The notes under the pieces were generated by a model. The model had not been told where the DNA came from. It saw nothing but the letters and a program-made list of their open reading frames with translations, and ran no database searches. Below, piece by piece: positions 1-64,000 of a stretch of DNA of 64,000 nucleotides; the stretch's first letter is position 1, and the number at the start of each line of letters is the position of its first letter. The stretch comes from an uncultured Gemmataceae bacterium. Its GTDB lineage: Bacteria > Planctomycetota > Planctomycetia > Gemmatales > Gemmataceae. The stretch spans positions 1,056,001 through 1,120,000 of the forward strand of contig CAVVPN010000011.1 in the NCBI GenBank assembly GCA_963750165.1, in the 5' to 3' direction. Both the position numbers and the translations under genes were made by a program.

Positions 1-164
1 CAGTCGGTTCCGGGCCTGGCAATCTGAGGCACCTCCCGTCGAGAGGTGCCTCAGATCTTGAGCGTGCCATCGACATCCAGGGCAGCGCGGACCACATCGG
101 TCTGGCCACCGGAGATCAACTTGGCGAGCAAAGCGTCACCCCCTGCCTGTCGTTCTTTCCCGCC

Positions 165-330
165 CGCGGTGTGTCGGACCTCTGCGCGCTGGCGAACTCG
201 GCTTCGCAGCACAGGTCGATCAGCCCGAAGCGCGCAACGCCAAGAGCCAAATTGCAGTCGGTGTGTCGGACCGCCGCGCGCTGGGCACTTCGGCTTGCGC
301 GGATGTGGATGTGACCGGAGCGGGTAACCT
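165..330. repeat. IS-free cluster of a dispersed repeat family (GTGTGTCGGACC..GCGCGC and GATGTGACCG..GCGCAAC units)
   Basis: gtgtgtcggacc occurs at ~169 and 261. Bases 261-300 match the reverse complement of ~26605-26648 (21-nt exact core gtgtgtcggaccgccgcgcgc, then acttcggc). Bases ~236-275 resemble 12781-12822. Confidence 0.7.
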
Positions 331-466
331 GGACTACTGGAATTGTTGGGCACGCCAGACCAATAACGATACCACGCGCGGCACGGCACATCGTAGTCGC
401 TGACCCCGGCATTGTCGCCCAGCCGGTGCTTCGCCTTTGCCTGGGTGGGTGGGCCATTATGCCGCG

Positions 467-571
467 TCACTTCCCCAGGTCGAGCACGACGCGGCCAGCG
501 CCGGTGATGAAGGTCGCGTCCGGGCCGAGCAGGAAGGCGACAACGGCGGCGATATCCTCGGGTGTGCCCAA
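467..571 (-). pseudogene. C-terminal relic of an SDR oxidoreductase
   Basis: Translates LGTPEDIAAVVAFLLGPDATFITGAGRVVLDLGK*, the typical SDR C-terminal GxPEDIAxxVxFL...FITG motif. No upstream body is present. Confidence 0.6.
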
Positions 572-602
572 CCACGAGGCGACGACCCCCATCACCCTGA
601 CG

Positions 603-938
603 ATGCTGAGCAAGACCGACCAGGAGGGCACCCCGCCGAGCTACGTCTTGACGCCAGCGTCCGCGCACGGCACGCCGACCGGCAGCAACGACGGCGTCGT
701 GCCGATCACCGTTCTGTTCCCGCCGGAGCTGGCGACGGATGCCGGTCTACTGCCCGTCCGCGGCCAACCGCTCCGAGCCGGCGGCACGCTCACGCAGGAG
801 CTGATCGATAGCAATGAAGTTGTCTACCTCCACGACGGCAGCGACCGGCTCAGCGATCTGCCAGCGCCGCAACCGCCGCAGGAATCGGGCGACGTACTTC
901 ACCCTCTTGTCGAAACGTGGCGCTGTCGGACCGCGTAG
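603..938 (+). pseudogene. Probable fragment of a cadherin-like (CSPG-type) repeat protein
   Basis: GGTLTQELIDSNEVVYLHDGSDRLSD resembles the TFTQxDIDxxxVxYxHDGSE motif of cadherin-like repeats. The ORF is short and isolated. Confidence 0.35.
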
Positions 939-1097
939 TCCCGGGGTTTGGCCAGGGGCCAACGGCTGAAAGGGAGGCCGACCACGGCGGGCGCTTGATC
1001 GGCGGACGGAAACCCCTCGTTGCCGCATCGCTCTGGGAGCACGGCGGCGCCAGCGCGAAACGATGCGGCAACGAGGGACCCTCGTCCTCACCCCCGC

Positions 1098-4000
1098 TCA
1101 GGGTGTGGTGGGGTGGCTGAAAAACTCACTGCCGCTCTCGAACAGGTCTTCCACCCGAGCCAGGTCGAACGGCGAGGTCACCCACGTGGACACCTCGACG
1201 GTGCTCCCCTGCCGGTCGAGGTAGCGGAAGTAATCCGTTTGCACTTGCTGGGTACGGTACTCATCGCTGCCCAGGAACAGTTGAGCCGCCTGGGTCCGCG
1301 TCATCCCCGGCAGCGCCAGCAGCCACGCCTGCTCCTCCACCGTGGATGCCGTGCGGTCCAGCAGGTCGTGGTACAACAAGTCGATGTAGGCCTGGTCAGA
1401 GGCGCCGCTGCCCTGGCTGGCAAACTCCGGCGTGGCCAGGAACTGGGCCAGCACCTCCTCGCGCGCCTGGCCGTCCTGGAGCATCTTCACCCAGCCGAGC
1501 TCTTCCCCTCCGACGGCCTGCCGGTTCAGGTACTGGCGGTACCACTGGGCGACTTGGCGGTCCAGGGCTTCCGGCGAGTGGTTGATGGCGACCGCCACCG
1601 CCTCCCGGCCCTGCTGCTGGAGCGGGCCGGTCCACAGGGCCACTTCCGTCGCCGACGGATTGCGATTCAGGGCCTGGTCGTACAGGGCGCTGATGAACAC
1701 CGCGGCCGGCGTGGGAGCGGACTGCTGGGCGGACGTCGGGGCGAGCGTGGCACTCGTCCCCGTCCCGCCGGCGCCTGCCCCCGTGTCATCGGTTCCGGTT
1801 CCGGACACCGTGGACGTGGCCGCCGTCGCGGTGGTGGCGAGGGAAGCAGTGGCCAGCGCCACCGGGCTGGCGGTCGCACTTCCGGAGCCGCCGCCCGACC
1901 CGGTGGACGTGGCTCCCCCCCCGGAGGTCTCGCTCGGATCGGTGGATGGGTCCCCTCCCCCGGAGCCGCCGCCCGAATCGGGCGGGTCATCCCCGTTGTC
2001 GGTGGGAGCGTCCTTCCCGCCCGAATCGGGCGGGCTACCCCCGTTGTCGGACGGCTTGTCCGAACCGGGCGGGCTACCCCCGTTGTCGGTCGGCTTGTCC
2101 GAACCGGGCGGACTTGCCGGCGCGGAGACACCGCTGTCGGACGGGGAGGCCGTGGCGGTGGGGTCGTTGCCCGAGTCCGACGAGGCCGGGGTGGCGGGCG
2201 CCGCCGCCTGGGCCGGGGTGGTGGGGGTGGTGGTGTAATAGTACGTCTTGATCGGGGGAGCGTACGAGCTGACGAGCTGGAAGGTGGCGGTGAGGCCGGC
2301 GGCCGTCGCCGTCACCGTGATCGATCCCTGGTTGCCGGTGCTCGTGAGGGTCGAGGCGGTGGCCAGGCCGGTGGCGTCCGTGGTGACCGGCTGGACGGCG
2401 GCGAAGGTGGCACTGACCGAGCCTGCCGTGACGGCGAACTGGACCGCCACCCCGGGGACGCCGTTCCCATGGGCATCCACCACGCGCACCGACAGGGGGG
2501 CGAACGAGGCGTAGGCGGGGATGGTCTGCCCGGTGCCGCTGACCACCTTCATGCCCGCCGGGCTGCCGGGCAGGGTGGTCTCCTGGAAGTTGACCACGTC
2601 GGTCCCGGCCGCGGTGGCGCTGACGGTGAAGGTGCCGGCGGCCGGACCGGCCAGGACGGGCGGCGCGGTGGCCACGCCGAACTGGTCCGTGGCCACCTCT
2701 GGGAAGGCGGAGAGCGTGCCGGCCGAGTTGCTCACCTGGAAGGTGACGTCTACCCCGGAGACGGGGTTGCCGTACTGGTCGATGACCTGCACTTGCAACG
2801 GCAGGCCGAGGTCGGAACCGGCCGTGGCCGACTGGCCGTTGCCCTCCGCGAAGCGCTTCAGGGCGACCGTAGACCCCGGCACAATCGTCAAGGGGAACGC
2901 TGTCGAGCCGGTCTGACCGGCGGTAGCGGTGAGCGTGTAACTGCCCGCCGCGGTGCCGGCCGTGAAGGTCGGCGCGGTGGCCACGCCCAGGCCGTTGGTC
3001 TGCACGTCCACGCTGCCGTCGGCGTTGGGGGTCGCGAAGGCCCCGCCGGGCGACTGGGCGAAGTGAACGGTGGCCCCGGGGATGGGGTTGCCGTAGACGT
3101 CGGTGACGCGGACCTGCAACGGGCTGCCGAGGGCGGCACCCACGGCCACGCTCTGGGGCGCGCCGGGGACCGCCTCGACCAGGGCCGCGGCCGCGGGAGC
3201 GACCTGGATGGGCACCGACAACACCTGCGGCGTCCCGCTGGCGGGGTAATCGGTGACGGTGAGGACCTGGGTGCCGGCGGTGAACAGCGTCACCGAGAAC
3301 TTGTTCTGCTGGGTCGTCAGCGCGGTCACCGCCGGCAGGGTGGCCTGCCCGTTGACGGTGAAGGCCAACCGATCCGGGTTGCTGGGGTTCAGCGAACTGG
3401 AGTTCGCGAAGTTGACGGTCACGGTCCCCACGGCTCCGGCGGTCAGGGTCGCGGGCGCCGTGACGAGCCACTGAGGATTGGAGGTCGTCGCGGGCGCGGG
3501 GGCGGTGCTGATCGGGGCATCCACGGGGGTGTCGACGCCGCTCGCACCCGGGGAAGGTGCGGAGGTGGGTGTCTCCCCCTGGACCGGGGTGGAGGCGGTG
3601 GGGTCAGCCACGGCGATCGGCCCGCCGGCGGTGGCTGCCCCGGTGTCCGTCGAGGAGGTAGCGGTGAGGCTCGTACTTGCCGGGGTGTAGCCGGTGAGCG
3701 GATTCCCGAGAGCAATGCTCGTCAAGGAAAAGGAAGTGGTGAAGCCGGCGCCTGTCGCCGTCACCGCGAACGAACCCGGGGTGCCCTGGGCCGTCAGCGG
3801 CGGGGCGACGGCCAGGCCGTTGGCGTCGGTGATGACTGGCTGGGTGCTGGCGAAGGTGCTGCCGGTCTGGCTCCCGTTGACCGTGAACTGCACAGCGACG
3901 CCGGGGACGCCATTCCCGTAAGCGTCCACCACCTGGGCCACCAGCGGCGCGGCGAACTTGGAGCCGACCGCGGCGGACTGCCCCAAGCCCTGAACCGCGG

Positions 4001-6215
4001 TCAGGCCGGCGGGGCTGCCGGGCCGGATGGTTTCCTGGAACGTGGCCGAGGTGGCGCCGGTCATGAGGGCGTTGATGGTGAACGAACCGGCGATGTGGTC
4101 GGTGGTGAAGGCCGGCGCCGTGGCCACGCCGAGCTGGTCGGTGAGGACCTGGGGGAAGCTGACGAAGTTGCCGCCCGGGCCGGTGCCCGCCGCGCCGAAG
4201 GTGACGACCTGGCCGGCGACCGGGTTGCCGTACTGGTCCGTGGCCTTGGCCTGGACGGCGGTGCCCAGGGGGGCGCCGTTGTCCACCACCTGGTTGTTGC
4301 CCCCGAGGACCGTCAGGCGGGAGGCGGCCAGCGGTAGGTTCGTCATCGGGAACGTGGCATAACCCGTCTGGGCGACGGTGGCGGCGATGGTGTAACTGCC
4401 CGCGGTCTGGTCGGCGGTGAACGCCGGCGAGACCGCCACGCCCAGGGCGTTGGTCACCTCGTCAACGCTGCCGTCCGCGCCGGCGTGGACGAAGGTGCCG
4501 CTGGCGCCGGAGGCCGGGACGGTGAAGTGGACGGTGGCCCCGGAGATGGCGTTGCCGTACACGTCCGTGACCTGGACTTCCAGTGGCGCCCCGAGACTGC
4601 CGGCCACGGCCACGTTCTGGGGCGCGCCGGGGACCGCTTTGACCAGGTCGGGAAGCCCGGGGTTGACCTGGACCGGCACCGTCAGCGCGCGGCTCGTACC
4701 GTTGGTGGCGTAAACAGTGAAGGTGATGACCTGGGCGCCGGCGCTGTACAGCGTCACCCCCACCGAGGTCGTCTGGCTCGTCAACGAGGTCATCGGCGGC
4801 AGGACGGCCTGCCCGGTGGCCGTGACGACCAACCGATCCGCCTGGCCGCTGGTCGAGGCGCTGTCGTGGACGGTGAAGCTCGCCTGCGTCCCGGCGGTCA
4901 GGACCGAAGGCCCCAGGACATCCTGGAAGCCCGGGGTGGGAGTGGTGTTCGTCGTGGTGGCAGGCGGCGTGATAAACGCCCAATCGACCAGGGTGCTGCC
5001 GGGGGAGCTGGCCGAGGCCGGAGTGTCGGGGGCGGAGTCACTGGGCGTGGGCGTGGAGTCACTGTCCGAAGGGGCCGGCGTGGCCGACGGGTCGCTGACG
5101 CCGGAGGCTGTGTCCGACGTGACCGGGGTTTGCACGGTTACCGGGGTGGCGCTGCCATCCGAGGTCGCCGGGAGGCTGGGTCCTGACAGGTTCGTCAACT
5201 GGAACTGGGCGGCGTCGCTCCCGTTGACACTGGCGAGCACCGTGTAACTGCCCGCGAGGGAATCCGCCGAGAACGGTGGCGTGGTCGCCAGACCCAGGCC
5301 GTCGGTCACGACGTCAATACCGCCGTCCAAACCGGCGTTGCTGAAGGTCACGCCGGGGTAGTATCTGGCCTGCAGGGCGGGAATGGGGAACTGGTCGGGC
5401 ATCAAACCGGCGAAATGGACCGTGGCGCCGGGGACCGCGTTCCCGTAGGCGTCGCTGACGCGCACCTGTAACCGCGAATGGAAGACGTTGTTCACCTCCG
5501 CGCTCTGCCCGTTCCCGGCCAGGGCGGTGACGAACTCCGCGGCGCCGGGTTGGACCGCGACCGGCACCGTGATCGTGGTCGGGGGGAGGGTGGTGAAGCG
5601 GCCCTCGACCTGGGGGTACTCGGTGATCGTGAGCGTCTGGAGGCCGGCGGTGTACAGCGTCACCGGCACGTCCGTTTCCACGCTCGTCATCGAGACCACG
5701 GCGGGCAGGGAAGCCTGACCGGAGGAGGAGAGGGTGAGGATTCCCCAGTTGCCCAGGGGGTTGCTGTTCGCGTCGTGGGCAATGATGTCGAGTGTGGCCG
5801 GCACCCCGGCGGTCACCGGCGAGACCAGCTGGACCGACAGGAAGGGGTTCACAACCGGCGCACTGGGTTGCGAGGAGGTGACCGCGGTGGACGGTTGCGG
5901 GCCGTTGGTCGAAGGCGTCGGCGATTGCGGGTTGGTGACGACGTCGCTCGTGGTGCCGGCGGTGCCGGAGACGCCGAGCGCCCCGGTGGCGCCGGCGCTG
6001 GTGTCCGTGGTCGCGGGGGTGGGGCTTACGAACCCCTGGTCCGGCGGGGGCACGGTGACCACCGGGGGGAGCGTACTACCGCTGCCGTCGGGCACCAGGC
6101 GGGTTTCCAGGAACTCGATTTCCAGGCGGGAACGGGGGCGGCGCGGACTCACCTTCCGGGCGGTGACCTGTCGGGAAACGGGTGCAGCTGCGCGGCGCAG
6201 CCAGGACTCGAACAT
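1098..6215 (-). CDS. Large surface protein: planctomycete export motif, invasin/intimin-like Ig repeats, Ser/Thr/Pro linkers, C-terminal DUF4214-like repeats
   Basis: N-terminal RPRSRLEIEFLETRLVP; repeated V.D.YGNPV.G..V.F...TD..G.AT...F.A...AG.Y units; C-terminal LY...L.R......E...W repeats. Confidence 0.85.
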   Translation of the reverse strand: MFESWLRRAAAPVSRQVTARKVSPRRPRSRLEIEFLETRLVPDGSGSTLPPVVTVPPPDQGFVSPTPATTDTSAGATGALGVSGTAGTTSDVVTNPQSPTPSTNGPQPSTAVTSSQPSAPVVNPFLSVQLVSPVTAGVPATLDIIAHDANSNPLGNWGILTLSSSGQASLPAVVSMTSVETDVPVTLYTAGLQTLTITEYPQVEGRFTTLPPTTITVPVAVQPGAAEFVTALAGNGQSAEVNNVFHSRLQVRVSDAYGNAVPGATVHFAGLMPDQFPIPALQARYYPGVTFSNAGLDGGIDVVTDGLGLATTPPFSADSLAGSYTVLASVNGSDAAQFQLTNLSGPSLPATSDGSATPVTVQTPVTSDTASGVSDPSATPAPSDSDSTPTPSDSAPDTPASASSPGSTLVDWAFITPPATTTNTTPTPGFQDVLGPSVLTAGTQASFTVHDSASTSGQADRLVVTATGQAVLPPMTSLTSQTTSVGVTLYSAGAQVITFTVYATNGTSRALTVPVQVNPGLPDLVKAVPGAPQNVAVAGSLGAPLEVQVTDVYGNAISGATVHFTVPASGASGTFVHAGADGSVDEVTNALGVAVSPAFTADQTAGSYTIAATVAQTGYATFPMTNLPLAASRLTVLGGNNQVVDNGAPLGTAVQAKATDQYGNPVAGQVVTFGAAGTGPGGNFVSFPQVLTDQLGVATAPAFTTDHIAGSFTINALMTGATSATFQETIRPGSPAGLTAVQGLGQSAAVGSKFAAPLVAQVVDAYGNGVPGVAVQFTVNGSQTGSTFASTQPVITDANGLAVAPPLTAQGTPGSFAVTATGAGFTTSFSLTSIALGNPLTGYTPASTSLTATSSTDTGAATAGGPIAVADPTASTPVQGETPTSAPSPGASGVDTPVDAPISTAPAPATTSNPQWLVTAPATLTAGAVGTVTVNFANSSSLNPSNPDRLAFTVNGQATLPAVTALTTQQNKFSVTLFTAGTQVLTVTDYPASGTPQVLSVPIQVAPAAAALVEAVPGAPQSVAVGAALGSPLQVRVTDVYGNPIPGATVHFAQSPGGAFATPNADGSVDVQTNGLGVATAPTFTAGTAAGSYTLTATAGQTGSTAFPLTIVPGSTVALKRFAEGNGQSATAGSDLGLPLQVQVIDQYGNPVSGVDVTFQVSNSAGTLSAFPEVATDQFGVATAPPVLAGPAAGTFTVSATAAGTDVVNFQETTLPGSPAGMKVVSGTGQTIPAYASFAPLSVRVVDAHGNGVPGVAVQFAVTAGSVSATFAAVQPVTTDATGLATASTLTSTGNQGSITVTATAAGLTATFQLVSSYAPPIKTYYYTTTPTTPAQAAAPATPASSDSGNDPTATASPSDSGVSAPASPPGSDKPTDNGGSPPGSDKPSDNGGSPPDSGGKDAPTDNGDDPPDSGGGSGGGDPSTDPSETSGGGATSTGSGGGSGSATASPVALATASLATTATAATSTVSGTGTDDTGAGAGGTGTSATLAPTSAQQSAPTPAAVFISALYDQALNRNPSATEVALWTGPLQQQGREAVAVAINHSPEALDRQVAQWYRQYLNRQAVGGEELGWVKMLQDGQAREEVLAQFLATPEFASQGSGASDQAYIDLLYHDLLDRTASTVEEQAWLLALPGMTRTQAAQLFLGSDEYRTQQVQTDYFRYLDRQGSTVEVSTWVTSPFDLARVEDLFESGSEFFSHPTTP
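1965..2112 (-). repeat. Intragenic ~39-bp tandem repeat (PPGSDKPTDNGGS-like)
   Basis: The protein reads PPGSDKPTDNGGS PPGSDKPSDNGGS PPDSGGKDAPTDNGDD PPDSGG, and near-identical DNA units are visible. Confidence 0.8.
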
Positions 6216-6470
6216 GGTGGACTCCTTGGAACAAGGTGGTGGAGGTCTGCGGCTCCCGATTGGTTTTGCCGAGCCGCGTTAATTCTGGTACTGGAGCTGA
6301 TCGAGAAACATACCGGCGCGCGCCGAATTTTTTCTGGCCGGCCGGAAGGGAGTGGGTCGGTTGGGGGGAGGGGCGCGGGGCCCACGGCGCCGGCTGCCGT
6401 AACGAGTTCTTGCACCGGCGCCCGCCGTTGCTCAGAATGGGGTAGGTTTTGAGGCCGCCGGGGGTATCCC

Positions 6471-7088
6471 ATGGTAGAGAAGTCTGCGCCATCCTGGACC
6501 AACGTGAGCCTGCTGGGCAAGCTGCGCCGCGACCCAGACGACCAGCAAGCCTGGCGCGAATTCGTCGAGCGCTACGGGCCGAAGATTTTTCAGTGGTGCC
6601 GCCAGTGGCACCTGCAGGAGGCGGACGCTCACGACGTCACGCAGACGGTGCTGGTCAAGCTGACGCGGACGCTGGGGACGTTCGAGTACGACCCGAAGCA
6701 GCGGTTCCGGGCGTGGCTGAAGACGCTCACGAACCACGCCCTGAGCGACTTTTTGGCGTCGCGGCGCCGCCCCGGCCTGGGCAGCGGCGACAGCCAGATC
6801 TTGCAGGTGCTCGACGGCCTGGAGGCGCGCGACGACCTGGTGCGCCACCTGGCCGAGGAGTTCGACCGGGAGTTGCTGGAGGAGGCGCTGCGGCGCGTGC
6901 GGGCGAAGGTGGCGCCGCACCACTGGGAGGCGTTTCGGCTGACCGCCCTGGAGGGGTTGGCGGGCGCCGAGGCGGCGGAGCGGTTGGGCATGAAGGTCGC
7001 CACCCTGTTCACCACCAAGAGCAAGGTGCAGAAGCTCGTGCAGGAAGAGGTCCGCGCCCTGGAGGGGGAGGCGGCGGAAAGCAGTTAG
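6471..7088 (+). CDS. ECF sigma-70 factor, planctomycete kinase-associated type
   Basis: T..SLL.KL..D..AW.EFVERY.P.I..W; DAHDVTQ; F.YDP...FRAWL; sigma4 HTH (AEAAERLGM). A kinase gene follows immediately. Confidence 0.92.
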   Translation: MVEKSAPSWTNVSLLGKLRRDPDDQQAWREFVERYGPKIFQWCRQWHLQEADAHDVTQTVLVKLTRTLGTFEYDPKQRFRAWLKTLTNHALSDFLASRRRPGLGSGDSQILQVLDGLEARDDLVRHLAEEFDRELLEEALRRVRAKVAPHHWEAFRLTALEGLAGAEAAERLGMKVATLFTTKSKVQKLVQEEVRALEGEAAESS

Positions 7089-7130
7089 ACACCGGCCCGG
7101 TGGCGCCGCCGGGCCGTCGAGGACCAAGCC

Positions 7131-10100
7131 ATGAACCGTTGCCCGTCGCGGGAACAACTAATGCACCTGCTGGAAGACCGCCTGGACGCCGGCGCCCGGC
7201 GCTGGGTCGAGGAACACGTGGAGCGGTGCGCCCCCTGCCAGCAAGCTTTGGAACGTCTGACCGAGGCGGGTAACCCGGCATCCGGTCTGGCCCTGACGCC
7301 GGACCCGGGCCGCCCGTCGGATTCGACCGACCCGACGTTGAATCATTTCCTGGCCAAATTGCTCGACCAGCCGGTCACCCCGGAGCCCGGGACCGGACGG
7401 CAGCCGGGCCGCGACCGTGCGGCGGCGCAGGCCTTGCCCGTGGTGCCGGGGTATGAGGTGCTGGGGCTGTTGGGGCGCGGCGGCATGGGGGTGGTGTACA
7501 ACGCCCGGCACCAGCGGTTGCGGCGGCGCGTGGCGCTGAAGATGATCGCGGGCCACACCAACGACGCGCAATACCTGGCCCGCTTCCGCGCCGAGGCGGA
7601 GGCGGTCGCGCGGCTGCAACACCCCAACATCATCCAGATCTTCGACGTCGGCGAAGCCGAGGGGCAGCCGTACCTGGCGCTGGAACTGGCCGAGGGCGGC
7701 AGCCTGGAGGAGGCGGCGGACGCCGGCCGCTGGCCGGTGGCGCGGGCCGAAGGGCAGCGCGCGGTGGCGCAGCTGGTGGCCCAGGTGGCGCGGGCGGTTC
7801 ACCACGCCCACGAGCGGGGCATCGTCCACCGCGACCTCAAGCCCGCCAACGTCCTGCTGGCCAACGACGGCACGCCCAAGGTCACCGACTTCGGCCTCGC
7901 CAAACACCTCGACGCCGCCCCGGGCACGTCGCCGGCGGCCCACCTGACCGAGGTGGGCGTCATCGTCGGCAGCCCCGGCTACCTGGCGCCCGAACAGGTC
8001 GAGGCCCACGGCGCCGAGGTCGGTCCCGCCGCGGACACGTACGCCCTGGGCGCCATCCTCTTCGACCTGTTGACCGGGCGGCCGCCGTTCCTGGGGGGCA
8101 CGCCGGTGGAGACCGTCCTGCAAACGCTGTCGCGCGAGCCGGTGTCGCCGGCGCGGCTGCAGCCGGGCCTGGCGCGCGACCTGGAAACCATCTGCCTGCA
8201 GTGCCTGCGCAAGGAGCCGGCCCGGCGCTACGCCAGTGCCGCCGCGCTCGCCGACGACCTGGACCGCTTCCGGGCCGGCGAGCCGGTGCGGGCGCGGCCG
8301 ACGCCGCTGGCCGTGCGCGCCTGGAAGTGGGCGCGGCGGCGGCCGGCCGTGGCCGCGCTGGCGGCGCTGAGCGCGTTCCTGTTCGTGGCCGGCCTGGCGC
8401 TGGGGACGTGGCAGTGGGCGCGGGCCGAGGCGCGGGCCGTGGACGAGGCCGTGGCCCGCGGCAACGCCGAGCAGGCGCAACGGGACGCGCTGGCGGCGCA
8501 ACAGGAGGCCGAGGACGGCAAGCGCCGCGCCCAGGAGGAGAAGCGCAAGGCGGAGGCCGCCCTGGTGCGCATGACCCTGGACCAGGGCGTGGCGCTGTGC
8601 GAGCGCGGCGAGGTGGGGCCGGGCCTGCTGTGGCTGGCGAAGGCCCTGCGCCTGGCCGAGGCGGGGGTCGGCGGCGACGACCTCGCCGCGCTGGCGTCGG
8701 TCCTGCGCACGAATCTGGCCGCCTGGCGGCCGCGGTTGCTCCACTCCCGCACCGCCCACCACCACCTCACTTCGGTCAACGCCGTGGCCTTCCACCCCGA
8801 CGGCCGCACCCTGCTGGTCGGGACGTGGGGCAACACCAACAACAAGCGCGGGCCGGGCCGGGCATTTTTGTGGGACCCGGACCAACGCCGGCTGACCGGC
8901 CCCACCCTGGACCACGAGGGGGCGGCGGTGCTGTGCGCCGCCCTCAGTCCCGACGGCAAGTACGCCCTCACGGGCAGCGCGTCGAACCTGGCGTTGCCGG
9001 GCGGCCTGGACCGGCGCGAGTCCGTTGACGGTGGCCAGGCTGTGGGACGTGACGACGGGGGCGCTGGTGGGCGAGGCGCTGCCGCACGGCGGCCCGGTCA
9101 TGGCGGTGGCGTACAGTCCCAACGGCAACACCTTCGCCACGGCCTGCCTGGACGGCACCGCCCGCCTGTGGGACGCGGCCACGCGGCAGCCGCTCGGGCA
9201 GCCGATGGTTCACAAGGGAGGGGCGCTCGCGCTGGCCTTCAGCCCGGACGGCAAGGCGCTGGTGACCGGCGGCAGCGACCGCACGGCCCGGCGCTGGGAG
9301 GTGCCGACCGGCCAGCCGGCGGGGAGGGCGTTGCACCACGGCGGGGCGGTCACGGCCGTCGCGTTCAGCCCGGACGGCAGCCAGTTGTTGACCGGCAGCA
9401 GCGACCTGACGGCCCAGCTGTGGGACGCCGCCACGGGCCGGCGGCTGGGCCTGCCGCTGGCGCACCCCGCGCCGCTGCGGGCCGTGGCGTTCGCCCCCGA
9501 CGGGCAGTTCGTCGCCACCGCCGACGCGCGCGACAAGGTGTGGCTCTGGGAGGCCGCGTCGGGCCGGCTGGTCGCCGCGCCGCTGGCCCACGAAGGCCCG
9601 GTGCCGGCGGTGGCGTTCAGCCGCGACGGCACGGTGCTGGCGACCGCCAGCTTCGACGGCCAGACGCGCACCTGGGACGCCCCCCGCAGCCCGGGCCTGG
9701 GCGTCCTGCTCCGGGACGCCCCCGCCCCCCCGCCGGCCGGCCGGGTGGCGCCCGAACACCAGAACTGCCTCTTCCTGATGAGCCGCGACGGCAAAATCCT
9801 CTTCACCCGGGGACAGAACACGGTGCGCCGCTGGGACACGATCACGGGCGCCCTGCTGGGGGAGTTGCCGCAACACGCCGGGCCGCTCCGGGTGGCGATC
9901 AGCCCGGACGGCGCCACGATTGCGACCGGCGGCGCGGACGGCACCACCCGGTTGTGGGACGCGGCGACCGGCGCGTTGCGGCACGAGTTGCCGAAGGAGC
10001 CTTACGGGATCTTGAGCTTAGCGTTCAGCCCGAACGGCGACCGGCTGGCGGTGACCTCCGCGGACACGGCCCCCGACGACAACACGTTCCTGTGGGAGGT

Positions 10101-10764
10101 GGCTCCGCCGCGGCGCCTGGGGGACAAGCTGGAGCGGAGTCGCGGCGTCTTCACCCTGGCCTTCAGTCCCGCCGGCCGGCTGTTGACGGGCGAAAGTAAG
10201 GGCAAGGTGTATTTCTGGGACGCGGGCACCGGCAAGCGTGTGGGGCCGGGGCTGCACCACCAGGGGGGCGTGTGGGCGGCGGCGTTCAACACGGCCGGCG
10301 ACCGGGTCGTGACGGGCAGCGAGGACCGGACGGCGCTGGTGTGGGACACGGCCACGGGCAAGGCGCTGACGCACCCATTGCGGCACCAGGGGGCGGTGCG
10401 GGCGGTGGCGTTCAGCCCGGACGGCAAGACCGTGTTGACGGGCGGGCGGGACCGGGTGGCGCGGCTGTGGGACGCGGCGACGGGGGTGCCGCTCGGCCCG
10501 GCCTGGCAGCACCTGGACGACGTGCTGGGGGTGTTTTATGAGCCGGCCGGCAAGACCGCCTTGACGGGCTGCGGCGACGGCGCTGTCCGCCGCTGGCAGT
10601 TGCCGGCCCCGTTGACCGGCTCGCCGGAGCGGGTGGCGACGTGGGTGGAGTTGTTGACCGGGCATGAGCTGGACGCCAATGGGACCGTCCGCGACCTGGA
10701 CGAGGAGCAACGCCAGACGCGCCGCGAACGGTTGGCGGCCCTGGGTGGTCCACCGGGCCTGTAA
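7131..10764 (+). CDS. Ser/Thr kinase with N-terminal Zn-finger (anti-sigma-like), TM segment and WD40 repeats; frameshift near 8990-9025
   Basis: [29 protein letters not shown] and APE motifs. WD40 repeats (AVAFSPDG...ARLWD) continue in ORF 9025-10764. Confidence 0.9.
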
Positions 10765-11222
10765 CAGCAACCAGACCAACCGCTGTTGAGAGCAGGCGAT
10801 CGGCGGCTCCGTGCGGGGCGAACGGGTGGCCGGCCAGGCCGAGCGCCAACCGCCCTCGGCGCGGCCGCAGCGTGGCGACAGTAGGCACCAATCCAATGCT
10901 ATCAGGCGCCGAAGGGGGCACCGAACAGTGTACCGCCAGCCGGTCAAGGAACCATTGCGATTCGCCAACGGTCGGTCGCGATCGAGGCCGCTCGGAGCGC
11001 ACCGACGTCGTCGGACTGCCGCCCGGTTCCGTCTCACCGGGCGTAAGACTGCTGCTGTATCGCCGCCAGGACGCGCTGCCTCCCGCAGACCCGATGAGAA
11101 TGCCAGGCTTCGGACGTACACTTGGCCGGACAAACCATTCGTATTCAGTACGGCTAACCTGCTCCGGTCCGCCCCACCGAATGCAATCTGGCTCGCGATG
11201 GTGCGCTCTCCGGTCACATCGG

Positions 11223-12762
11223 CGAATGGCACTTAGTTCTTTCTAATGCCTTTGCGCATCTCCTGTTTGGTCTCGCGCCTCGGTTTTCGGAGGAAGCCGT
11301 AGTGCTTGGGCCGCCGTTTCCGTTGCCGCGGCTCATACCGGTCCGGCCGGTCCGCGACGCGATGACTGGCAATGGCCGCGAGGATCTGCTGGTAGAGTTC
11401 CCTGCGCAGGGCGGCGTCCTGCTCGCCCCGGAGTGCCAGCACGGGTTGGAACGCCGCCAACGTTTGCAGGGCGCCCTTGAAGCTGATCGACCTCGGTTCG
11501 AGGCCGTGCGCGCTCGCCGCCTGGGCCATGACCGTGCGGACCAAGTTGTAGGCCAGGAGGTGCGCCCAGATCTCCTTGCGCACCATCTCCGGCGTCTTGC
11601 ACCGCAGGACGCGCATCTGCATCGTCTCTTTCAGGGATCTCAGATCAAGTTCGGCATTCCAGCGCGCACGGTAGAGCTGCCCCAGGTCCTCCTTGGTAAT
11701 CTCTGCCGGGTCCAGCAGCGTCGTGGCCACGATGAGGGTGGTGATGCGGAAGCCCGGCTGCTCGACCTGCACCCGGCACTCCCGGACGGTCAGGGACTCG
11801 GGCAGCATCGCGTACGCGGCGCGATCGATGGTGCGGGGCTTGGGCGGCTTGGGCCACACGACGACGTGGTCGCCTTTCCCCAGGCGCCGGCCGCGGCGGA
11901 AGTCCGCCCGGCGGTGCGACGAGAAGCGGCAGACGCTGTCGACGCCGCGCTCCTTGAGCAGGACCATCTCCGTCCAGGCGCACAGCAGCCGGTCGGCGAG
12001 CACGACGTCCCCAGGTCGGAACAGGTCCAGCAGGGTGCGCAGCATGCCCAGTTCGCTCTGCCCCTTGCCCGCGTAGCGGCACAGGGCCAGGTCAAGGACC
12101 GCGCCGCAGGCCAGCGAGAAGACGGCGGCGATCCGCGCCAGCGGGAAGCCCAGGCCGGGCTTCTGCGTGCCGGGCTGCGGGTAGTCGCGCTGGTTCGCCG
12201 GTGTATCGGGCATCGACGCCGACGAGCCGTCGTAGACGTGGACGCGGCGGCGCTTCCACAGCCACTGCGGCTCGACGGCGGCGTCCAGGGCGCGCCCCGT
12301 CTGGCGGGCCACGTCGGCGACGAACGCTTCCGGCAGGCGCTGGCGGGCCTGGCAGTAGGCGCCGGTCTGGGCCGAGCAAGGGCTTTGCCCCCGGGCGAGG
12401 CGGTGGGCCAGCAGGCGCGCGACGGCGGCGCGGCAGGAGTGGTCGGCGCTGAGGACCTGGCCCAGGAAGACCCAGAGCGTGACCAGCGGGGAAAAGATCC
12501 GGTCCAGCCAGCCGGTGAGGGTGGCCAGCGCCTGGGCGATGACCCCTTCGGTGAGGACGTCGGTGAACGGCAGGTCGCCGTCCTGGAGGAATTGCCGCCT
12601 CAGGAAGTTCGCCTGAGCGCGGAAGGGCCTTGGTTTACAATGGCGCATCGCGGGCCTCCTTGGCGGGGATGGGATGGTTGCCAAACTCCATCTTCCCAAG
12701 CGAGGCCCGCTTTGCCTATGTCACCTTCTCCTTTCGGCTTACGGAGATCTATGTGCCATTCG
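11223..12762 (-). mobile_element. IS4-family insertion sequence, copy A1
   Basis: Imperfect terminal inverted repeats cgaatggcacttagttct / agatctatgtgccattcg bracket a DDE transposase. Nearly identical to 20503-22042. Confidence 0.92.
11233..12648 (-). CDS. IS4-family DDE transposase
   Basis: YDGS, LADR, and the LYRARWNAELDLRSLK (Y-R-E-K) signature. Confidence 0.93.
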   Translation of the reverse strand: MRHCKPRPFRAQANFLRRQFLQDGDLPFTDVLTEGVIAQALATLTGWLDRIFSPLVTLWVFLGQVLSADHSCRAAVARLLAHRLARGQSPCSAQTGAYCQARQRLPEAFVADVARQTGRALDAAVEPQWLWKRRRVHVYDGSSASMPDTPANQRDYPQPGTQKPGLGFPLARIAAVFSLACGAVLDLALCRYAGKGQSELGMLRTLLDLFRPGDVVLADRLLCAWTEMVLLKERGVDSVCRFSSHRRADFRRGRRLGKGDHVVVWPKPPKPRTIDRAAYAMLPESLTVRECRVQVEQPGFRITTLIVATTLLDPAEITKEDLGQLYRARWNAELDLRSLKETMQMRVLRCKTPEMVRKEIWAHLLAYNLVRTVMAQAASAHGLEPRSISFKGALQTLAAFQPVLALRGEQDAALRRELYQQILAAIASHRVADRPDRYEPRQRKRRPKHYGFLRKPRRETKQEMRKGIRKN

Positions 12763-12842
12763 TCGATGTGACCGGCGAGCGCAACAGCGAGGGCCAAACT
12801 GCATGCGGTGGGGCGGACCGAAGTGCGCAACGTCTTCGTCGG

Positions 12843-12910
12843 TCTGGCGACCACCCATCCCAGCCGGAGGTGCCTGGCCTTGTAGATCACCCCTATGCCG
12901 CCTCGGCGGT
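12843..12910 (-). pseudogene. Relic of a Ser/Thr kinase Gly-rich loop
   Basis: Translates RRGGIGVIYKARHLRLGWVVA; compare [21 protein letters not shown] in the kinase at 7131. Confidence 0.55.
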
Positions 12911-12958
12911 GGTCAGCCTTTCCCGCCGACCGCCATCTTTTTGCCTTCCTGTCCGGGC

Positions 12959-15900
12959 TCAGTTCTTCTGGCCCTTGGCTTCTTTCAGATGCTCGCGCAC
13001 AGTCAGGGTGAAGGCGCCGCTGTCCGCGTTGAAGGAACTGGCCCGAATACGGTAGGTGCCGTCCTGCGCGGCGCGGAAGACGATGCGGGCGTTGCGGCCG
13101 CCGCCCGAGTCGTCGTCCTCCGCCAGCTTCTTGCCCGTGGCGTCATGGAGGTACAGGTACGGGTTGAGGGCTTTCTGGTCGGGGCTGACCATGTCGATGA
13201 CGTAGGTCTTGCCGGCCGCGAATTTCACCTGGTAGGCGAGCGCCGGGGTCTGGGCATCCAGCTGGCCCTTGAGCTCCAGACCGGCGCCGACCTCGTGAAC
13301 CGGGCCGACGAGCTTGCCGGTGTACCGCTGCTGCTCCATGCGCCACCTGGCCGCTTCGTCCTTCTTGCCCATCGCCTCATAGAGTTGCACGAGCCGCTGG
13401 GCGGCCTCGGGCAGCCAAACTTTGCCTGGCAGCGGGATCGTCTTCTCGCGCTGCTTCATCCCCTCGTAGCCCTTCAGCAGCAGCGGTTCGGCCTCGGCGT
13501 ACTTCTGCTGGCCCACCAGCGCTGCGCCGAGCAGCGACTGCATGTTGAACGTCGTCCAGGCGTCGGGCTGGGTCTTCTCACGGATGGTCAGGCACTCGCG
13601 GAGCAATGGGTCGGCCTCGGCCCATTTTTGCTGCTCCAGCAGGGCCAGGCCGATCGGGGCGAGCTGGCCAGCCAGTTGGGGGCTGTCCTTGGGCAGCGCT
13701 TTGCGGATCTCGTGCAACTGTTCCGAGACCAAGTTGGCCAACTTGGCGTTCTCGCCGGCCTTCGCGTAGGCGAGGAGCAAATGCTCGCCTGCAAAGCGCA
13801 GATTCGGGTATTGCTTGGCGCCCCGGTAGGCCTCTTCGAGCAGCGGCATGGCTTCCTGGAGACGGCCCGCGTCCTTGTAGTTGACCCCCAGTTTGGCCAC
13901 GGTCAGGAGCGTGTCGGCGTGCTGCCTGCCCAGCCTCTTCTCCTGAAGTTGCAGAGTCCTTTCAAAGAGCGGGATCGACTGATCCAGGCGTTTCAGCCAC
14001 CAGTACGCTGCCGCCAGGTTGTTCATGGTGCTGAGCGTATCGGGATGATCGGGGTCGAGCTTCGCCTGCCGGAGCTTGAGCGTCTGCTCGAACAGCGGCA
14101 GGGCCAGGTCGAGCTTCCCGGCTGCCTGATAGGCATAGGCGAGGTTGTCCATGCTGAGGAGCGTGTCGGGATGGTCGGGGCCAAGTTTGACGCGGCGGAG
14201 CTTGAGCGTCTCCTGGTAGAGCGGCAGGGCCAGGTTCAGCTTCCGGGCTGCCTTGTACGCCACGGCGAGATTGTTCATGCTGCTGAGCGTGAGGGGATGG
14301 TCGGGGCCGAGTGTGGCCTGGCGGAGCTTGAGCGTCTGCTCGAAGAGCGGCAGGGCCAGGTCCCGCTTGCCGACTTCATGATACGCCACAGCGAGGCCGT
14401 TCATGCTTTGGAGCGTGTCGGCATGCTCGGGGCCGCGTGTGGCTTTCATGAGCTTGAGCGTCTGCTCGAACAGCGGCAGGGCCAGGTCGAGCTTCCCGGC
14501 TGCCCGATACGCCCCAGCGAGGTTGTTCATGCTGAGGAGCGTGTCGGGATGGTCGGGGCCAAGTTTGACGCGGCGGAGCTTGAGCGTTTGCTCGAACAGC
14601 GACAGGGCCGGGTCTCGCTTGCCGGCATCCAGATACGCCGCAGCGAGGTTGTTCATGCTTTGGAGCGTCTGGGGATGCTCGGGGCCGAGTGTGGCCTGGC
14701 GGAGCTTGAGTGTCTGCTCGAAGAGCGGCAGGGCCAGGTCCCGCTTGCCGGCATCCAGATACGCCGCAGCGAGGTCGTTCATGCTTTGGAGCGTCTGGGG
14801 ATGCTCGGGGCCGAGTCTGGCTTTTTGGCGCTTGAGCGTCTCCTCACCGAGCGGCAGGGCCAGGTCCAGATTCCCGGCTTCCCGATACGCCTCGGCAAGG
14901 TTGTTCATGCTGAGGAGCGTGTCGGGATGCTCGGGGCCGAGTTTTACCTGGCGGCGCTTGAACGTCTCCTCGCAGAGCGACAGGGCCAGGTCCCGCTTCC
15001 CGGCTGCATGATACACCGCCGCGAGGTTGTTCATGGTGGACAGCGTGTCGGGATGGTCAGGGCCGAGTGTGGTTTTTTGGCGCGTGCGCGTCTCCTCGTA
15101 GAGCGGCAGGGCCAGGTCGATCTTCCCAGCTTCATAATACGCCGCAGCGAGGCCGTTCATGCTGCTGAGCGTGAGGGGATGGTCGGGGCCGAGTGTGGCC
15201 TTCATGAGCTTGAGCGTCTGCTCCAGGAGCGGCAGGGCCAGGTCCCGCTTGCCGGCATCATGATACGCCACGGCGAGGTTACCCATGCTGAGGAGCGTGT
15301 CGGGATGCTCGGGGCCGAGTTTGACCTGGCGAAGCGCCAGCGCCCGTTGCAGGTAGCCCAGCGCCCGCTCGAATTCGCCGACCCCGCGGTAGGTATTCCC
15401 CACCGTCTGCAGGATTTCCGCCTGCAAAAGCGGCTGCCGGGGGAAGTTCGTCTCGATCTTCGCCTCGGTGAGTTCCTCGGCGGCCCGGTCGAGCAACTCC
15501 CGGATAGTCGGATTGGCCTTCGCCCGGGCCGCCAGGCCGCCCGCCTGCAGCAGCGCGTTGGCCTGCGTCGTCACGTCCGCCAGGCCGAGCAATTTCTGCA
15601 GCAGGTAGTGCTTGACCGCGACGGCGATCGCCTTTTCGTCCTCGGCCTTCTGCTTTTGGTCTTCCGCGTCCAGCTTCGCCGCCCGTTCCGCCGCGGCGGC
15701 GGTCTCCGCCAAGGTCTTTTTCTCCTCGGCCTCCCGCTTCGCCGCCGCTTCCGCCTTGGCCGCGTCCAGCGCTTTGGCGCGATCGGTCAGGGCCTCCCGT
15801 GTGGCTTGCCGCTGGGCCGCGGCCGACTGCTCCGCCCGGATCAGCCCCCATGTCGTCCCCACGATCCCGGCGAGGAGGGCCAGCAGCACCAGGCCCGCCG

Positions 15901-17158
15901 CGATCACTTGCGGCCGGTGGCGGCGGACGAACTTCCGCAGCCGGTAGGCCGTGCTCGGCGGGTGCGCCAGCACCGGCTCGCCGGCGAGGTAGCGGTTCAC
16001 GTCCGCCGCGAAACCGTTGGCCGTCTCGTAGCGCCGCGTGCGGTCCTTCTCCAGCGCCTTCATCACGATCCAGTCCAGCTCGTTGCGCAACAGGCCCGTC
16101 AGCAGCTTCGGCTCGGTGCCGCGGTTGGCCGACAGCGTCGGCAGGCCGTCGGCCGTGCTCAGCTTCGCACTGGGCCGCGGCGGCTCCTCCTCGCGCACCA
16201 CCCGCAGCATCTCCGGGAGGCCTTTCTTCTCCAGTACCTTCCGCGAAAACGGCGGCGCGCCGGTCAGCAGTTCGTACAGCAGCACCCCCAGCGCATACAC
16301 GTCGGAGCGCGTGTCGATGTCCACGTTGTTGAACGTGGCCTGCTCCGGCGACATGTACTCGGGCGTGCCGACCACGCCGCCGAAGCCGGTGTCGATGGTC
16401 TCTTCGGTCAGCGCCGCGCCGGTCGCCTTGGCCACGCCGAAGTCGATGACCTTCACCATCGGCCGGTCGTCGTAGAGGGCGACCAGCACGTTGGAGGGCT
16501 TGATGTCGCGGTGGATGATGCCTTTCTGGTGCGCGTGCTGAATGGCCTGGCAGACCGACACGAACAGCTCCAGCCGCTGTCTTGGGGTGAGCTTGCAGCG
16601 GTCGCAATACTCGGTGATGGGCACGCCCTTGACCAGTTCCATGACGAAGAACGGCCGGTGTTCGTGCAGGCCCCCGTCGAGCACCTTGGCGATGTTGGGG
16701 TGGTCCATCAGGGCCAGGGCCTGCCGCTCGGCCTCGAAGCGGCTGAGCACTTGCCTGGAGTCCATGCCGGCCTTGATGAGCTTGACGGCGACGAAGCGCT
16801 TGACCGGTTCGGTCTGCCTGGCGCGCCAGACGGCGCCCATGCCCCCCTCGCCGATCCCTTCGACCAGCGCGTACTTGCCGGCGATGACCGTGCCGGCCTG
16901 CACGTTGGTGCCGGGGTAGTCCACGGTCGGGGTGCAGCGGCCGCGCTTTTTCAGCCGCAGCAGCAGGGCGTCGGCCATCTCGGGGGTGGCCTGAGCCGGG
17001 CCCGGAGTAGACAGGCTGCCCGCGAGGAGCTTTTCGAGTCGAGCCTGGCATTCCGCACAGCGCTCGACGTGCCGCGCCAGCGCGGCGTCCTCGCTGGTCT
17101 CCAGACGGTCGTCGAGGAGCTTCTCCAACTGCTCCTGGGGCGGACAGCGCGCGCTCAT
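12959..17158 (-). CDS. Ser/Thr kinase with N-terminal Zn-finger, TM segment, ~11 TPR repeats of 42 aa and a C-terminal PPC-like domain
   Basis: HVERCAEC; GEGGMG, HRDIKPSN, DFG, GTPEYMSPE; repeated LGP[DE]HP.TL.SMNNLA; C-terminal PYLYLHD..G..LAEDDDSGGG.NARI. Start overlaps the sigma stop (ATGA). Confidence 0.93.
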   Translation of the reverse strand: MSARCPPQEQLEKLLDDRLETSEDAALARHVERCAECQARLEKLLAGSLSTPGPAQATPEMADALLLRLKKRGRCTPTVDYPGTNVQAGTVIAGKYALVEGIGEGGMGAVWRARQTEPVKRFVAVKLIKAGMDSRQVLSRFEAERQALALMDHPNIAKVLDGGLHEHRPFFVMELVKGVPITEYCDRCKLTPRQRLELFVSVCQAIQHAHQKGIIHRDIKPSNVLVALYDDRPMVKVIDFGVAKATGAALTEETIDTGFGGVVGTPEYMSPEQATFNNVDIDTRSDVYALGVLLYELLTGAPPFSRKVLEKKGLPEMLRVVREEEPPRPSAKLSTADGLPTLSANRGTEPKLLTGLLRNELDWIVMKALEKDRTRRYETANGFAADVNRYLAGEPVLAHPPSTAYRLRKFVRRHRPQVIAAGLVLLALLAGIVGTTWGLIRAEQSAAAQRQATREALTDRAKALDAAKAEAAAKREAEEKKTLAETAAAAERAAKLDAEDQKQKAEDEKAIAVAVKHYLLQKLLGLADVTTQANALLQAGGLAARAKANPTIRELLDRAAEELTEAKIETNFPRQPLLQAEILQTVGNTYRGVGEFERALGYLQRALALRQVKLGPEHPDTLLSMGNLAVAYHDAGKRDLALPLLEQTLKLMKATLGPDHPLTLSSMNGLAAAYYEAGKIDLALPLYEETRTRQKTTLGPDHPDTLSTMNNLAAVYHAAGKRDLALSLCEETFKRRQVKLGPEHPDTLLSMNNLAEAYREAGNLDLALPLGEETLKRQKARLGPEHPQTLQSMNDLAAAYLDAGKRDLALPLFEQTLKLRQATLGPEHPQTLQSMNNLAAAYLDAGKRDPALSLFEQTLKLRRVKLGPDHPDTLLSMNNLAGAYRAAGKLDLALPLFEQTLKLMKATRGPEHADTLQSMNGLAVAYHEVGKRDLALPLFEQTLKLRQATLGPDHPLTLSSMNNLAVAYKAARKLNLALPLYQETLKLRRVKLGPDHPDTLLSMDNLAYAYQAAGKLDLALPLFEQTLKLRQAKLDPDHPDTLSTMNNLAAAYWWLKRLDQSIPLFERTLQLQEKRLGRQHADTLLTVAKLGVNYKDAGRLQEAMPLLEEAYRGAKQYPNLRFAGEHLLLAYAKAGENAKLANLVSEQLHEIRKALPKDSPQLAGQLAPIGLALLEQQKWAEADPLLRECLTIREKTQPDAWTTFNMQSLLGAALVGQQKYAEAEPLLLKGYEGMKQREKTIPLPGKVWLPEAAQRLVQLYEAMGKKDEAARWRMEQQRYTGKLVGPVHEVGAGLELKGQLDAQTPALAYQVKFAAGKTYVIDMVSPDQKALNPYLYLHDATGKKLAEDDDSGGGRNARIVFRAAQDGTYRIRASSFNADSGAFTLTVREHLKEAKGQKN
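13880..15370 (-). repeat. Intragenic 126-bp tandem TPR-coding repeats
   Basis: gagcggcagggccaggtc... recurs with 126-bp spacing. Confidence 0.85.
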
Positions 17159-17760
17159 GTGCCATCTCCTTCGAGTTTGCGAACCTCTTCCGCCAACATC
17201 TTCTGCACCCGGCACCGCGCCTTGAACACCGCGGCTACTTCCTTGCCGAGTCGAGCTGCCGCCTCGGCGCCGGTCAGCCCCTCCACCGCGGTCAACTGGA
17301 AGGCTTCCCAGCTGCTCGGCTCGACACGCAGGCGGATGCGGACGGTCGCCTCCTCCAGCACTTCACGGTCGAACTGCTCCTCCAGGCGCGCCACCAGGTC
17401 GTCTCGGGCCGGCAGCGTGTGCAAGCGTTCCTCCACCTCGCTGTCGCCGGTCCCCCTCCCGGCGCGCTGCCGCGACTCGACGAAATCGCTCCAGGCGTGG
17501 CGGGTCAGCGTCCTCAGCCAGCCGCGAAAACTTTTCGACGGATCGTAGGTGAACGTCCTCAGCTTGTTGTTTAGTTGGATCAGCACGATCTGCGTGATGT
17601 CCTCGATGTCGGCGTCCTGCAGCCGGGCCTGACGGCACCAGGCCAGGATGAGCCGGCCGTAGCGCTCGACGAACTGTTCCCAGGCCGCCTGATCGCTGGG
17701 CTGCTGCCGCAGCCGGCCCAGCAGCGTCGGGCTGGTCTGTGCGCTGGGAGTGTCGTCCAC
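17155..17760 (-). CDS. ECF sigma-70 factor, paralogue of 6471-7088
   Basis: TSPTLLGRL...DQAAWEQFVERY; FTYDPSKSFRGWL; HTH. GTG start inferred at 17760. Confidence 0.92.
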   Translation of the reverse strand: MDDTPSAQTSPTLLGRLRQQPSDQAAWEQFVERYGRLILAWCRQARLQDADIEDITQIVLIQLNNKLRTFTYDPSKSFRGWLRTLTRHAWSDFVESRQRAGRGTGDSEVEERLHTLPARDDLVARLEEQFDREVLEEATVRIRLRVEPSSWEAFQLTAVEGLTGAEAAARLGKEVAAVFKARCRVQKMLAEEVRKLEGDGT

Positions 17761-18049
17761 AGGACTTACGCCTTTCGCGGGCGAAACTGGACACTGCCGG
17801 CCCGACAATTCGCGGATTCCGCCAGGGGGAGCCTTTTCCAAAATATTACGAAATTCTGTGTCCACTTTCCGCTGCTTGTTCCGTACTCACTCCAGTCTCG
17901 GTGGATGACAACGTTCCGCAAAGAAGTCCTGGCCGGCGCTCGGGTGCGAAATCAGCCGCGATTTCCGGCTGAGTTCAGCCTACGGCGGAAACCATTCGCA
18001 ACCTCCTGGCGGAATCTATTGGATTGTGAATCCCCTTTTCGAGGTGTAT

Positions 18050-20436
18050 ATGCAACGCCAAGCAGTGGTGGCCTTCCTGGGTAGCTGCCTTGTGGCGGCC
18101 CTGAGCCTGTCAGGCCGCGCCCAAGACGCCAAAGAGCAAGCGGCGAAGAAGGACTTGCAGGCATCGAAGGACGCCAAACAGGAAGCGGCGAAGAAAATCG
18201 ACTTTGCGAAGGATGTAATGCCTCTATTCCGGCAGAACTGCATCGAGTGTCACGGCCCCAAGAAGCAAGAGAGCGGCATGCGCCTGGACCGCAGAAGCTC
18301 GGTGCTGAACCTCCGGCGGCGCGTCGTAGCCGGCGGCAGTGCCAACAGCAGGGTTTATCACAGGCTGGTCGGGGACGAGTATGGGCCCCAGATGCCTCCG
18401 ACGGGCGCCCTTGCGCGAAACAAATCGCCATCATCAAGGCCTGGATCGACCAGGGCGCCGATTGGCCGGATGCGCTCGCCAACGAGATTGCCTTGCCGCC
18501 CCTGAATCCGAAGGCCGTGGTCATGGTGGAAGCGCTCCGAAGCGACGACCTGGCGGCGTTCCTGAAGGCCGCCAAGGCCGATCCGAACCTGCTCAATGCG
18601 CGCGGACCGGAAGGCTCCACACCTTTCATGTATGCGGTCCTTTATTCGGACACCCAAACACTCGCCAAGCTCCTGAAAATGGGGGCTGATCCGAACAAAC
18701 GCAACGATGCCAACGCAACCGCGCTGATGTGGGCCGCGCGTGACCTTGAAAAAACGCGCCTTCTGGCCGATTACGGAGCTGATGTGAATGCACGCTCCGA
18801 CGATCTGCGCACGCCTCTGATGATCGCCGCCCGCCGCCCCGGGGCCGCGCCGATCGTGAAATTCCTGCTGGATAAAGGCGCCAAACCCAATCCCAATGCC
18901 AAGCCCACGGCCGAATCCTCACCACTGCTCGAAGCCCTCGCGGGCGGCGACCCCGCCATTGTCAAATTGCTCATCGAGCGTGGTGCGGACGCCAAAGCCG
19001 CCGCCGACGAAGGGCTCGCGCTGGCGGTCGCGACGAAATGCGACGATGGCCTCGCGCTGCTGGCGGCAAAAATCAGCGACAAGCAAGCGTACACCCGGGC
19101 GCTTCAGTATACGGCTGTTTTCGGCGACCTTGATGCCGTCCGCCTGATGCTGGATCGTGGCGCCGATGTGAATGCCTTTGACCGGAGCGGCAGAACGCCA
19201 CTGATGTACGCGGCGATCTCGGAGGTGCTGCCGCTGGACGTCGTCAAACTGCTGATCGACCGCGGCGCCGACGTGAATGCCAAAAACCGGCATACGAAGG
19301 CAGGTGACGCCGGACTCACCGTGCTCGATATCGCGACGCAAAACGGCAAGACGCCGATTGTCGATTTGCTGGTGAAGTCCGGCGCCAAGGCCAGTCCGCA
19401 GACGCCTGTGAAGCCGCGGCCGAAAAAGGCCAACTCCATCCGGAGCGCGGTCCAGGAAAGCCTGCCTTTGCTGCAGCGCGCGGATGCTTATTTTGCGAAA
19501 AGCGCCGGCTGCTTTTCCTGCCACAACAACAGCATGCAGGCCATGGCGCTAGGATTTGCCCGGAAGCGGGGATTGCGGATCGACGAAAAAACTGCGGCCG
19601 CGCAGGTGCGATTCAATGTCCAGGCGCTCGAAGGGCTGCGCGACAAGATGCATCAAGGCTACGTGTTTGCGGTAGGGGACACGTTTTCGGATTTCGTTGT
19701 TGGCTACGCGCTCCTGGGCCTTCACGCGGAGAATTACCAAGCCGACCTCAATACGGACGCTGCCGCCATGCTCATCCAGTCGCGGCAAAAGCCGAACGGC
19801 GAATGGCCCTATCCGCGCGCCGACATCCGGCCGCCGATCTGCTCGGCCTACATTGGTCAAACCGCCATTGCCATGCGTGCGCTTCAGGTCTATGCGCCGA
19901 AGACCGCCAAGGCGGAGTGCGACAAATCGGTTCGTCTCGCCGCTTCCTGGCTGGCCAAGGCGCAATCCCTCCATAACGAGGACCGGTGCTGGCGGTTAAC
20001 CGGGCTTGCCTGGGCGGCCACGGACCAAGCCGCGACACGACGCGCCATGCAGGAAGTGCTGACCACACAGCGGCCTGACGGTGGCTGGTCAGACCTCCCC
20101 TCCATGTCGAGCACGCCTTACGCCACCGCACGGAGCCTGGTCTCGCTCCAGATCGGCGGGCTGCCCGTTTCCGATCCGGCCTACCAACGCGGCATCAAAT
20201 TCCTGCTCGCCACCCAACAGGAAGATGGTACCTGGTACACGAAGACACGCGCCCTCGGCTTCCAGCCCTACTTCGACGGCAGTTTCCCGCATGGTTACGA
20301 TCAGTGGATATCGGCCGCAGCTACCAGTTGGGCCGCGATGGCGCTTTCACTGTCGCTGCCGGAAGCGAAATCTGAAACGGGCTCCAGGAGTCACCCTGGC
20401 CCGCTGCCCGAGAGAAGCTGTTCAAGTCGATTTTGA
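18050..20436 (+). CDS. Secreted protein: planctomycete cytochrome c, ankyrin repeats, second CxxCH, prenyltransferase/squalene-cyclase-like barrel; frameshift near 18415
   Basis: Signal peptide; DFAKDVMPLFRQNCIECHGP..QESGMRLD...MPP...IKAWIDQGA; G.TPLM.A...GADVN repeats; GCFSCHNN; Q..DG.W (QW-like) repeats. Confidence 0.82.
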
Positions 20437-20502
20437 CATCCCGAGGGCGGCCATCGCCGGCTGCTGAAATACATCTGGCGTTGCGCGCTTCGGACACATC
20501 GC

Positions 20503-22042
20503 CGAATGGCACTTAGTTCTTTCTAATGCCTTTGCGCATCTCCTGTTTGGTCTCGCGCCTCGGTTTTCGGAGGAAGCCGTAGTGCTTGGGCCGCCGTTTC
20601 CGTTGCCGCGGCTCATACCGGTCCGGCCGGTCCGCGACGCGATGACTGGCAATGGCCGCGAGGATCTGCTGGTAGAGTTCCCTGCGCAGGGCGGCGTCCT
20701 GCTCGCCCCGGAGTGCCAGCACGGGTTGGAACGCCGCCAACGTTTGCAGGGCGCCCTTGAAGCTGATCGACCTCGGTTCGAGGCCGTGCGCGCTCGCCGC
20801 CTGGGCCATGACCGTGCGGACCAAGTTGTAGGCCAGGAGGTGCGCCCAGATCTCCTTGCGCACCATCTCCGGCGTCTTGCACCGCAGGACGCGCATCTGC
20901 ATCGTCTCTTTCAGGGATCTCAGATCAAGTTCGGCATTCCAGCGCGCACGGTAGAGCTGCCCCAGGTCCTCCTTGGTAATCTCCGCCGGGTCCAGCAGCG
21001 TCGTGGCCACGATGAGGGTGGTGATGCGGAAGCCCGGCTGCTCGACCTGCACCCGGCACTCCCGGACGGTCAGGGACTCGGGCAGCATCGCGTACGCGGC
21101 GCGATCGATGGTGCGGGGCTTGGGCGGCTTGGGCCACACGACGACGTGGTCGCCTTTCCCCAGGCGCCGGCCGCGGCGGAAGTCCGCCCGGCGGTGCGAC
21201 GAGAAGCGGCAGACGCTGTCGACGCCGCGCTCCTTGAGCAGGACCATCTCCGTCCAGGCGCACAGCAGCCGGTCGGCGAGCACGACGTCCCCAGGTCGGA
21301 ACAGGTCCAGCAGGGTGCGCAGCATGCCCAGTTCGCTCTGCCCCTTGCCCGCGTAGCGGCACAGGGCCAGGTCAAGGACCGCGCCGCAGGCCAGCGAGAA
21401 GACGGCGGCGATCCGCGCCAGCGGGAAGCCCAGGCCGGGCTTCTGCGTGCCGGGCTGCGGGTAGTCGCGCTGGTTCGCCGGTGTATCGGGCATCGACGCC
21501 GACGAGCCGTCGTAGACGTGGACGCGGCGGCGCTTCCACAGCCACTGCGGCTCGACGGCGTCGTCCAGGGCGCGCCCCGTCTGGCGGGCCACGTCGGCGA
21601 CGAACGCTTCCGGCAGGCGCTGGCGGGCCTGGCAGTAGGCGCCGGTCTGGGCCGAGCAAGGGCTTTGCCCCCGGGCGAGGCGGTGGGCCAGCAGGCGCGC
21701 GACGGCGGCGCGGCAGGAGTGGTCGGCGCTGAGGACCTGGCCCAGGAAGACCCAGAGCGTGACCAGCGGGGAAAAGATCCGGTCCAGCCAGCCGGTGAGG
21801 GTGGCCAGCGCCTGGGCGATGACCCCTTCGGTGAGGACGTCGGTGAACGGCAGGTCGCCGTCCTGGAGGAATTGCCGCCTCAGGAAGTTCGCCTGAGCGC
21901 GGAAGGGCCTTGGTTTACAATGGCGCATCGCGGGCCTCCTTGGCGGGGATGGGATGGTTGCCAAACTCCATCTTCCCAAGCGAGGCCCGCTTTGCCTATG
22001 TCACCTTCTCCTTTCGGCTTACGGAGATCTATGTGCCATTCG
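20503..22042 (-). mobile_element. IS4-family insertion sequence, copy A2
   Basis: Same TIRs as 11223-12762. Only two substitutions were noticed relative to A1. Confidence 0.92.
20513..21928 (-). CDS. IS4-family DDE transposase
   Basis: Protein identical to the A1 transposase except for one A/D change. Confidence 0.93.
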   Translation of the reverse strand: MRHCKPRPFRAQANFLRRQFLQDGDLPFTDVLTEGVIAQALATLTGWLDRIFSPLVTLWVFLGQVLSADHSCRAAVARLLAHRLARGQSPCSAQTGAYCQARQRLPEAFVADVARQTGRALDDAVEPQWLWKRRRVHVYDGSSASMPDTPANQRDYPQPGTQKPGLGFPLARIAAVFSLACGAVLDLALCRYAGKGQSELGMLRTLLDLFRPGDVVLADRLLCAWTEMVLLKERGVDSVCRFSSHRRADFRRGRRLGKGDHVVVWPKPPKPRTIDRAAYAMLPESLTVRECRVQVEQPGFRITTLIVATTLLDPAEITKEDLGQLYRARWNAELDLRSLKETMQMRVLRCKTPEMVRKEIWAHLLAYNLVRTVMAQAASAHGLEPRSISFKGALQTLAAFQPVLALRGEQDAALRRELYQQILAAIASHRVADRPDRYEPRQRKRRPKHYGFLRKPRRETKQEMRKGIRKN

Positions 22043-22390
22043 GCACAGCGCCTGCAGCGTCGGCAGCCCCACCCGCGGGCCCAGCAGCCCAATCAGCGCC
22101 AGCGCCCGGTTGCGCAACTCCCGGTCGGAGCGTTGCGCCGGCCGGCCCTGCGCTGCCGCCCGCAGCCGGTCGCGCCGCCAGCGCGCCTCCCAGCGCCTCA
22201 GTGTCCGCAGGGACAGCCCCAGGCGTGCAGCCGCCTCCGCCCGCGTCAGCCCCAGCCGGGCGGCCCAGCGGCAGAAGGCCACCGCCCGGGCGCGCACGGC
22301 CCGCTCCCGCTCCCGGGCCGCCCGCTGCCCCGCCGGCCCGCGCCGCCGCGGTTCCCCGGGCGGTTGCCCGGGGGCCGTCAGCCGTTGCAC
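22043..22390 (-). pseudogene. N-terminal HTH part of a probable second integrase/transposase, cut by IS4
   Basis: LTRAEAAARLGLSLRTLRRWE...GRP..RS, a transposase-type HTH. The frame runs into the IS4 end at LQALC. Assignment as an integrase is an inference. Confidence 0.55.
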
Positions 22391-22809
22391 CCGCCGCTCC
22401 TCGCGGCGGGCACCCGCCGGGTCCGCGTCGCCCCCGCCGCCCGGCCGCCCCGGCGGCGCAGCCGCGGCAGCAGCAGGGCGATCTCTTCGCGGACCTGGGC
22501 GGCGCGCAAGCCGATGCGCAGCTCGCGCACCTCGGCCTCCAGGGCCGCCACCCGCGCGTCCGGCCCCGCCGGCGCCCGCGCCGGCCGGCCCGCCGGGCGC
22601 GGCTCCAGCCCCGCCAGGGCCGCCGCCAGGGCCTGGTCGCGCAGCGCCCGCAGCCGCCGCTCGCCCAGGCCCAGCGGCAGCCCCGCCTGGGCCACCGTCC
22701 GCCTTCCTGACAGCACGTCCAGCACCGCCAGCAGCCGCGCCTTGGCCAGCGCCGAGCCCTCCAGCCGCCCCACCGCCGCGTCCCACTCCGGCCTTCGTCC
22801 CCGCGTCAT
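22378..22809 (-). CDS. HTH protein with coiled coil (transposase OrfA-like)
   Basis: VLDVLSGRRTVAQA...LGLGERR...LEPRPAGRP...VAALEAEVREL. Confidence 0.7.
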   Translation of the reverse strand: MTRGRRPEWDAAVGRLEGSALAKARLLAVLDVLSGRRTVAQAGLPLGLGERRLRALRDQALAAALAGLEPRPAGRPARAPAGPDARVAALEAEVRELRIGLRAAQVREEIALLLPRLRRRGGRAAGATRTRRVPAARSGGCNG

Positions 22810-22903
22810 CGACCCGCCCTCCAGAAAAACGCAAATGCCGGGGCAGGCGACCGCCGCCCGCCCCGGCCAACTCTAGCTTCGGGGGACGTCGCCGGGCGCA
22901 CGG

Positions 22904-23473
22904 TCAGGGCGGGGCCGGCGTGGGCGGGCACTCCGGGGCCGCCGGTTCGGCCGGGGCCTCGGCGGGGGCGGCGGGGGCGGCGTCCCCGAACGGCTGCAGC
23001 AGCGCGGCCATCTTCAGGGCGCGGACGGTGGGGCGCCGCTTGCGGGCGGCGGGCGGCTCGGGCGGCGCCGGCAGCGTCAGGCCGACCGCCTGCCGGGCGG
23101 CGCGGACCAGGGCCTGCTGCCGGGCGCACTCCCGGCGCAGCCGCTCACACTCGCGGCGCAGGTCGGCGGGCTCGGCGGCCGGGGCGTGGCCGCGCCGCCG
23201 GGGCTCACAGGCCGCCACCAGCCCGGCCACCGCCCGCAGTTCCAGCTGGTAGTAGCGGGCCAGCGACAGCCCCAGCGCCCGGCCGGCCTCCGCGGGCCGC
23301 AGACTGCCGGCCAGCACCTCCAGGATCGTCGCCGCCAGTCGCCGGGCCGCCGGGCTGGCTCCCGCGAACGGCGTCGGGTCCGCCGCGGGTGCCGGCGCGG
23401 GTGCCGCCGCGGGCGGCGCGGGCGTGCCGGCGGGCGGTCGGCCGCGCCGCCGGGGGGAGGGGGTGGGGCTCAT
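22904..23473 (-). CDS. HTH protein with coiled coil, similar to 22378-22809
   Basis: ILEVLAGSLRPAEAGRALGLSLARYYQLE...CEPRRRG...LRRECERLRRE. ATGA-coupled to the integrase stop. Confidence 0.72.
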   Translation of the reverse strand: MSPTPSPRRRGRPPAGTPAPPAAAPAPAPAADPTPFAGASPAARRLAATILEVLAGSLRPAEAGRALGLSLARYYQLELRAVAGLVAACEPRRRGHAPAAEPADLRRECERLRRECARQQALVRAARQAVGLTLPAPPEPPAARKRRPTVRALKMAALLQPFGDAAPAAPAEAPAEPAAPECPPTPAPP

Positions 23474-24929
23474 GGCGCACCCCCTTCCGGGCTCGGCCCC
23501 GCGTCCAGCCGCCGCAGGCCCCCGTCCAGCGGCGAGGCCCCGGGCTCCGGCGGCTCCTCCGCATCCCCCGGGTGCCCCGCCACGATCCCCTGTGGGCACA
23601 CCGGCGCGGGCAGCGCCGCCGGCGGCCCGCCCGGCGCCGCCGGGGCCGGCGCGGGCGGGGCGGCGAGGTCCACCTCGCGGCGGCCGCCGCCCGCGTCCGT
23701 AAGGATGACGCGCTCGCCCTCGGCGTGCAGGCTGAACGGCTGGCCCCCCACCTGCCCCGTCAGGTAGAACGGCGCCCTGGGCAGCCCGTGCCGGGCCAGC
23801 TCCAGGGCGTTGGCCGCCACCCGCGCCCGCAGCGTCCGCAACACCTCCGGCGCCGCCCCGAAGTAGCGGTCGGCCGGCACCAGGTTGCCGATGCCCTGGT
23901 GCGGCCGCTGGAAGTTGTAGTGGTCGATGAACAGCCCGACGCGCTGCCGGGCGTCGGCCAGGTCCACGAACACCGCCGCCTCCAGGCACTCGCGCCAGAG
24001 CGTGCCCCAGAAGCGCTCGATCTTGCCCAGCGTCTGCGGCCGGTGCGGCGAGGCCACCACCTGGCGGACGCCGCGCTTCTCCAGCTCCTTCGTGAAGGCG
24101 CCCTTGCCACGCCAGGTGACGTACTGGCTGCCGTTGTCGGTGAGCACCTCCGCGGGGGCGCCGTGGACGGCTACGGCGGCGCGGAAGACCTCCAGGACCA
24201 GGGGCGTGGACTGGCTGGCGTGCAGGCCGTAGCCGACCAGGAAGCGGCTGTGGTCGTCGAGGAAGGCGACCAGGTAGACCCGGCGGTTCTGGCGCTTCAG
24301 GACGAAGGTGAACAGGTCGGTCTGCCACAGCTGGTTGGGGCGGCGCGCTCGAAGCGGCGGTCGTGGTCGGGGTGGGGCCTGGTCGGCGCCTCCTCCAGCT
24401 CGTAGCCGGCCTCGCGCAGGGCGCGGGCGACGGCCTGGGGGCTGGCGGCCAGGGCGGGGCCGCGGAGCAGCAGGGCGGCGATGCGCTCGGTGCCCCAATC
24501 GGGGTGGGCCTCCTTGAGCATGAGGATGGCGCGGCGGGTGGGCTCGGGCAGGCGGCTGCCGGCGGGGGCGCCGCGGGCCTTGTCGTCCAGGCCGGCGGGG
24601 CCGTCCGTCTCGAACTTGCGTTTCCAGGCGTACAGGGTATGCTTCGAGACGCCGACCAGGGGGGCGAAGTCGCCGGCGGGCAGGCCGCTGCGGCGCCAGG
24701 CGTCGAGGACGAGCAGGCGCTGGGCGGCGGTCAGGGGCGCGGCGGGGGTGTCGGGGGGCCGGGCGAGGCGCCGGCCGCGGGCGGGCTGCTGCAGGCGGGG
24801 CCGCTCGCGGGGCGGTTCGTCGGGCGGGGCAACGTCGGCCGGCGGCACTGGCGGGCCGGAGTCGGGGGCCTGAGGGGCGGGCCGCGGCACTACCGCGGCC
24901 GGGTCGGGGGTGGGGGACGGGGCGGACAT
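23470..24929 (-). CDS. DDE (rve) integrase/transposase, IS481-like, with N-terminal HTH; frameshift near 24340
   Basis: SD aaggagg; GVSKHTLYAWK HTH; PNQLWQTD, FLDDHSR, LTDNGSQY, GKIERFWGTL, YNFQRPHQG. Confidence 0.88.
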
Positions 24930-25027
24930 GCGCCCTCCTTTCGTGCGGGGGGACCCGCGAAGGGGAGGGCCGAATTCCGGCACCCATTTCCAGCGATCAG
25001 ACTGCCATTATTTCGGCGAGGAGGACA

Positions 25028-25959
25028 GCGGCTGGGTGGCGGCGGGCGCGCTGCGCATCGGCGAGCGGCTGCTGGGCGAGCGCGGGCCGGCGCGGGTGCT
25101 GTCCCTGACGCGGCGGCCGGGGAAAGAGCCGGTCTACAACATCGAGGTCGAGGGCGACCACTGCTACCGAGTGGGGGAGTGCGGACTGCTGGTGCATAAT
25201 AATTCGCTTTCACCAAACGCAGTGAGCGGAAAGTCGATTTTGGAAGGCAGGGGACAATGTGTCATTGAAACCGTGGACAACATCAATGTGACCACCTCGT
25301 CTCGAGGTGTGAGTCCATTTACTATGCCCCGAGACAATACGAATCAACTTGTCAACAAGACGGCTTTTTACATTCTCCGCGGGAGTATGGCCGGTTTCAA
25401 CGGGGCGGTATTGAAAGTTGGGTCGGCTCCATCGAGGGATCCAGCAGGAAGGTGGCTTGATTACAGAGTGGCCTATCAAAGGTGCGACCAATACGTAATT
25501 ACTGCCTGGTCGATTGACATGCCACACTCAAACAACAGTCCGGCGACGCAGATGCTTGAACGAGCGCTTCGCGCGGAGTTTTGCCCGACTTCTAGCTCAT
25601 GTCCATGGGATAATACTCGAGAGGCAGGTAAGCCCTTCGGGAGAAGGCTGGGAAGGCTCGGTTCCGGAGTTCCTTTTGAAGCTCAGTCAAGTTGTTGCTG
25701 GATCGATTGCTTTACATGGATGGCTGGCCAACCACAACCATCAAGTTCATCACTCCGGCCGCAAACCGAGCAAGAGTGGGGAACGTTTGTGATGCGGTGG
25801 AAACAAACTAGAATGGCCCAGGGGAGTGACACAGCAACAGATGAGGAAGTTGGGCGGGTCTTTTACAACGGTGCCGGCCGCACGACCATTCTTTCATGGC
25901 GACAATTGCGTGCGGCGCAGGTCGGAAAATCGTGGGCTACCATTGTCGCTGAAGCGTGA
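25028..25959 (+). pseudogene. Orphan polymorphic toxin tip: C-terminal half of a Hint domain plus a GIY-YIG/URI-like nuclease toxin
   Basis: GWVAAGALRIGERLL...VYNIEVEGDHCYRVG...LLVHN is the pretoxin Hint C-half. It is followed by AFYILR...VLKVGSA...GRW..Y...LERAL. GC content drops sharply after HN. Confidence 0.8.
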
Positions 25960-25966
25960 GGATGAG

Positions 25967-26326
25967 ATGCAGACCTCTAAAGCTTTTTGGTCAGTTCTTT
26001 GGGATGTTCTGAGCCGGGCTAACGGAAATGAAGAAGCATTGAAGGGTATTCTTCAATCCCTTCCAAGACAGATCATTATTGATTTTTCTAACGAGTTTAG
26101 GCGAGCTATGACTAACTTGTATGAGATTGAATATGAGGCTTCAGAAGATTACCAGAAAGACATTTCTGCGCTCATCGTGAGTAAGGGGAAAGAGTATTAC
26201 GACGAGATCGTTAACCATCCGGAACGAGTTCCTCACGAGATTGATCCCAATGGGCCTTACTTTCTTCACGTTCCTGCAGAAGTTTTTCGGGATCGCTTCG
26301 GAGAAGAGTTGATGGACCAGAGCTGA
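25967..26326 (+). CDS. DUF4240-like putative immunity protein
   Basis: FW......A......L...L..L....IIDF...F......LY......SED...D....IVSKG..YY..IV.HP. Lies directly downstream of the toxin and shares its low GC. Confidence 0.7.
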   Translation: MQTSKAFWSVLWDVLSRANGNEEALKGILQSLPRQIIIDFSNEFRRAMTNLYEIEYEASEDYQKDISALIVSKGKEYYDEIVNHPERVPHEIDPNGPYFLHVPAEVFRDRFGEELMDQS

Positions 26327-26465
26327 AGTGATAGCCATCCTGCAGAACAAGGTTACCCATGGAATGGTGGGTGTTGACAGGAAGTAGTTGGGAAAGCCGA
26401 TAGCCTTTGTCTTGCGACGGAGGCATCAACAGGGGGATAAGAAATAGTGGTCTTCGAGGAGGAGG

Positions 26466-26528
26466 AAAGGTGTCAGGACCCTAATATTACGATTTTTTAA
26501 TTCGTAATATTAGGGTCCTGACACCTTT
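26466..26528. repeat. Perfect 27-bp inverted repeat (REP/REPIN-like palindrome)
   Basis: aaaggtgtcaggaccctaatattacga, 9-nt spacer, tcgtaatattagggtcctgacaccttt. Confidence 0.9.
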
Positions 26529-26647
26529 GTTTCACCTTTCTCTCGGCCTGCCACGCCGAGGTGGATTCGCGTCGAAGCGTTTTCTGCTCCTGTCCTCTCG
26601 ACCGACGCGCGCATGCCGAAGTTCGTTGCGCGCGGCGGTCCGACACA

Positions 26648-28250
26648 CGAATGGCGCTAGCTTAAAAGTATTTCGACCGATTCTGCGGCAGTTTGGCGAC
26701 GTCTCGGGGTTGCATCAGTCGGGTCCCCGGCTTCGGCCTGCGCTTGCGCGCCCGCGGCTCCCAGCGCCCCGGGCGGTTGCCGACGCGGTGGTAAGCGATG
26801 GTCGCCAGCATCACGTCAACCAACCTCGCCCGGCCCGCAGGCCGCGCCGCCTCGATCTTCGGCGCGAACGCGGTCAGGGCTTGCTTGGCCCCCTTGAAAC
26901 TCACCTTGCGGGGCTCGACGTCGTTCTCGGCCGCGGCGACGGCCATCGCCGTGCGGAGCAGGTTGTACGCCAGCAGGTGAGCCCAGATCTCCTTGCGCAC
27001 CATCTCCGGACTCTTGCAACGCAGGATGTCCATCTTCATCACCGACTTGATCGAGCGGATGTCGATCTCCCCCTCCCACCTGCGCTCGTACAGGTCACCT
27101 ATCTGCGCGCCGCCTATCGACTCGTCGAGGATGGTCGTCACCACCTTGAACTGCTCGGCGCGGTTGTCCTTGTCGCGGGCGTCGACGCTGACCTGCCGCA
27201 TCGGCTGGGCCTTCGGGTAGGTGCGGTACTGGTCCCCACTCATACCGTGCGGCTTGTTGGGCCGCTGCCAGACGATCACGTCGCCGTCGGGCCCGCTGTG
27301 CACCGTCTGGGTCCCGACGCGCTGGTACTGGGCGCGGGCGACGACGTCGATGCCGCGCTGGCGCAGCTCCCAGATGAGGAAGTAGTCGTCGAACAGGGCG
27401 TCGGCGACGACCACGTCACCGGGTTGGAGGGCGCCGTACATCTGCCGCAAGAGGGTGGTCTCGCCGGTGCCCTTGCCCGCGTACGGCGCGATCGCCAGGT
27501 CGTGGCAGGCACCGCTCGCCAGAGACAGCAGCACGGCGACCCTGGCCAGCGGGAAGCCGATCCCCGGCTCCTGCACCACCGGCTGCGGGTAGGCCGCCTG
27601 GTTCTCTTCCGTGTCGGGCATGGAGACGTGGGAGCCGTCGGCGATGAACACGTCCCGCCCGTTCCACTTCCAGCCGTCGGGGAGGCTCTCCTGCAGCTGC
27701 TGGGCGGTCCGCCTGGCCAACGAGCGCAGGCGCGTCAGTGGGGACGCGGGCGCGGGCGTTACAGTAGCTGGCGGCGTTGGGCGAGCAAGGCTCCAGGCCG
27801 GACGCGGCGCGGTGGGCGATGATGCGCGAGACGGCGTCACGGCAGCTTTTATCCTCGCTGAGGACCTGGCTGAGGAAGCCCCAGATGGTGGTGACAGGGC
27901 TGAACAGACGGTCGCGGAACTTGACGCCGTGCTCGTCGAGGGCGTCGAGGATGCTGGCCTGGGTCAAGGACTCGGCGAAGGGCAGTCCTTGGTCGCGCGT
28001 GAATCGGGCGCGGACCTCCTGCAGGCTGGTCATGGGGGTGCCTCGAAAGTCGTGGGTAAGGTCGTCGATGGCAGAGGCGCAACCCCGAAAGCGGTGCGAC
28101 GTCGGGCGGCGTAGCAGGGTAAAGGCGAGGCAATGCCGGAGTTGAGGGCGCAGCGCCACAAGGCCCAGCCCGGACAAAGGGGGCGCGAGCACGATCGCCT
28201 TGCTTCTTGATTGTACGCGCGGCAGCGCGCCTTAAGCTACGCGCCATTCG
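26648..28250 (-). mobile_element. IS4-family insertion sequence B (diverged relative of A1/A2)
   Basis: TIRs cgaatggcgctagcttaa / ttaagctacgcgccattcg. Confidence 0.88.
26662..28033 (-). CDS. IS4-family transposase; frameshift near 27740
   Basis: DRLFSPVTTIWGFLSQVL (ORF 27416-28192) joins ADGS...VADA...LYERRWEGEIDIRSIK (ORF 26662-27840). Confidence 0.88.
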
Positions 28251-28342
28251 GCGATGTGACCGACGCGCGCAACGTTCCGGGCAAGGGTAGCGCGGATCGA
28301 TGGGGCAGCAGCGGGTTGAGGAGGCAAGCGGTCCTTTAGAGG

Positions 28343-29555
28343 TCAAGAGCGGCCGATCTCGAAGGCGACCAGGGAGATGTCGTCCTGAGGCCCTCCCTCC
28401 CCGGCCCAGTTCTCGACCCTCCGCAGCACCTTCATCACCGTGTCACTCAGCGCCTCTCCGGCGCGGCGTGCAAATCGGCGAGCAGCCGACCCTTGCCGAA
28501 TTGTTCTCCCTCCGCGTTCATCGCCTCCTGAAGCCCGTCGGAGTAAAGCCAGAATCGGTCACCCGGCCGGAAGCGCACAAGGGCGTCCTCGTACTCGGCC
28601 TGCTCGACGATTCCCACAGGAAACCCGGAGCTTTGCAACACGCTGGGTGTGGCACCCTCCGTCAGGATCACGGGGCCGGGGTGTCCGGCGTTGGTGTAGG
28701 TCAGGGTGTACGAGTCGAGGTCGAGAAAGCCGTAGAACAGGGTGAAGAACTGCTCGGAGCGGTTTGTGGAGAACTGCGCGTTGAGACGCTGGGCCACCTC
28801 GCTGGGCCGGGCCAGGCGGGCGGGTGTATCGCCCTGGGCTGGCAGTTTCAGCAGCGAATTGGCGCCGTGCGGGGTGAGGAAGTGGCTCACGGCCACGGAC
28901 AGCAGCGACGCCGCCACCCCGTGGCCGCTCACGTCGAGCAGGTACAGGCCGACGCGCCGGTCGTCGAGCAGGAAGATGTTCAGGAGGTCCCCGGCCAGTT
29001 CCGCGCAGGGCCGGAAGGCCCACGCCAGCCGCACGGGTGGGGTGTCGGGAAGCGCAGCCGGGAGGAGGGCTTGCTGAACCCGGGCGGCGGCCTGCAAGTC
29101 ACGTTTCAGCCGGGCGTTGGTCGCCGCTAGCTCCTCGGTGCGTTTGCGCAGCGCGTCCTCGACGCGCTTGATCCGGGTGAGGTCGTGCCAGACCGCGATC
29201 ATCGCGGGTTTGCCGCCGATCTCAACGGCGTTGAGCGTGACCGCGACGGGGAACACCTCGCCATCGATCTTGCGGTGCAGCCACTCGAAGCGGTGGTAGC
29301 CGTGCGCCGCGCCAGTGCGTCCATCTCCCTGGCCTTCTCCAGCGAGCGGCGGCCGTCCGGCTGATACTCCGGGGAAAGCACCGCGGGGTGCAGCGCGAGG
29401 ACCTGGGCCTTGTCGGTCGCCCTGAGCAGCTTGACGGTGGCGGCGTTACAGTCCGTGATGCCGGTCTCATCGAAGATGAAGTGGGCGTCGGAGGAATGCT
29501 CGAAAAGGACGCGGAAGCGGTCGCCGTGCTGCGTGCTCTCAGGAGGGGGTGTCAT
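28343..29555 (-). CDS. PAS domain plus SpoIIE/PP2C phosphatase (RsbU-like); several frameshifts
   Basis: FRVLFEHSSDA (PAS); AARVQQALLP, AGDL, DVSGHG, NAGHP, YSDGL. The terminal DDISLVAFEI* motif is recovered in another frame, ending at 28343. Confidence 0.8.
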
Positions 29556-29579
29556 TCGTTCTTGCACCTTCGTTATACT

Positions 29580-30692
29580 CTATGGAGCCTTCCGAGGCCG
29601 TCCCTGTTCAGCCAGCGTGGGATAGTCCGTATAGCCGTGATCGTCCCCGCCGTAGAACGTCCGCACGTCCCAGGGGTTCAACGGGGCGTCGAGCCGAAAT
29701 CGCTCCACGAGGTCGGGATTGGAGATGAACGGCCTGGCATAAACAACGGCATCGGCCCGGCCTGCCGCGAGCGCCGCCTCTCCCGTTGCCTTGTTGAACC
29801 CGCCGACTGCCAACAGCGTGCCGGCGTACACCGGTCGGAGAAGGTCGATGGAGTTGAACGGCGGGGCGGTCCCCCGCCCGTAACCGCTGTCGTAGCCTAC
29901 GTGAAGATAGGCCAACCCCAGCGGGTTCAACGACCGGGCCAGGTAGGTGTATGTTTCGGCAGGGTCGTCGTCGAAGGTGTCGTTGACCGTGAAGCCGGGA
30001 GCGATCTTGATGCCGACCCGATCCGCACCCCGCACGCCACAGAGCGCCTCGATCACTTCCAGGGTAAAGCGAGTTCGCTTCTGGAGCGAGCCTCCGTAGG
30101 CGTCGCCGCGGCGGTTCGACCCCGTCACCTGAAACTGGTTGGGAAGGTAGCCGGTCGCCGCATGCAGTTCCACGCCGTCGAAGCCCGCCGTGATCGACAG
30201 CTCCGCCGCCCGGCGATATTCTTCGATGACAGAGGGGATTTCTTGCGTCTGGAGGGGGCGGGGCGTCTCGAATGGCTCTTTGCCACCGAAGGTGTGGATT
30301 TCCCCGGAGACGGCGATGGCCGAGGGCGCCACGGGAAGGGCGTGGTCCGGCAGCAGCGACGAGTGGGACACCCGCCCGGCGTGCATGAGCTGAACGAAGA
30401 TGCGGCCGCCGACGGCGTGGACGGCATCGGTCACTTTCCGCCACCCCGCCGCCTGCTCCTCGTCGTGCAGGCCGGGTGGCCAGGTGTAGCCACGCCCCAT
30501 TGGGCTGGGGTGCGTCCCCTCGGTGATGATGAGGCCCGCCGAGGTTCGCTGCGCGTAGTAGCGGACCATCCTCTCGGAAGGGACACAACCCTCACCGGCC
30601 CGGATGCGGGTCATGGGCGACATGACGATGCGGTTGGGCAGTTCCAGCGGGCCAATCTTCACCGGCGTAAACAGCCCCGGTTGCTCTCGCAT
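29580..30692 (-). CDS. Old Yellow Enzyme family alkene reductase (NemA-like)
   Basis: NRIVMSPMTR, YYAQR, GFDGVELH, N.R.D.YGGS, RPFISNPDL, GYTDYP. Confidence 0.92.
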   Translation of the reverse strand: MREQPGLFTPVKIGPLELPNRIVMSPMTRIRAGEGCVPSERMVRYYAQRTSAGLIITEGTHPSPMGRGYTWPPGLHDEEQAAGWRKVTDAVHAVGGRIFVQLMHAGRVSHSSLLPDHALPVAPSAIAVSGEIHTFGGKEPFETPRPLQTQEIPSVIEEYRRAAELSITAGFDGVELHAATGYLPNQFQVTGSNRRGDAYGGSLQKRTRFTLEVIEALCGVRGADRVGIKIAPGFTVNDTFDDDPAETYTYLARSLNPLGLAYLHVGYDSGYGRGTAPPFNSIDLLRPVYAGTLLAVGGFNKATGEAALAAGRADAVVYARPFISNPDLVERFRLDAPLNPWDVRTFYGGDDHGYTDYPTLAEQGRPRKAP

Positions 30693-30727
30693 CTCTGATC
30701 CCCTCAGATACTTCCCGGTATCACCCG

Positions 30728-31477
30728 TTACTGCGCACAGACACCACCATCCACGGGCAGCGTGTGGCCGGTGACGTAGCGGGCCTCGTCGGACAGGAGC
30801 CACACCACGGTGTCGGCGATCTCGTCCGGCTGGCCGATTCGCCCCATCGGGACGAAGGCGGCGTAACTGTGCGGGTCGCCGCCCGTCCCCTTCGCCAGGA
30901 GCGGCGTCTCCACCGGGCCGGGGCCGACCGCATTGACCCGGACGTTCTTCTTGGCGTAATCCAGCGCCGCCGCCTTGGTCATGCCGGTGACGGCGTGCTT
31001 GGTGGCGACGTACAGCGACCAGCCGGGGTAGCCGTTCAACCCGAAGATCGAGGACGTGTTGACGATGGCCCCGCCGCCCGTCCTGAGCATCTGCTCGATC
31101 TCGTACTTCATGGAATAGAAGACGCCCTTGATGTTCACGTCGAAGAGGAAGGAAGCCTGCTCGATGTCCTGCTCGTGCAGCGGCACTTGCTGGCCGTCCA
31201 TCCCGGCGTTGTTGAACGCCACGTCGAGCCTGCCGAACTCGGTCACCGCCCGCTCGACCAGCGCCTTCACGTCGCCGGGCTTGCTCACGTCCGTCTTCTG
31301 GAAAACGGCTTTGCCCCCGGACTGCCGGATCAAGCCCACGACCTCATCGCCCTTGGCGGCGTCCCGGTTGCCGATCACCACGGCGGCCCCGGCCCTCGCC
31401 ATCGCCAGGGCCGTCGCTCTGCCGATGCCGGTCCCTCCACCCGTCACGACTCCCACCCTGTCCTTCAAGTTTGCCAT
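30728..31477 (-). CDS. SDR family oxidoreductase
   Basis: TGGGTGIG, NNAG, YVATK, VNAVGPG. Confidence 0.95.
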   Translation of the reverse strand: MANLKDRVGVVTGGGTGIGRATALAMARAGAAVVIGNRDAAKGDEVVGLIRQSGGKAVFQKTDVSKPGDVKALVERAVTEFGRLDVAFNNAGMDGQQVPLHEQDIEQASFLFDVNIKGVFYSMKYEIEQMLRTGGGAIVNTSSIFGLNGYPGWSLYVATKHAVTGMTKAAALDYAKKNVRVNAVGPGPVETPLLAKGTGGDPHSYAAFVPMGRIGQPDEIADTVVWLLSDEARYVTGHTLPVDGGVCAQ

Positions 31478-31556
31478 CGCTCGTTACCCCGCTGATAGTG
31501 ATTGTTCCGTCGCCATCCCAACGCACCTCCAGGACGCACGGCGGCGATGACCGACC

Positions 31557-32284
31557 TCACTTCTTCTTCTTGCCGTAGGGGTCACCGGGGCGGTCTTCGG
31601 CTGCCTTCCTGGCCCCGGCGACCCCTTTCTCGACCCCCGCCACGGTGTCGTCGAAGAACGCAGGCCCGGCTTCGACCACCCACTCCTCCAACGTGTACGC
31701 CTTCGCCAGCCCTTCCTTCTGGAGCCTCTTGTCGGTGTCGTAGGCCAGCAGCATCCCCCGGATCACGGCGGTTTCCACGTCCCCGATTGCCAGCTTGTCA
31801 TTGCCCTGGTCACGGAGCAGCGGGGCGAACGCCACCCGCTTGACGCCGAGCTTCGCCGCCTGCCGCAGCGCCGTCCGGCCGACCCGCTCCATCGTGTCCA
31901 GCGAGAGCGACCCCTCGTCGCCGAGGCCGACCAGCAGCAACCGTTTCGGCTTGATCGTGCCCCTGGGCGGCGTGAGCAGCAACGTCTCCTGCTCGTCGCC
32001 GACGAACTCGCCCCGGTTGCGGAGCGAGGCGATAACTCCACCGAGCCGCCTGTCCAGTTCGACGGCGGCCCCGAGTGTCTTGTCGCCGCCTTTCTTGTGC
32101 TTGAAGTAGCAGACCACTTGCAGCGGCACGTCGGCGTCATACGGCCCCTGCGCCGGACGACGAGTTTCACACCGTTGGTGCCTTTGAGCACCTTGTCCAC
32201 CGGAACCTTCGTGTCGCCGGCGGGAGCGAGTCCGCACACGACCGCGGCCCACAGCGCCGCCGCAAACGGGATGATTCGATGCAT
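31557..32284 (-). CDS. Secreted protein resembling the M17 peptidase N-terminal domain; frameshift near 32150
   Basis: Signal peptide in ORF 31763-32284; GPYDADVPLQVVCYF...LD..LGG.I..LR..GEF.G...ETLLL...KRLLLVGLG in ORF 31557-32807. Confidence 0.65.
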
Positions 32285-32311
32285 GGTTCCTCCGGTGAGG
32301 TAGCACTTCCT

Positions 32312-34147
32312 TCAGTACGCCCAGCAGCCGCACTCGCTCCCCCACAGGGGCTCCTCCCCGCCCCGGCACGCCCCGAGCAGGCGGTGCAACAGGGCGTGCC
32401 ACCGGGGGTGACTCCCGGCGGCGAGTTGTCGAGCCGCCGGCGCCGACCCGTGGTAGCCCCCGTACACGCCGACCGGCGACCAGTCCGGGCGGACCGGCAA
32501 CGGCGGCGGCGAGAAGGAGGCGAACGGGTCGGCGGCGTAAACCACCTTGCCGCCCATCACCGTCAGGACCGACTCGATCCCCTTGATCCGCTCGTCGGTG
32601 ACGGCGAAGTAGTCGTCGGACAGCACAACAAGGTCGGCCAACTGGCCCGCCTTGATCGTGCCCCGCACCCCGTCCTCGTTGGAGAACCAGCCGCTCGCCT
32701 GCGTGTACAGCCGCAGCGCCTGCTCCCGGCTGAGGCGGTTCGCCTCTGGGTAAAGGGGCAGCCCGCCCACCGTCCGGCCCGTGACCAGCCAGTACAGGCA
32801 GACCCACGGGTTGTAGCTGGCGACACGGGTGGCGTCGGTCCCCGCCGACACCGGGATGCCCATCCGCAACATCTCGGCCACCGGCGGCGTGGCCTCGGCC
32901 TTCTTCGCCCCGTAGCGGTTGACGAAATACTCGCCCTGGTAGGCCATCCGGTGCTGCACGGCGATACCGCCGCCCAGCGCCTTGATCCGCTGGAGGTTGC
33001 GGGTCGTCGCCGTCTCGGCGTGGTCGAAGAACCAGTGCAGCCCGTCGAACGGTACGTCTCGGTTGACCGCCTCGAAGATGTCGAGGAAGCGGGAGATGGA
33101 CTCGTCGTAGGTAGCGTGCAGGCGGAACGGCCAGCGGTTCTCGGCCAGCAGCCGGACGACGCCGGGCAGGTCGCCTTCGAGCGTCGGCGGCAGGTCCGGG
33201 CGGGGCTCGAGGAAGTCCTCGAAGTCCGCCGCCGAGAACGTCAGCATCTCGCCCGCCCCGTTCATGCGCAGGAAGTCGCTGCCGTCACCGGGCCTGGTCA
33301 TCCCCACCCACCGGCGGAAGTCGTCGAGTTCGCCGCCGGGCTTCTGGGTGAACAGGTTGTAGGCGACCCGGACGGTCATCTCGCCCTTCTTGTGCAGCGC
33401 CTCGATGACCTGGTAATCCTCGGGGTAGTTCTGGAACCCTCCCCCGGCGTCGATCACCCCTGTCACCCCCAAGCGGTTGAGTTCCCGCATGAAGTGGCGG
33501 GTCGAGTTCTCCTGGTCCGCCGGGGCGAGCTTCGGGCCGAGCGCCAACGTCTTGTAGAGGATCAGGGCGTTCGGTTTGGCGACGAGCATTCCGGTCGGTG
33601 TGCCGGACTTGTCCCGTTCGATGGTGCCGCCGGGCGGCTCGGGCGTGTCCCTGGTGTAGCCCACGGCCCGCAGCGCCGCCCCGTTGAGCATGGCCCGGTC
33701 ATAGAGGTGGAGCACGAACACCGGGGTATCGGGCGAGGCGGCGTTGATCTCGGCCAAGGTCGGCATCCGGCGCTCAGCGAACTGGAACTCGTTCCAGCCG
33801 CCGACCACTCGCACCCACTGCGGCGGCGGCGTGCGGCGGGCCTGCTCCTTGAGCCTCCGCAGGGCGTCGGCGAGGCTTGGCACGCCGTCCCAGCGCAGCT
33901 CCATGTTGTAGTTCAGCCCGCCCCGGATCAGGTGCAGGTGCGTGTCGGTCAGGCCGGGGACGGCGGTGCGGCCTCGCAGGTCGATGGTGGTCGTGCCCGG
34001 CCCCCGAAACGGGGCCACGTCCTGGTCGCCGCCAACGGCCACGAACCGGCCGCCTCTGACGGCGACCGCCGTGCCGGTGGGGTTGGCCGGGTCGAGCGTG
34101 GTCAGCCTGCCACCGTGCAGAATGAGGTCGGCGTGGTTGATCGTCAC
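32312..34147 (-). CDS. Amidohydrolase 3 family (YtcJ/NfdA-like)
   Basis: PGLTDTHLH, RLHATYD, FDHAE, GTDA, G.I..G.LADLVVL; C-terminal CGCWAY. Confidence 0.92.
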   Translation of the reverse strand: MTINHADLILHGGRLTTLDPANPTGTAVAVRGGRFVAVGGDQDVAPFRGPGTTTIDLRGRTAVPGLTDTHLHLIRGGLNYNMELRWDGVPSLADALRRLKEQARRTPPPQWVRVVGGWNEFQFAERRMPTLAEINAASPDTPVFVLHLYDRAMLNGAALRAVGYTRDTPEPPGGTIERDKSGTPTGMLVAKPNALILYKTLALGPKLAPADQENSTRHFMRELNRLGVTGVIDAGGGFQNYPEDYQVIEALHKKGEMTVRVAYNLFTQKPGGELDDFRRWVGMTRPGDGSDFLRMNGAGEMLTFSAADFEDFLEPRPDLPPTLEGDLPGVVRLLAENRWPFRLHATYDESISRFLDIFEAVNRDVPFDGLHWFFDHAETATTRNLQRIKALGGGIAVQHRMAYQGEYFVNRYGAKKAEATPPVAEMLRMGIPVSAGTDATRVASYNPWVCLYWLVTGRTVGGLPLYPEANRLSREQALRLYTQASGWFSNEDGVRGTIKAGQLADLVVLSDDYFAVTDERIKGIESVLTVMGGKVVYAADPFASFSPPPLPVRPDWSPVGVYGGYHGSAPAARQLAAGSHPRWHALLHRLLGACRGGEEPLWGSECGCWAY

Positions 34148-34165
34148 GGGACGCCCTCCGGTGGG

Positions 34166-34795
34166 TCACTTCTTGGCGAAGGCGCTGTAGGCGGTCATCA
34201 GGTTCTTGTAAGCGGGGATGTGGCTGCCCAGGAGGGTGGCCAGCCCTTCCATGTCCCGCCGCCAGTCCCGCTGGAGTTCACAGGCGACGGCGAACCAATT
34301 GGTCATCACCGCCCCGGCCTGCTGCATCCGCATCAGGGCGGCATCCCGCACCGACTTGCTGAACGTGCCCGAGGCGTCGGCGACGACAAACACCTGATAC
34401 CCCTCCCGCAGCGCCGAGAGCGTCGGGAAGGCCACGCACACGTCCGTCACCACCCCGGCGATGACGAGTTGCTTCTTCCCGGTCTGCTTGACGGCTTTCA
34501 CGAAGTCCTCGTTGTCCCAGGCGTTGATCTGGCCGGGGCGGGGGATGAACGGGGCGTCGGGGAACATGGCCTTCAACTCGGGGAGGATGACCCCGTTGGG
34601 GCCGTTCTCGAAGCTGGTCGTGAGGATCGTCGGGAGCTTGAAGAACTTGGCGGCGGCGGCCAGGGCGAGGACGTTGTTCTTGAACTCGTCCGGGCCGTAG
34701 TCCTGGACCAGGGAGAGCAGGCCGACCTGATGATCGATGAGCAGCACGGCGGCGTCATCGAGCGACAGGGACGGCTGAACGGCGTGAGCAGGCAT
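34166..34795 (-). CDS. ycaC: Isochorismatase-family cysteine hydrolase (YcaC-like)
   Basis: LLIDHQ, TTSFENGPNG, RPGQINAWDN, GVVTDVCVAFP, ELQRDWR. Confidence 0.88.
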   Translation of the reverse strand: MPAHAVQPSLSLDDAAVLLIDHQVGLLSLVQDYGPDEFKNNVLALAAAAKFFKLPTILTTSFENGPNGVILPELKAMFPDAPFIPRPGQINAWDNEDFVKAVKQTGKKQLVIAGVVTDVCVAFPTLSALREGYQVFVVADASGTFSKSVRDAALMRMQQAGAVMTNWFAVACELQRDWRRDMEGLATLLGSHIPAYKNLMTAYSAFAKK

Positions 34796-34982
34796 GGACA
34801 CCCTCTTGAGAGTGGTCGGTGGTCTGAACCGATGGTCTTGGTCGGCGGGGGGCCCGCCTCCGGGTTCGCCCACGCCGGGTCCGGCCACGACCCTTTTCCG
34901 TTGGGCTGCCGGACGCCTGCGAGTATAGTAGACCTGTCGGTATCATTCGGCAAGAAGACACCAATGAGGTACAGAGTTTCCA

Positions 34983-35360
34983 ATGGATACCAAGTGGCCT
35001 GTTCCCGAAGGTGATGGCGACGTGTGCCCGCTGGCGGAGATGCTCGGCACGCTCGGCGGCAAGTGGAAGTGCATAATCCTGTGGTGGGTGATGGACGGCC
35101 CCCGCCGGTTCACCGAACTGCGGGGGCGGATGCCGGGGATCACGCAGAAGATGCTGACGCAGCAGTTGCGGGACCTGGAGCGGGACGGGTTCCTCAAGCG
35201 GCGGGTGTACGCCGAGGTGCCGCCACGGGTGGAGTATTCGGCGACCCCGCTGGCCCTCACCCTGCGCCCGGTGCTGCTGGCGATGCACGATTGGGCCGCC
35301 GAACACCTGTTGAAGCAGACGCCCGAGAAGCCCAGGGCCCAACGGAACAAGAAAGTGTGA
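34983..35360 (+). CDS. HxlR-family winged-helix regulator
   Basis: CP....L..LGGKWK..IL...PRRFTEL...GITQKML..QLRDLE...EVPPRVEYS; divergent from the ycaC cluster. Confidence 0.93.
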   Translation: MDTKWPVPEGDGDVCPLAEMLGTLGGKWKCIILWWVMDGPRRFTELRGRMPGITQKMLTQQLRDLERDGFLKRRVYAEVPPRVEYSATPLALTLRPVLLAMHDWAAEHLLKQTPEKPRAQRNKKV

Positions 35361-36082
35361 GGTCCACTTCGGCGGAACAGGCCGATTGAAGCGGCTCGTT
35401 TGCGGCTTGACGGACTTGAAACGATGAACGGGAAGCGGAGCGTCCTGCCCAGGTCGTTCTCCTTCTTTCGTTTCTGGTTTACCGGTGAGCAAGCTGGTTG
35501 CCTGCTTCGGTCCGACACACCGGAGTGGTTTTCCGCCGCCCCGGCACTTCCGGGTGGTGGGTTACCAATGTTGTCAGACGCCGAAGTCCTTGTAGCGTAA
35601 GGGATACCGCCAAGCGCCGAAAATCGGCGCCGAGCGCTAACCAGTTAAGACAGTGGGACTTGTGTCAGGTCGGCAACAATACTGACCCACCCACTTCCGG
35701 ACCCGGGCACGAAGTCGAGCAAGCAGTGGTCGGACCCTATTTCGCTGGCTCCGAACCGCTACCCAGCGGGTCGAGGTGTCCCGTGCCAATTCGTGCGCCA
35801 CGGACATCACCACCCGGAACCCGGATTCACTCCGGCAAGTGCCGCACCCAGACCCGAATGTACTCGCATGTCGGCGCTTGCCGGCGCACGATGTCCGACA
35901 GGTCGTGGCTGGCGCCCAGCACGATCAGCCCGAAGTCCTCCCGCGTCCAGCACCGCCCGCACCATCGCCTCCCGCCGCCGACAGGGACGCATGGGGACTG
36001 TACGCACTCGCCGGGTTCCAGCCACTCGGACCAGGATCGAGAAACCGGCCACGAGCCGTAGTCGGGTGGCGGCGGTGGACGA

Positions 36083-36210
36083 TAGAATGAACTAATGGTG
36101 GGCCCGCAGGCCCATTCCCTCCGGATAGTCCCCGGAGGCGACCAAGACTGGGGGCGCAAACGCCCATCCGAATTGTGTCCCTGTCCACACTTCCTTCAAG
36201 GAGACCGAGT
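36083..36210 (+). promoter_or_regulatory. Candidate promoter (-10 TAGAAT) and three-hairpin leader upstream of infC
   Basis: tagaat at 36083-36088; stems at 36098-36115, 36118-36138 and 36152-36165; SD aaggag at 36198-36203. Confidence 0.5.
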
Positions 36211-36804
36211 ATTCGCTATTTCGACCGTCAGCCAGCGCAGGATCGCGGCCCGCGCATGAACGAGCAGATCCGCATCAGCCCCGTCCGCCTCATCGGCGTC
36301 GAGGGGGAGCAACTGGGCATCGTGTCCACCGCACTGGCCCTGGAGAAGGCCCGGGAGGCGGGATTGGACCTGGTGGAGATGGCCGCCGACGAGCGGCCGC
36401 CGGTCTGCAAGATCCTCGACTACGGCAGGTTGCGCTTCACGAACTCGCAGAAGAACAACAAGGCCGGCAAGGTCCGCCAGCAAAAGGTGAAGGAGATGCG
36501 CCTGCGTCCCAAGACGGGCGACCACGACGTGGAGACCAAGGTCAACCAGGCGCGCAAGTTCCTCGAACACAACGACAAGGTCCAGATCACCGTCCTGTTC
36601 CGAGGCCGCGAGATGCAGCACCAGCAGGAGGGGCGGCGGGTGCTGGACTTGGTCTTGGAGAAACTGGCCGAGGTGGGCAAGGTGGAGCGCCCGCCGACGA
36701 TGGACGGGAAGAAAATGACCGCCCTAGTCATGCCCAACAAGGCGGCGGCCAAACCCAAGCCCAAGCCGGCGATGAAACCGGCGGGGGCGAAGCCGACGGT
36801 CTAA
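36211..36804 (+). CDS. infC: Translation initiation factor IF-3, probable AUU start
   Basis: NEQIR...VRLIG..GEQLG...AL..A....LDLVE...PPVCKILDYG; KEMRLRPK..HD..TK. In-frame ATT lies 7 nt after aaggag. Confidence 0.93.
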   Translation: MRYFDRQPAQDRGPRMNEQIRISPVRLIGVEGEQLGIVSTALALEKAREAGLDLVEMAADERPPVCKILDYGRLRFTNSQKNNKAGKVRQQKVKEMRLRPKTGDHDVETKVNQARKFLEHNDKVQITVLFRGREMQHQQEGRRVLDLVLEKLAEVGKVERPPTMDGKKMTALVMPNKAAAKPKPKPAMKPAGAKPTV

Positions 36805-36897
36805 CAGCGACATGCCGACGGTGCGGGGTACGGGCACTGCCCGGCCCCGGATCGTCGGGTCCCTTCGAGCCGAAGAAGTTGTAACTGCCGCCCCAGC

Positions 36898-36925
36898 AGG
36901 TAGGTATCCAGAGGTAGGTATCCAG
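36898..36925. repeat. Tandem 14-bp direct repeat; candidate integrase arm-type sites
   Basis: aggtaggtatccag occurs twice in tandem in non-coding DNA at the distal end of the integrase-bearing element. Confidence 0.55.
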
Positions 36926-36971
36926 CAACCACACCCAGCCCGCGCCCACGATGGGGGCCACGCCGCCCCCG

Positions 36972-37724
36972 TTACGCGCCGTCTACCCCGCGCCGCCGGT
37001 CGCGGAACGTCGGGATACCCAGCTTACACCGCTTCTGCATGACGGCCTGCGGCGCCCGCCCCAACATGCGGGCCACCTCCTCATCCGGCAGCGTGCCGAG
37101 CAGCGCCACCTGCTCGGCGGTCCAAAGCCGGCTCGTGGGGTTCGGGATGCGCAGCCCCTCCCGATTCTGCCGCACCGCATCCGGCGTGCGGCCGGTGCGC
37201 CTCGCCGCCTCCGAGTCGGGCAGCATGCCAAGCAGCGCCACGTCGGCCGCAGGCCAGGGGTGCTCGTGGTAGCCCGGCTCCAGGTAGTTGCCCAGCCCCA
37301 ACTCGATGCTGGTACGCCGGCGCCGCTCGCGCTCCTCCTCGGTCCACTCCCGGGCCTGCGTCGCCGCGCCGGCTGCCTCCCACACCGCCTGGTAAAGCCG
37401 GCGACTGCCCTCGGGGTCCGCCCTGGCCACGCCCAGCGCCTTGCGCCAGCGCCAGACGACGCCCTCGCTCACGCCCCACCAGTGCATGACGGCGGCGGCC
37501 GACTCGTGCCGCACGGCGCGGGCCAACTCCTCGTCGAGCAGGAGGCCGGACCCGCCGCCGGGCGAATCGACGGCGCGGCAGCGCGGCCAGGGGATGCGGG
37601 CATCGGTCCAGCTGGTGATGACCACGGTGCAATCACGGAGTAAGCAGGTGGCGCGGTCGCCCCTGTTCAGTGGCGGCGCCTGGTAGGGGCCGAACAGCAG
37701 TCGGACGCGGTCGTGCTGGGTCAC
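36972..37724 (-). CDS. Hypothetical protein with HTH-like W..ED.ALLG.LPD.E.A...GR repeats
   Basis: Two repeats (WPAADVALLGMLPDSEAARRTGR and WTAEQVALLGTLPDEEVARMLGR) plus an HTH-like WWGVS...VWRWRKALGV segment. Confidence 0.7.
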   Translation of the reverse strand: MTQHDRVRLLFGPYQAPPLNRGDRATCLLRDCTVVITSWTDARIPWPRCRAVDSPGGGSGLLLDEELARAVRHESAAAVMHWWGVSEGVVWRWRKALGVARADPEGSRRLYQAVWEAAGAATQAREWTEEERERRRRTSIELGLGNYLEPGYHEHPWPAADVALLGMLPDSEAARRTGRTPDAVRQNREGLRIPNPTSRLWTAEQVALLGTLPDEEVARMLGRAPQAVMQKRCKLGIPTFRDRRRGVDGA

Positions 37725-37776
37725 AAGCACCTCTTGGCGGCCACTGGCAACAACCGCACCACGGGAGCCGCTCTCG

Positions 37777-38184
37777 TCAACTAAGAGGAGCAATGATTCG
37801 CTCCCACTTCTCAAGGAATTCCGGCGCCTCGTACTTTGGAGGGTCGAGCCAGTACGCTTGCTTGCTGCCCACTCCGAAGGCTACCGCTCGCTCCACGACC
37901 TCCCCGCGGGCGAGGATGAAGCATTCGGGCTTGTCCTTCTGGATATGGCGGCAGACAACCAGGAAGTCCGCGATGAGCGTTGCGAGGTTCTTCCCCAGCC
38001 CCACGGGGTTGCGCTTCGAGAGGGCTTTCACCTGGACGGTGATTGTCGCCGTTGCGTCCTGGTTGTAGGCGACGATGTCCACGCCACGAGCGTTTCTTGA
38101 CGTGGGCATGACGTTCCAGCCGAGCCGCGACAGCCGGTAACAGACGTAGTACAAACCGATATTGCCGACGGTCTGGTGGTTCAC
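37777..38184 (-). CDS. Small PD-(D/E)XK-type endonuclease
   Basis: G.IG...V...L...GWNV.......GVDIVA.......VQVKA. Confidence 0.75.
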   Translation of the reverse strand: MNHQTVGNIGLYYVCYRLSRLGWNVMPTSRNARGVDIVAYNQDATATITVQVKALSKRNPVGLGKNLATLIADFLVVCRHIQKDKPECFILARGEVVERAVAFGVGSKQAYWLDPPKYEAPEFLEKWERIIAPLS

Positions 38185-38187
38185 GGG

Positions 38188-38403
38188 TCAAACTCTCCTC
38201 GTCGGGCCGTGGGTGGCCGCCTGCAGGCAGGTCAGCCGCCACGCCCGCGCCTGCGTCGGCGCCGTGGCCAGGATGCGGACCCCCGGGCAGTGCGCCTCGA
38301 CCGTCCAGCTTCTGGCGCCCCCAAACTCGCCCAGCGACCAGCCGGCGCGGTGTAGACGGTCGCGGTATTCATGTAGAAAGTGGCGGCTGAAACTACGCGA
38401 CAC
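38188..38403 (-). CDS. Small hypothetical protein
   Basis: Fills the gap within the co-oriented run; reads RDRLHRAGWSLGE...W.V.....I.A...TQARAW. The start is uncertain. Confidence 0.5.
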   Translation of the reverse strand: MSRSFSRHFLHEYRDRLHRAGWSLGEFGGARSWTVEAHCPGVRILATAPTQARAWRLTCLQAATHGPTRRV

Positions 38404-38408
38404 CCCAG

Positions 38409-39557
38409 TCAGCTGTGGTCCCCTGGTTCGGCGGGCACTTTGTCCCAGAACGTCTCCTTCACCCGATCGATGAGGCAGAACACATGCCCAGGATCGTCCT
38501 GCCTGGTGCGGCCACTCAGCCCGCTCACCCATCGGTCGGGGATGCTCCCTTTCCCGTGCAACGCGCCCAGGATCGCACCTACAATCGCGGCGATCGTGTC
38601 GTTGTCGCGGGTATCGAGGACCGAAACCCTAACCGCCTCCTCGAAACTGTTGCCATGCTTCATGAGCACAAACAAAACTGACGGAAGCGTTTCAAACAGA
38701 TGCGGCCCCGACCCCCACCCGCCACCGTGGGGGCTGCACACGTCCCGCACGGATCGGCCCGCCGCGAATGCCCGCTTAACGTGCCCGTTGACGAAGTCTG
38801 CGAACTGCCCGTTGAACCCGGTGAGGAGTGGTCGCGGGTCCGACTCTGGGGGACACACCGCCCGATCACAGAGTTGCGAGAAGACGCGCAGGAACTCGTC
38901 GGCCCACCACTCCGCAGGCGGCGGCGCAGTCATCCCCAGACACTGCCACATCAGGTTGACGAGCGCGATGCAGGCAGCTGTCGAGACGGAACTGTTGTGC
39001 GTGATGCGCCCGCAAAGAGCCGCGTCAATCCAGAGGTCTGCCGACGGGGATCGTAGGTAGGGGCTGATAATGGGCGCGATCCTCATGACCGCGCCGTTGC
39101 GGATCGGTTCGGGGACTCGCGTGGCCCACTCCCACCACGGCCCACTCGGTCTGGACTTGGCGTTCTCGCGGAACAGTCGCACGATTCTGCCAATGCCGGT
39201 GATGTGCTCCTTCGGGTCAGCGAAAGTACGTGCGACGTTGGCGGGCTGGAACTGGCTGTCGCGGAGAATGACCTCCAGAGCCCAAAAGGACAGCTGCGTG
39301 TCGTCGGATGGGCCGTTCTCACCAGGCAGGTAGTTGAGTGGGGTCGGATACCGGGACCGATACTCCCAGCCACGGACTCCTTCCGTCGGCAAGCCGAGCG
39401 CGTCCCCGATGGCAATGCCGAGCAGCATCCCCTCAACCTTGCTCCAAGTCGCGGTTGCCGGCAGCGGCTGCGGAGTCTCCTGCAAAATGGGGCCGTCGAG
39501 CAAATCGAGCAGGCTCTGTGCGCGAAGGGTGTTGAAGAGATCGCGATTGGCAGACAT
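38409..39557 (-). CDS. ADP-ribosylglycohydrolase (DraG/ARH family)
   Basis: G.AIGDALG, SDDTQ, NGAVMRIAP, THN, DNDTIAAIVGA. Confidence 0.9.
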   Translation of the reverse strand: MSANRDLFNTLRAQSLLDLLDGPILQETPQPLPATATWSKVEGMLLGIAIGDALGLPTEGVRGWEYRSRYPTPLNYLPGENGPSDDTQLSFWALEVILRDSQFQPANVARTFADPKEHITGIGRIVRLFRENAKSRPSGPWWEWATRVPEPIRNGAVMRIAPIISPYLRSPSADLWIDAALCGRITHNSSVSTAACIALVNLMWQCLGMTAPPPAEWWADEFLRVFSQLCDRAVCPPESDPRPLLTGFNGQFADFVNGHVKRAFAAGRSVRDVCSPHGGGWGSGPHLFETLPSVLFVLMKHGNSFEEAVRVSVLDTRDNDTIAAIVGAILGALHGKGSIPDRWVSGLSGRTRQDDPGHVFCLIDRVKETFWDKVPAEPGDHS

Positions 39558-39676
39558 CCTGAAAACCTCCACGACTCACCCCCGTTGTCCCCTCATCAAC
39601 CACATCCTGGCGGTTGCCGAGGTCGCCGGCCCCCGCCACAGGGAAGACCAGGACAACATCAGCGACATGCTCCCGA

Positions 39677-42600
39677 TCACTCCAGCCGCAGTTCCTTGGC
39701 CACTTCCCCAAGAATCTCGTTCAGCCTTGTCACTATTTCAGACGGAAGCGGCTTCACCCCGCCCACCTCGATGCGGAATCGCATCCGCACTTCATGGCCG
39801 ACGGCGACCCTGGCTAATTCGCCCACTTGATCGGCCAGGTCCTGCACCTGGGCCGCCTTGAGGTCAGCCTCCGCTGCCACTACGCCCGGCCTCTTCTCTA
39901 CCACCGGCGGCGCCACGACGATCGGCGGCTGGATCACGGGCGGCGGCTTGCCAGGCAGGGAAAGCCGCACGCCGGACGCCCCCGCGAACTCGCACGGCCA
40001 GGGGCCGCTGTCCACCGCCCACTCCAGCACCCTGGCCCGCAGGGCCGAGTCGATGGCCGTGCGGACGGACGGCCAGGGCAGCGTGCCGCCCGCCTTCCGC
40101 GACAGGGCGTCAGCCACGGCCGCCGCGGTCGTCGCCCCGTCCCGCCATGCTTCCGCCAGCTGGTCAGGCAGAATGCCGGCCACGGGGATCGCGGTCGGCG
40201 GCTGACGCAGGCGCGCGTCCTCGGCAATCACGCCGGGGGGCACGGCCTCGCTCCACAGACTGGCCTGGCCCGCGACCAGCCAGAGGTGTCCGGTTTGCAC
40301 CGCCTCCCCGACCGCCTTCTCGACGACCACGCGGTCTGCCTTGGGGATGGTCATCGGCTCGTCATAGCCCTCGCGGGGAATCTGGGCGACGTGGTCGCCG
40401 GCGAAGTAGGCGAACAGGGCACCGACGGCCAACTCGTCCCCGGCCCACAGGCCCGGCAATGCCTGCGGCAGCAGCAGTGACGCCGGCAGGGCGGCCAGCT
40501 CAGCGGCCTCCGCCAGCACCACCTCCAGGCCGGGGTCACGCAAGGCCGCTTCGTCAGGTTCCTGCCGCCAAAAGGTGCAGGCCGTGCGGTCGGGAGCCAG
40601 GCAGCGCAGCACGAAGAAGCCCTCCCTCGCTCCCTGGACCAAGGTGTCGAGAATCTCCTTCCGCCGCAGCATCTTTGGCAGGTGCGGGAACTGGGCGAAC
40701 GCCCCCACGAGGTCTTTGACCCGGCGGCTCGTCTCGCCGGCCCGCCACAGGTTGAACGGCCCCTCGGGGAGCAGGGCGTCGGCACTGACTGCCGTGTCCT
40801 GAATCCGCGACCGCGTGTCCGCCTTGATCTGCCCGAACAGCGGCTCGGCCGGGCTCACCGTCAGCTTGAACGCCTGGGCCTCGTTCTTCTCCGACACCAC
40901 CACCACGACGCCGAACATCAGCAGCACCGACTCGGGCACCTTCTTCCTGGTCGAGTCCAGGCTGGTGGCCAGCGTGCCTGCCCTCAGCGGGTCGAGGTCT
41001 TGGCCCTTGAGCTGGTGCTGAACCTCCTCCCAGCCCAGGTAGTCGCGGATGCGGCCGCGGGCCACCTCCAGCCCCTCGCGCGACGGCACCACCAGCACCA
41101 CCGCGTTGCGGTAGACCCGTGGCCGGTCGGCCGCCGTCGTCTCGTCGAGGAACCGCCTGGCCTCCGCACCTGGGCTCCCCGAGGCGGACACGGCCTTCGG
41201 CCCCAGCACGGCGAAGTGGAAGTCGCCGTCGTCCTCGATGTCCTTGGGCCGCTCGGGCAGGACGTGGACCTTCGCACCCGCTTCCTTGGCCCCGGCCGTC
41301 AGGCTCTTCAGCTTCTGTACCTCGGCCAGCAGCTTGGCCTCGATCAGGTCGGGCGAGACCCGCGTGCAGGCGTCGTGGTGCATCTGCGTCAGGTTCGGCC
41401 GCGAGCCCAGCCGCCAGACCTTGGGCAGCGGCTTTGGCCCGCCTGCGGCCTCCGCGGCCGCCAGCTCCGCGTCGTCGAGGAACCACGACACGCCGGCCCA
41501 GCGGGCCAGTTCCTTCTCCAACTCGATGCGGTCAGGCCGCGTCGGCCCGACGACCAACTGCAGGTCGCGGAGCGACGCCTTCTGGCCGATGGGCTGGCTG
41601 TGCAGGAAGGTGGCAAAGACGGCCTGCTCCAGTTCGCGGTAGTGCAGGCCGGGGGATTCGTATTGTAGCTCGCGGGCCTTGGTCAGCTCGCCTTCCAGGA
41701 TCTGCGTCCACTGTTGCTGCTTGCCCTCGTACTCCTCGGTCGCGGCCACGTTAGCCAGTTCGCGGGCCGCCTCCGACAGCCCCTCTCGCTTCGGCTCGCC
41801 CAGGAACAGGTTGGCGGAGAGCAGCGGGCAGGCGTCCCACCGCTCGGCGTCCCGCAGGCCCAGGGCGAAGGTGCGGAGGATGCCGCGAGTCCTCTGGAAG
41901 CCTTCCAGCTGCGTCCACTTCGTGTAGAAGACCTCGGTCAGGTCGGGGTGGAACGGGTAGCTGGCCAGGAAGCGGTTCTCGGCCGCCTTACCCTCGCGGC
42001 GGGTCTGCTCGTCCAGGTCGGTGATGCCTTTCAGGGCCGCGACGACGTGCGGCCGAAACGCCTCCCGGTCGCGGATCGAGTCGGGCGTGAAGAACCGCCG
42101 TCTGAGCACCTCGGCCACGTCCTCCTTCAGCACCGGCTGCACGCCCTCCTCACGCTCGCGGCGGAAGATGGCGTACAACTCGCCGGTCAGCTCCTTTCCC
42201 AGCGTGTCGCTCTTGTGCGGGTCGGTCGCCAGCAATGAGGCGACGATGGCACAGCTATCGACCTTGGTGGCCGCCTGTGTCAGATACTGGAAGAAGTTGA
42301 TCAGGCGGCCTCGCCAGACGGGGTCGAGGCCGACCTTCTCGCGGACGTACATCAAGGTCTCGTCGATGAGTAGCAGCGTGGCCAGTCCCTGGCGGGCGGG
42401 CCGGGCCAGCAGATCGACGAGCAGCGGTTCGGCGGGGGCGGAGTCGCGTTCGGCGTCCTGTCCCTCGGGGTGCAGGTGTCGCAGCCCCTCGACGCCGGCC
42501 AGCTGGAAGGCCAGTACGCTCCACGGATTCTTGAGCCATCGCGGATCGCCGGCCGGCCCCCTCACCTCCATGCCCTTCTCGGCGTCCAGCTTGTCGAACG

Positions 42601-43006
42601 GCAGCACGGCTACCAGGGTGCGTGGCGGTGTGCGACCGATGTGCTGCAAGAACTCCTGCACTGCCGGCAAGTCGGGCAGGTTCGCGGGGTCGCGGACGAG
42701 GTGGTACAGCGCGATCAGCGTGTGGGTCTTGCCCCCGCCGTAGGTCAGCTCCAGCTGGCGGATGGCCTTGTCGTTCTTGCCGGCCAGGCGGCTGACCACG
42801 TCCTTTGCCAGCTCCCGCAGGTTAAACGTCGGGTAGGTCAGGGCGAAGAACTCTTTCGGGTCGGCGTAGACCTTGCGGGCCTTGCCCATGACCACGTCGT
42901 AAAGGTCGGCGGCGAAAACTGCCAACGACATCTCGCCCGACCGCAGGTCGTCGCGTAGCTGGACCACTTTGTGCCAGGGCTTCCAGGGGGGCTTGCTCAT
43001 GTCCAT
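39677..43006 (-). CDS. DUF499 AAA-like ATPase
   Basis: FAADL, FF..TYPT, YGGGKTHTLIALYH (Walker A), LLLIDE (Walker B), YPFHP, FQRTRG.LR. Confidence 0.88.
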   Translation of the reverse strand: MDMSKPPWKPWHKVVQLRDDLRSGEMSLAVFAADLYDVVMGKARKVYADPKEFFALTYPTFNLRELAKDVVSRLAGKNDKAIRQLELTYGGGKTHTLIALYHLVRDPANLPDLPAVQEFLQHIGRTPPRTLVAVLPFDKLDAEKGMEVRGPAGDPRWLKNPWSVLAFQLAGVEGLRHLHPEGQDAERDSAPAEPLLVDLLARPARQGLATLLLIDETLMYVREKVGLDPVWRGRLINFFQYLTQAATKVDSCAIVASLLATDPHKSDTLGKELTGELYAIFRREREEGVQPVLKEDVAEVLRRRFFTPDSIRDREAFRPHVVAALKGITDLDEQTRREGKAAENRFLASYPFHPDLTEVFYTKWTQLEGFQRTRGILRTFALGLRDAERWDACPLLSANLFLGEPKREGLSEAARELANVAATEEYEGKQQQWTQILEGELTKARELQYESPGLHYRELEQAVFATFLHSQPIGQKASLRDLQLVVGPTRPDRIELEKELARWAGVSWFLDDAELAAAEAAGGPKPLPKVWRLGSRPNLTQMHHDACTRVSPDLIEAKLLAEVQKLKSLTAGAKEAGAKVHVLPERPKDIEDDGDFHFAVLGPKAVSASGSPGAEARRFLDETTAADRPRVYRNAVVLVVPSREGLEVARGRIRDYLGWEEVQHQLKGQDLDPLRAGTLATSLDSTRKKVPESVLLMFGVVVVVSEKNEAQAFKLTVSPAEPLFGQIKADTRSRIQDTAVSADALLPEGPFNLWRAGETSRRVKDLVGAFAQFPHLPKMLRRKEILDTLVQGAREGFFVLRCLAPDRTACTFWRQEPDEAALRDPGLEVVLAEAAELAALPASLLLPQALPGLWAGDELAVGALFAYFAGDHVAQIPREGYDEPMTIPKADRVVVEKAVGEAVQTGHLWLVAGQASLWSEAVPPGVIAEDARLRQPPTAIPVAGILPDQLAEAWRDGATTAAAVADALSRKAGGTLPWPSVRTAIDSALRARVLEWAVDSGPWPCEFAGASGVRLSLPGKPPPVIQPPIVVAPPVVEKRPGVVAAEADLKAAQVQDLADQVGELARVAVGHEVRMRFRIEVGGVKPLPSEIVTRLNEILGEVAKELRLE

Positions 43007-43041
43007 CTCCAGGAGCCGGCTGCCGGCCCTTGCTGATCTTG

Positions 43042-46000
43042 CTACTCGGGTGAGGGGACGTTTTCCTCGGGCGGTGCGAACAACTCACCGTCGAACAGGC
43101 CGGGCTGGGCCGGCTTGTCCACGCCTCGGGCCGCGACGTGGTTACTCACGCACTCCAGCAGCGACCGCTCCTCGCCGCCCCGCTCGGACAATTCGATGAG
43201 GGCTTGCAGGAGTTGGTGGAACAGGGCGTTTCGCCGCAGGCCACGGTCGTTGAGGTACTCGTCCACCTTCACGACCTCGCCGGCTTTCCACAGGTGCAGC
43301 AGGCGGTGGACCTGGTCAATGAGCGGGGCCGGTCGGCCCTCCGCATCGAAGCCCATCGTCTTGCGTTTCCGCTGCGACCAGGGCTTCAGCTTCACCTTCG
43401 AGCCCGAGCCGCCGCCCTCGTCGGCGTCGGCCTCCTCGTCATTTTCATCCTCCTCGTCGTCGGCTGCCGCCTTGCCGCCAGTGCGGAGGAGTAGATCGTG
43501 GCGGTCTACCAGGGCGGAATCGGACAGCCCGCAGGAGACGGCGTAGAGGATGCAGGCACCCGCCGGGGCGTCGCCCACGCCGAAGTCGTGGCGATGCAGC
43601 AGGTAGTAGGTCGTGATGTCGTCCAGCCCCTCAATGCGGGAGCCGTCGCCGTTGCCGGTCAGCACGCGGCCGACGACGAAGTCCACGACCAGGCGACGGA
43701 CGGCCCGCAGGAACTCGGAGACGGACATGGTCTCGCCAGGGGCGGTGGCCTTTTTGACGACGGGGTGCTTGCTGTACGCCTCCAGGGCGGGACCGGTGGC
43801 AGCCCAGACGAAGTCCGGGCCACGGATGCCCGCATCCCAGTAGTTCCGCAGTTTGGGGAGGTGGACCCACTCTTCAGATTCGTCGCCACATCGACCGTGA
43901 AGCCGGTCCCGCATCTCCTCCAGCACGCGGTTGTCCCAGCCGGGCCGGGCCGCCGCAGGCCGCTTCTTGCAGACCAGCCAGACCGAAGACGACAGGGCTG
44001 CGGACGACAGGGAGCGGACGCGGGCTGATCGCTCGGTCTGGATCGGCCAGCTACCGTCCACGACAAAGCCTGCCCGGATGATCGCCGACACAAGCGTCTC
44101 CCAGGCATCGGGGTGCTTGTGGGCAAAGACGACGACAAGACGACCGTCGGGTGCGAGAGCCCGCTGGCATGCCTGGAAGGCGTGGAACATGCCCTCCTCG
44201 TAGACACTTTTCGAGACCTTTGCATCGCCGCCATGCCGGCTGGCGTCGTCGATCAACTCACCGTCGTTCCGGGCCGCGTCCCACTTTGGCCCGAGAGGCG
44301 TCTGGAATGACTCGTCCAGTGCCGGAGCGAGCCCGTGCAGGGTGCGACGCAGCCAGAGGTAGAAGAAGTCCATCAGGTCGGAGTACGGGATGGCGTCGTA
44401 ATAGGGCGGGTCCGTCAAAATCAGGTCGTGCAGTGTCTCCGTGGACGCGATCTTGGCACTTTGGCGAACGACGTGCGGGGCAGGGGCATGTCGGCTCGCC
44501 GCAGAGAAGTGTTCCACCGCCAGACAGACCCACTCGACGGCACTGGAGTAGCCGCCGCTCGTGTCGCCGAGCGGGTTGACCTCGGCGAAGTCCCACACGA
44601 TGGGCAGGGCGAAGCGGGCGAAGGTGCCCTCGATGTTCTCCCCGTTCATGTTCCAGCGGGCGAGGTTGCTGGACTGATTGGCCAGCCGGTCCAGCATCAT
44701 CGCGAGGTAGCAACCGACGACCTCGATCCACTCAGGCGGGTATCCTGCGGCTTGCATGGCCTCGCGAGCCGCCCGGGTGTGTCTGGCGAAGGTGCCGAGG
44801 GCGAACAACTGCGACGGAGTGAAGAGGTCACGCCACCGGGTGAGCCCGTAGGTGTAGACAGTGAAGGGGGAGCCGCCACCCGTCCGGCTTCCCCCTTGCG
44901 GGATAGGCTCATTGAGAGTGCCGAACGGGATTCCCGCGAACAACTCGGGCAGTTCCTTGGCAGCCTGCTCGGACCGCACCCTCTCTGCCTCGCTCGGTGG
45001 CCTGTATTCCTTCCCATCCTTGCCGTCAACGACCACCGCGGTGAGCACACTCCCCAACCGCCCCGCCTGGCCTTCCAGGCGGATGTCCTCGCCCGTAATG
45101 ATGGTCCGGCAGCACGGGCAACTCGCCCCCGACCGCGACATCGTCCCGCCCGCGACCTGGCGGTCGTTCTCCCTCCTCTGGGCCGCATTGCCGCCGACCA
45201 CCGGGACTTCGTTCTCGATGCCGAACACTACCCCAGTCCTGTCGGCGTTGGGCTTCATGGTCAAGACGACCCGCTTCCTGTCCTTCTTGCACAGCCACCG
45301 GGTCTTGAGCAGAGGAACGGTGGCCCGGCAGTTCTTGCACGCCACCGTCCTTGCCCACAGGTACGCGACCACGGGCTTGTCGTCCACGACGGGGTAGCAG
45401 CGGGTCAAGTCCGATTGGGCCTTCTGCGAAACCCACCAGCCCCAGGCCCGGACGTGCCAGGCCAGGTCCACGTCCGGGGGCGGGAAAAGCCCTTGCTGCA
45501 CGGACTCCAGGCTCTTCTCCATTTGCCGCTTGGCCTTGACGCCGGTGCCCTTGAAGAAACCCTCCATGAACTCCCGCGACTCCAGGGCGAACTTCGGCAA
45601 CGGCCGCACCTGCCCGGCAAGTTTCTGTGGATACTCCAGGGTGCATTTCAGGATGAACCAGGCCACGGGGTTGATGTCCATCGCTGTGGCCTCACAGCCC
45701 AGCCGCATGGCCTCCAGGGGAATGGCCCCGCCGCCGGCGAAGGGGTCGAGGACGCGAGGAGCCCGGCCGCCATACGCCTTGCGGATTTCTTCACGGAACC
45801 ACGCCATGTCCGCCCCGTCCTCGCGGCCCCAGTGCAGGATGCCGCCCTTCGTCTCCTCCTTGACGACCTCGACGGTGCGGTTGCCCTGCTCCTTCTTCTC
45901 GACCGTGCGGACGATCTTGCCCCCGATCATCTCCAGCAGCCGCTGACGCTCCTCGTCGTTGCCGGGATCGGGCAGCAAGGTGGCGATCAGGGCGGCCCGA

Positions 46001-46143
46001 CAGGCCGCCAGCGGTCGGCGGGCCGGCCAGATGTGCAGCGTCGAAATGTGCCCGTGGCGAACGTTCTTCTCGTGGACGGAGTCCAGCGACGCCTGCTTCA
46101 GCGGGAAAGCCATCTCGATGAGGCGGGGACGGTCAATCGTCAT
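43042..46143 (-). CDS. DUF1156 DNA adenine methyltransferase
   Basis: LH.WPARRPLAACRA, DPFAGGG (motif I), Zn ribbon CKNC/CPCC, TDPPYYD (motif IV). ATGA overlap with the helicase gene. Confidence 0.9.
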   Translation of the reverse strand: MTIDRPRLIEMAFPLKQASLDSVHEKNVRHGHISTLHIWPARRPLAACRAALIATLLPDPGNDEERQRLLEMIGGKIVRTVEKKEQGNRTVEVVKEETKGGILHWGREDGADMAWFREEIRKAYGGRAPRVLDPFAGGGAIPLEAMRLGCEATAMDINPVAWFILKCTLEYPQKLAGQVRPLPKFALESREFMEGFFKGTGVKAKRQMEKSLESVQQGLFPPPDVDLAWHVRAWGWWVSQKAQSDLTRCYPVVDDKPVVAYLWARTVACKNCRATVPLLKTRWLCKKDRKRVVLTMKPNADRTGVVFGIENEVPVVGGNAAQRRENDRQVAGGTMSRSGASCPCCRTIITGEDIRLEGQAGRLGSVLTAVVVDGKDGKEYRPPSEAERVRSEQAAKELPELFAGIPFGTLNEPIPQGGSRTGGGSPFTVYTYGLTRWRDLFTPSQLFALGTFARHTRAAREAMQAAGYPPEWIEVVGCYLAMMLDRLANQSSNLARWNMNGENIEGTFARFALPIVWDFAEVNPLGDTSGGYSSAVEWVCLAVEHFSAASRHAPAPHVVRQSAKIASTETLHDLILTDPPYYDAIPYSDLMDFFYLWLRRTLHGLAPALDESFQTPLGPKWDAARNDGELIDDASRHGGDAKVSKSVYEEGMFHAFQACQRALAPDGRLVVVFAHKHPDAWETLVSAIIRAGFVVDGSWPIQTERSARVRSLSSAALSSSVWLVCKKRPAAARPGWDNRVLEEMRDRLHGRCGDESEEWVHLPKLRNYWDAGIRGPDFVWAATGPALEAYSKHPVVKKATAPGETMSVSEFLRAVRRLVVDFVVGRVLTGNGDGSRIEGLDDITTYYLLHRHDFGVGDAPAGACILYAVSCGLSDSALVDRHDLLLRTGGKAAADDEEDENDEEADADEGGGSGSKVKLKPWSQRKRKTMGFDAEGRPAPLIDQVHRLLHLWKAGEVVKVDEYLNDRGLRRNALFHQLLQALIELSERGGEERSLLECVSNHVAARGVDKPAQPGLFDGELFAPPEENVPSPE

Positions 46144-49100
46144 GCACTCTCTCCTTCCGCTGCCTTTACGATCTCGGCCCGGCCGATGACCACGCTGCCC
46201 TTGGCCTTCACGATCAGTTTGCCGAACGGATCCTGCACACGCAACAGCCGTGGGCTGGACGTGGCACAGTCGTAGACGACATAGAGCCAGTAGCGGTCGC
46301 GGTGGTTGCACGCCTGAACCCATTCGTTCTCCGTCAGTTCCACGTCGCCCTCGCCGCCCCGGCCCTTGACCTCGATGGCCCGCTTGCCCTCCGCCGGCCG
46401 CATCGACAGCAGGTCGAAGCCAGGGTTCGGCACCAGGCCCGCCAGCACCGCCCGGTCCGGCGTCGATACGTCCTGCACGGTGGCCCCGGCGGCGGCCTCG
46501 AAGGCCCAGGCGACCTGCACCGCCCTGGCCTCTACCTCGGCGTCGTGCCGTCGGCGGTCCTCGGAATCGGCGGTCGGCACCACGAGGGCGTGGGCCAGGA
46601 ACGTCACCTCGCCCGGCACGATCAGCTCGGGCTCCCGCCGCAGTACCGCCAGGGCTGCCTCCTTGCGGTCGGCAAGGGTCCGCTGCCGGTCGCGGATTCG
46701 CGTCACGTCGCCCCTGGCCCTGGAGTCGCCGGCCCTGGCCCTGTCGGTCAGCCGCGAGCGGGCGGTCGCCAGTTCGGCGTCCTGGTAGTCGAAGCCGCGG
46801 GAGACGAAATCCAGCCGCTCGGCCAGCGTCGCCAGCAACGCCTGCCGCCGCTCCGCCGCCATACCGGCCGCCACCACGCTGGCGGCGAATTCCCCGGCCT
46901 GGCCCCGCGACGGGGCTGCCTGCCCCGCCAGCGCGAATGCCTCCGCAGGCATCCCGGCCCCGCCCCGCAGCAGCAGGAGTTGCTCCACGGGGCACGGCTC
47001 GACAGGGCCACCCGCCTCCTGTCGCAGCCCGACCAGCCGGCAGTCCACCAGTTCCTCGCGGGCGAGTGCCGGCACCTGCGGATCGGCCTCCCGCACCACG
47101 GCCACCAACGCCAGGTGGAACAAGTAGGGCTTCGTGGCGTAGGGATCGACGAACACGCCGCCCCGCAGGGCCGCGTCGCGGAACTTCTCGCACACGAAGG
47201 CCCGCAGCCGATCGAAAAACGGCTCGCCGGGGTGCAGGAACACGCACGACTCGGTGTCGGCGGGCTTGGCCAGCGTCAGCCGCTGCCGCCTGGCGACCTC
47301 GTAGGTCTCCAGGGTCGGTCGCAGCGGGTCGAGGGCGTGGGGCGTCTTCTCCTTGATGGCGAAGAAGCCGTCCGGGTCGCCGTCCAGAGCCAGGCCCAGG
47401 AGCGGGGCGGACTGCACCACGAAGCGGCGGACGTAGCCGGGCAGCAGCTTACGCCAGCGTTCCCGCTCAAGCTGGGCCTCCTGCTCGGGCAGCTGGGACT
47501 TCACGTCGCCGCCGTCGCCGTAGAGCCGCTTCTCCCGCTCTTCCAGGGCCGCGACCTGCTCCTTCGTCAGGGTGCCTTCGATCCGCCGGTTGACGGCCTC
47601 GGCCCCCTCGTCGGTCAACGCCTGCTCCAGGTACTCCCGCAGCGAGACGCCCTCGAACAGCCGGCCAACCACGTCGAAGACCTTGTCCGAGTTCAGTTCG
47701 CGGCGGATTCGCTCCAGTTTGTCCAGCAGCGTCCGCAGCACCCGGCCCTCGCGGGTCTTGCCGGCCACGACGTTCAGGATGATCACCGGGTCGTGCTGCT
47801 GCTTGTAGCGGTGGATGCGGCCCATGCGTTGTTCTAGCCGGGCCGGGTTCCAGGGCACGTCGTAGTTGACCATCAACCAGCAGAACTGCAGGTTGATGCC
47901 CTCGCCGGCCGCGTCCGTGGCTACAAGGTACTTGGCCCCGCCGTCGGCCAGCGGCTTGCGGAAGAAGGAGACCTGCTCCTGCCGCTGCTTGTAGTCCATG
48001 CCGCCGTGGAGGCAGGCGATCTGGCCCGCGAAGCCGATGCCCTCCAGCCGCTTCACCAGGAACTCCAGGGTGTCGCGGTGCTCCGTGAAGACCAGCATCT
48101 TCTCGCCCTGGAACTGGTCGTCCTTCAGCACCTCGCGGAGCTTGTCGAACTTGGACTCGTCGCCGCGGTCGTGGACCTTGCGGGCCAGCCCCAGCAGTTC
48201 CTGCACACGCAGCCGCTCTGTTTTCAGGTCGGCCAGGGACACGGCGACGACACCGCCCAGCAGGTCGTCCTCGCGGACCTCGTTCTCCTCCCTGCCGTCC
48301 TGCGGCGTCTCCTCGTCGCCGGTCTTGGTGTCCAGCACGTCGTCGGCCTGGTCGAGCTTCCGCTGCCGGGCGGCCAGGTCGTCGGGCGTCAGTTCGCCGG
48401 ACTGGATGGCGTTGATGAGGTCGTCGAGGCGACCCAACCGCCGCTCGAAGGACCGCAGCAGGGCGAATGTCGAGCTGGCCAGCCGCCGCTGGAAGACGCT
48501 CATGGCCAGGCGGGCGGCCGAGCGGTTGAGGATGCGCGCCCGGTTGTAGAAGGTCTGGATGTAGTCGGTGGTCTGGTCGTAAAGCGTCTGCTCGCTGACC
48601 GGCCCCTGCGTCAGGTCGTAACTGAGCGTGTCGGACAGACGCCGGGGGTAAATGCGGCTGCCGTCGAAGCGAACCATCTCCTCCTTAGTGCGGCGGATGA
48701 AGTGCCGGCAGCGGGCGTCGGCCGGGTAGGCGTGGAAGGCGTCCACGGTGGCCAACGCCTCAGGCTCCAGCAGCCGCCACAGGGCGTAGTAGGGGAAGTC
48801 CTTGCCCATGTGCGGCGTGGCCGACAGCAGCAGGACGTGGTGGCCCGACCAGCCCAGCGACCAGCGTTCGTCGTCGGTGGGCACCCCGGTCAGGGCCTCC
48901 GCCAGCCGGTAGCGTTCCGTCCTGCGGATGGTGAAGTCGGGCTGTCGGTCGGCGGCCAACTTGTGGCACTCGTCGAAGATGACGAGGTCGTAGGGCTCGA
49001 CGCCCGGCTCCTGGAGCCGCTTGAACATCCGCTCGCCGGAGAGGGTGTCCACACTGACGATGAGGTGGTCGCAGCGAGCGCCGACGAAGGGGTTGCCCGC

Positions 49101-49487
49101 ACGGGCCTCGCCGCCCCCCACAATGCGGAAGGCCAGCCCAAACAGGTTGCCCAGTTCGCTTTCCCAGTTGCCGACCAGACCGGCCGGCGGGACGACCAGG
49201 ACGCGGCGGATGAGCCGGCGGGCGAGCATCTCGCGGATGTAGAGGCCGGCCATGATGGTCTTTCCAGCGCCGGCGTCGTCGGCCAACAGGAACCGCAGTC
49301 GCGTCTGGGGTAGGAGATGTTGATAGACGGCGATCCGCTGGTGCGGCAGCGGGTCGATCAGGGCTGTCTCGACGGCGAAGGCGGGGTTGAAGAGATGGCC
49401 GAACGCGAGCCGGTCTCCTTCGGCGACGACGCGGACGACCTCGGCGTCGGTCGCGAAGTCAATGGGGGTGGGCGAGGTCTGGTTCAC
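46140..49487 (-). CDS. SNF2-family helicase with C-terminal DUF3883 nuclease-like domain
   Basis: LLADDAGAGKT, DECH, SATPH, GEGINLQ, LEQRMGRIHR; C-terminal GFDLLS...IEVKG...LTENEW. Confidence 0.92.
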   Translation of the reverse strand: MNQTSPTPIDFATDAEVVRVVAEGDRLAFGHLFNPAFAVETALIDPLPHQRIAVYQHLLPQTRLRFLLADDAGAGKTIMAGLYIREMLARRLIRRVLVVPPAGLVGNWESELGNLFGLAFRIVGGGEARAGNPFVGARCDHLIVSVDTLSGERMFKRLQEPGVEPYDLVIFDECHKLAADRQPDFTIRRTERYRLAEALTGVPTDDERWSLGWSGHHVLLLSATPHMGKDFPYYALWRLLEPEALATVDAFHAYPADARCRHFIRRTKEEMVRFDGSRIYPRRLSDTLSYDLTQGPVSEQTLYDQTTDYIQTFYNRARILNRSAARLAMSVFQRRLASSTFALLRSFERRLGRLDDLINAIQSGELTPDDLAARQRKLDQADDVLDTKTGDEETPQDGREENEVREDDLLGGVVAVSLADLKTERLRVQELLGLARKVHDRGDESKFDKLREVLKDDQFQGEKMLVFTEHRDTLEFLVKRLEGIGFAGQIACLHGGMDYKQRQEQVSFFRKPLADGGAKYLVATDAAGEGINLQFCWLMVNYDVPWNPARLEQRMGRIHRYKQQHDPVIILNVVAGKTREGRVLRTLLDKLERIRRELNSDKVFDVVGRLFEGVSLREYLEQALTDEGAEAVNRRIEGTLTKEQVAALEEREKRLYGDGGDVKSQLPEQEAQLERERWRKLLPGYVRRFVVQSAPLLGLALDGDPDGFFAIKEKTPHALDPLRPTLETYEVARRQRLTLAKPADTESCVFLHPGEPFFDRLRAFVCEKFRDAALRGGVFVDPYATKPYLFHLALVAVVREADPQVPALAREELVDCRLVGLRQEAGGPVEPCPVEQLLLLRGGAGMPAEAFALAGQAAPSRGQAGEFAASVVAAGMAAERRQALLATLAERLDFVSRGFDYQDAELATARSRLTDRARAGDSRARGDVTRIRDRQRTLADRKEAALAVLRREPELIVPGEVTFLAHALVVPTADSEDRRRHDAEVEARAVQVAWAFEAAAGATVQDVSTPDRAVLAGLVPNPGFDLLSMRPAEGKRAIEVKGRGGEGDVELTENEWVQACNHRDRYWLYVVYDCATSSPRLLRVQDPFGKLIVKAKGSVVIGRAEIVKAAEGESA

Positions 49488-49660
49488 GTTGGTGTCCTGG
49501 TCTGCCCGTTGTCAACCGGGCCCCTCGTCCCCTGGTGGTGAGGGTCGTACTTATAAATCCCCTGAGGTAAGATGAGTTATACCCGGCACTCAGGCTCAAC
49601 GGTAGCCCCGCAGAATGATTTCCCGGCCTTGCCGGTGTCGGGACCGGGGCCGTTGAAACC

Positions 49661-49790
49661 GACGACCTGACGCAAGCCGTGCTGGCGAAGGGGTTCCGCG
49701 GCGAACTGGTGCCGACCGAGGTGGACCTGGCCCGCGCCGAGGGCCGCGCCTGCAGGACCGGCCGCCGTCCAGCAGGACCGCATCCGGGCG
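49661..49790 (+). pseudogene. Relic C-terminus of a type I R-M specificity subunit (HsdS-like)
   Basis: DDLTQAVLAKGFRGELVPTEVDLARAEGRA, then frameshifted PAAVQQDRIRA. Matches the L.QA.LAKAFRGELVP...EPA..LL.RI motif. Confidence 0.65.
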
Positions 49791-49973
49791 GTGTGCCCCT
49801 GCAACGCACCTTGCGGCTCAGCGTCGCCGGGTCGAGAATATAAAGAAGGGTGAAGCGGACGTTTGGGGCACTGGCCAAGGCCGGCGCCACCCCCAAAGAG
49901 GCGGTCGCCCACCTGACGCACGAACTGGTGGCCCGCGACCCCGACTTCGCCACCCTCATCCTGGGAGACGCCG

Positions 49974-50363
49974 ATGTCCGACGAGAACTTCAGCGTGGAG
50001 GCTTTGGAGAAGGAATTAGCCGAATTGAACGCGCATCAAGAGAGGCAACGGCAAAACGAGCCGCGGCGCCCACTGGCCGAGTTGAAACAGGTGATCCTGG
50101 CCGCCTTGCGGGGGTTGCCGCGCGTGATGCCGCCGAATGACCGCCCGGCGCCGGACGAAGAAGACATCCTGTTCCGTGACCTGGCCAGAACCCGGCCGCC
50201 GATGGACCCGGACGCCGAAGGCGTCCAGCGACTGCCGCAGAGCGAGACGTTCGACCTGGACGACTACTACTCCCCTGAGGAGCAGGCCAAGCCCGGCTTC
50301 TTCGTCTTCGACCCCAAGGTGTTCGGCGAGGAAGACGCCGGATCGCAAGAACCACCACCATGA
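49974..50363 (+). CDS. Hypothetical acidic protein
   Basis: SD ggag precedes the ATG and the composition is protein-like. No family was recognised. Confidence 0.55.
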   Translation: MSDENFSVEALEKELAELNAHQERQRQNEPRRPLAELKQVILAALRGLPRVMPPNDRPAPDEEDILFRDLARTRPPMDPDAEGVQRLPQSETFDLDDYYSPEEQAKPGFFVFDPKVFGEEDAGSQEPPP

Positions 50364-50461
50364 CCGACCCCCTCCCTGCTGCCGCAGTCGAGGCCGCGAC
50401 CCCGGCGAGCAAGAATTTCGCCGAAAACGCGCCGACCTCCTTGGGTTCATGAAAAACGCCC

Positions 50462-52158
50462 TCACCTGCGGTCAAAGAAGTGCCCGCCCCGCCCCCCGGT
50501 CTGGCCCCACCAGCCCTCGCCGCTGCGCTGGTCGCGGTCCTGTCCCGCCAGGGGGTCGATGGCCTGGTAGCCGCCATCAGGCATCTGGTGGTGGCACAGG
50601 GCCAGGGCGTCGGCGTCATCCGGGGAGCGGCCAATTTTCTCCTTCGTCTTCTCCTTCTTCTCCACGGCGCGCCGCCCGGTGGCGTCCAGTTCCCAGGTCG
50701 GGGCCAGCAGCTGCTGTTTCAGCCGGCGGAGCGTTTCTGCGTCCAGCCTCCCCAGGTGGATCATCCCTGACTTGGCTTTCTCCGCCGTCTCGAACCACAA
50801 CTCATCCCTTTTACGCGGGTACAGGTCATCGCGGTTGGCCCGCGTGCCCGCCCCAATGGCGTGGACGCGGTAGCCTGAGCTGCGCAAAAAGGCCGCGACG
50901 GCGTTGCCGGTGCCGTCGTCGTCCAGCTTGATCGGGATGTCCGTCGGCTTGGCCTGAGCGGCGCCGTGGGGCCTGTGCTGATTCACCAGGGCCGCCATCT
51001 CGGCGGCGGCGTCTTTGATCCTCGCGGTGATGCGGGCCGGGTCCATCGTGTTGGACGTCTCATGGCGGACGCTGACGGCACCCCACCGGCAATGCAAGGC
51101 GTAATAATCGTCTCCTTTCCCGGTCGCCATGTCCGCGCCGATCTGCGGCAGTTGGTTCAGGGGGAAAGCCGGGCAAGGCCCCCGCAGGCACGCCTCGAAC
51201 AAACTCGGCGACCACACGCCGTCGCCGGCGTCCGGGTCCAGGCCCAGGGCGCGCCCCTGGAAGATGGGGCCGGGGCGATACCAGCGTGGGGTGCGGCCGT
51301 GCTTCTGGCACCAGTCGAGCGGCGGCCAGCAGAAGTCCGTGGCCTTCTCGTCGCCGGCCTGCACGGGCTCGCACCAGTTCTGAATCCACTCCTCGAACAT
51401 GCGCAGGCTGACGGCGTGCGGGACCGGCGGCGGCAGCCCGTCCAGCTCGGCCAGCAGGTTCGGGTGGTTGGCGGCGCTGAGACGGAAGGTGTGCCAGCGG
51501 GGCGTGCCGTCCGCGGCGGCGCTGTTAGCCTCGACGTATGCCTGGGAGGTCGTGTTCGTCGGGTTGTAGATCGCTAACCAGGCGTGCCCCAGTGATGGGT
51601 CGAACATGCTGCGGGTGGCGGCCCAGTAGATCGGGTCGATGCCGTTGGCCTCGTCGAAGATGAACAGCATCTTCGGGCGGTGCCGCCCCTGGAACGACTC
51701 CCCCTTGCGTGCCGTGAACCCCTTGGCGTAATGGTCGTCGGAGGTGCGCATCTCCGGGCGCGCGGGCCGATGAAGTGGCACGGCAGGCCGGCCCGCTGCC
51801 GCTGCAGGCGGATTTCCGTCCAGAGCAGGTCCACGACGTCGCGCTCGGTCGGGGCCGTGGACAGCACCACCGACACGGCGAACGAGTCGTACCACCAGTT
51901 CGCCGCCACCGCGGCAATAAAGGTTTTCCCTACGTCGTGCCCGCTCGGCACCAGCACCCTGTATGGGGGGATCAGCAGGTGCCGCAGGATCGTCTCCTGG
52001 TCCGCGGTCAGCGTCGAGATTTTGAGAATGTCCCTGGCATAGCCTACGGGGTCGTCGGCGTAGTCGCCCGGCCCCTTCTGGCCCGGCGCCAGGCGCGGGC
52101 CTGCCTTGGCCTCCAGGGACTGCAGGACTGCCCGCCAAAATAACGCCGGGGATGGCAT
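50462..52158 (-). CDS. terL: Terminase large subunit; frameshift near 51760
   Basis: DP..YA..IL...Q...L; SGHDVGKT (Walker A); TAPT; FIFDEA (Walker B); YNPT; IGADMA, DDDGTG and RSPDDADAL nuclease motifs. Confidence 0.88.
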
Positions 52159-52659
52159 TTACTTGTGCTCCAGGGTGTTCAACACGGCCTGGACATCGGC
52201 GGCGAAGGCGGCGTGCTCCGGCGGCGGCATCCGCTGGCAGGCCAGGGCGACCAGCTGGGCGCCGAGGGAGGCCACGTCCTTGACGCTCAGCTTGCCGGGG
52301 TAGAGGTTGAGCAGTTCGGTCTCGTCCTTGAGCGCCGCCAGCGCCGTCCGCAGGTCGCCGGTCTGCAGCGCCTGCGCGTACAGGGCCTGGCGCTTGGACA
52401 GGTGCAGCGCCAGCAGGTGGCCCTGCTGCTTGTCCAGGTTATCCTTCAGTTGCCTCCCGGCCTGGGCGATGTAATTCCACAGCTGCCGGTCACTTACGCC
52501 CCAGGGGCGCCCCGTTGCGGGGTCGTTTTCCGCAGCGTACTGCTTGATGTCGTGGAACTGGGCGCCCGCCAGGCGGATTTCCAGGACCTTGGCCACGCGC
52601 TGGGCGACCACGGCCTGGGTGGACTTCCTGGCCCGCTTACCCTTGCGCTTCGCCGGCAT
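52159..52659 (-). CDS. Putative terminase small subunit (HTH plus helical region)
   Basis: RV..V...R..G....DI..Y.....WGVS.RQL..YI; abuts terL. Confidence 0.6.
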   Translation of the reverse strand: MPAKRKGKRARKSTQAVVAQRVAKVLEIRLAGAQFHDIKQYAAENDPATGRPWGVSDRQLWNYIAQAGRQLKDNLDKQQGHLLALHLSKRQALYAQALQTGDLRTALAALKDETELLNLYPGKLSVKDVASLGAQLVALACQRMPPPEHAAFAADVQAVLNTLEHK

Positions 52660-53263
52660 GGTTGGCCACCTCCGCGTCGATCCAGGCGGCGTGCCAGTCG
52701 TGCAGGCCGTCGTGGTGGAAGAGGGCGATCTGCTCCCGGTTGCTGTTGGTCCGCAGGTTGGCGGACCCCTCGAAGGTCAGTTTCCGGCCGTCGGCGAAGT
52801 GCAGGCACATCACCTTGCAGTGGTTGCGGGTGGCCGCCAGGCGGCATGCGCGGGCCTGCACCAACTCCCCGTGCCCGAACTGGTACTCCTCGGGGTTCTG
52901 CCGCCGGAAAAACGAGGAGCAGAGCAGCGTGAGAGCGACCACTTTGCCGGCGTCGATCAGGCCGGCCAGTTCGTAGACGTTGCGCTTGCTGAACGCCAGC
53001 ATTGCCACCCGCAGGCGGTCGCAGCGGACGGCGAACCTGTCCAGGACGACCATGAGCAGGGCGGTCAGGTCGTATCTGCCGGTCATGATGGCGTGGAGGG
53101 ACTCGCCCGGGGCGGGCAAGTGCGGCACGATCTCCGCCGCCTCGGCCAGCATGGCGAAGCGCTTCTGCCTGTCCCGGGCAGTGAACACGCCCGGCAGGGT
53201 GTCCAGGGCGCCCGGTGCGGGCTTGCGGCCGAAGCTCGGCGGCTTGATCTTGGAGAAGTCCAT
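52637..53263 (-). CDS. Phospholipase D-like (HxK...GSxN) single-domain protein
   Basis: RNHCKV...TFEGSANLRTN..REQ. Confidence 0.72.
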   Translation of the reverse strand: MDFSKIKPPSFGRKPAPGALDTLPGVFTARDRQKRFAMLAEAAEIVPHLPAPGESLHAIMTGRYDLTALLMVVLDRFAVRCDRLRVAMLAFSKRNVYELAGLIDAGKVVALTLLCSSFFRRQNPEEYQFGHGELVQARACRLAATRNHCKVMCLHFADGRKLTFEGSANLRTNSNREQIALFHHDGLHDWHAAWIDAEVANHAGEAQG

Positions 53264-53274
53264 CGGTGCTCCCC

Positions 53275-53427
53275 TCACGACCAGGATTGGCCGTTCTTGA
53301 ACCGGCCGGCTGGCCGCTTCTTGCCGGCGCCTTTGCCCCCACCCTTGGCGCCGCCCTTGGACTTCTTGGCGCCCTTGGCGTTGAAGCCGAAGCTGAAGTC
53401 ACCGATCTTGTCTTTGCTCTTGGCCAT
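53275..53427 (-). CDS. 50-aa Lys/Gly-rich basic peptide (absent from the ORF track)
   Basis: SD gaggag; MAKSKDKIGDFSFGFNAKGAKKSKGGAKGGGKGAGKKRPAGRFKNGQSWS*; strong GC3 codon bias. Confidence 0.75.
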   Translation of the reverse strand: MAKSKDKIGDFSFGFNAKGAKKSKGGAKGGGKGAGKKRPAGRFKNGQSWS

Positions 53428-53522
53428 GACTGCTCCTCGTTGTGAAAACCTCGTTGAGCGGCCCCGCGGGTCTTCTCGTAGGTCAAACGCCCCACATCGG
53501 GGCCGTCATCGCGTTCGGCGCT

Positions 53523-53759
53523 TCAATTGCTGTCCAGTGGCGGGCGGTTCCAAACCACCGCGCACCTGTCGCCGCAGCACACCAGGAAGCACGCCAGGCA
53601 ATAGCCGTGGCGCGGGTTGTAGTTGTAGGGCGGGTCTTCGTAGGTGAGTGCTTCTCCGAACCCATCGGGGCCACAGCCCACCACGGTGTGGTGCTGAATG
53701 CCTTCATCCCGGTCGTAGGGCTCGCCACAGCACCGGCAGATCAGAATGACAGCGCTCAT
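53523..53759 (-). CDS. Small Cys-rich putative Zn-binding protein
   Basis: CRCCG...CLAC..CC...C; ggagg upstream. Confidence 0.5.
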   Translation of the reverse strand: MSAVILICRCCGEPYDRDEGIQHHTVVGCGPDGFGEALTYEDPPYNYNPRHGYCLACFLVCCGDRCAVVWNRPPLDSN

Positions 53760-53800
53760 CTCCTGGGTCCTCCAGCAGTTCATGATTTCGGGTATTCATC

Positions 53801-56800
53801 TCAGCCGCCCCAGGTCGGGGCCGTCTTCACTTCCACCTCGACGGGCACCGGGTCGATCAGGGGCGCCATCGCGTCCACCATCGCCCGCTTGAGCCAGTCG
53901 GCCACCGTCGGCGCCTGGTCCTGGTCGCACTCCACCACGATCTCGTCGTGGACCGCCAGCACCGGGAAGGCGCCCGGCACCTCGGCACGGCGTTCCCAGA
54001 GCAGTGCCAGCGCCAACTTGAGGCCGTCCGCGCCCGTCCCCTGCACCGGGGTGTTGAGTTTTTCGGTGAATCGCGCGACGCCGCAACGACGCCGGCCTGC
54101 GAGGGTGCGCGTCTCGATGGCGTTCTTACCAGTGCGGCCCGCCTGGCGGTGCCAGCGCACCAGGCCGGGGTAGGCGGCAAAGAATGCCGAGCGGTACTGC
54201 TCCGCCTGTTCCGGGGTCAGCGTCAGGCCGTAGTTGCTGAGCGCATACAACTGGAACGTCTTCGCGCCCATGCCGTACAACAAGCCAAAATTAACGGCCT
54301 TCGCCAGCTGCCGGTGCTGCTTGGTGACTTCGGTGATCCCCATGACCTTCTGCGCGGTCAAGGTGTGCAGGTCGATGCCCCGCTGGTACGCCTCCAGCAT
54401 GGCCTTGTCGCCCGACACCTTGGCGGCGATGCGCAGCTCGACCTGGCTGTAATCGGCTTTCACCAGCACCCGGCCCGGCGGCGCCGCGAAGCAGCCGCGG
54501 TACTCGGGGCCGCGGGGCAGGTTTTGAAGATTCGGCGCCTTGCAGGCCATGCGGCCGCTGTCGGCCCCCAGTTGCTGCCACCCCGCGTACACGCGGCCGT
54601 CGCCGGAGACGTGCTTGAGCCAGTCGTCGCCGTAAGTACCGGCCTTCTTGCTGGCTGCCCGGTAGTCGCGCAGGAGGGCGGCGAGCGGGTGGTCGATGCC
54701 AGCCAAGGCGTCGTCGTCCGTGCTGGTGACCGTCACGCCCAGGCTCGCAAACACTTCCTGCGCCTGCTGGGGGCTCGACCAGTTCCAGGTGCTGCCGAAG
54801 TCGAGGACTTCCGGCTTGCCCGGCGCCAGGGCGTCCATTGCCGCCGCCAGCCGCTCGGCTTCGGCCTTCGCCTGTTGCGCCATCACCTGCCACCGCACTG
54901 CATCGAACGCCACGCCGGAGCAGGCCATCCAGACCACGGGCGGCAAACAGCGGCTCTCGATGGCGGCGGCCTGTTCCAATTTCGCGCCCTTGATCTTCAC
55001 GCGCAGCGCCCGGCACAGCGGCCCCAGCACGGCCGCGTCCGTCGCCGCGTAGGCCAACTGCTCGGGGGTGAGTACCGCCCGCGACCAGTCGGACTTCTGC
55101 TCGTCCTTGTCGATGGCCTTCCCCAGTTCACGCCGCACGCACGCTTCCAGGCTGTGGAATCCCCTGGGGTGTCGCGTGCCGTATAGCAACCGCGACAAGA
55201 GCATCGTGTCGTACACCGCGCCCGGCTCGAACCCCAACTGGCGCAGGAAGGCCAGGTCGAAGTACCCGTTGTGCGTGACGAGGATGGTCTGGGACAGGGC
55301 GGCGAACAACGGTTGCGGGTCCACGGCGGCGCAGTCCACCAGGTAGGTCAGGGAGCCCTCGACCGCCTCCACGTTCACCGACAGCAGCCGCAGTCGATCT
55401 GACCGGGGGTCGAGCCCGGTGGTCTCACAGTCCAGCCCCACCAGTTCGTTATCCGCGAGGGCGGTCAGGACGGCGCTGAGCCCGTCGGCGTCCGTGACGA
55501 GCATGTAGGGGTGTCCGACACCTGGGGTTTCGGGGGGCGTTGGGGCACTGACGCTGTCCTGGTCCTGGTGGCTGGCGGGTTCATTCGCCTGTTCCTCTGT
55601 CCGACGCCCGACACTTCCGACACTTCCCTGGTCCGTCTCCGCAGGTTGTTGCCCGGCTGCCGGTTGCGAACTGTCCTGTTTCGCGCCCCTTGAAGTGTCG
55701 GACGCTGAGCCAGGCGGTGCTGTCGGTGGCGCGGACGGGTTCTCCCCGCCGTCGTCCTCGTCGTCTCCACCCGAAGTGTCGGAAGTGTCGGGCGTCGGAT
55801 ACAGTTCCACGACTTTGATATTGCTAGCCTTCTTCCCAGAAGGGGGGTCGATCCAGCGGGCCACGCCGCCGTCCACAAGGACGCTCAGGGCGGCCTCTGC
55901 GTCCTCCCTGGTCGGGTACTTCTTGCTGTTGGCGCGCTGCAGTTCGCGGACGGTGATCCGCCCCCCGCGGGCCTGGATGAACTCGACCAGGCGGCGGGTG
56001 TCGCGCTGCTCCTCCGTCTCGGCCAGCGTCATGTAAATGCGCCGGGCCTCGTTGGCGAACCAGCGGCAGAGGGTGACGCCGGCCTCGACGCTCCTGGGGC
56101 TGACCTCCCGGCGGTCATCGACCTCCAGGTGGACGCAGGTGACGACGTGGTGCAGCAGGGCGAAGCGGGCGGCGTAGGCTTCGAGCTTGCTGTACGCGGC
56201 CGCCAGTTCGCCCTCGACGGCCATCTGCTCCTTGGCCCAGGCGTTGTAGAACGCTACCCAGTTCTCCTTGGCCTGCGGGTTCATGCGCAGGACGTGGGGT
56301 TGCTTCGGCCCGGTGTCCGCGTCGAAGTCCAACTCCAGCAGCCTGGCGATCACAGTCTGGTACGCCTGCTCGGTCTCCGGGGAGACATCGGCCTCGCTCC
56401 AACTCTTTTCCACCTTGGGGGGCATGGCCGCCAGCAGGCGGGCGGGCAGGCCGGAGTCGAAGGCGTCCGCGCCCAGGGCGCGGGCCAGGACGCCGGGCTG
56501 GATGCCGCCGACGACGGACACGGCGGCGCGGTCGATGAACAGCAAGGGCCGCTCGGGGTTCTTGCGGTCGATGACCGCCGTGCCGGCCCGGAAGAACTCC
56601 AGCCAGTTGGGCAGGTCGGAGCCGCCTCCCTTGCCCTTGTAGCGCGTGAAGCTGCCCAGCCAGCCGGACAGTTCGTCCCGCGCCATGAGTACCCCCCGCG
56701 GGTTTTCCTCCAGGACCACCCCCAATTTTTCAATGGTGGTGTCGCTGACGACGACCCGTCGCAGTTTCGGCTCCGCGGGCGGCTCCTCGTTGAAGTCCTC

Positions 56801-58066
56801 GCCGGCCTTCTTCGCCTTCGCCTTGCGGGACTTGTACTCAACCAGGGCGTCCTCGTAGGCTTCCTTCTCAGACTTGAACGACTCCAGCAGCTGCTTCTGG
56901 TGGCGGAACAGGAAGCCGACTGCTTTCTGAAAAGCTGGCGTCTTGAGCGTGCCGGAGTCGCCCACGATGGCGGCCCAGATGATGCACGGCTCCTCCCAGC
57001 TGCGCTTGAGCCGGAGCGACCGGGTGTTGCTGATGGTCGAGCCCACGGCCGCCAGCACGCATAGCGCCACGTACGCCGGGTCGCAGCGCAGGGCCTGGGC
57101 GCACTCGGTGACGTAGGCGCCCAGCGGCATCGGCAGCGCCTCAACCGGGAACGGCTGGAAAGGCGGCAGCGTCCGCACCCTGATCTTGGGCTTCGACCCG
57201 GCACCGTCGTTGCCGCTCGTCAGCCCCAGCCACTGCCGCACCCTGGTCGCCACCGCGCCGCCGGCGACGCCGAGCAGCTGCACCAGGCGCGGCCAGCCGG
57301 TGACCTTCTCGCCGTCCTCCACCTTGCGCTTCGCCGGGGCGGCCTTGCCTTCGCGCATGCGGACTTCCTCGTCGCCAGCGGCCAGGGCCACGGCGCCTAC
57401 GAACCGGGAAACGCGCTCGGCGTCCCAGTGGCGGGCCAGCGCGCCGCTCAGCGCCATGGCCGCCTTGTCACGGTTGCCTTGTCTCGGCCAATGGCGGGCC
57501 AGGAGCGCGGCCGCGGCGACTTCCCCCACGGCCTTCTGCAGGTCGTCCAGCGTTACGTTTCCCGGCTCGGTGAAGGACTCCCAGGCGATCTGTTCGCCGG
57601 TGTCCTTGTGCAGGCTGGGCGGGTAGACGGTCAGACCGCCGTCGCCGCGCAGCTCGCAGAGCATGGTGCCGTCGAGGTCGAGGTACTCTTGCTGCGCCTT
57701 GGGGAACGGGCGGTCCGCCGCGTAGATGTAGTGCGACAGCGGCGACGACGGGCGCCCGAAACGCCAGCCGGTGGGCGGGAGCAGGTGCGGGGCGACGGCC
57801 CGCGTCTCGGGGACGTCGAGGTCCACGTCCAGGCGGTTGCCGCTGGGGCTGCCGTTCAGGACGCCGACATTGCGGGGTTCGTGGCGCGGGAACCGTCCGT
57901 CAAGGTCGTCCGCAGTCAAGCGCAGGTGCTGCCAGTCGGGATAGCCGGGGTCTTTGCTGCGGGGTGGCAGCGGGATCGGGGCCAGGCCGCGCTGAACGTA
58001 CAACTCTGCGGCGTCGCGGACGTCCTTGGGGAAGGCGCCGTTGCGACTCGGGGTTGCAGTTGTCAT
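53801..58066 (-). CDS. Fused replicase: Prim-Pol, DUF3987 helicase-like ATPase, 3'-5' exonuclease and family A DNA polymerase
   Basis: PIPL....K.P, NVGVL.G, DVDLD, PPS.H (Prim-Pol); FP.EALP, GDSGTLKT, RDEL, G.IQP (DUF3987); LDCETTG, HN..FD, YA..D (exonuclease); ADYSQVELR, RQLAKAVNFGLLYG, VHDE (PolA motifs A/B/C). Confidence 0.9.
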   Translation of the reverse strand: MTTATPSRNGAFPKDVRDAAELYVQRGLAPIPLPPRSKDPGYPDWQHLRLTADDLDGRFPRHEPRNVGVLNGSPSGNRLDVDLDVPETRAVAPHLLPPTGWRFGRPSSPLSHYIYAADRPFPKAQQEYLDLDGTMLCELRGDGGLTVYPPSLHKDTGEQIAWESFTEPGNVTLDDLQKAVGEVAAAALLARHWPRQGNRDKAAMALSGALARHWDAERVSRFVGAVALAAGDEEVRMREGKAAPAKRKVEDGEKVTGWPRLVQLLGVAGGAVATRVRQWLGLTSGNDGAGSKPKIRVRTLPPFQPFPVEALPMPLGAYVTECAQALRCDPAYVALCVLAAVGSTISNTRSLRLKRSWEEPCIIWAAIVGDSGTLKTPAFQKAVGFLFRHQKQLLESFKSEKEAYEDALVEYKSRKAKAKKAGEDFNEEPPAEPKLRRVVVSDTTIEKLGVVLEENPRGVLMARDELSGWLGSFTRYKGKGGGSDLPNWLEFFRAGTAVIDRKNPERPLLFIDRAAVSVVGGIQPGVLARALGADAFDSGLPARLLAAMPPKVEKSWSEADVSPETEQAYQTVIARLLELDFDADTGPKQPHVLRMNPQAKENWVAFYNAWAKEQMAVEGELAAAYSKLEAYAARFALLHHVVTCVHLEVDDRREVSPRSVEAGVTLCRWFANEARRIYMTLAETEEQRDTRRLVEFIQARGGRITVRELQRANSKKYPTREDAEAALSVLVDGGVARWIDPPSGKKASNIKVVELYPTPDTSDTSGGDDEDDGGENPSAPPTAPPGSASDTSRGAKQDSSQPAAGQQPAETDQGSVGSVGRRTEEQANEPASHQDQDSVSAPTPPETPGVGHPYMLVTDADGLSAVLTALADNELVGLDCETTGLDPRSDRLRLLSVNVEAVEGSLTYLVDCAAVDPQPLFAALSQTILVTHNGYFDLAFLRQLGFEPGAVYDTMLLSRLLYGTRHPRGFHSLEACVRRELGKAIDKDEQKSDWSRAVLTPEQLAYAATDAAVLGPLCRALRVKIKGAKLEQAAAIESRCLPPVVWMACSGVAFDAVRWQVMAQQAKAEAERLAAAMDALAPGKPEVLDFGSTWNWSSPQQAQEVFASLGVTVTSTDDDALAGIDHPLAALLRDYRAASKKAGTYGDDWLKHVSGDGRVYAGWQQLGADSGRMACKAPNLQNLPRGPEYRGCFAAPPGRVLVKADYSQVELRIAAKVSGDKAMLEAYQRGIDLHTLTAQKVMGITEVTKQHRQLAKAVNFGLLYGMGAKTFQLYALSNYGLTLTPEQAEQYRSAFFAAYPGLVRWHRQAGRTGKNAIETRTLAGRRRCGVARFTEKLNTPVQGTGADGLKLALALLWERRAEVPGAFPVLAVHDEIVVECDQDQAPTVADWLKRAMVDAMAPLIDPVPVEVEVKTAPTWGG

Positions 58067-58251
58067 GGCTGGCCCTCCGCGCAGGCCAGCCCGTCCAGAG
58101 CGCCCAATTCCGCCAACAAATCCTCGGCGCGGTCGCGATCCAGGACGGGCCTCTTCTCGTGTCCGGTCCAGTAGGAGTGCCTCAAGAGGCGCCTGGCGTC
58201 GTCTGCTCCGACAATCTCGCTCAACTCGTCAAAGTCCGGGTAATCGCTCAT
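58063..58251 (-). CDS. Small hypothetical protein
   Basis: SD ggagg; its stop overlaps the replicase start (ATGA). Confidence 0.6.
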   Translation of the reverse strand: MSDYPDFDELSEIVGADDARRLLRHSYWTGHEKRPVLDRDRAEDLLAELGALDGLACAEGQP

Positions 58252-58284
58252 AAGACGGCCCTCCATCTTTCTCGGCCGGGGCCG

Positions 58285-58653
58285 TCAGATGCCGAGTTTG
58301 TCCAACTCCGCGCCGGCGCGCTCGGCCGCCTTCAACCGCTTGCCGGGCGAACTCTGGCCCGGGGCCGATTCGCTGCTCGCCTGCGGGGTTTGAGCCTCAA
58401 GGAAACGTGCGAGGGCCATCGGGGTGCTGATGAACCGGCCGGCCAGTTTCATGGCCTCCAGCCGGACGCGGCCTCCCCCCAGAACCCTGACACCCTCCGT
58501 GACCCACCTGAAAACGCAACTGGGAGTCACGGCCTTGTCCTCTCGCGAGGGTGGCACCACTCTGGCGATCTGCCCCAGATATTTCCCGTGGCCGGCGGCA
58601 ATTTCCTCGGCCAACCGGCCGTCGGGCACGGTCGTACTCGTTAGCGCTGTCAT
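58285..58653 (-). CDS. DUF1580-like HTH protein (excisionase/AlpA-like role inferred)
   Basis: L...AR..P..R..K.V...C.FRW...GV.......RLEA...AGR..ST..AL.RF. Confidence 0.72.
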   Translation of the reverse strand: MTALTSTTVPDGRLAEEIAAGHGKYLGQIARVVPPSREDKAVTPSCVFRWVTEGVRVLGGGRVRLEAMKLAGRFISTPMALARFLEAQTPQASSESAPGQSSPGKRLKAAERAGAELDKLGI

Positions 58654-59031
58654 GTGGAACCTCGCACCTGGTCGCTCGTCTCCGCAACGCACGAGGGCGA
58701 GTGTGACACAGGCGCGCGTCCGGGAATTTCAAGGGGTTCGCGAAATAGCGAAGATGGCAAAACTATGAATGATAATGGTTTGCGGCAAAGACTGTCGAGA
58801 GACCGAGCTTCCGCAACAAATTTTTCTTGGCCGGGTTGCGCGGTGACGGGCTGGTGAATCTGAGTTTGTCCGCGGCGATGACGCCGTGCAGGTTGGGTCT
58901 GCCTGGATGACTGACCTTGAAACGGTTCTTGACGCCGCCTCTGATCGCCAGACAGAGTCGTTTAGCGGGGCTGCCTTGGATGGAAGAGAGATGGATGATT
59001 GGGCTTTGTTGCTGCTGTCCGCACAACCCGT

Positions 59032-60102
59032 TCAGGATGGCAGTATGTGGCCATCCTCGCGTTGTCGGCCAGAAAGCAGCTTCAAGGCTTTGTCAACGAA
59101 AGCTTCCGCACGCCGGGCCCGGTTACCCCAACCGAAGGCGACGTCGCAAACATTCGCCTGATTGTAAAAAATCCGCGCCGCCTTCGCGAGTGATTCGCCC
59201 GCGCCATCGAGATTCTGGGCGGCGCCGGCCACGAGCAGGTGTTGCTCCCTGGGTTTTGCAGCCAGGGTCTCTACCCTGGGCACCCGGGATGGGCGTGTCA
59301 GTCGAAAGATGTGTCGCAGCGAACCTTGCACCAGTTCCTCAATCGGCTCCGCGTTCTCAATCTCCAGTAAGAACCACATCGCGTCGTTAAGGGATGCTGC
59401 AGCCTGACGGAGCGACTTGTCCGCGGGGGAGATGCGTAGGTCTTTCTTTTTTCCAGGTTGCTTTGGCGGCGATGTCGGTTTGCCGAAGCCCGACGTGTTC
59501 ATGGAGTAGGTGCTTTCACCGCGCTTCACGTTCCGAATCTTCCTCGGTGCCTCGGGGTTCCCGTGCATCTGATCAAACTTCATTCGGATTCTCCGGACCA
59601 GCGTGTCGTGAGCGCCGCACCACGCGCCAATCTGCACGTTGGACAGTTCGTACCATTCTTCATCCCGCAACAGGGCGTCCACCGCGTATCGTACGGCCCT
59701 CAGCCGGTCGCGCGAACTCTGGTGTGCTTGTTTTTTGACGTTTACCTCGCACGCAAACGCGGCTGCGTTGAGGCGCGTGCCAGGCCGGATTTCGGCGTCA
59801 ACGTGAGGGCGGCCCGCACGGTGGTGCGCCGCCAGCCGGCGAAAGCCGTCCCCGAGCCAGTAGTTGTCCTCGGCGTCTTTGAACACGACCACTGGCTGGA
59901 GGTCGTCACCATCCAGCAGCGCATTCGCAAGCCGCTTCACGGACTCGTGGTGTATTTCCCGGACCTGCGTACTGCCCTGGGTGTTGATCCTTGAGATCGG
60001 CAACCTGATTCTGTGCGCACCGGCGGCCGTGGGCGTGTTCACCGGAATCTGTTGCCGAGCGGGCGCGCTGTTCCCGACCAGTTGCCGTTCGGGTGAGGGC
60101 AT
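59032..60102 (-). CDS. ParB/Srx N-terminal domain protein with HTH
   Basis: Q.R....V..LA..L..G....PVVVF.....WLGDGFRRLAA; SNVQIG.WCG....LV..IR. Confidence 0.72.
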   Translation of the reverse strand: MPSPERQLVGNSAPARQQIPVNTPTAAGAHRIRLPISRINTQGSTQVREIHHESVKRLANALLDGDDLQPVVVFKDAEDNYWLGDGFRRLAAHHRAGRPHVDAEIRPGTRLNAAAFACEVNVKKQAHQSSRDRLRAVRYAVDALLRDEEWYELSNVQIGAWCGAHDTLVRRIRMKFDQMHGNPEAPRKIRNVKRGESTYSMNTSGFGKPTSPPKQPGKKKDLRISPADKSLRQAAASLNDAMWFLLEIENAEPIEELVQGSLRHIFRLTRPSRVPRVETLAAKPREQHLLVAGAAQNLDGAGESLAKAARIFYNQANVCDVAFGWGNRARRAEAFVDKALKLLSGRQREDGHILPS

Positions 60103-60263
60103 AATGACTTTCCTTGCGGCTGCGTTTCTCCCCTCGGGGATACGCGGCCTCGGTCGTGGAACGGCCGACCAGGAATCAGCCGGCGCACCAACACTTCATT
60201 GTTTACCATGCGGAAAAAGGGGACAAGCCCGGGAGTGCTCCCGGGCCTGTCGCCTCGCGAGTG

Positions 60264-61573
60264 TTACCCGATCTCCCGCATGATCTCCTGCGCCTTGTTC
60301 AAGTCCCGCTCCGCGTAAATCTGCGTCGTCTCGACCCGGGTGTGCCCGAGGACGACCTTCGCGGCCTCGACGCCGTACTTCGCCCGGAGCCATGTCGCCG
60401 CCGTGTGCCGCAGCTGGAGCGGGGACCACTCCGGCACCCCTGCCGCCTTGCACGCCCGCACCACCGCTTGCCTGTAACTGTGCCGGGTGTAGCGCTCGCC
60501 GGGTGAGCGCCTGGGTTTTACCTTCCGTTTCCGGGCCAGTTGGCTCGGCTGGCGTTTGCTCTTGCGCAGCGCGGCACGTTCGGCGCGTCGTTCTTCGACA
60601 TGGGCTTTCGGGGAGAACAGGTATTCCTCGACGTTGGTGCGCAGGAACGGGCGGAGAACTTCCTGGGCCTGTGGCCCCAGGTAAATGAATCGGTCCATGC
60701 CGCGGTGGCGGTTCTTGTGCTTGAACGGCGAATAGGTCCAGACCGGGCCGGTCGTGTTCAGGTCAATGCCGCGCATGACCATCACCTCGCCGGCCCGCAT
60801 GCCGGTCAGCAGCTGCAGCCGAACCATCGCCGCGATCGGCGCCGGCATCTTCGTCAACCCCGCCTCGACGACCTCGACGGCCACGGGCTTGACGCCCTCG
60901 GCCTCCGGGGACTCGCTACGCCCCTTTTTCAGACCGGGCACAGCAGCAATGGCACGGTAGACGGTTTCAGGAACCATCTCCTCGGCGACCGCCCAGCGGA
61001 ACAGGCGGACGATGTGGCCGACGCGCTGGTTGATGACGCCGCGCAACAGCGCCTTCTCGGAGCCGAGCAGTTCGCCGGGCAGCCACTTCTCTTTCCACAG
61101 CACCTCGCAGCACTTCGCGGTCTGGCGGAAGCACTGCTCCCGGAACCAGCGCTCCAGGGTTCTCTCTTCCTCGCCCACTTTGAGCTTGAAACGGACGAGG
61201 TAGCGCCTGGAGTCGGCCATCTTCTGACGCACGGCCTTCAACTTGAGCGGGGAGAATTCCGCCGCCGGGAGCAACCCGTACAGGGCCTTGAGGGGTCGGA
61301 GCGAGAAGCGGAGGTTGTCAATCTCGTGGGTCGGGTTGCCGTCCACGTCACGGTAGTGCTGCTCGGCCCACCGCCAGAAGGCAAGGACCATCTCGTTGAT
61401 GCTGACAGATTCGGGTTGCTCGGTCGGGACGGGTTGTAGGCGCCGGCCGGCGGCGAGCCATTCAGCGATCAGCTTGTCGTAGGCCAGGCGAACGGCTTCC
61501 GGCGGGTTCTTCTGGCCGTCGGGCCAGTGGCCGAGGTAGTGGTCTTTCCCGTTGAGGGTGACCACGCCCAGCT
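60264..61573 (-). pseudogene. Tyrosine integrase with its 5' end separated by the IS21 insertion
   Basis: TGMRAGE (R), K, QLRH, LGH, TQIY; arm-binding-like VVTLNGKDHYLG begins right at the IS21 end. Confidence 0.85.
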
Positions 61574-61904
61574 GGTAATCGGCAAGCAAAACGGACCCGC
61601 ATCGGCGAGCAAAATGGACCCACCTGGGTTCAGGGGTTCACTGCCGAGAGCAGGGGTTGTGAACCAGCCCCCGGGCATTGCTCTTGTTCTGTCTGAGCGC
61701 GGTTGCTACCTTTCGGCCGCCGGGTGAAACGGAGTCGGGCTCTGCGGGGACGCAACCCGACAAGGGATAGCCCGGCCGATGGTGTGCCGATGGCACTGGG
61801 CCCCTCGCTCCACGTTGGTGGGCGAGCGGGCCGCCACCGTCATCGGACACCGGAGTTATGCCTCCCAAAATCCACCTCCCCATCTCCGGCGGCTGCATGG
61901 TTGC

Positions 61905-62679
61905 TCACTCGCCCTTCCTGCTCTTCTTGCTTTTCATCGACTCCCGGAAGCGGAAGCTTTCGCCATTCATCTCGAAGATGTGGCAGCGGTGCGTCAGCCG
62001 GTCCAGCAGCGCCGCCGTCATGCGCTCCCCCTGGAATACCTGGCCCCACTCGCTGAACGCCAGGTTGCTCGTCACCAGCAGGCTCTTGCCGCTCGTAGCG
62101 GTCGGCGAACACCTGGAACAGCAGCTCGGCGCCCGACGCGACTGAACGACAGGTAGCCCAGCTCGTCGCAGATCAGCAGGTCGGTGCGGTCCAGCTGGGC
62201 CAGCACGCGGTCGAGCTGGTACTGCTTCTGCGCCTCCTCCAGGCGCGTCACCAGCGCCGCCGCCGTGCAGAAGCGCACGCGCTTGCCCTGCCGGCACGCG
62301 GCCAGGCCCAGGGCGATGGCCAGTGCGTCTTGCCGGTGCCGGGGCTGCCGATGAGGCAGACGTTGGTCCGCTGCTCGATCCACTCGCCGCGCGCCAGCTC
62401 CAGCACCTTGGGCTTGCTCAGGGCCGGCACGGCGGTGAAGTCGAAGGTGTCGAAGTCCTTGTGGACCGGGAAGTCGGCCTGGCGGATGCGTGCCTGCACG
62501 GCGTTGCTGGCGCGGGCCGCGACCTCCAGTTCCGTCAGGCGCAGCAGGTATTGCTCGTAGCCCTCATTGGCCTGGGCCGCCTCGCGGGCCAGCTTCTCGA
62601 ACTCGGCGTGCATCGTGGGCAGCCGCAGTTGCTTGAGGTTGCTCTTGAGCAGCAGTTGGGTGTTGGCGTTCGCGGTCAT
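61905..62679 (-). CDS. istB: IS21 helper ATPase IstB; two frameshifts
   Basis: GSPGTGKTH, LLICDELGY, TSNL.FSEW, A.LDRLTH, GES.R. Confidence 0.9.
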
Positions 62680-64000
62680 TGTCCTCTTCTCCTCGGGTAA
62701 GTAGTTGGTCGAACCGGCCCAGGTCGGGCCGGGGGACCTGGTACTGACGTAGGGGTGTCACTGACGAGTGACAGTGGGCTGTCACTGTTTCCGCGGCCGG
62801 GCGTGCCTCGGCCAGCCGCGCCACCGCGGCGATGATGCGTTCGGCCTGCACGGGCTCTTGCAGCAGGCCCTGCTCCACGGCCTGTTGCACGCGCTCCAGC
62901 GGGTGGTCGGCCAGCAGTTGCAGCACGCGGATGTAGTGGCGCGCCCCGGCCCGCGCGCCGTGCCGCTTCTCCAGGGCCTCGCCGCAGCCGCGCGAACGAC
63001 GCGGGCAAGACGCCAGTCCTGCAGGACCGGGGCGTGGTCCAGCGCCGCCGGCCGCCGCCCCAGCGCGGCCAGGTAGTGCAGCGGGTCGAGCAGTTGCTCG
63101 TCCCGGCCGTAACTGCGCGGGTGCCGCGCCACCACCCGGCCGCCGGCTACCACCTCGACGCGCTCGACGTAGCCCTTGACGGTCACCGCCTGGTAGGCGC
63201 AGGCGCGCGGCACGCTGTAGCGGTTGCGGTCGAAGCGCACCGTCTGGTACTTGTCCACCTGGGCCGGCTGCGTGATGCAGGCGTCGAAGGGCCGGGGCGG
63301 CAGCGGCAGCGCCTCGGCCCGGTCGCGCCCGAAGCGCTGGCCGATCGACTCGGCGTAGCCGGCCACGGTGCGGCTGGCCTCGCGCAGGCAGCGCTCGCGC
63401 AGGGTGAGGTTCGAGCGCCGCCAGGTCGGCGACCTGCGGCACCGGCGTGGCCCACTGCCGTTGCAGCACGCGCACCCGGGTCTCGGCGTGGGGCTTCTCG
63501 TTGCCGCGCGCCGGCATGCAGAACAGCGGCTCGAAGGTGTAGTGGCTGGCCAGGGCGGCGTAGCGCTCGTTGGGCCGGCGCTCGCGGCCCCGGAAGATCT
63601 GGCGGACCACGGTGGTCGGGTTGTCCCACCAGACTTCGTGGGGCACACAGCCGAAGAAGGCGAAGGCTTCGACCAGGCCGGCGAGGATGGCCTCGGTGCG
63701 CTCGGTGGGCATGGCCATGGCGAACGGGTAGTTGGAGTAGGCCCAGGCGGTGACGAGCACGGGCACGAGGCGGCGACCGTCGGGGAAATCGACGTGGATG
63801 TGCCCGAAGTCACACTCCAGGCGCTGCCCGGGATCGTGTGCCAGTGGGATGAAGGTCTCGCGGCGGTCGCGGCGCTGTTGGCCGACGTAGCGGCGGACCT
63901 GGTCGTAGCCGCCCTGGTAGCCGTGCTCGGCGCCCAAGCGGCGGAAGATCTGCATGGCGGTGTGGCGCTGCTTGGGCGGCGCTTCCTCGTCGGCGGCGAG
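62564..64000 (-). CDS. istA: IS21 transposase IstA (5'-partial, frameshifted)
   Basis: PG...ECDFG, EAF.FFG.VP....WDN, RGNEK..AE, V.FDRNRYSVP. Confidence 0.88.
   Translation of the reverse strand, partial: LAADEEAPPKQRHTAMQIFRRLGAEHGYQGGYDQVRRYVGQQRRDRRETFIPLAHDPGQRLECDFGHIHVDFPDGRRLVPVLVTAWAYSNYPFAMAMPTERTEAILAGLVEAFAFFGCVPHEVWWDNPTTVVRQIFRGRERRPNERYAALASHYTFEPLFCMPARGNEKPHAETRVRVLQRQWATPVPQVADLAALEPHPARALPARGQPHRGRLRRVDRPALRARPGRGAAAAAPALRRLHHAAGPGGQVPDGALRPQPLQRAARLRLPGGDRQGLRRARRGGSRRPGGGAAPAQLRPGRATARPAALPGRAGAAAGGAGPRPGPAGLASCPRRSRGCGEALEKRHGARAGARHYIRVLQLLADHPLERVQQAVEQGLLQEPVQAERIIAAVARLAEARPAAETVTAHCHSSVTPLRQYQVPRPDLGRFDQLLTRGEEDNDRERQHPTAAQEQPQATAAAHDARRVREAGPRGGPGQ

Follow-up and report, generated by a model that had tools for sequence, protein, structure and literature searches.

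The window, a 64,000-nucleotide stretch of DNA from an uncultured Gemmataceae bacterium, contains the left half of a four-gene DDE transposon with two integrases, truncated by an IS4 element at position 22042. The wider link between this transposon family and toxin genes is real: as had been proposed, its ends are associated with polymorphic-toxin loci, where they are joined more often than the ends of other insertion sequences (ISs) from control genomes not matched to those of the family. The window copy and its surroundings are as follows.

20482..22042, minus strand: IS4-like insertion sequence (DDE_Tnp_1) lying outside the element, which it truncates (a twin occupies window positions 11202-12762)
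22043..22390, minus strand: tnp2, 5' fragment of the second DDE integrase gene, severed by IS4 (whole in the twin copy, C11:222686-223813)
22378..22809, minus strand: orf3, accessory gene encoding an HTH and a long C-terminal helix
22904..23473, minus strand: orf2, HTH and coiled-coil accessory gene, paralogue of orf3
23470..24929, minus strand: tnp1, DDE integrase gene with domain matches to HTH_32, rve and rve_3
24963..25027, minus strand: left (L) end with terminal TGT at 25027 and repeated GAAAT/GGAAT sub-sites
25028..25204, plus strand: C-terminal half of PT-HINT ending in HNN, N-terminal half absent (PF07591 positions 66-137, E 9e-6)
25205..25959, plus strand: putative toxin tip of low GC content, its role suggested by its place after Hint
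25967..26326, plus strand: DUF4240 gene (PF14024 over cut-off), by its position the likely cognate immunity gene

The preliminary description had read the TGT at 25027 as a terminus, and it proved to be the point at which the conserved left end begins, on the minus strand. A second copy (C11:220040) has the same terminus, as do related ends of this genome, and the 25027 end fits a weight matrix made from 31 left ends of relatives. The repeated sub-sites noted at this end were confirmed in the sequence, as was its junction with Hint-coding DNA before the GWV motif, where PT-HINT runs from profile position 66 onward. Domain matches and paralogy likewise bore out the rve integrase, the two similar HTH/coiled-coil genes and the start of a second integrase, and tnp2 is complete, with its rve domain, in the twin copy on C11. 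A one-base frameshift near 24346 in tnp1 is present in both near-identical copies, and a diverged copy on C12 is in frame there; the frameshift may be real or may be a homopolymer sequencing error common to both. As for the outward frame said to be open from an ATG at 24928 into the toxin, the frame exists but is unremarkable: some outward ATG-open frame was found at 43/83 left ends, and in the twin copy it enters IS66 out of frame. A functional fusion from this ATG was rejected as a chance-level feature, and a start codon supplied by the right (R) end, or read-through from tnp2, was dropped because junction frames vary. For the toxin tip, Atlas matches reached at most 0.90 (T5orf172-like, a weak lead) and no longer homologue was found. 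The N-terminal half of the toxin, sought beside the other element ends, was found at none of them in this 93%-complete genome.

Full elements consist of the L end, integrase 1, two paralogous HTH/coiled-coil genes, integrase 2 and the R end, and span 3.4-4.8 kb (median 3.9 kb). This gene order was kept in 105/111 loci across Planctomycetota and other phyla, and orf2 was present in 100/101 loci. The orf2 profile matches orf3 with best E-values of 1e-13 to 1e-18; no NCBIfam family matched either gene, and for orf3 a fold search gave weak HTH matches only and a PDB sequence search gave nothing. Some orf3 homologues match HTH_Tnp_1, and each integrase has an N-terminal HTH of its own. Both integrases keep conserved DDE triads: among 80 non-redundant pairs, the three catalytic motifs were present in 71, 80 and 79 Tnp1 and in 79, 75 and 80 Tnp2 proteins, and the two integrases co-vary (Mantel rho 0.34, p 0.001). 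The fold of Tnp1 predicted for a relative is HTH-HTH-RNaseH-beta barrel, resembling IstA and TnsB, which were the best Foldseek matches of the model (pLDDT 70, pTM 0.47; E 8e-12 for IstA). No AAA helper ATPase had been visible in the window copy, and across the family a Walker A motif occurred in just 1/84 element interiors.

This layout had been described as unlike any standard IS family, and our comparisons place the conserved element outside the standard families tested. It shares an rve-type DDE transposase and TGT...ACA termini with IS481, but IS481 elements have a single transposase ORF, whereas the family has two integrases and two HTH genes; against the NF033577 (IS481) cut-off of 224 bits, tnp1 of genome G003 scored 209, three relatives 226-233 and tnp2 70-85. 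In IS3, an OrfA with HTH and zipper is fused to OrfB via a programmed frameshift, and scores of 136 and 78 bits fell below the NF033516 (IS3) cut-off of 160. TGT ends, a TnsB-like fold and two transposition enzymes are common to the family and to Tn7 and Tn7-like elements, but both family enzymes are DDE integrases, whereas TnsA has a restriction-enzyme fold, and TnsC, TniQ/TnsD and the 5-bp duplication are absent. The likeness to IS21 lies in the Tnp1 model, which is nearest IstA, and in repeated binding sites in both ends; the spacers of IS21 tandems are also similar in length to those of the abutted junctions described below. In contrast to IS21, the family has no IstB-type ATPase but carries two HTH proteins and a further DDE enzyme in its place. 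The abutted junctions themselves resemble IS21 tandems as portrayed in the accessible part of PMC10122671. Target duplications of IS481 are given as 2-15 bp, mostly 6, in the part of PMC10045372 available, whereas the family is almost without them. IS1202, according to the accessible text of PMC10132070, has TGT/ACA termini, an extra internal binding site and a TnsB-like transposase, and some of its members are orientation-fixed in targeting and a few lack duplication, all of them likenesses to the family. IS1202 differs in having one large transposase in a 1.5-kb IS and a defined target (dif sites, at a distance of 5 bp), compared with four genes and variable RHS junctions here. A literature search that did not extend to ISfinder or to most subscription journals gave no description of the family or of its RHS link.

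The termini are precise (TGT/ACA), and the end consensus includes internal repeated sites. Target duplications of 3-12 bp were found in 0/69 copies, in the range up to 200 bp only 1/70 complete copies had even 3 bp, and 2-bp matches at the ends (3/69 copies) were at chance level; near-identical, hence recent, copies also had none. Control ISs showed duplications in 15/16 copies in G003 and in 3/7 in G000. Concerted events may take place on occasion, to judge from a 4-bp match in cis (G457 C9) and two 5-bp matches in trans, where 0.5 were expected. The two ends have non-contiguous flanks and sit in target sequences unrelated to each other; separate joining of each end is the most likely reason. 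In addition, four junctions of abutted ends with 1-2 bp spacers were found, one of them an R-L junction at a contig end. At both ends a weak and similar base bias affects the first flank positions; beyond it, a search for a target consensus yielded nothing, nor any fixed distance to a site. Long duplications of the IS1202 type were sought and rejected, none being present up to 200 bp. Blunt insertion into an intact gene was also rejected: among copies with matches in both flanks, no collinear homologue spanned the junctions, bar one non-adjacent pair, and convincing in-phase continuation was absent in 32 copies. L298 and L299 duplicate L107 and L098 and were not taken as independent replication.

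R flanks began inside RHS genes in 7/102 cases by blastx and in 10/102 when HMM and motif evidence was added, all reading outward, compared with 0/148 flanks of control ISs, which came from genomes not matched for RHS content, and 7/3000 random windows. RHS matches at L ends (2/62) read inward, the polarity being 5' part at L and 3' part at R. RHS sequence lay on both sides with the middle missing at L158 and L225 (blastx) and at L146 and L229 (by eye), and junctions fell at many positions in the gene. Further R-flank tips were Tle1-like and Tox-REase-7, and a solo R end in the window's genome lies 3 nt from the start of an Imm35-like gene. As a rule it is the R end that faces the toxin; in the window copy it is L. 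Among the 102 R flanks, 35 read outward and 4 inward (p 3e-6 against a 202:170 null; 63/102 gave no call), and about 88% of R flanks had no objective toxin match. An IS4 control search returned just 9 matches, which did not serve as a control set of their own. Selection alone leaves unexplained why other ISs do not have the same RHS enrichment. The H-repeat/ISAs1 elements that adjoin E. coli Rhs loci may offer an analogy.

The idea, raised in the preliminary description, that the element specifically targets Hint-coding sequence, using it as a safe harbour, is now hardly credible. Junctions do lie inside Hint in both the window and G003, but the G003 junction is about five codons upstream of the window's, so that the junction codon differs, and target bias is weak. 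A Hint profile matched 0/164 flanks (102 R, 62 L), a census that refutes such targeting unless a subfamily is Hint-specific; only 1/11 Hint matches in the window's genome lies at an element end, and the twin copy on C11 adjoins an IS66 fragment, not Hint.

A preference for low-GC islands rich in toxin and immunity genes, with no toxin link as such and with duplications lost from old copies, would fit the composition of the R flanks, which average 54% GC near the end and about 60% further out and measure 28-46% in 17/17 cases in G003; IS4 copies also flank the same cassette in the window. We consider this quite improbable: the control IS of G003 likewise resides in low-GC DNA, yet keeps its duplications in 15/16 copies and has 0/32 RHS/Hint flanks, several RHS flanks of the family have a GC fraction of 0.56-0.62 and are not low, and the recent copies noted above lack duplications. 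Another reading is that the element enters breaks or recombination intermediates that already exist, which are common at RHS loci prone to rearrangement, and that the host makes the deletions; this would fit both the lack of target duplications and the loss of RHS middles. It has a precedent: duplication-free insertions of IS5 and IS481 were observed at large deletions and duplications, as reported in the part of PMC11708052 available. We nevertheless regard it as unlikely, since it leaves the L-5'/R-3' polarity unexplained, both integrases keep their DDE residues, and the similar weak first-base bias at both ends is expected of enzyme-chosen targets.

Active tip capture is possible. The ends could collect cassettes of toxin tip and immunity gene and deliver them to other loci, where orphan arrays would build up, a dedicated function that we think rather doubtful. 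Equally doubtful is its detailed form, in which two integrases, one per end, would be guided by the HTH pair to RHS-type genes, and tip-plus-immunity cassettes would be cut out and parked between outward ends with the antidote expressed, the element being inside-out in some genomes. Two inside-out loci in G013 do hold a variable cassette between orf3-tnp2-R and L-tnp1-orf2, with ends outward; L030 is inside-out around an RHS tip, its outer ends not being detected; and the window's genome has two more such loci, one in a tRNA-Gln-linked island. G003 contains arrays of miniature elements and cassettes, in which one R-Hint-tip-immunity cassette occurs at two loci with different upstream flanks. 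However, the duplicated block in G003 extends through other repeats and could have been moved by another IS or by homologous recombination, many flanks are ordinary genes or other ISs, and a tip re-fused to a scaffold through an end was never seen. A capture machine, if real, would be the first case in which a transposase gives rise to orphan toxin-immunity modules.

The best explanation, to which we give an even chance, is a transposon whose ends are joined independently: insertion would replace part of the target, the RHS scaffold would be lost, and retention of immunity would set the polarity. Each end would be joined to DNA on its own, and a target stretch would be replaced where other elements duplicate a few bp. 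A copied-out circle or donor might transfer its ends singly, or the element might insert and then delete adjacent DNA from one end; one-step joining at two sites and insertion followed by adjacent deletion both fit the flanks. The IS21 ATPase is required for correct target duplications, according to the accessible part of PMC10122671, and the two HTH proteins may stand in for the ATPase that the family lacks. Within a toxin gene, such joining would remove the delivery scaffold and leave the tip and its immunity gene behind an end. Copies facing the immunity gene would be kept, since the toxin still arrives from kin and read-through out of the element would maintain antidote expression; immunity retention would thus select the polarity. 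In the one R end scanned, a consensus outward promoter was not found, and about 75 nt inside it there is a hairpin resembling a terminator. The Hint-tip-immunity remnant of the window would be an example of such a product, here at L, the less common side.

Products of this kind look like orphan modules, with a partial RHS core or Hint, a tip, and next a gene that is small or of HEAT, ankyrin or LRR type; the accessible part of PMC3482391 lists these classes among immunity proteins. Models for orphan modules invoke homologous or homology-facilitated illegitimate recombination (PMC5361080, in the part available), and the published models include no transposon end at the 5' boundary. Our data suggest that the element is often joined inside RHS genes with its R end forward, likely deleting the delivery part and sparing the toxin tip and antidote gene. 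A transposon R end that recurs as the 5' boundary thus offers a concrete, testable route to orphan toxin-immunity modules, whose origin has been ascribed to recombination. Furthermore, two conserved integrases with no ATPase and almost no target duplication point to an undescribed way of joining ends, and the element is possibly a natural tool for replacing a segment of DNA.

Reading on the minus strand from the TGT terminus at 25027, the element copy in the window encodes the integrase gene tnp1 (HTH_32, rve and rve_3), the accessory genes orf2 and orf3 (the latter with a weak HTH_28 match) and an HTH fragment. Its surroundings are listed below.

Features adjoining or interrupting the element copy (window G000:C11:1056001-1120000; G000 is the source genome)
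20482-22042: DDE_Tnp_1 insertion sequence (IS), interrupting the element
Adjoining the terminus at 25027, plus strand: PT-HINT positions 66-137, then a 250-aa putative toxin tip, then a DUF4240 gene

GC content is 71-88% across 22043-25027 and about 50% in the adjoining block. A twin at C11:220040 differs from the window copy at 3 of about 2985 bases, and where its sequence runs on, the second rve integrase (tnp2) is whole. Outside the L end of the twin lies an IS66 fragment (identified by eye) and no Hint. In tnp1, the window copy and the twin have the same one-base frameshift near 24346, a point at which a diverged copy from contig C12 is in frame. Elsewhere in the window, two direct IS4-like copies (11202-12762 and 20482-22042; 99.6% identical) enclose about 7.7 kb of cargo, and both, together with a third IS (26650-28250), apparently lie within the same short palindromic repeat.

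At least 944 of 7998 scored candidates were relatives of Tnp2, and tnp2 was present in 11/61 related genomes and 35/401 genomes of the phylum. We fetched 160 loci, comprising the best 80 among 196 and the best 80 among 572; by record title their hosts include Planctomycetota, Acidobacteriota, Gemmatimonadota and others. Among them, tnp1 lay upstream of tnp2 in 105 of the 111 loci with room, orf2 lay between tnp1 and orf3 in 100/101, and a Walker A search of element interiors found the motif in only 1/84. The element, 3.4-4.8 kb long, has its R end 47 nt beyond tnp2 residue 372 (109 distinct ends; 146 loci with room). Both integrases retain their DDE motifs across 80 non-redundant pairs and co-vary with one another; mean identities are 74% (Tnp1) and 43% (Tnp2). 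The structure predicted for a Tnp1 relative (pLDDT 70) best matches IstA and TnsB, and Orf3 is predicted to form an HTH followed by a long helix. The family resembles DDE elements of the IS21/IS481/Tn7 clade in its working, but differs from each in defining features, and the literature searched contained no description of it or of its link to RHS toxin genes. The element is real and unusual, and the preliminary description of four genes with no AAA ATPase visible stands.

Target-site duplications of 3-12 bp were found in 0/69 complete copies; many loci are short-read contigs in which collapsed repeats may mispair flanks, but the complete genome G003 and multi-megabase contigs agree. A search up to 200 bp with mismatches allowed gave a single 3-bp match among 70 copies, an additional copy in genome G457 gave a 4-bp match, and miniature elements with both ends in G003 had duplications in 0/11. 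Control ISs retain theirs (3/7 IS3 copies in the source genome; 15/16 in G003, where a 1.86-kb IS, loci L241-L256, has a strict CTA-containing target and a 5-bp duplication). The two flanks of family copies are non-contiguous. At four junctions the ends abut with a 1-2 bp spacer, a known pattern of copy-out elements. Separately, where two ends face outward at a distance of 6.6 kb from each other (G003:C1:38934 and 45569), their inner sides carry a 5-bp repeat, as could arise if a DNA circle was the target, or by chance (2 trans matches against 0.5 expected). Insertion into pre-existing breaks, which would fit the missing duplications, seems to us quite unlikely.

The flanks were examined in 102 distinct R and 62 L sequences of at least 150 nt, leaving out G000 and G003, which supplied the RHS and Hint references for blastx. 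Matches were found at 7/102 R flanks, every one reading outward, and at 2/62 L flanks, both directed toward the element, compared with 0/58 IS3/IS481 flanks, 0/32 and 0/58 within-genome IS flanks and 7/3000 random windows (Fisher p = 0.0017, R flanks versus 148 control flanks). Adding an RHS-core HMM and motif gave 10/102 R flanks versus 0/136 controls. Pfam added two R-flank tips (Tle1-like and Tox-REase-7), and the 12 toxin-type R flanks came from 12 separate records. Throughout, the detectors were picked post hoc and the controls were not matched for RHS content. By a symmetric coding score, junction ORFs were outward, inward or uncalled in 35, 4 and 63 cases at R and in 17, 8 and 37 at L (p = 3e-6 and 0.23 against a 202:170 null). 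In L158 and L225, co-directional RHS sequence lies on both sides with its middle absent, L146 and L229 show the same layout by eye, and L130 lies within an RHS array. Of seven G457 R flanks, one was RHS by Pfam and four more were tip-like by eye. In the source genome, a miniature element ends 17 codons ahead of an RHS DPxG motif, with a tip and then an LRR gene downstream, and 3 nt separate a solo R end from a following Imm35-like gene. A tip ORF begins at an ATG 0-1 nt from the R terminus after a G-rich stretch in three cases (L092:4033, L148:8059, L229:4206), not clearly above chance.

The broad link to polymorphic toxins holds, and the proposed targeting of conserved Hint DNA does not: none of the 102 R and 62 L flanks matched Hint. 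This narrow idea was rejected on the census, and we regard it as extremely improbable. Two R ends in G003 do lie within Hint (one duplicated cassette) and another upstream of a Hint. A dense toxin-tip array with eight tandem PT-HINT matches (G000:C6:8785-30000, on a 58-kb contig) has no detected family end.

Two loci in genome G013 are inside out, ordered orf3-tnp2-R, cassette, L-tnp1-orf2; locus L030 encloses an RHS core, tip and downstream gene, and no outer ends were detected there. At two places in the source genome, tip and LRR genes spanning 2.6-3 kb lie between outward-facing ends, one of these places being within a 20-kb tRNA-Gln-repeat island. In G003, miniature elements occur in arrays together with low-GC cassettes. 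All these loci are compatible with either one-ended rearrangements or capture; dedicated capture of toxin cassettes is unlikely in our judgement. A preference for low-GC DNA, taken as the explanation, appears very unlikely.

Several related structures were also noted. Two inverted family copies flank a 4.5-kb cassette opening with an RHS-type tip (L110:3794-8355). The island (L001, G000:C11:205823-225688), bordered by direct repeats of 45 bp from the 3' end of tRNA-Gln, carries DUF3854/DUF927 primase-like and xre genes, has related segments at several places in the genome, one on C12 with an integrase-like gene, and looks like a satellite-type integrative element. A 559-bp miniature element with R-type ends on both sides occurs at L001:9038-9597 and L002:10386-10944 (99% identical, flanks unrelated). 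A hybrid miniature element of 675 bp (L024:8259-8935 and other G003 loci) combines a family R end with an end from a different TGT-ended element, fragments of which include an AAA_22 ATPase and which has 25 such ends in G003.

Correct duplications by IS21 depend on its ATPase (PMC10122671), and in E. coli duplications are erased by adjacent deletions that expand with time (PMC11708052). Our main reading, to which we give about an even chance, is that family ends join DNA separately, in a single step or with a subsequent adjacent deletion, and that the middle part of the target would be lost; the mechanism is inferred. The enrichment of RHS genes at R flanks may arise through targeting or through selection. 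As regards possible read-through into the flank, about 8 nt separate the tnp2 stop from the R terminus, and the one R end scanned contained a terminator-like hairpin and no outward consensus promoter. On this main reading, the polarity of the R flanks may further reflect a need for continued expression of the immunity gene.

Follow-up and report, generated by a model that had tools for sequence, protein, structure and literature searches.

Portal-less, terminase-bearing mobile islands of a planctomycete order and their possible satellite nature

Gene order, limits and damage of the element

The window, which is the whole 64-kb stretch of DNA that was analysed, was examined by profile searches and synteny. 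All the genes named for the element were confirmed, each on the minus strand, in the order integrase, ParB-like protein, DUF1580-type HTH protein, fused replicase, PLD-fold nuclease, TerS-like protein, TerL and Hma defence system. The preliminary description had listed the integrase, ParB-like, HTH, replicase, TerS-like and TerL genes followed by defence cargo, and all of them were present; the PLD-fold nuclease gene and a 50-aa ORF upstream of terS had been overlooked there. The tyrosine integrase gene (60264..61573; PF00589, phrog_1) lies at one end and is 5'-truncated: the end of an IS21-family insertion sequence at 61,573 cuts its start, and the first approximately 20 codons are gone. The C-terminal catalytic motifs are kept, and the missing 5' end was not found elsewhere. 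The insertion sequence (istA/istB, 61573..64000, minus strand; PF00665 and PF01695) lies outside the element, extends to about 64,329 and matches a copy on C1 at 98% identity; two IS21 copies differ by 8 small indels and one 131-bp gap, and no target duplication was seen at the flanks of the insertion sequence. The integrase is 73% identical to two sibling integrases adjoining a tRNA-Gly(CCC) att core. This core is absent from the window, in which no tRNA, no Rfam match and no long direct repeat was detected, and the att site of this copy is lost.

The variable slot after the integrase gene is occupied by a gene for a ParB-N-domain protein (59032..60102; phrog_1033, E 8e-9; PF02195, E 1e-4, below the cut-off). 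The DUF1580-type HTH gene (58285..58653) holds the AlpA/excisionase position; its product matched a PF07618 member by BLASTP (E 2e-16), gave no Pfam match of its own and none to AlpA, and has five homologues in the genome, itself included. A small ORF of 62-67 aa (58063..58266, minus strand) without family match precedes the replicase gene.

The defence cargo after terL is a Hma system (39677..49487, PADLOC), in which HmaA (SNF2 helicase-nuclease, 46140-49487), HmaB (DUF1156 methylase, 43042-46143) and HmaC (DUF499 ATPase, 39677-43006) lie in one operon, with best PADLOC matches per gene of 1e-153, 5e-120 and 2e-68, respectively. The gene order of this predicted system and the C-terminal nuclease-type domain of HmaA (PF13020) are the same as those described for Hma in PMC11232893; unlike the system described there, the present one rides on a terminase-bearing element. 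The minus-strand run between terL and the Hma genes is interrupted by an orphan plus-strand ORF of 129 aa (49974..50363) with no family match. Further cargo genes encode an ADP-ribosylglycohydrolase (38409..39557, minus strand; PF03747) and a 135-aa protein (37777..38184, minus strand; phrog_5018 and phrog_29029, both of unknown function) that looks PD-(D/E)xK-like by eye.

The distal end had been placed at 36,898, which was wrong. The edge lies further left, because the infC gene found there (36256-36804, plus strand) is cargo: it lies in a block (35692..37744) that also encodes a repeat-HTH protein (36972-37724, minus strand) and is 94% identical over 2,062 bp to C11:1530451-1532504, which belongs to the distal region of a sibling element. 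The use of infC as a chromosomal boundary marker was rejected on account of this common block and of a separate infC adjoining rpmI/rplT at C11:227 kb.

The earlier observation that portal and capsid genes are missing was borne out. A six-frame search of 66 kb with 17 portal queries and 14 capsid/protease/head queries gave 0 matches, and the gaps of at least 100 bp between called genes within 36.8-61.6 kb are all shorter than 490 bp, so that there is no room for a portal or capsid gene. The portal, capsid, tail and lysis genes that follow terL in a tailed prophage were not found in the window. The copy in the window is a damaged member of a common family of mobile islands in planctomycetes. 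It is probably immobile, its integrase start and att site having been lost to IS21 and its terL being frameshifted, unless the frameshift is an assembly error.

Replicase and packaging module

The fused replicase (53801..58066, 1,421 aa; Pfam and motifs) contains, in order, a Prim-Pol (AEP) domain, DUF3987, a linker, a 3'-5' exonuclease and a family A polymerase. The element had been credited with a DNA polymerase of its own; a PolA is present, not as a separate gene but as the C-terminal part of this fusion. The polymerase is of the Aquificae/apicoplast-Prex type (best PDB matches 8JRB and Prex, E 1e-75, versus 1e-44 for Klenow). In the linker, an inverted repeat of 32 nt was found together with iterated units of 9 bp (55595..55804). 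Of 42 homologous loci, 35 have an inverted repeat of at least 20 nt at this position, against 2 and 0 for two control windows, and the repeat is a likely replication origin.

Between the replicase gene and terS, on the minus strand, lie a doubtful Cys-rich ORF of 86 aa (53523..53783), which has no family match and was skipped by the gene caller, the Lys/Gly-rich 50-aa ORF (53275..53427), which recurs ahead of the PLD gene in both elements and phages, and the PLD-superfamily nuclease gene (52637..53263; HxK...GSxN). The AlphaFold model of the nuclease (pLDDT 91) matched SauUSI, NgoAVII and Nuc in Foldseek (E 4e-6 to 1e-5), and the residues H148, K150, S167 and N169 are invariant among 116 sequences. 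The nuclease is likely a terminase accessory, in the position held by HNH in cf-PICIs.

The TerS-like helical protein (52159..52659) was assigned by synteny and by a TerL fusion in a phage. In 57 of 64 loci its gene immediately follows the PLD gene; phages L301, L303 and L371 have the same family upstream of TerL and a portal, and phage L190 has it as a fusion with TerL (hhalign 99.6%). No Pfam or PHROG match was obtained for it; its single-sequence model was poor (pLDDT 70), Foldseek against viral structures returned nothing at E<=0.001, and a predicted four-copy complex scored 0.17. In the phage contigs L190, L301, L303 and L371, the PLD-terS-terL module precedes a PHROG-confirmed portal and is therefore a real packaging module, the phage origin of which is shown.

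The large subunit gene (50462..52158; phrog_2, E 1.9e-8) is in two pieces (frames 51574-52158 and 50462-51754), with one frameshift near 51,760. Across the two frames the product is 69-72% identical to the intact 575-aa P0002, and the Walker A/B, coupling and three nuclease Asp motifs are present. Background frameshifts were found in 3 of 52 genes in 61.5 kb of aligned assembly; one per approximately 22 kb is thus expected by chance, and a real frameshift in terL and an assembly error look alike. Pfam and NCBIfam miss this TerL family, and no sequence relative of it was found in the PDB. Its closest clade comprises P0002-4 and P0006-8 (65-69% identity). For the context of this clade, an IMG/VR scan with the window protein gave 0 loci, the clade alignment as the query gave a best match of 52% identity, a sample of 401 genomes of the phylum gave distant matches only, and cluster look-ups gave no context. 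In the TerL tree, 'nohit' denotes no match to the 17 portal queries, and such entries were not counted as portal-less.

Distribution of portal-less loci in the host order

The census covered 64 PLD-marked loci in genomes of the host order, of which 41 contained TerL. A locus was taken as informative when its TerL was at least 300 aa and at least 4 kb followed TerL (n=27). The only portal among these was that of L363, which lacks the TerS family of the window; portal was absent in all 26 informative loci with the TerS family and TerL (16 genomes). As a control, phage loci having the TerL family of the window and a detected portal were considered (n=34); in 30 of them the portal lies no more than 4 kb away. 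Among the 26 portal-less TerLs, 18 look intact and 8, including the window copy, look broken (some maybe by assembly error). Eight TerS+TerL elements are flanked by tRNA-derived direct repeats of 22-46 bp and have sizes of 8.8-21 kb: L332 (8.8 kb), L335 (9.7 kb), L339 (9.9 kb), L315 (10.4 kb), L336 (11.2 kb), L342 (15.7 kb), L323 (16.1 kb) and a sibling in the genome of the window (21.2 kb). Intact relatives include L332, L336, L323 and the element at C11:1032810-1054098. One sibling within this genome shares the terL 3' end (86% nucleotide identity), with drmD following 0.1 kb on; in the sibling at C11:1.55 Mb, terL is broken or a remnant. Defence genes follow terL/terS in several members, with DrmD, type I/III R-M and Cas3/Cas8 in place of the Hma system of the window.

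The closest TerL pairs gave dN/dS of about 0.15-0.55, and in the split phrog_7579 family, at a median identity of 43%, both Walker and nuclease motifs remain conserved; by these estimates the family TerLs are under purifying selection with their catalytic motifs kept. At least five TerL types occur among the elements. In the commonest, ATPase and nuclease are encoded by separate genes, and L313, L415 and L423 have 2-4 nuclease copies in tandem. The portal-linked homologue at C3:2.49 Mb does not show this conserved split architecture, which implies a long residence. Near-identical PLD genes lie beside differing TerL types or none (L350/L351, L306/L307 and L320/L322), and TerL is a swappable slot. 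TerS-only PLD loci with at least 4 kb downstream numbered 16 (L331, in which TerL is present, was left out).

Among PolA-marked loci with at least 5 kb downstream, TerL was present in 2 of 36 and a TerS-like gene in 17 of 36; a portal or capsid match was obtained in 0 of 40 PolA-marked loci. Most TerS+TerL elements use other primases. Of the satellite class suggested in the preliminary description, the recurring capsid-less family is retained and the trait of terminase plus PolA is not, because TerL types vary, TerS-only loci exist and PolA loci rarely have TerL; a class defined by PolA and TerL was rejected.

Interpretation and comparison with known systems

The backbone resembles the PICIs of PMC10085698, as described there, in the integrase, a putative regulator in the AlpA position, the primase-replicase (PF09250 and PF13148), the small terminase (assigned here without a profile match), the cargo after terS and the lack of tail and holin genes, and the att-bounded members fall within the PICI size range. 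The att repeats, present in the eight relatives, are lost in the window copy, and the capsid-morphogenesis gene that is facultative in PICIs has no counterpart here. PICIs use the TerL of the helper, whereas the element encodes its own TerL and adds the PLD nuclease and, in this copy, PolA; in the SatelliteFinder model of that paper, TerL separates cf-PICI from PICI. The main text of the same paper contains no occurrence of 'planctomyc'. With cf-PICIs (EcCIEDL933; 10.1101/2022.09.08.507074, as presented there), the element shares the nuclease-terS-terL module ending a PICI-type backbone, with PLD in place of HNH in the order hnh-terS-terL, but not the capsid, protease, portal and head-tail connectors. 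The cf-PICI TerLs form three deep clades, whereas those of the elements are mixed with phage genes. PLD genes of portal-bearing phages are likewise interspersed among element PLD genes, which, unlike the situation in cf-PICIs, indicates no deep separate lineage.

The match of gene order to the PICI convention was counted for a satellite reading. Since a terminase motor is encoded without shell genes, intact relatives likely spread by packaging their DNA in empty heads that belong to other phages, and on balance the family, known from its genes, probably represents PICI-like satellites that bring their own packaging motor. A fuller account, to which we give a little less than an even chance, is that a widespread family of planctomycete satellites would steal only heads and tails, bringing a complete, interchangeable PLD nuclease/TerS/TerL module and switching helper by exchanging TerL among phage lineages; TerL would sometimes be split, with an ATPase and several nuclease paralogues, and in some members a single protein, a primase-helicase-polymerase of the apicoplast-Prex type, would replicate the element from an origin within the gene that encodes it. 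On the preferred satellite reading, helper infection or induction would trigger the DUF1580 HTH protein and the integrase, and the element would be excised; the fused primase-helicase-like-PolA protein would copy it from the inverted repeat; TerS would mark the element DNA, and TerL, perhaps with the PLD nuclease, would cut it and pump it through the portal of the helper procapsid. The defence cargo would ride along and pay for maintenance, and refilling of the terL slot from differing phage lineages would change the helper. Counted against this reading were the optional presence of TerL, the split TerL with tandem nucleases, which is odd for a translocating motor, the 8 broken TerLs, and the interspersed PLD genes together with the lack of a prophage with the phrog_113 portal type, which accompanies the TerL family of the window, in this genome. 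The helper search in the genome gave three head-gene clusters (C3:2.49 Mb, C11:2.25-2.27 Mb and C2), the first with its own TerL and an HK97-type portal and the other two without detectable TerL or portal.

One rival is a PICI-type satellite of the usual kind, with TerS as the only subunit that counts and terL as a phage passenger captured with terS, kept for a time and later lost. The 16 TerS-only loci, the excess of TerS-like genes over TerL among PolA loci, the near-identical PLD genes beside differing TerL types or none and the broken or remnant terL of the window copy and the C11:1.55-Mb sibling agree with it; nevertheless we hold it to be unlikely, as TerL is kept in 41 of 64 loci, dN/dS is well below 1 in portal-less elements with motifs kept across deep divergence, and the conserved split architecture implies long residence. 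A little less likely again is a repurposed terminase that jams or poisons the packaging of incoming phages (as defence or helper interference) or cuts the concatemers of the element without pumping: the split form with nuclease paralogues, the location at the head of the defence slot and the manipulation of the helper's packaging motor by the PLE satellite, as described in PMC11417361, would suit it, whereas the full-length TerL types have intact ATPase motifs and the module retains phage gene order and TerS.

A recently decayed prophage, with head and tail genes deleted or replaced by a defence island, is very improbable. Where context is known, the nearest relatives by TerL (L189, L193/L194, L109 and L190) are indeed phages with portals, the window copy is damaged, and NitKor-E1 was read likewise in PMC6563490. 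The preliminary description had proposed that close relatives with a portal after terL would mark this copy as a deletion remnant; this is true of those phages but not of the 26 family loci. At the family level the decay alternative is largely refuted by these loci and the eight att-bounded elements, and the PolA-marked loci without portal or capsid, the shared terL 3' end with drmD just beyond it in the sibling and the PICI-like upstream content (only 4-6 genes between int and terS) also stand against it. Taken as a family, these elements are not the debris of prophages.

NitKor-E1 of Ca. Nitrosopumilus koreensis AR1, as described in PMC6563490, is a published precedent for a terminase-bearing element without other virion genes: it is integrated and has a tyrosine integrase, terS, terL and defence-type genes. 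It is a single archaeal element read as a relic, whereas dozens of loci were found here, with intact members between att sites and TerL under selection; according to that paper, TerL had not been found in non-viral elements. Some VEIMEs, in the account of PMC9618062, have small terminase and DNA polymerase genes and no virion genes; they differ from the present family in having been shown inside virions, with TerL presumed to come from the helper. No described family of this kind was found in the literature searched, which consisted mainly of the main texts of freely available papers.

TerL is taken to mark tailed viruses. Small att-bounded islands that keep TerL under selection without a portal challenge this view, and such islands mislead prophage callers. 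If true, the satellite reading in its fuller form would supply the link that is missing between PICIs, with TerS only, and cf-PICIs, with a whole head, and would add a new hijacking strategy, motor replacement, between them. PLD nucleases are pointed to as likely terminase accessories, the natural TerS/TerL swaps would be material for how motors recognise DNA and portals, and the intact 9-11-kb members bring the packaging question within reach of testing.

The polymerase type of the replicase is common to PolA cluster 8 (Aquificae/Prex-like), with the proofreading exonuclease kept as judged by PDB sequence search and motifs. In the paper on this cluster, AEP primase fusions were noted in Planctomycetota and the prokaryotic role was given as unknown; the replicase found here differs in its DUF3987 domain and internal inverted repeat, and from Prex, which uses a TOPRIM primase, in its Prim-Pol (AEP). 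An element replicase with a candidate internal origin would give AEP-fused cluster-8 PolAs a genomic role, and among 267 genomes of the host order, 46 carry such polymerases on integrative elements.

Gene content, ends and damage of the element

The genome carrying the window is 9.6 Mb in 12 contigs, and the window lies at positions 1,056,001-1,120,000 of contig C11. The element is encoded on the minus strand in the order tyrosine integrase (PF00589), ParB-N protein, HTH protein related to DUF1580 proteins (E 2e-16), 67-aa ORF, replicase, Lys/Gly-rich 50-aa ORF, 208-aa phospholipase-D-superfamily (PLD) protein (52637-53263), 166-aa helical TerS-like protein (52159-52659), TerL (50462-52158, phrog_2), HmaA/HmaB/HmaC, and an ADP-ribosylglycohydrolase with two small genes. 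The PolA noted in the preliminary description is present, not as a separate gene but as part of a single 1,421-aa replicase with Prim-Pol, DUF3987, 3'-5' exonuclease and PolA domains. The absence of portal and capsid genes reported there was confirmed: when 66 kb were searched in six frames with 17 portal and 14 head-protein queries, nothing matched, and called genes are never more than 490 bp apart.

An IS21 copy starting at 61,573 takes about 20 codons off the integrase start; no target duplication was found at its flanks, and the missing integrase 5' piece was not found elsewhere. At 62072-63955, IS21 istB and istA are frameshifted relative to the copy on contig C1. Two sibling integrases (73% identical to that of the window) both adjoin a 44-46-bp tRNA-Gly(CCC) att core; the window itself has no copy of this core. 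A single frameshift near 51,760 divides terL, with Walker A on one side and Walker B on the other, and an intact 575-aa homologue shares 69-72% identity with each piece; given a frameshift background of 3/52 genes in this assembly, it may be real or an assembly error.

The distal end had been placed at 36,898. It was moved further left because bases 35,692-37,744, a stretch that contains an infC copy, match the distal end region of a sibling element at 94% identity and a separate infC with rpmI and rplT is located at C11:227 kb. Counting this shared block, the recognisable element measures 26 kb or more. The next att core is found 1.9 kb outside the window, on its left side, and the window copy could span about 63 kb if it closes a tandem array. 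Five att cores on C11 (20744, 924300, 968831, 1032810 and 1054031), with the intact tRNA on C1:387555, appear to represent a tandem array of related elements, parted from the tRNA by rearrangement or assembly. Extra copies of infC (IF-3) as mobile-element cargo were observed twice, near-identical, at window 36256-36804 and G000:C11:1531015-1531563 of the same genome.

The packaging genes and their portal-less relatives

The window TerL retains Walker A, Walker B, the coupling motif and three nuclease Asp motifs, and has 322 relatives among 7,997 scored candidates. Its own clade (homologues P0002-4 and P0006-8) is well supported in the tree, and no genomic context of these was retrievable from IMG/VR, the phylum genome sample or cluster look-ups; among relatives whose surroundings are known, the nearest are planctomycete-type phages carrying portal and head genes. 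The 208-aa protein is predicted to fold as a PLD-superfamily nuclease (pLDDT 91; structural matches SauUSI, NgoAVII and Nuc), with HxK and SxN residues invariant in 116 sequences. The TerS-like protein had no profile match; in phage contigs L301, L303 and L371 a member of its family is followed by TerL and a PHROG-confirmed portal, and phage L190 carries it as a fusion with TerL (99.6%). A PHROG-confirmed portal lies downstream of the PLD gene in 7 of 16 IMG/VR loci, most of the others being short. These results make pld-terS-terL a phage packaging module, in the same order as the hnh-terS-terL outlined for cf-PICIs in part of 10.1101/2022.09.08.507074.

Across 267 genomes of the order, the PLD gene was matched at 71 sites in 39; 64 loci (four from this genome and 60 from others) were examined, and set aside were one locus whose contig stops shortly past terL and six matches that were weak or partial. 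This TerS family followed PLD in 57/64 and TerL was present in 41/64 (40 by profiles, plus L331). Portal was counted in loci with TerL of at least 300 aa and at least 4 kb after it (n=27), and occurred only in L363, which is without this TerS family; the full phage L360 ends too early, and its longer IMG/VR copy L304 has portal, also without this TerS. All 26 informative loci with this TerS and TerL, from 16 genomes, are portal-less (18 look intact), in agreement with the consistent absence that the preliminary description had asked about. As a control, loci with the window's TerL family in which portal was found had it within 4 kb in 30/34. Portal after terL in close relatives, which would mark a deletion remnant, was seen in the nearest TerL relatives of known context (phages) and in none of these 26 loci. 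When downstream genes were compared with PHROGs by one representative per family, head genes appeared only in full-phage loci, except for matches in L309, where a kelch-repeat gene matches a 'virion structural protein' family, L322 and L353. The matches in L353 (8465-9730) and L322 (769-1692) are tape-measure-like genes located behind terS or terL of capsid-less elements (PHROG E 1e-8), and they recall EPIPs.

Eight TerS+TerL elements from five genomes (four from one genome) have a tRNA-derived direct repeat (22-46 bp) at each end: L332 (8.8 kb), L335 (9.7 kb), L339 (9.9 kb), L315 (10.4 kb), L336 (11.2 kb), L342 (15.7 kb), L323 (16.1 kb) and a sibling in this genome (21.2 kb, its last 5 kb viewed as gene list only).

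Proposed mechanism, rival readings and known systems

The reading given a modest preference is a PICI-like satellite filling helper procapsids with its own TerS/TerL and carrying defence cargo. The element would excise and be copied by its own replicase, and its TerS/TerL, perhaps helped by the PLD nuclease, would fill the helper's procapsids, with the defence cargo carried along. In several members terL or terS is followed by genes for DrmD, type I and III R-M or Cas3/Cas8; packaging from integrated PICI copies is reported to move downstream defence genes (part of PMC12829572), and by analogy those here could be moved likewise. The search for a helper with the matching portal type gave none in this genome, which has three head-gene clusters.

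That TerL is a passenger of TerS capture is considered doubtful. At least five types fill the TerL slot (best PHROGs 7579, 38, 979 and 5989, and the window's own), close PLD relatives stand beside different TerL types or no TerL, PLD genes of phages are interspersed among those of elements, and TerS occurs without TerL in sixteen PLD loci; these results speak against a tidy class. The closest TerL pairs gave dN/dS of about 0.15-0.55 (Nei-Gojobori counting). The commonest type is split into an ATPase gene and separate nuclease gene(s), with Walker and nuclease motifs kept at 43% median identity. Two to four tandem divergent nuclease genes after one ATPase gene were observed in capsid-less elements at L415:9878-13051, L423:102-2882 and L313:7450-9999. 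Repurposing of the terminase genes for interference or DNA processing is judged distinctly unlikely. Recent prophage decay is very improbable; the published precedent, NitKor-E1, was interpreted as a relic (in part of PMC6563490). Comparison gives good support for a maintained family, whose packaging role is putative, and the copy in the window is damaged.

As a PICI-like satellite, the element would work as PICIs do and is set apart from them by its own TerL, the gene used to separate cf-PICIs from PICIs (part of PMC10085698); having no head genes, it belongs neither to cf-PICIs nor to prophages. No description of the TerS+TerL portal-less family was found in the accessible parts of the VEIME (PMC9618062) and EPIP (PMC12822802) accounts, the SRCE paper (10.1101/2025.02.15.638363) and the review PMC11389934, or in literature searches covering main texts, mostly of freely available papers.

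Other elements were observed in the same genome. L403 (G000:C11:2246000-2271000), a 24-kb element between tRNA clusters, has recombinase, primase-like and TerS-like genes together with head protease, major capsid and adaptor homologues, with no TerL or portal detected, and by gene content appears as a mirror image of the window element. L409 (G000:C2:17400-34900) has integrase, DUF3987 primase, TerS (phrog_83), S49 protease and HK97-type capsid, with no TerL or portal seen. L404 (G000:C3:2481500-2494800) is a head-only cluster of TerL, portal, protease, capsid and adaptor, around which integrase, replication and clear tail genes are lacking. The sibling L407 (G000:C11:962313-968780), without the PLD-TerS pair, has integrase, HTH, primase and phrog_38 TerL, followed directly by drmD.

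The replicase and a candidate origin

Matches to the PolA half occurred at 67 sites in 46/267 genomes, often within open frames of 1,400-1,500 aa; 40 of these loci were newly examined, and three others were already covered by the analysis. In the 36 with at least 5 kb downstream, TerS-like genes were found in 17, TerL in 2, and PLD and portal in none; capsid was found in none of the 40 loci. PolA and TerL occurred together in six genome loci (including L309, L311, L322 and the window copy) with three TerL types, and the suggested satellite class of complete terminase plus PolA was not sustained. The best matches of the polymerase are 8JRB and apicoplast Prex (E 1e-75), with Klenow behind them at 1e-44. 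Polymerases of this kind form cluster 8, with AEP fusions in Planctomycetota and no prokaryotic role given in the relevant part of PMC10201439. No cultured phage covered 80% of the replicase protein in the best 5,000 records.

The replicase-gene linker contains an inverted repeat of 32 nt with iterated 9-bp units (window 55595-55804). Inverted repeats of at least 20 nt with short iterated units, divergent in sequence, were found at the same position in 35/42 loci (L412-L451, L309, L311, L322, L352 and the window, two pairs being duplicates); the two control windows gave 2 and 0. This conservation of position despite differing sequence suggests a candidate internal origin. Many PolA elements (L421, L422, L426, L435, L438, L444 and L451) end in a ParB-methylase, a second HTH TerS-like family and an ORF of about 105 aa, the start of which resembles, by eye, the first motif of the window's TerL family.
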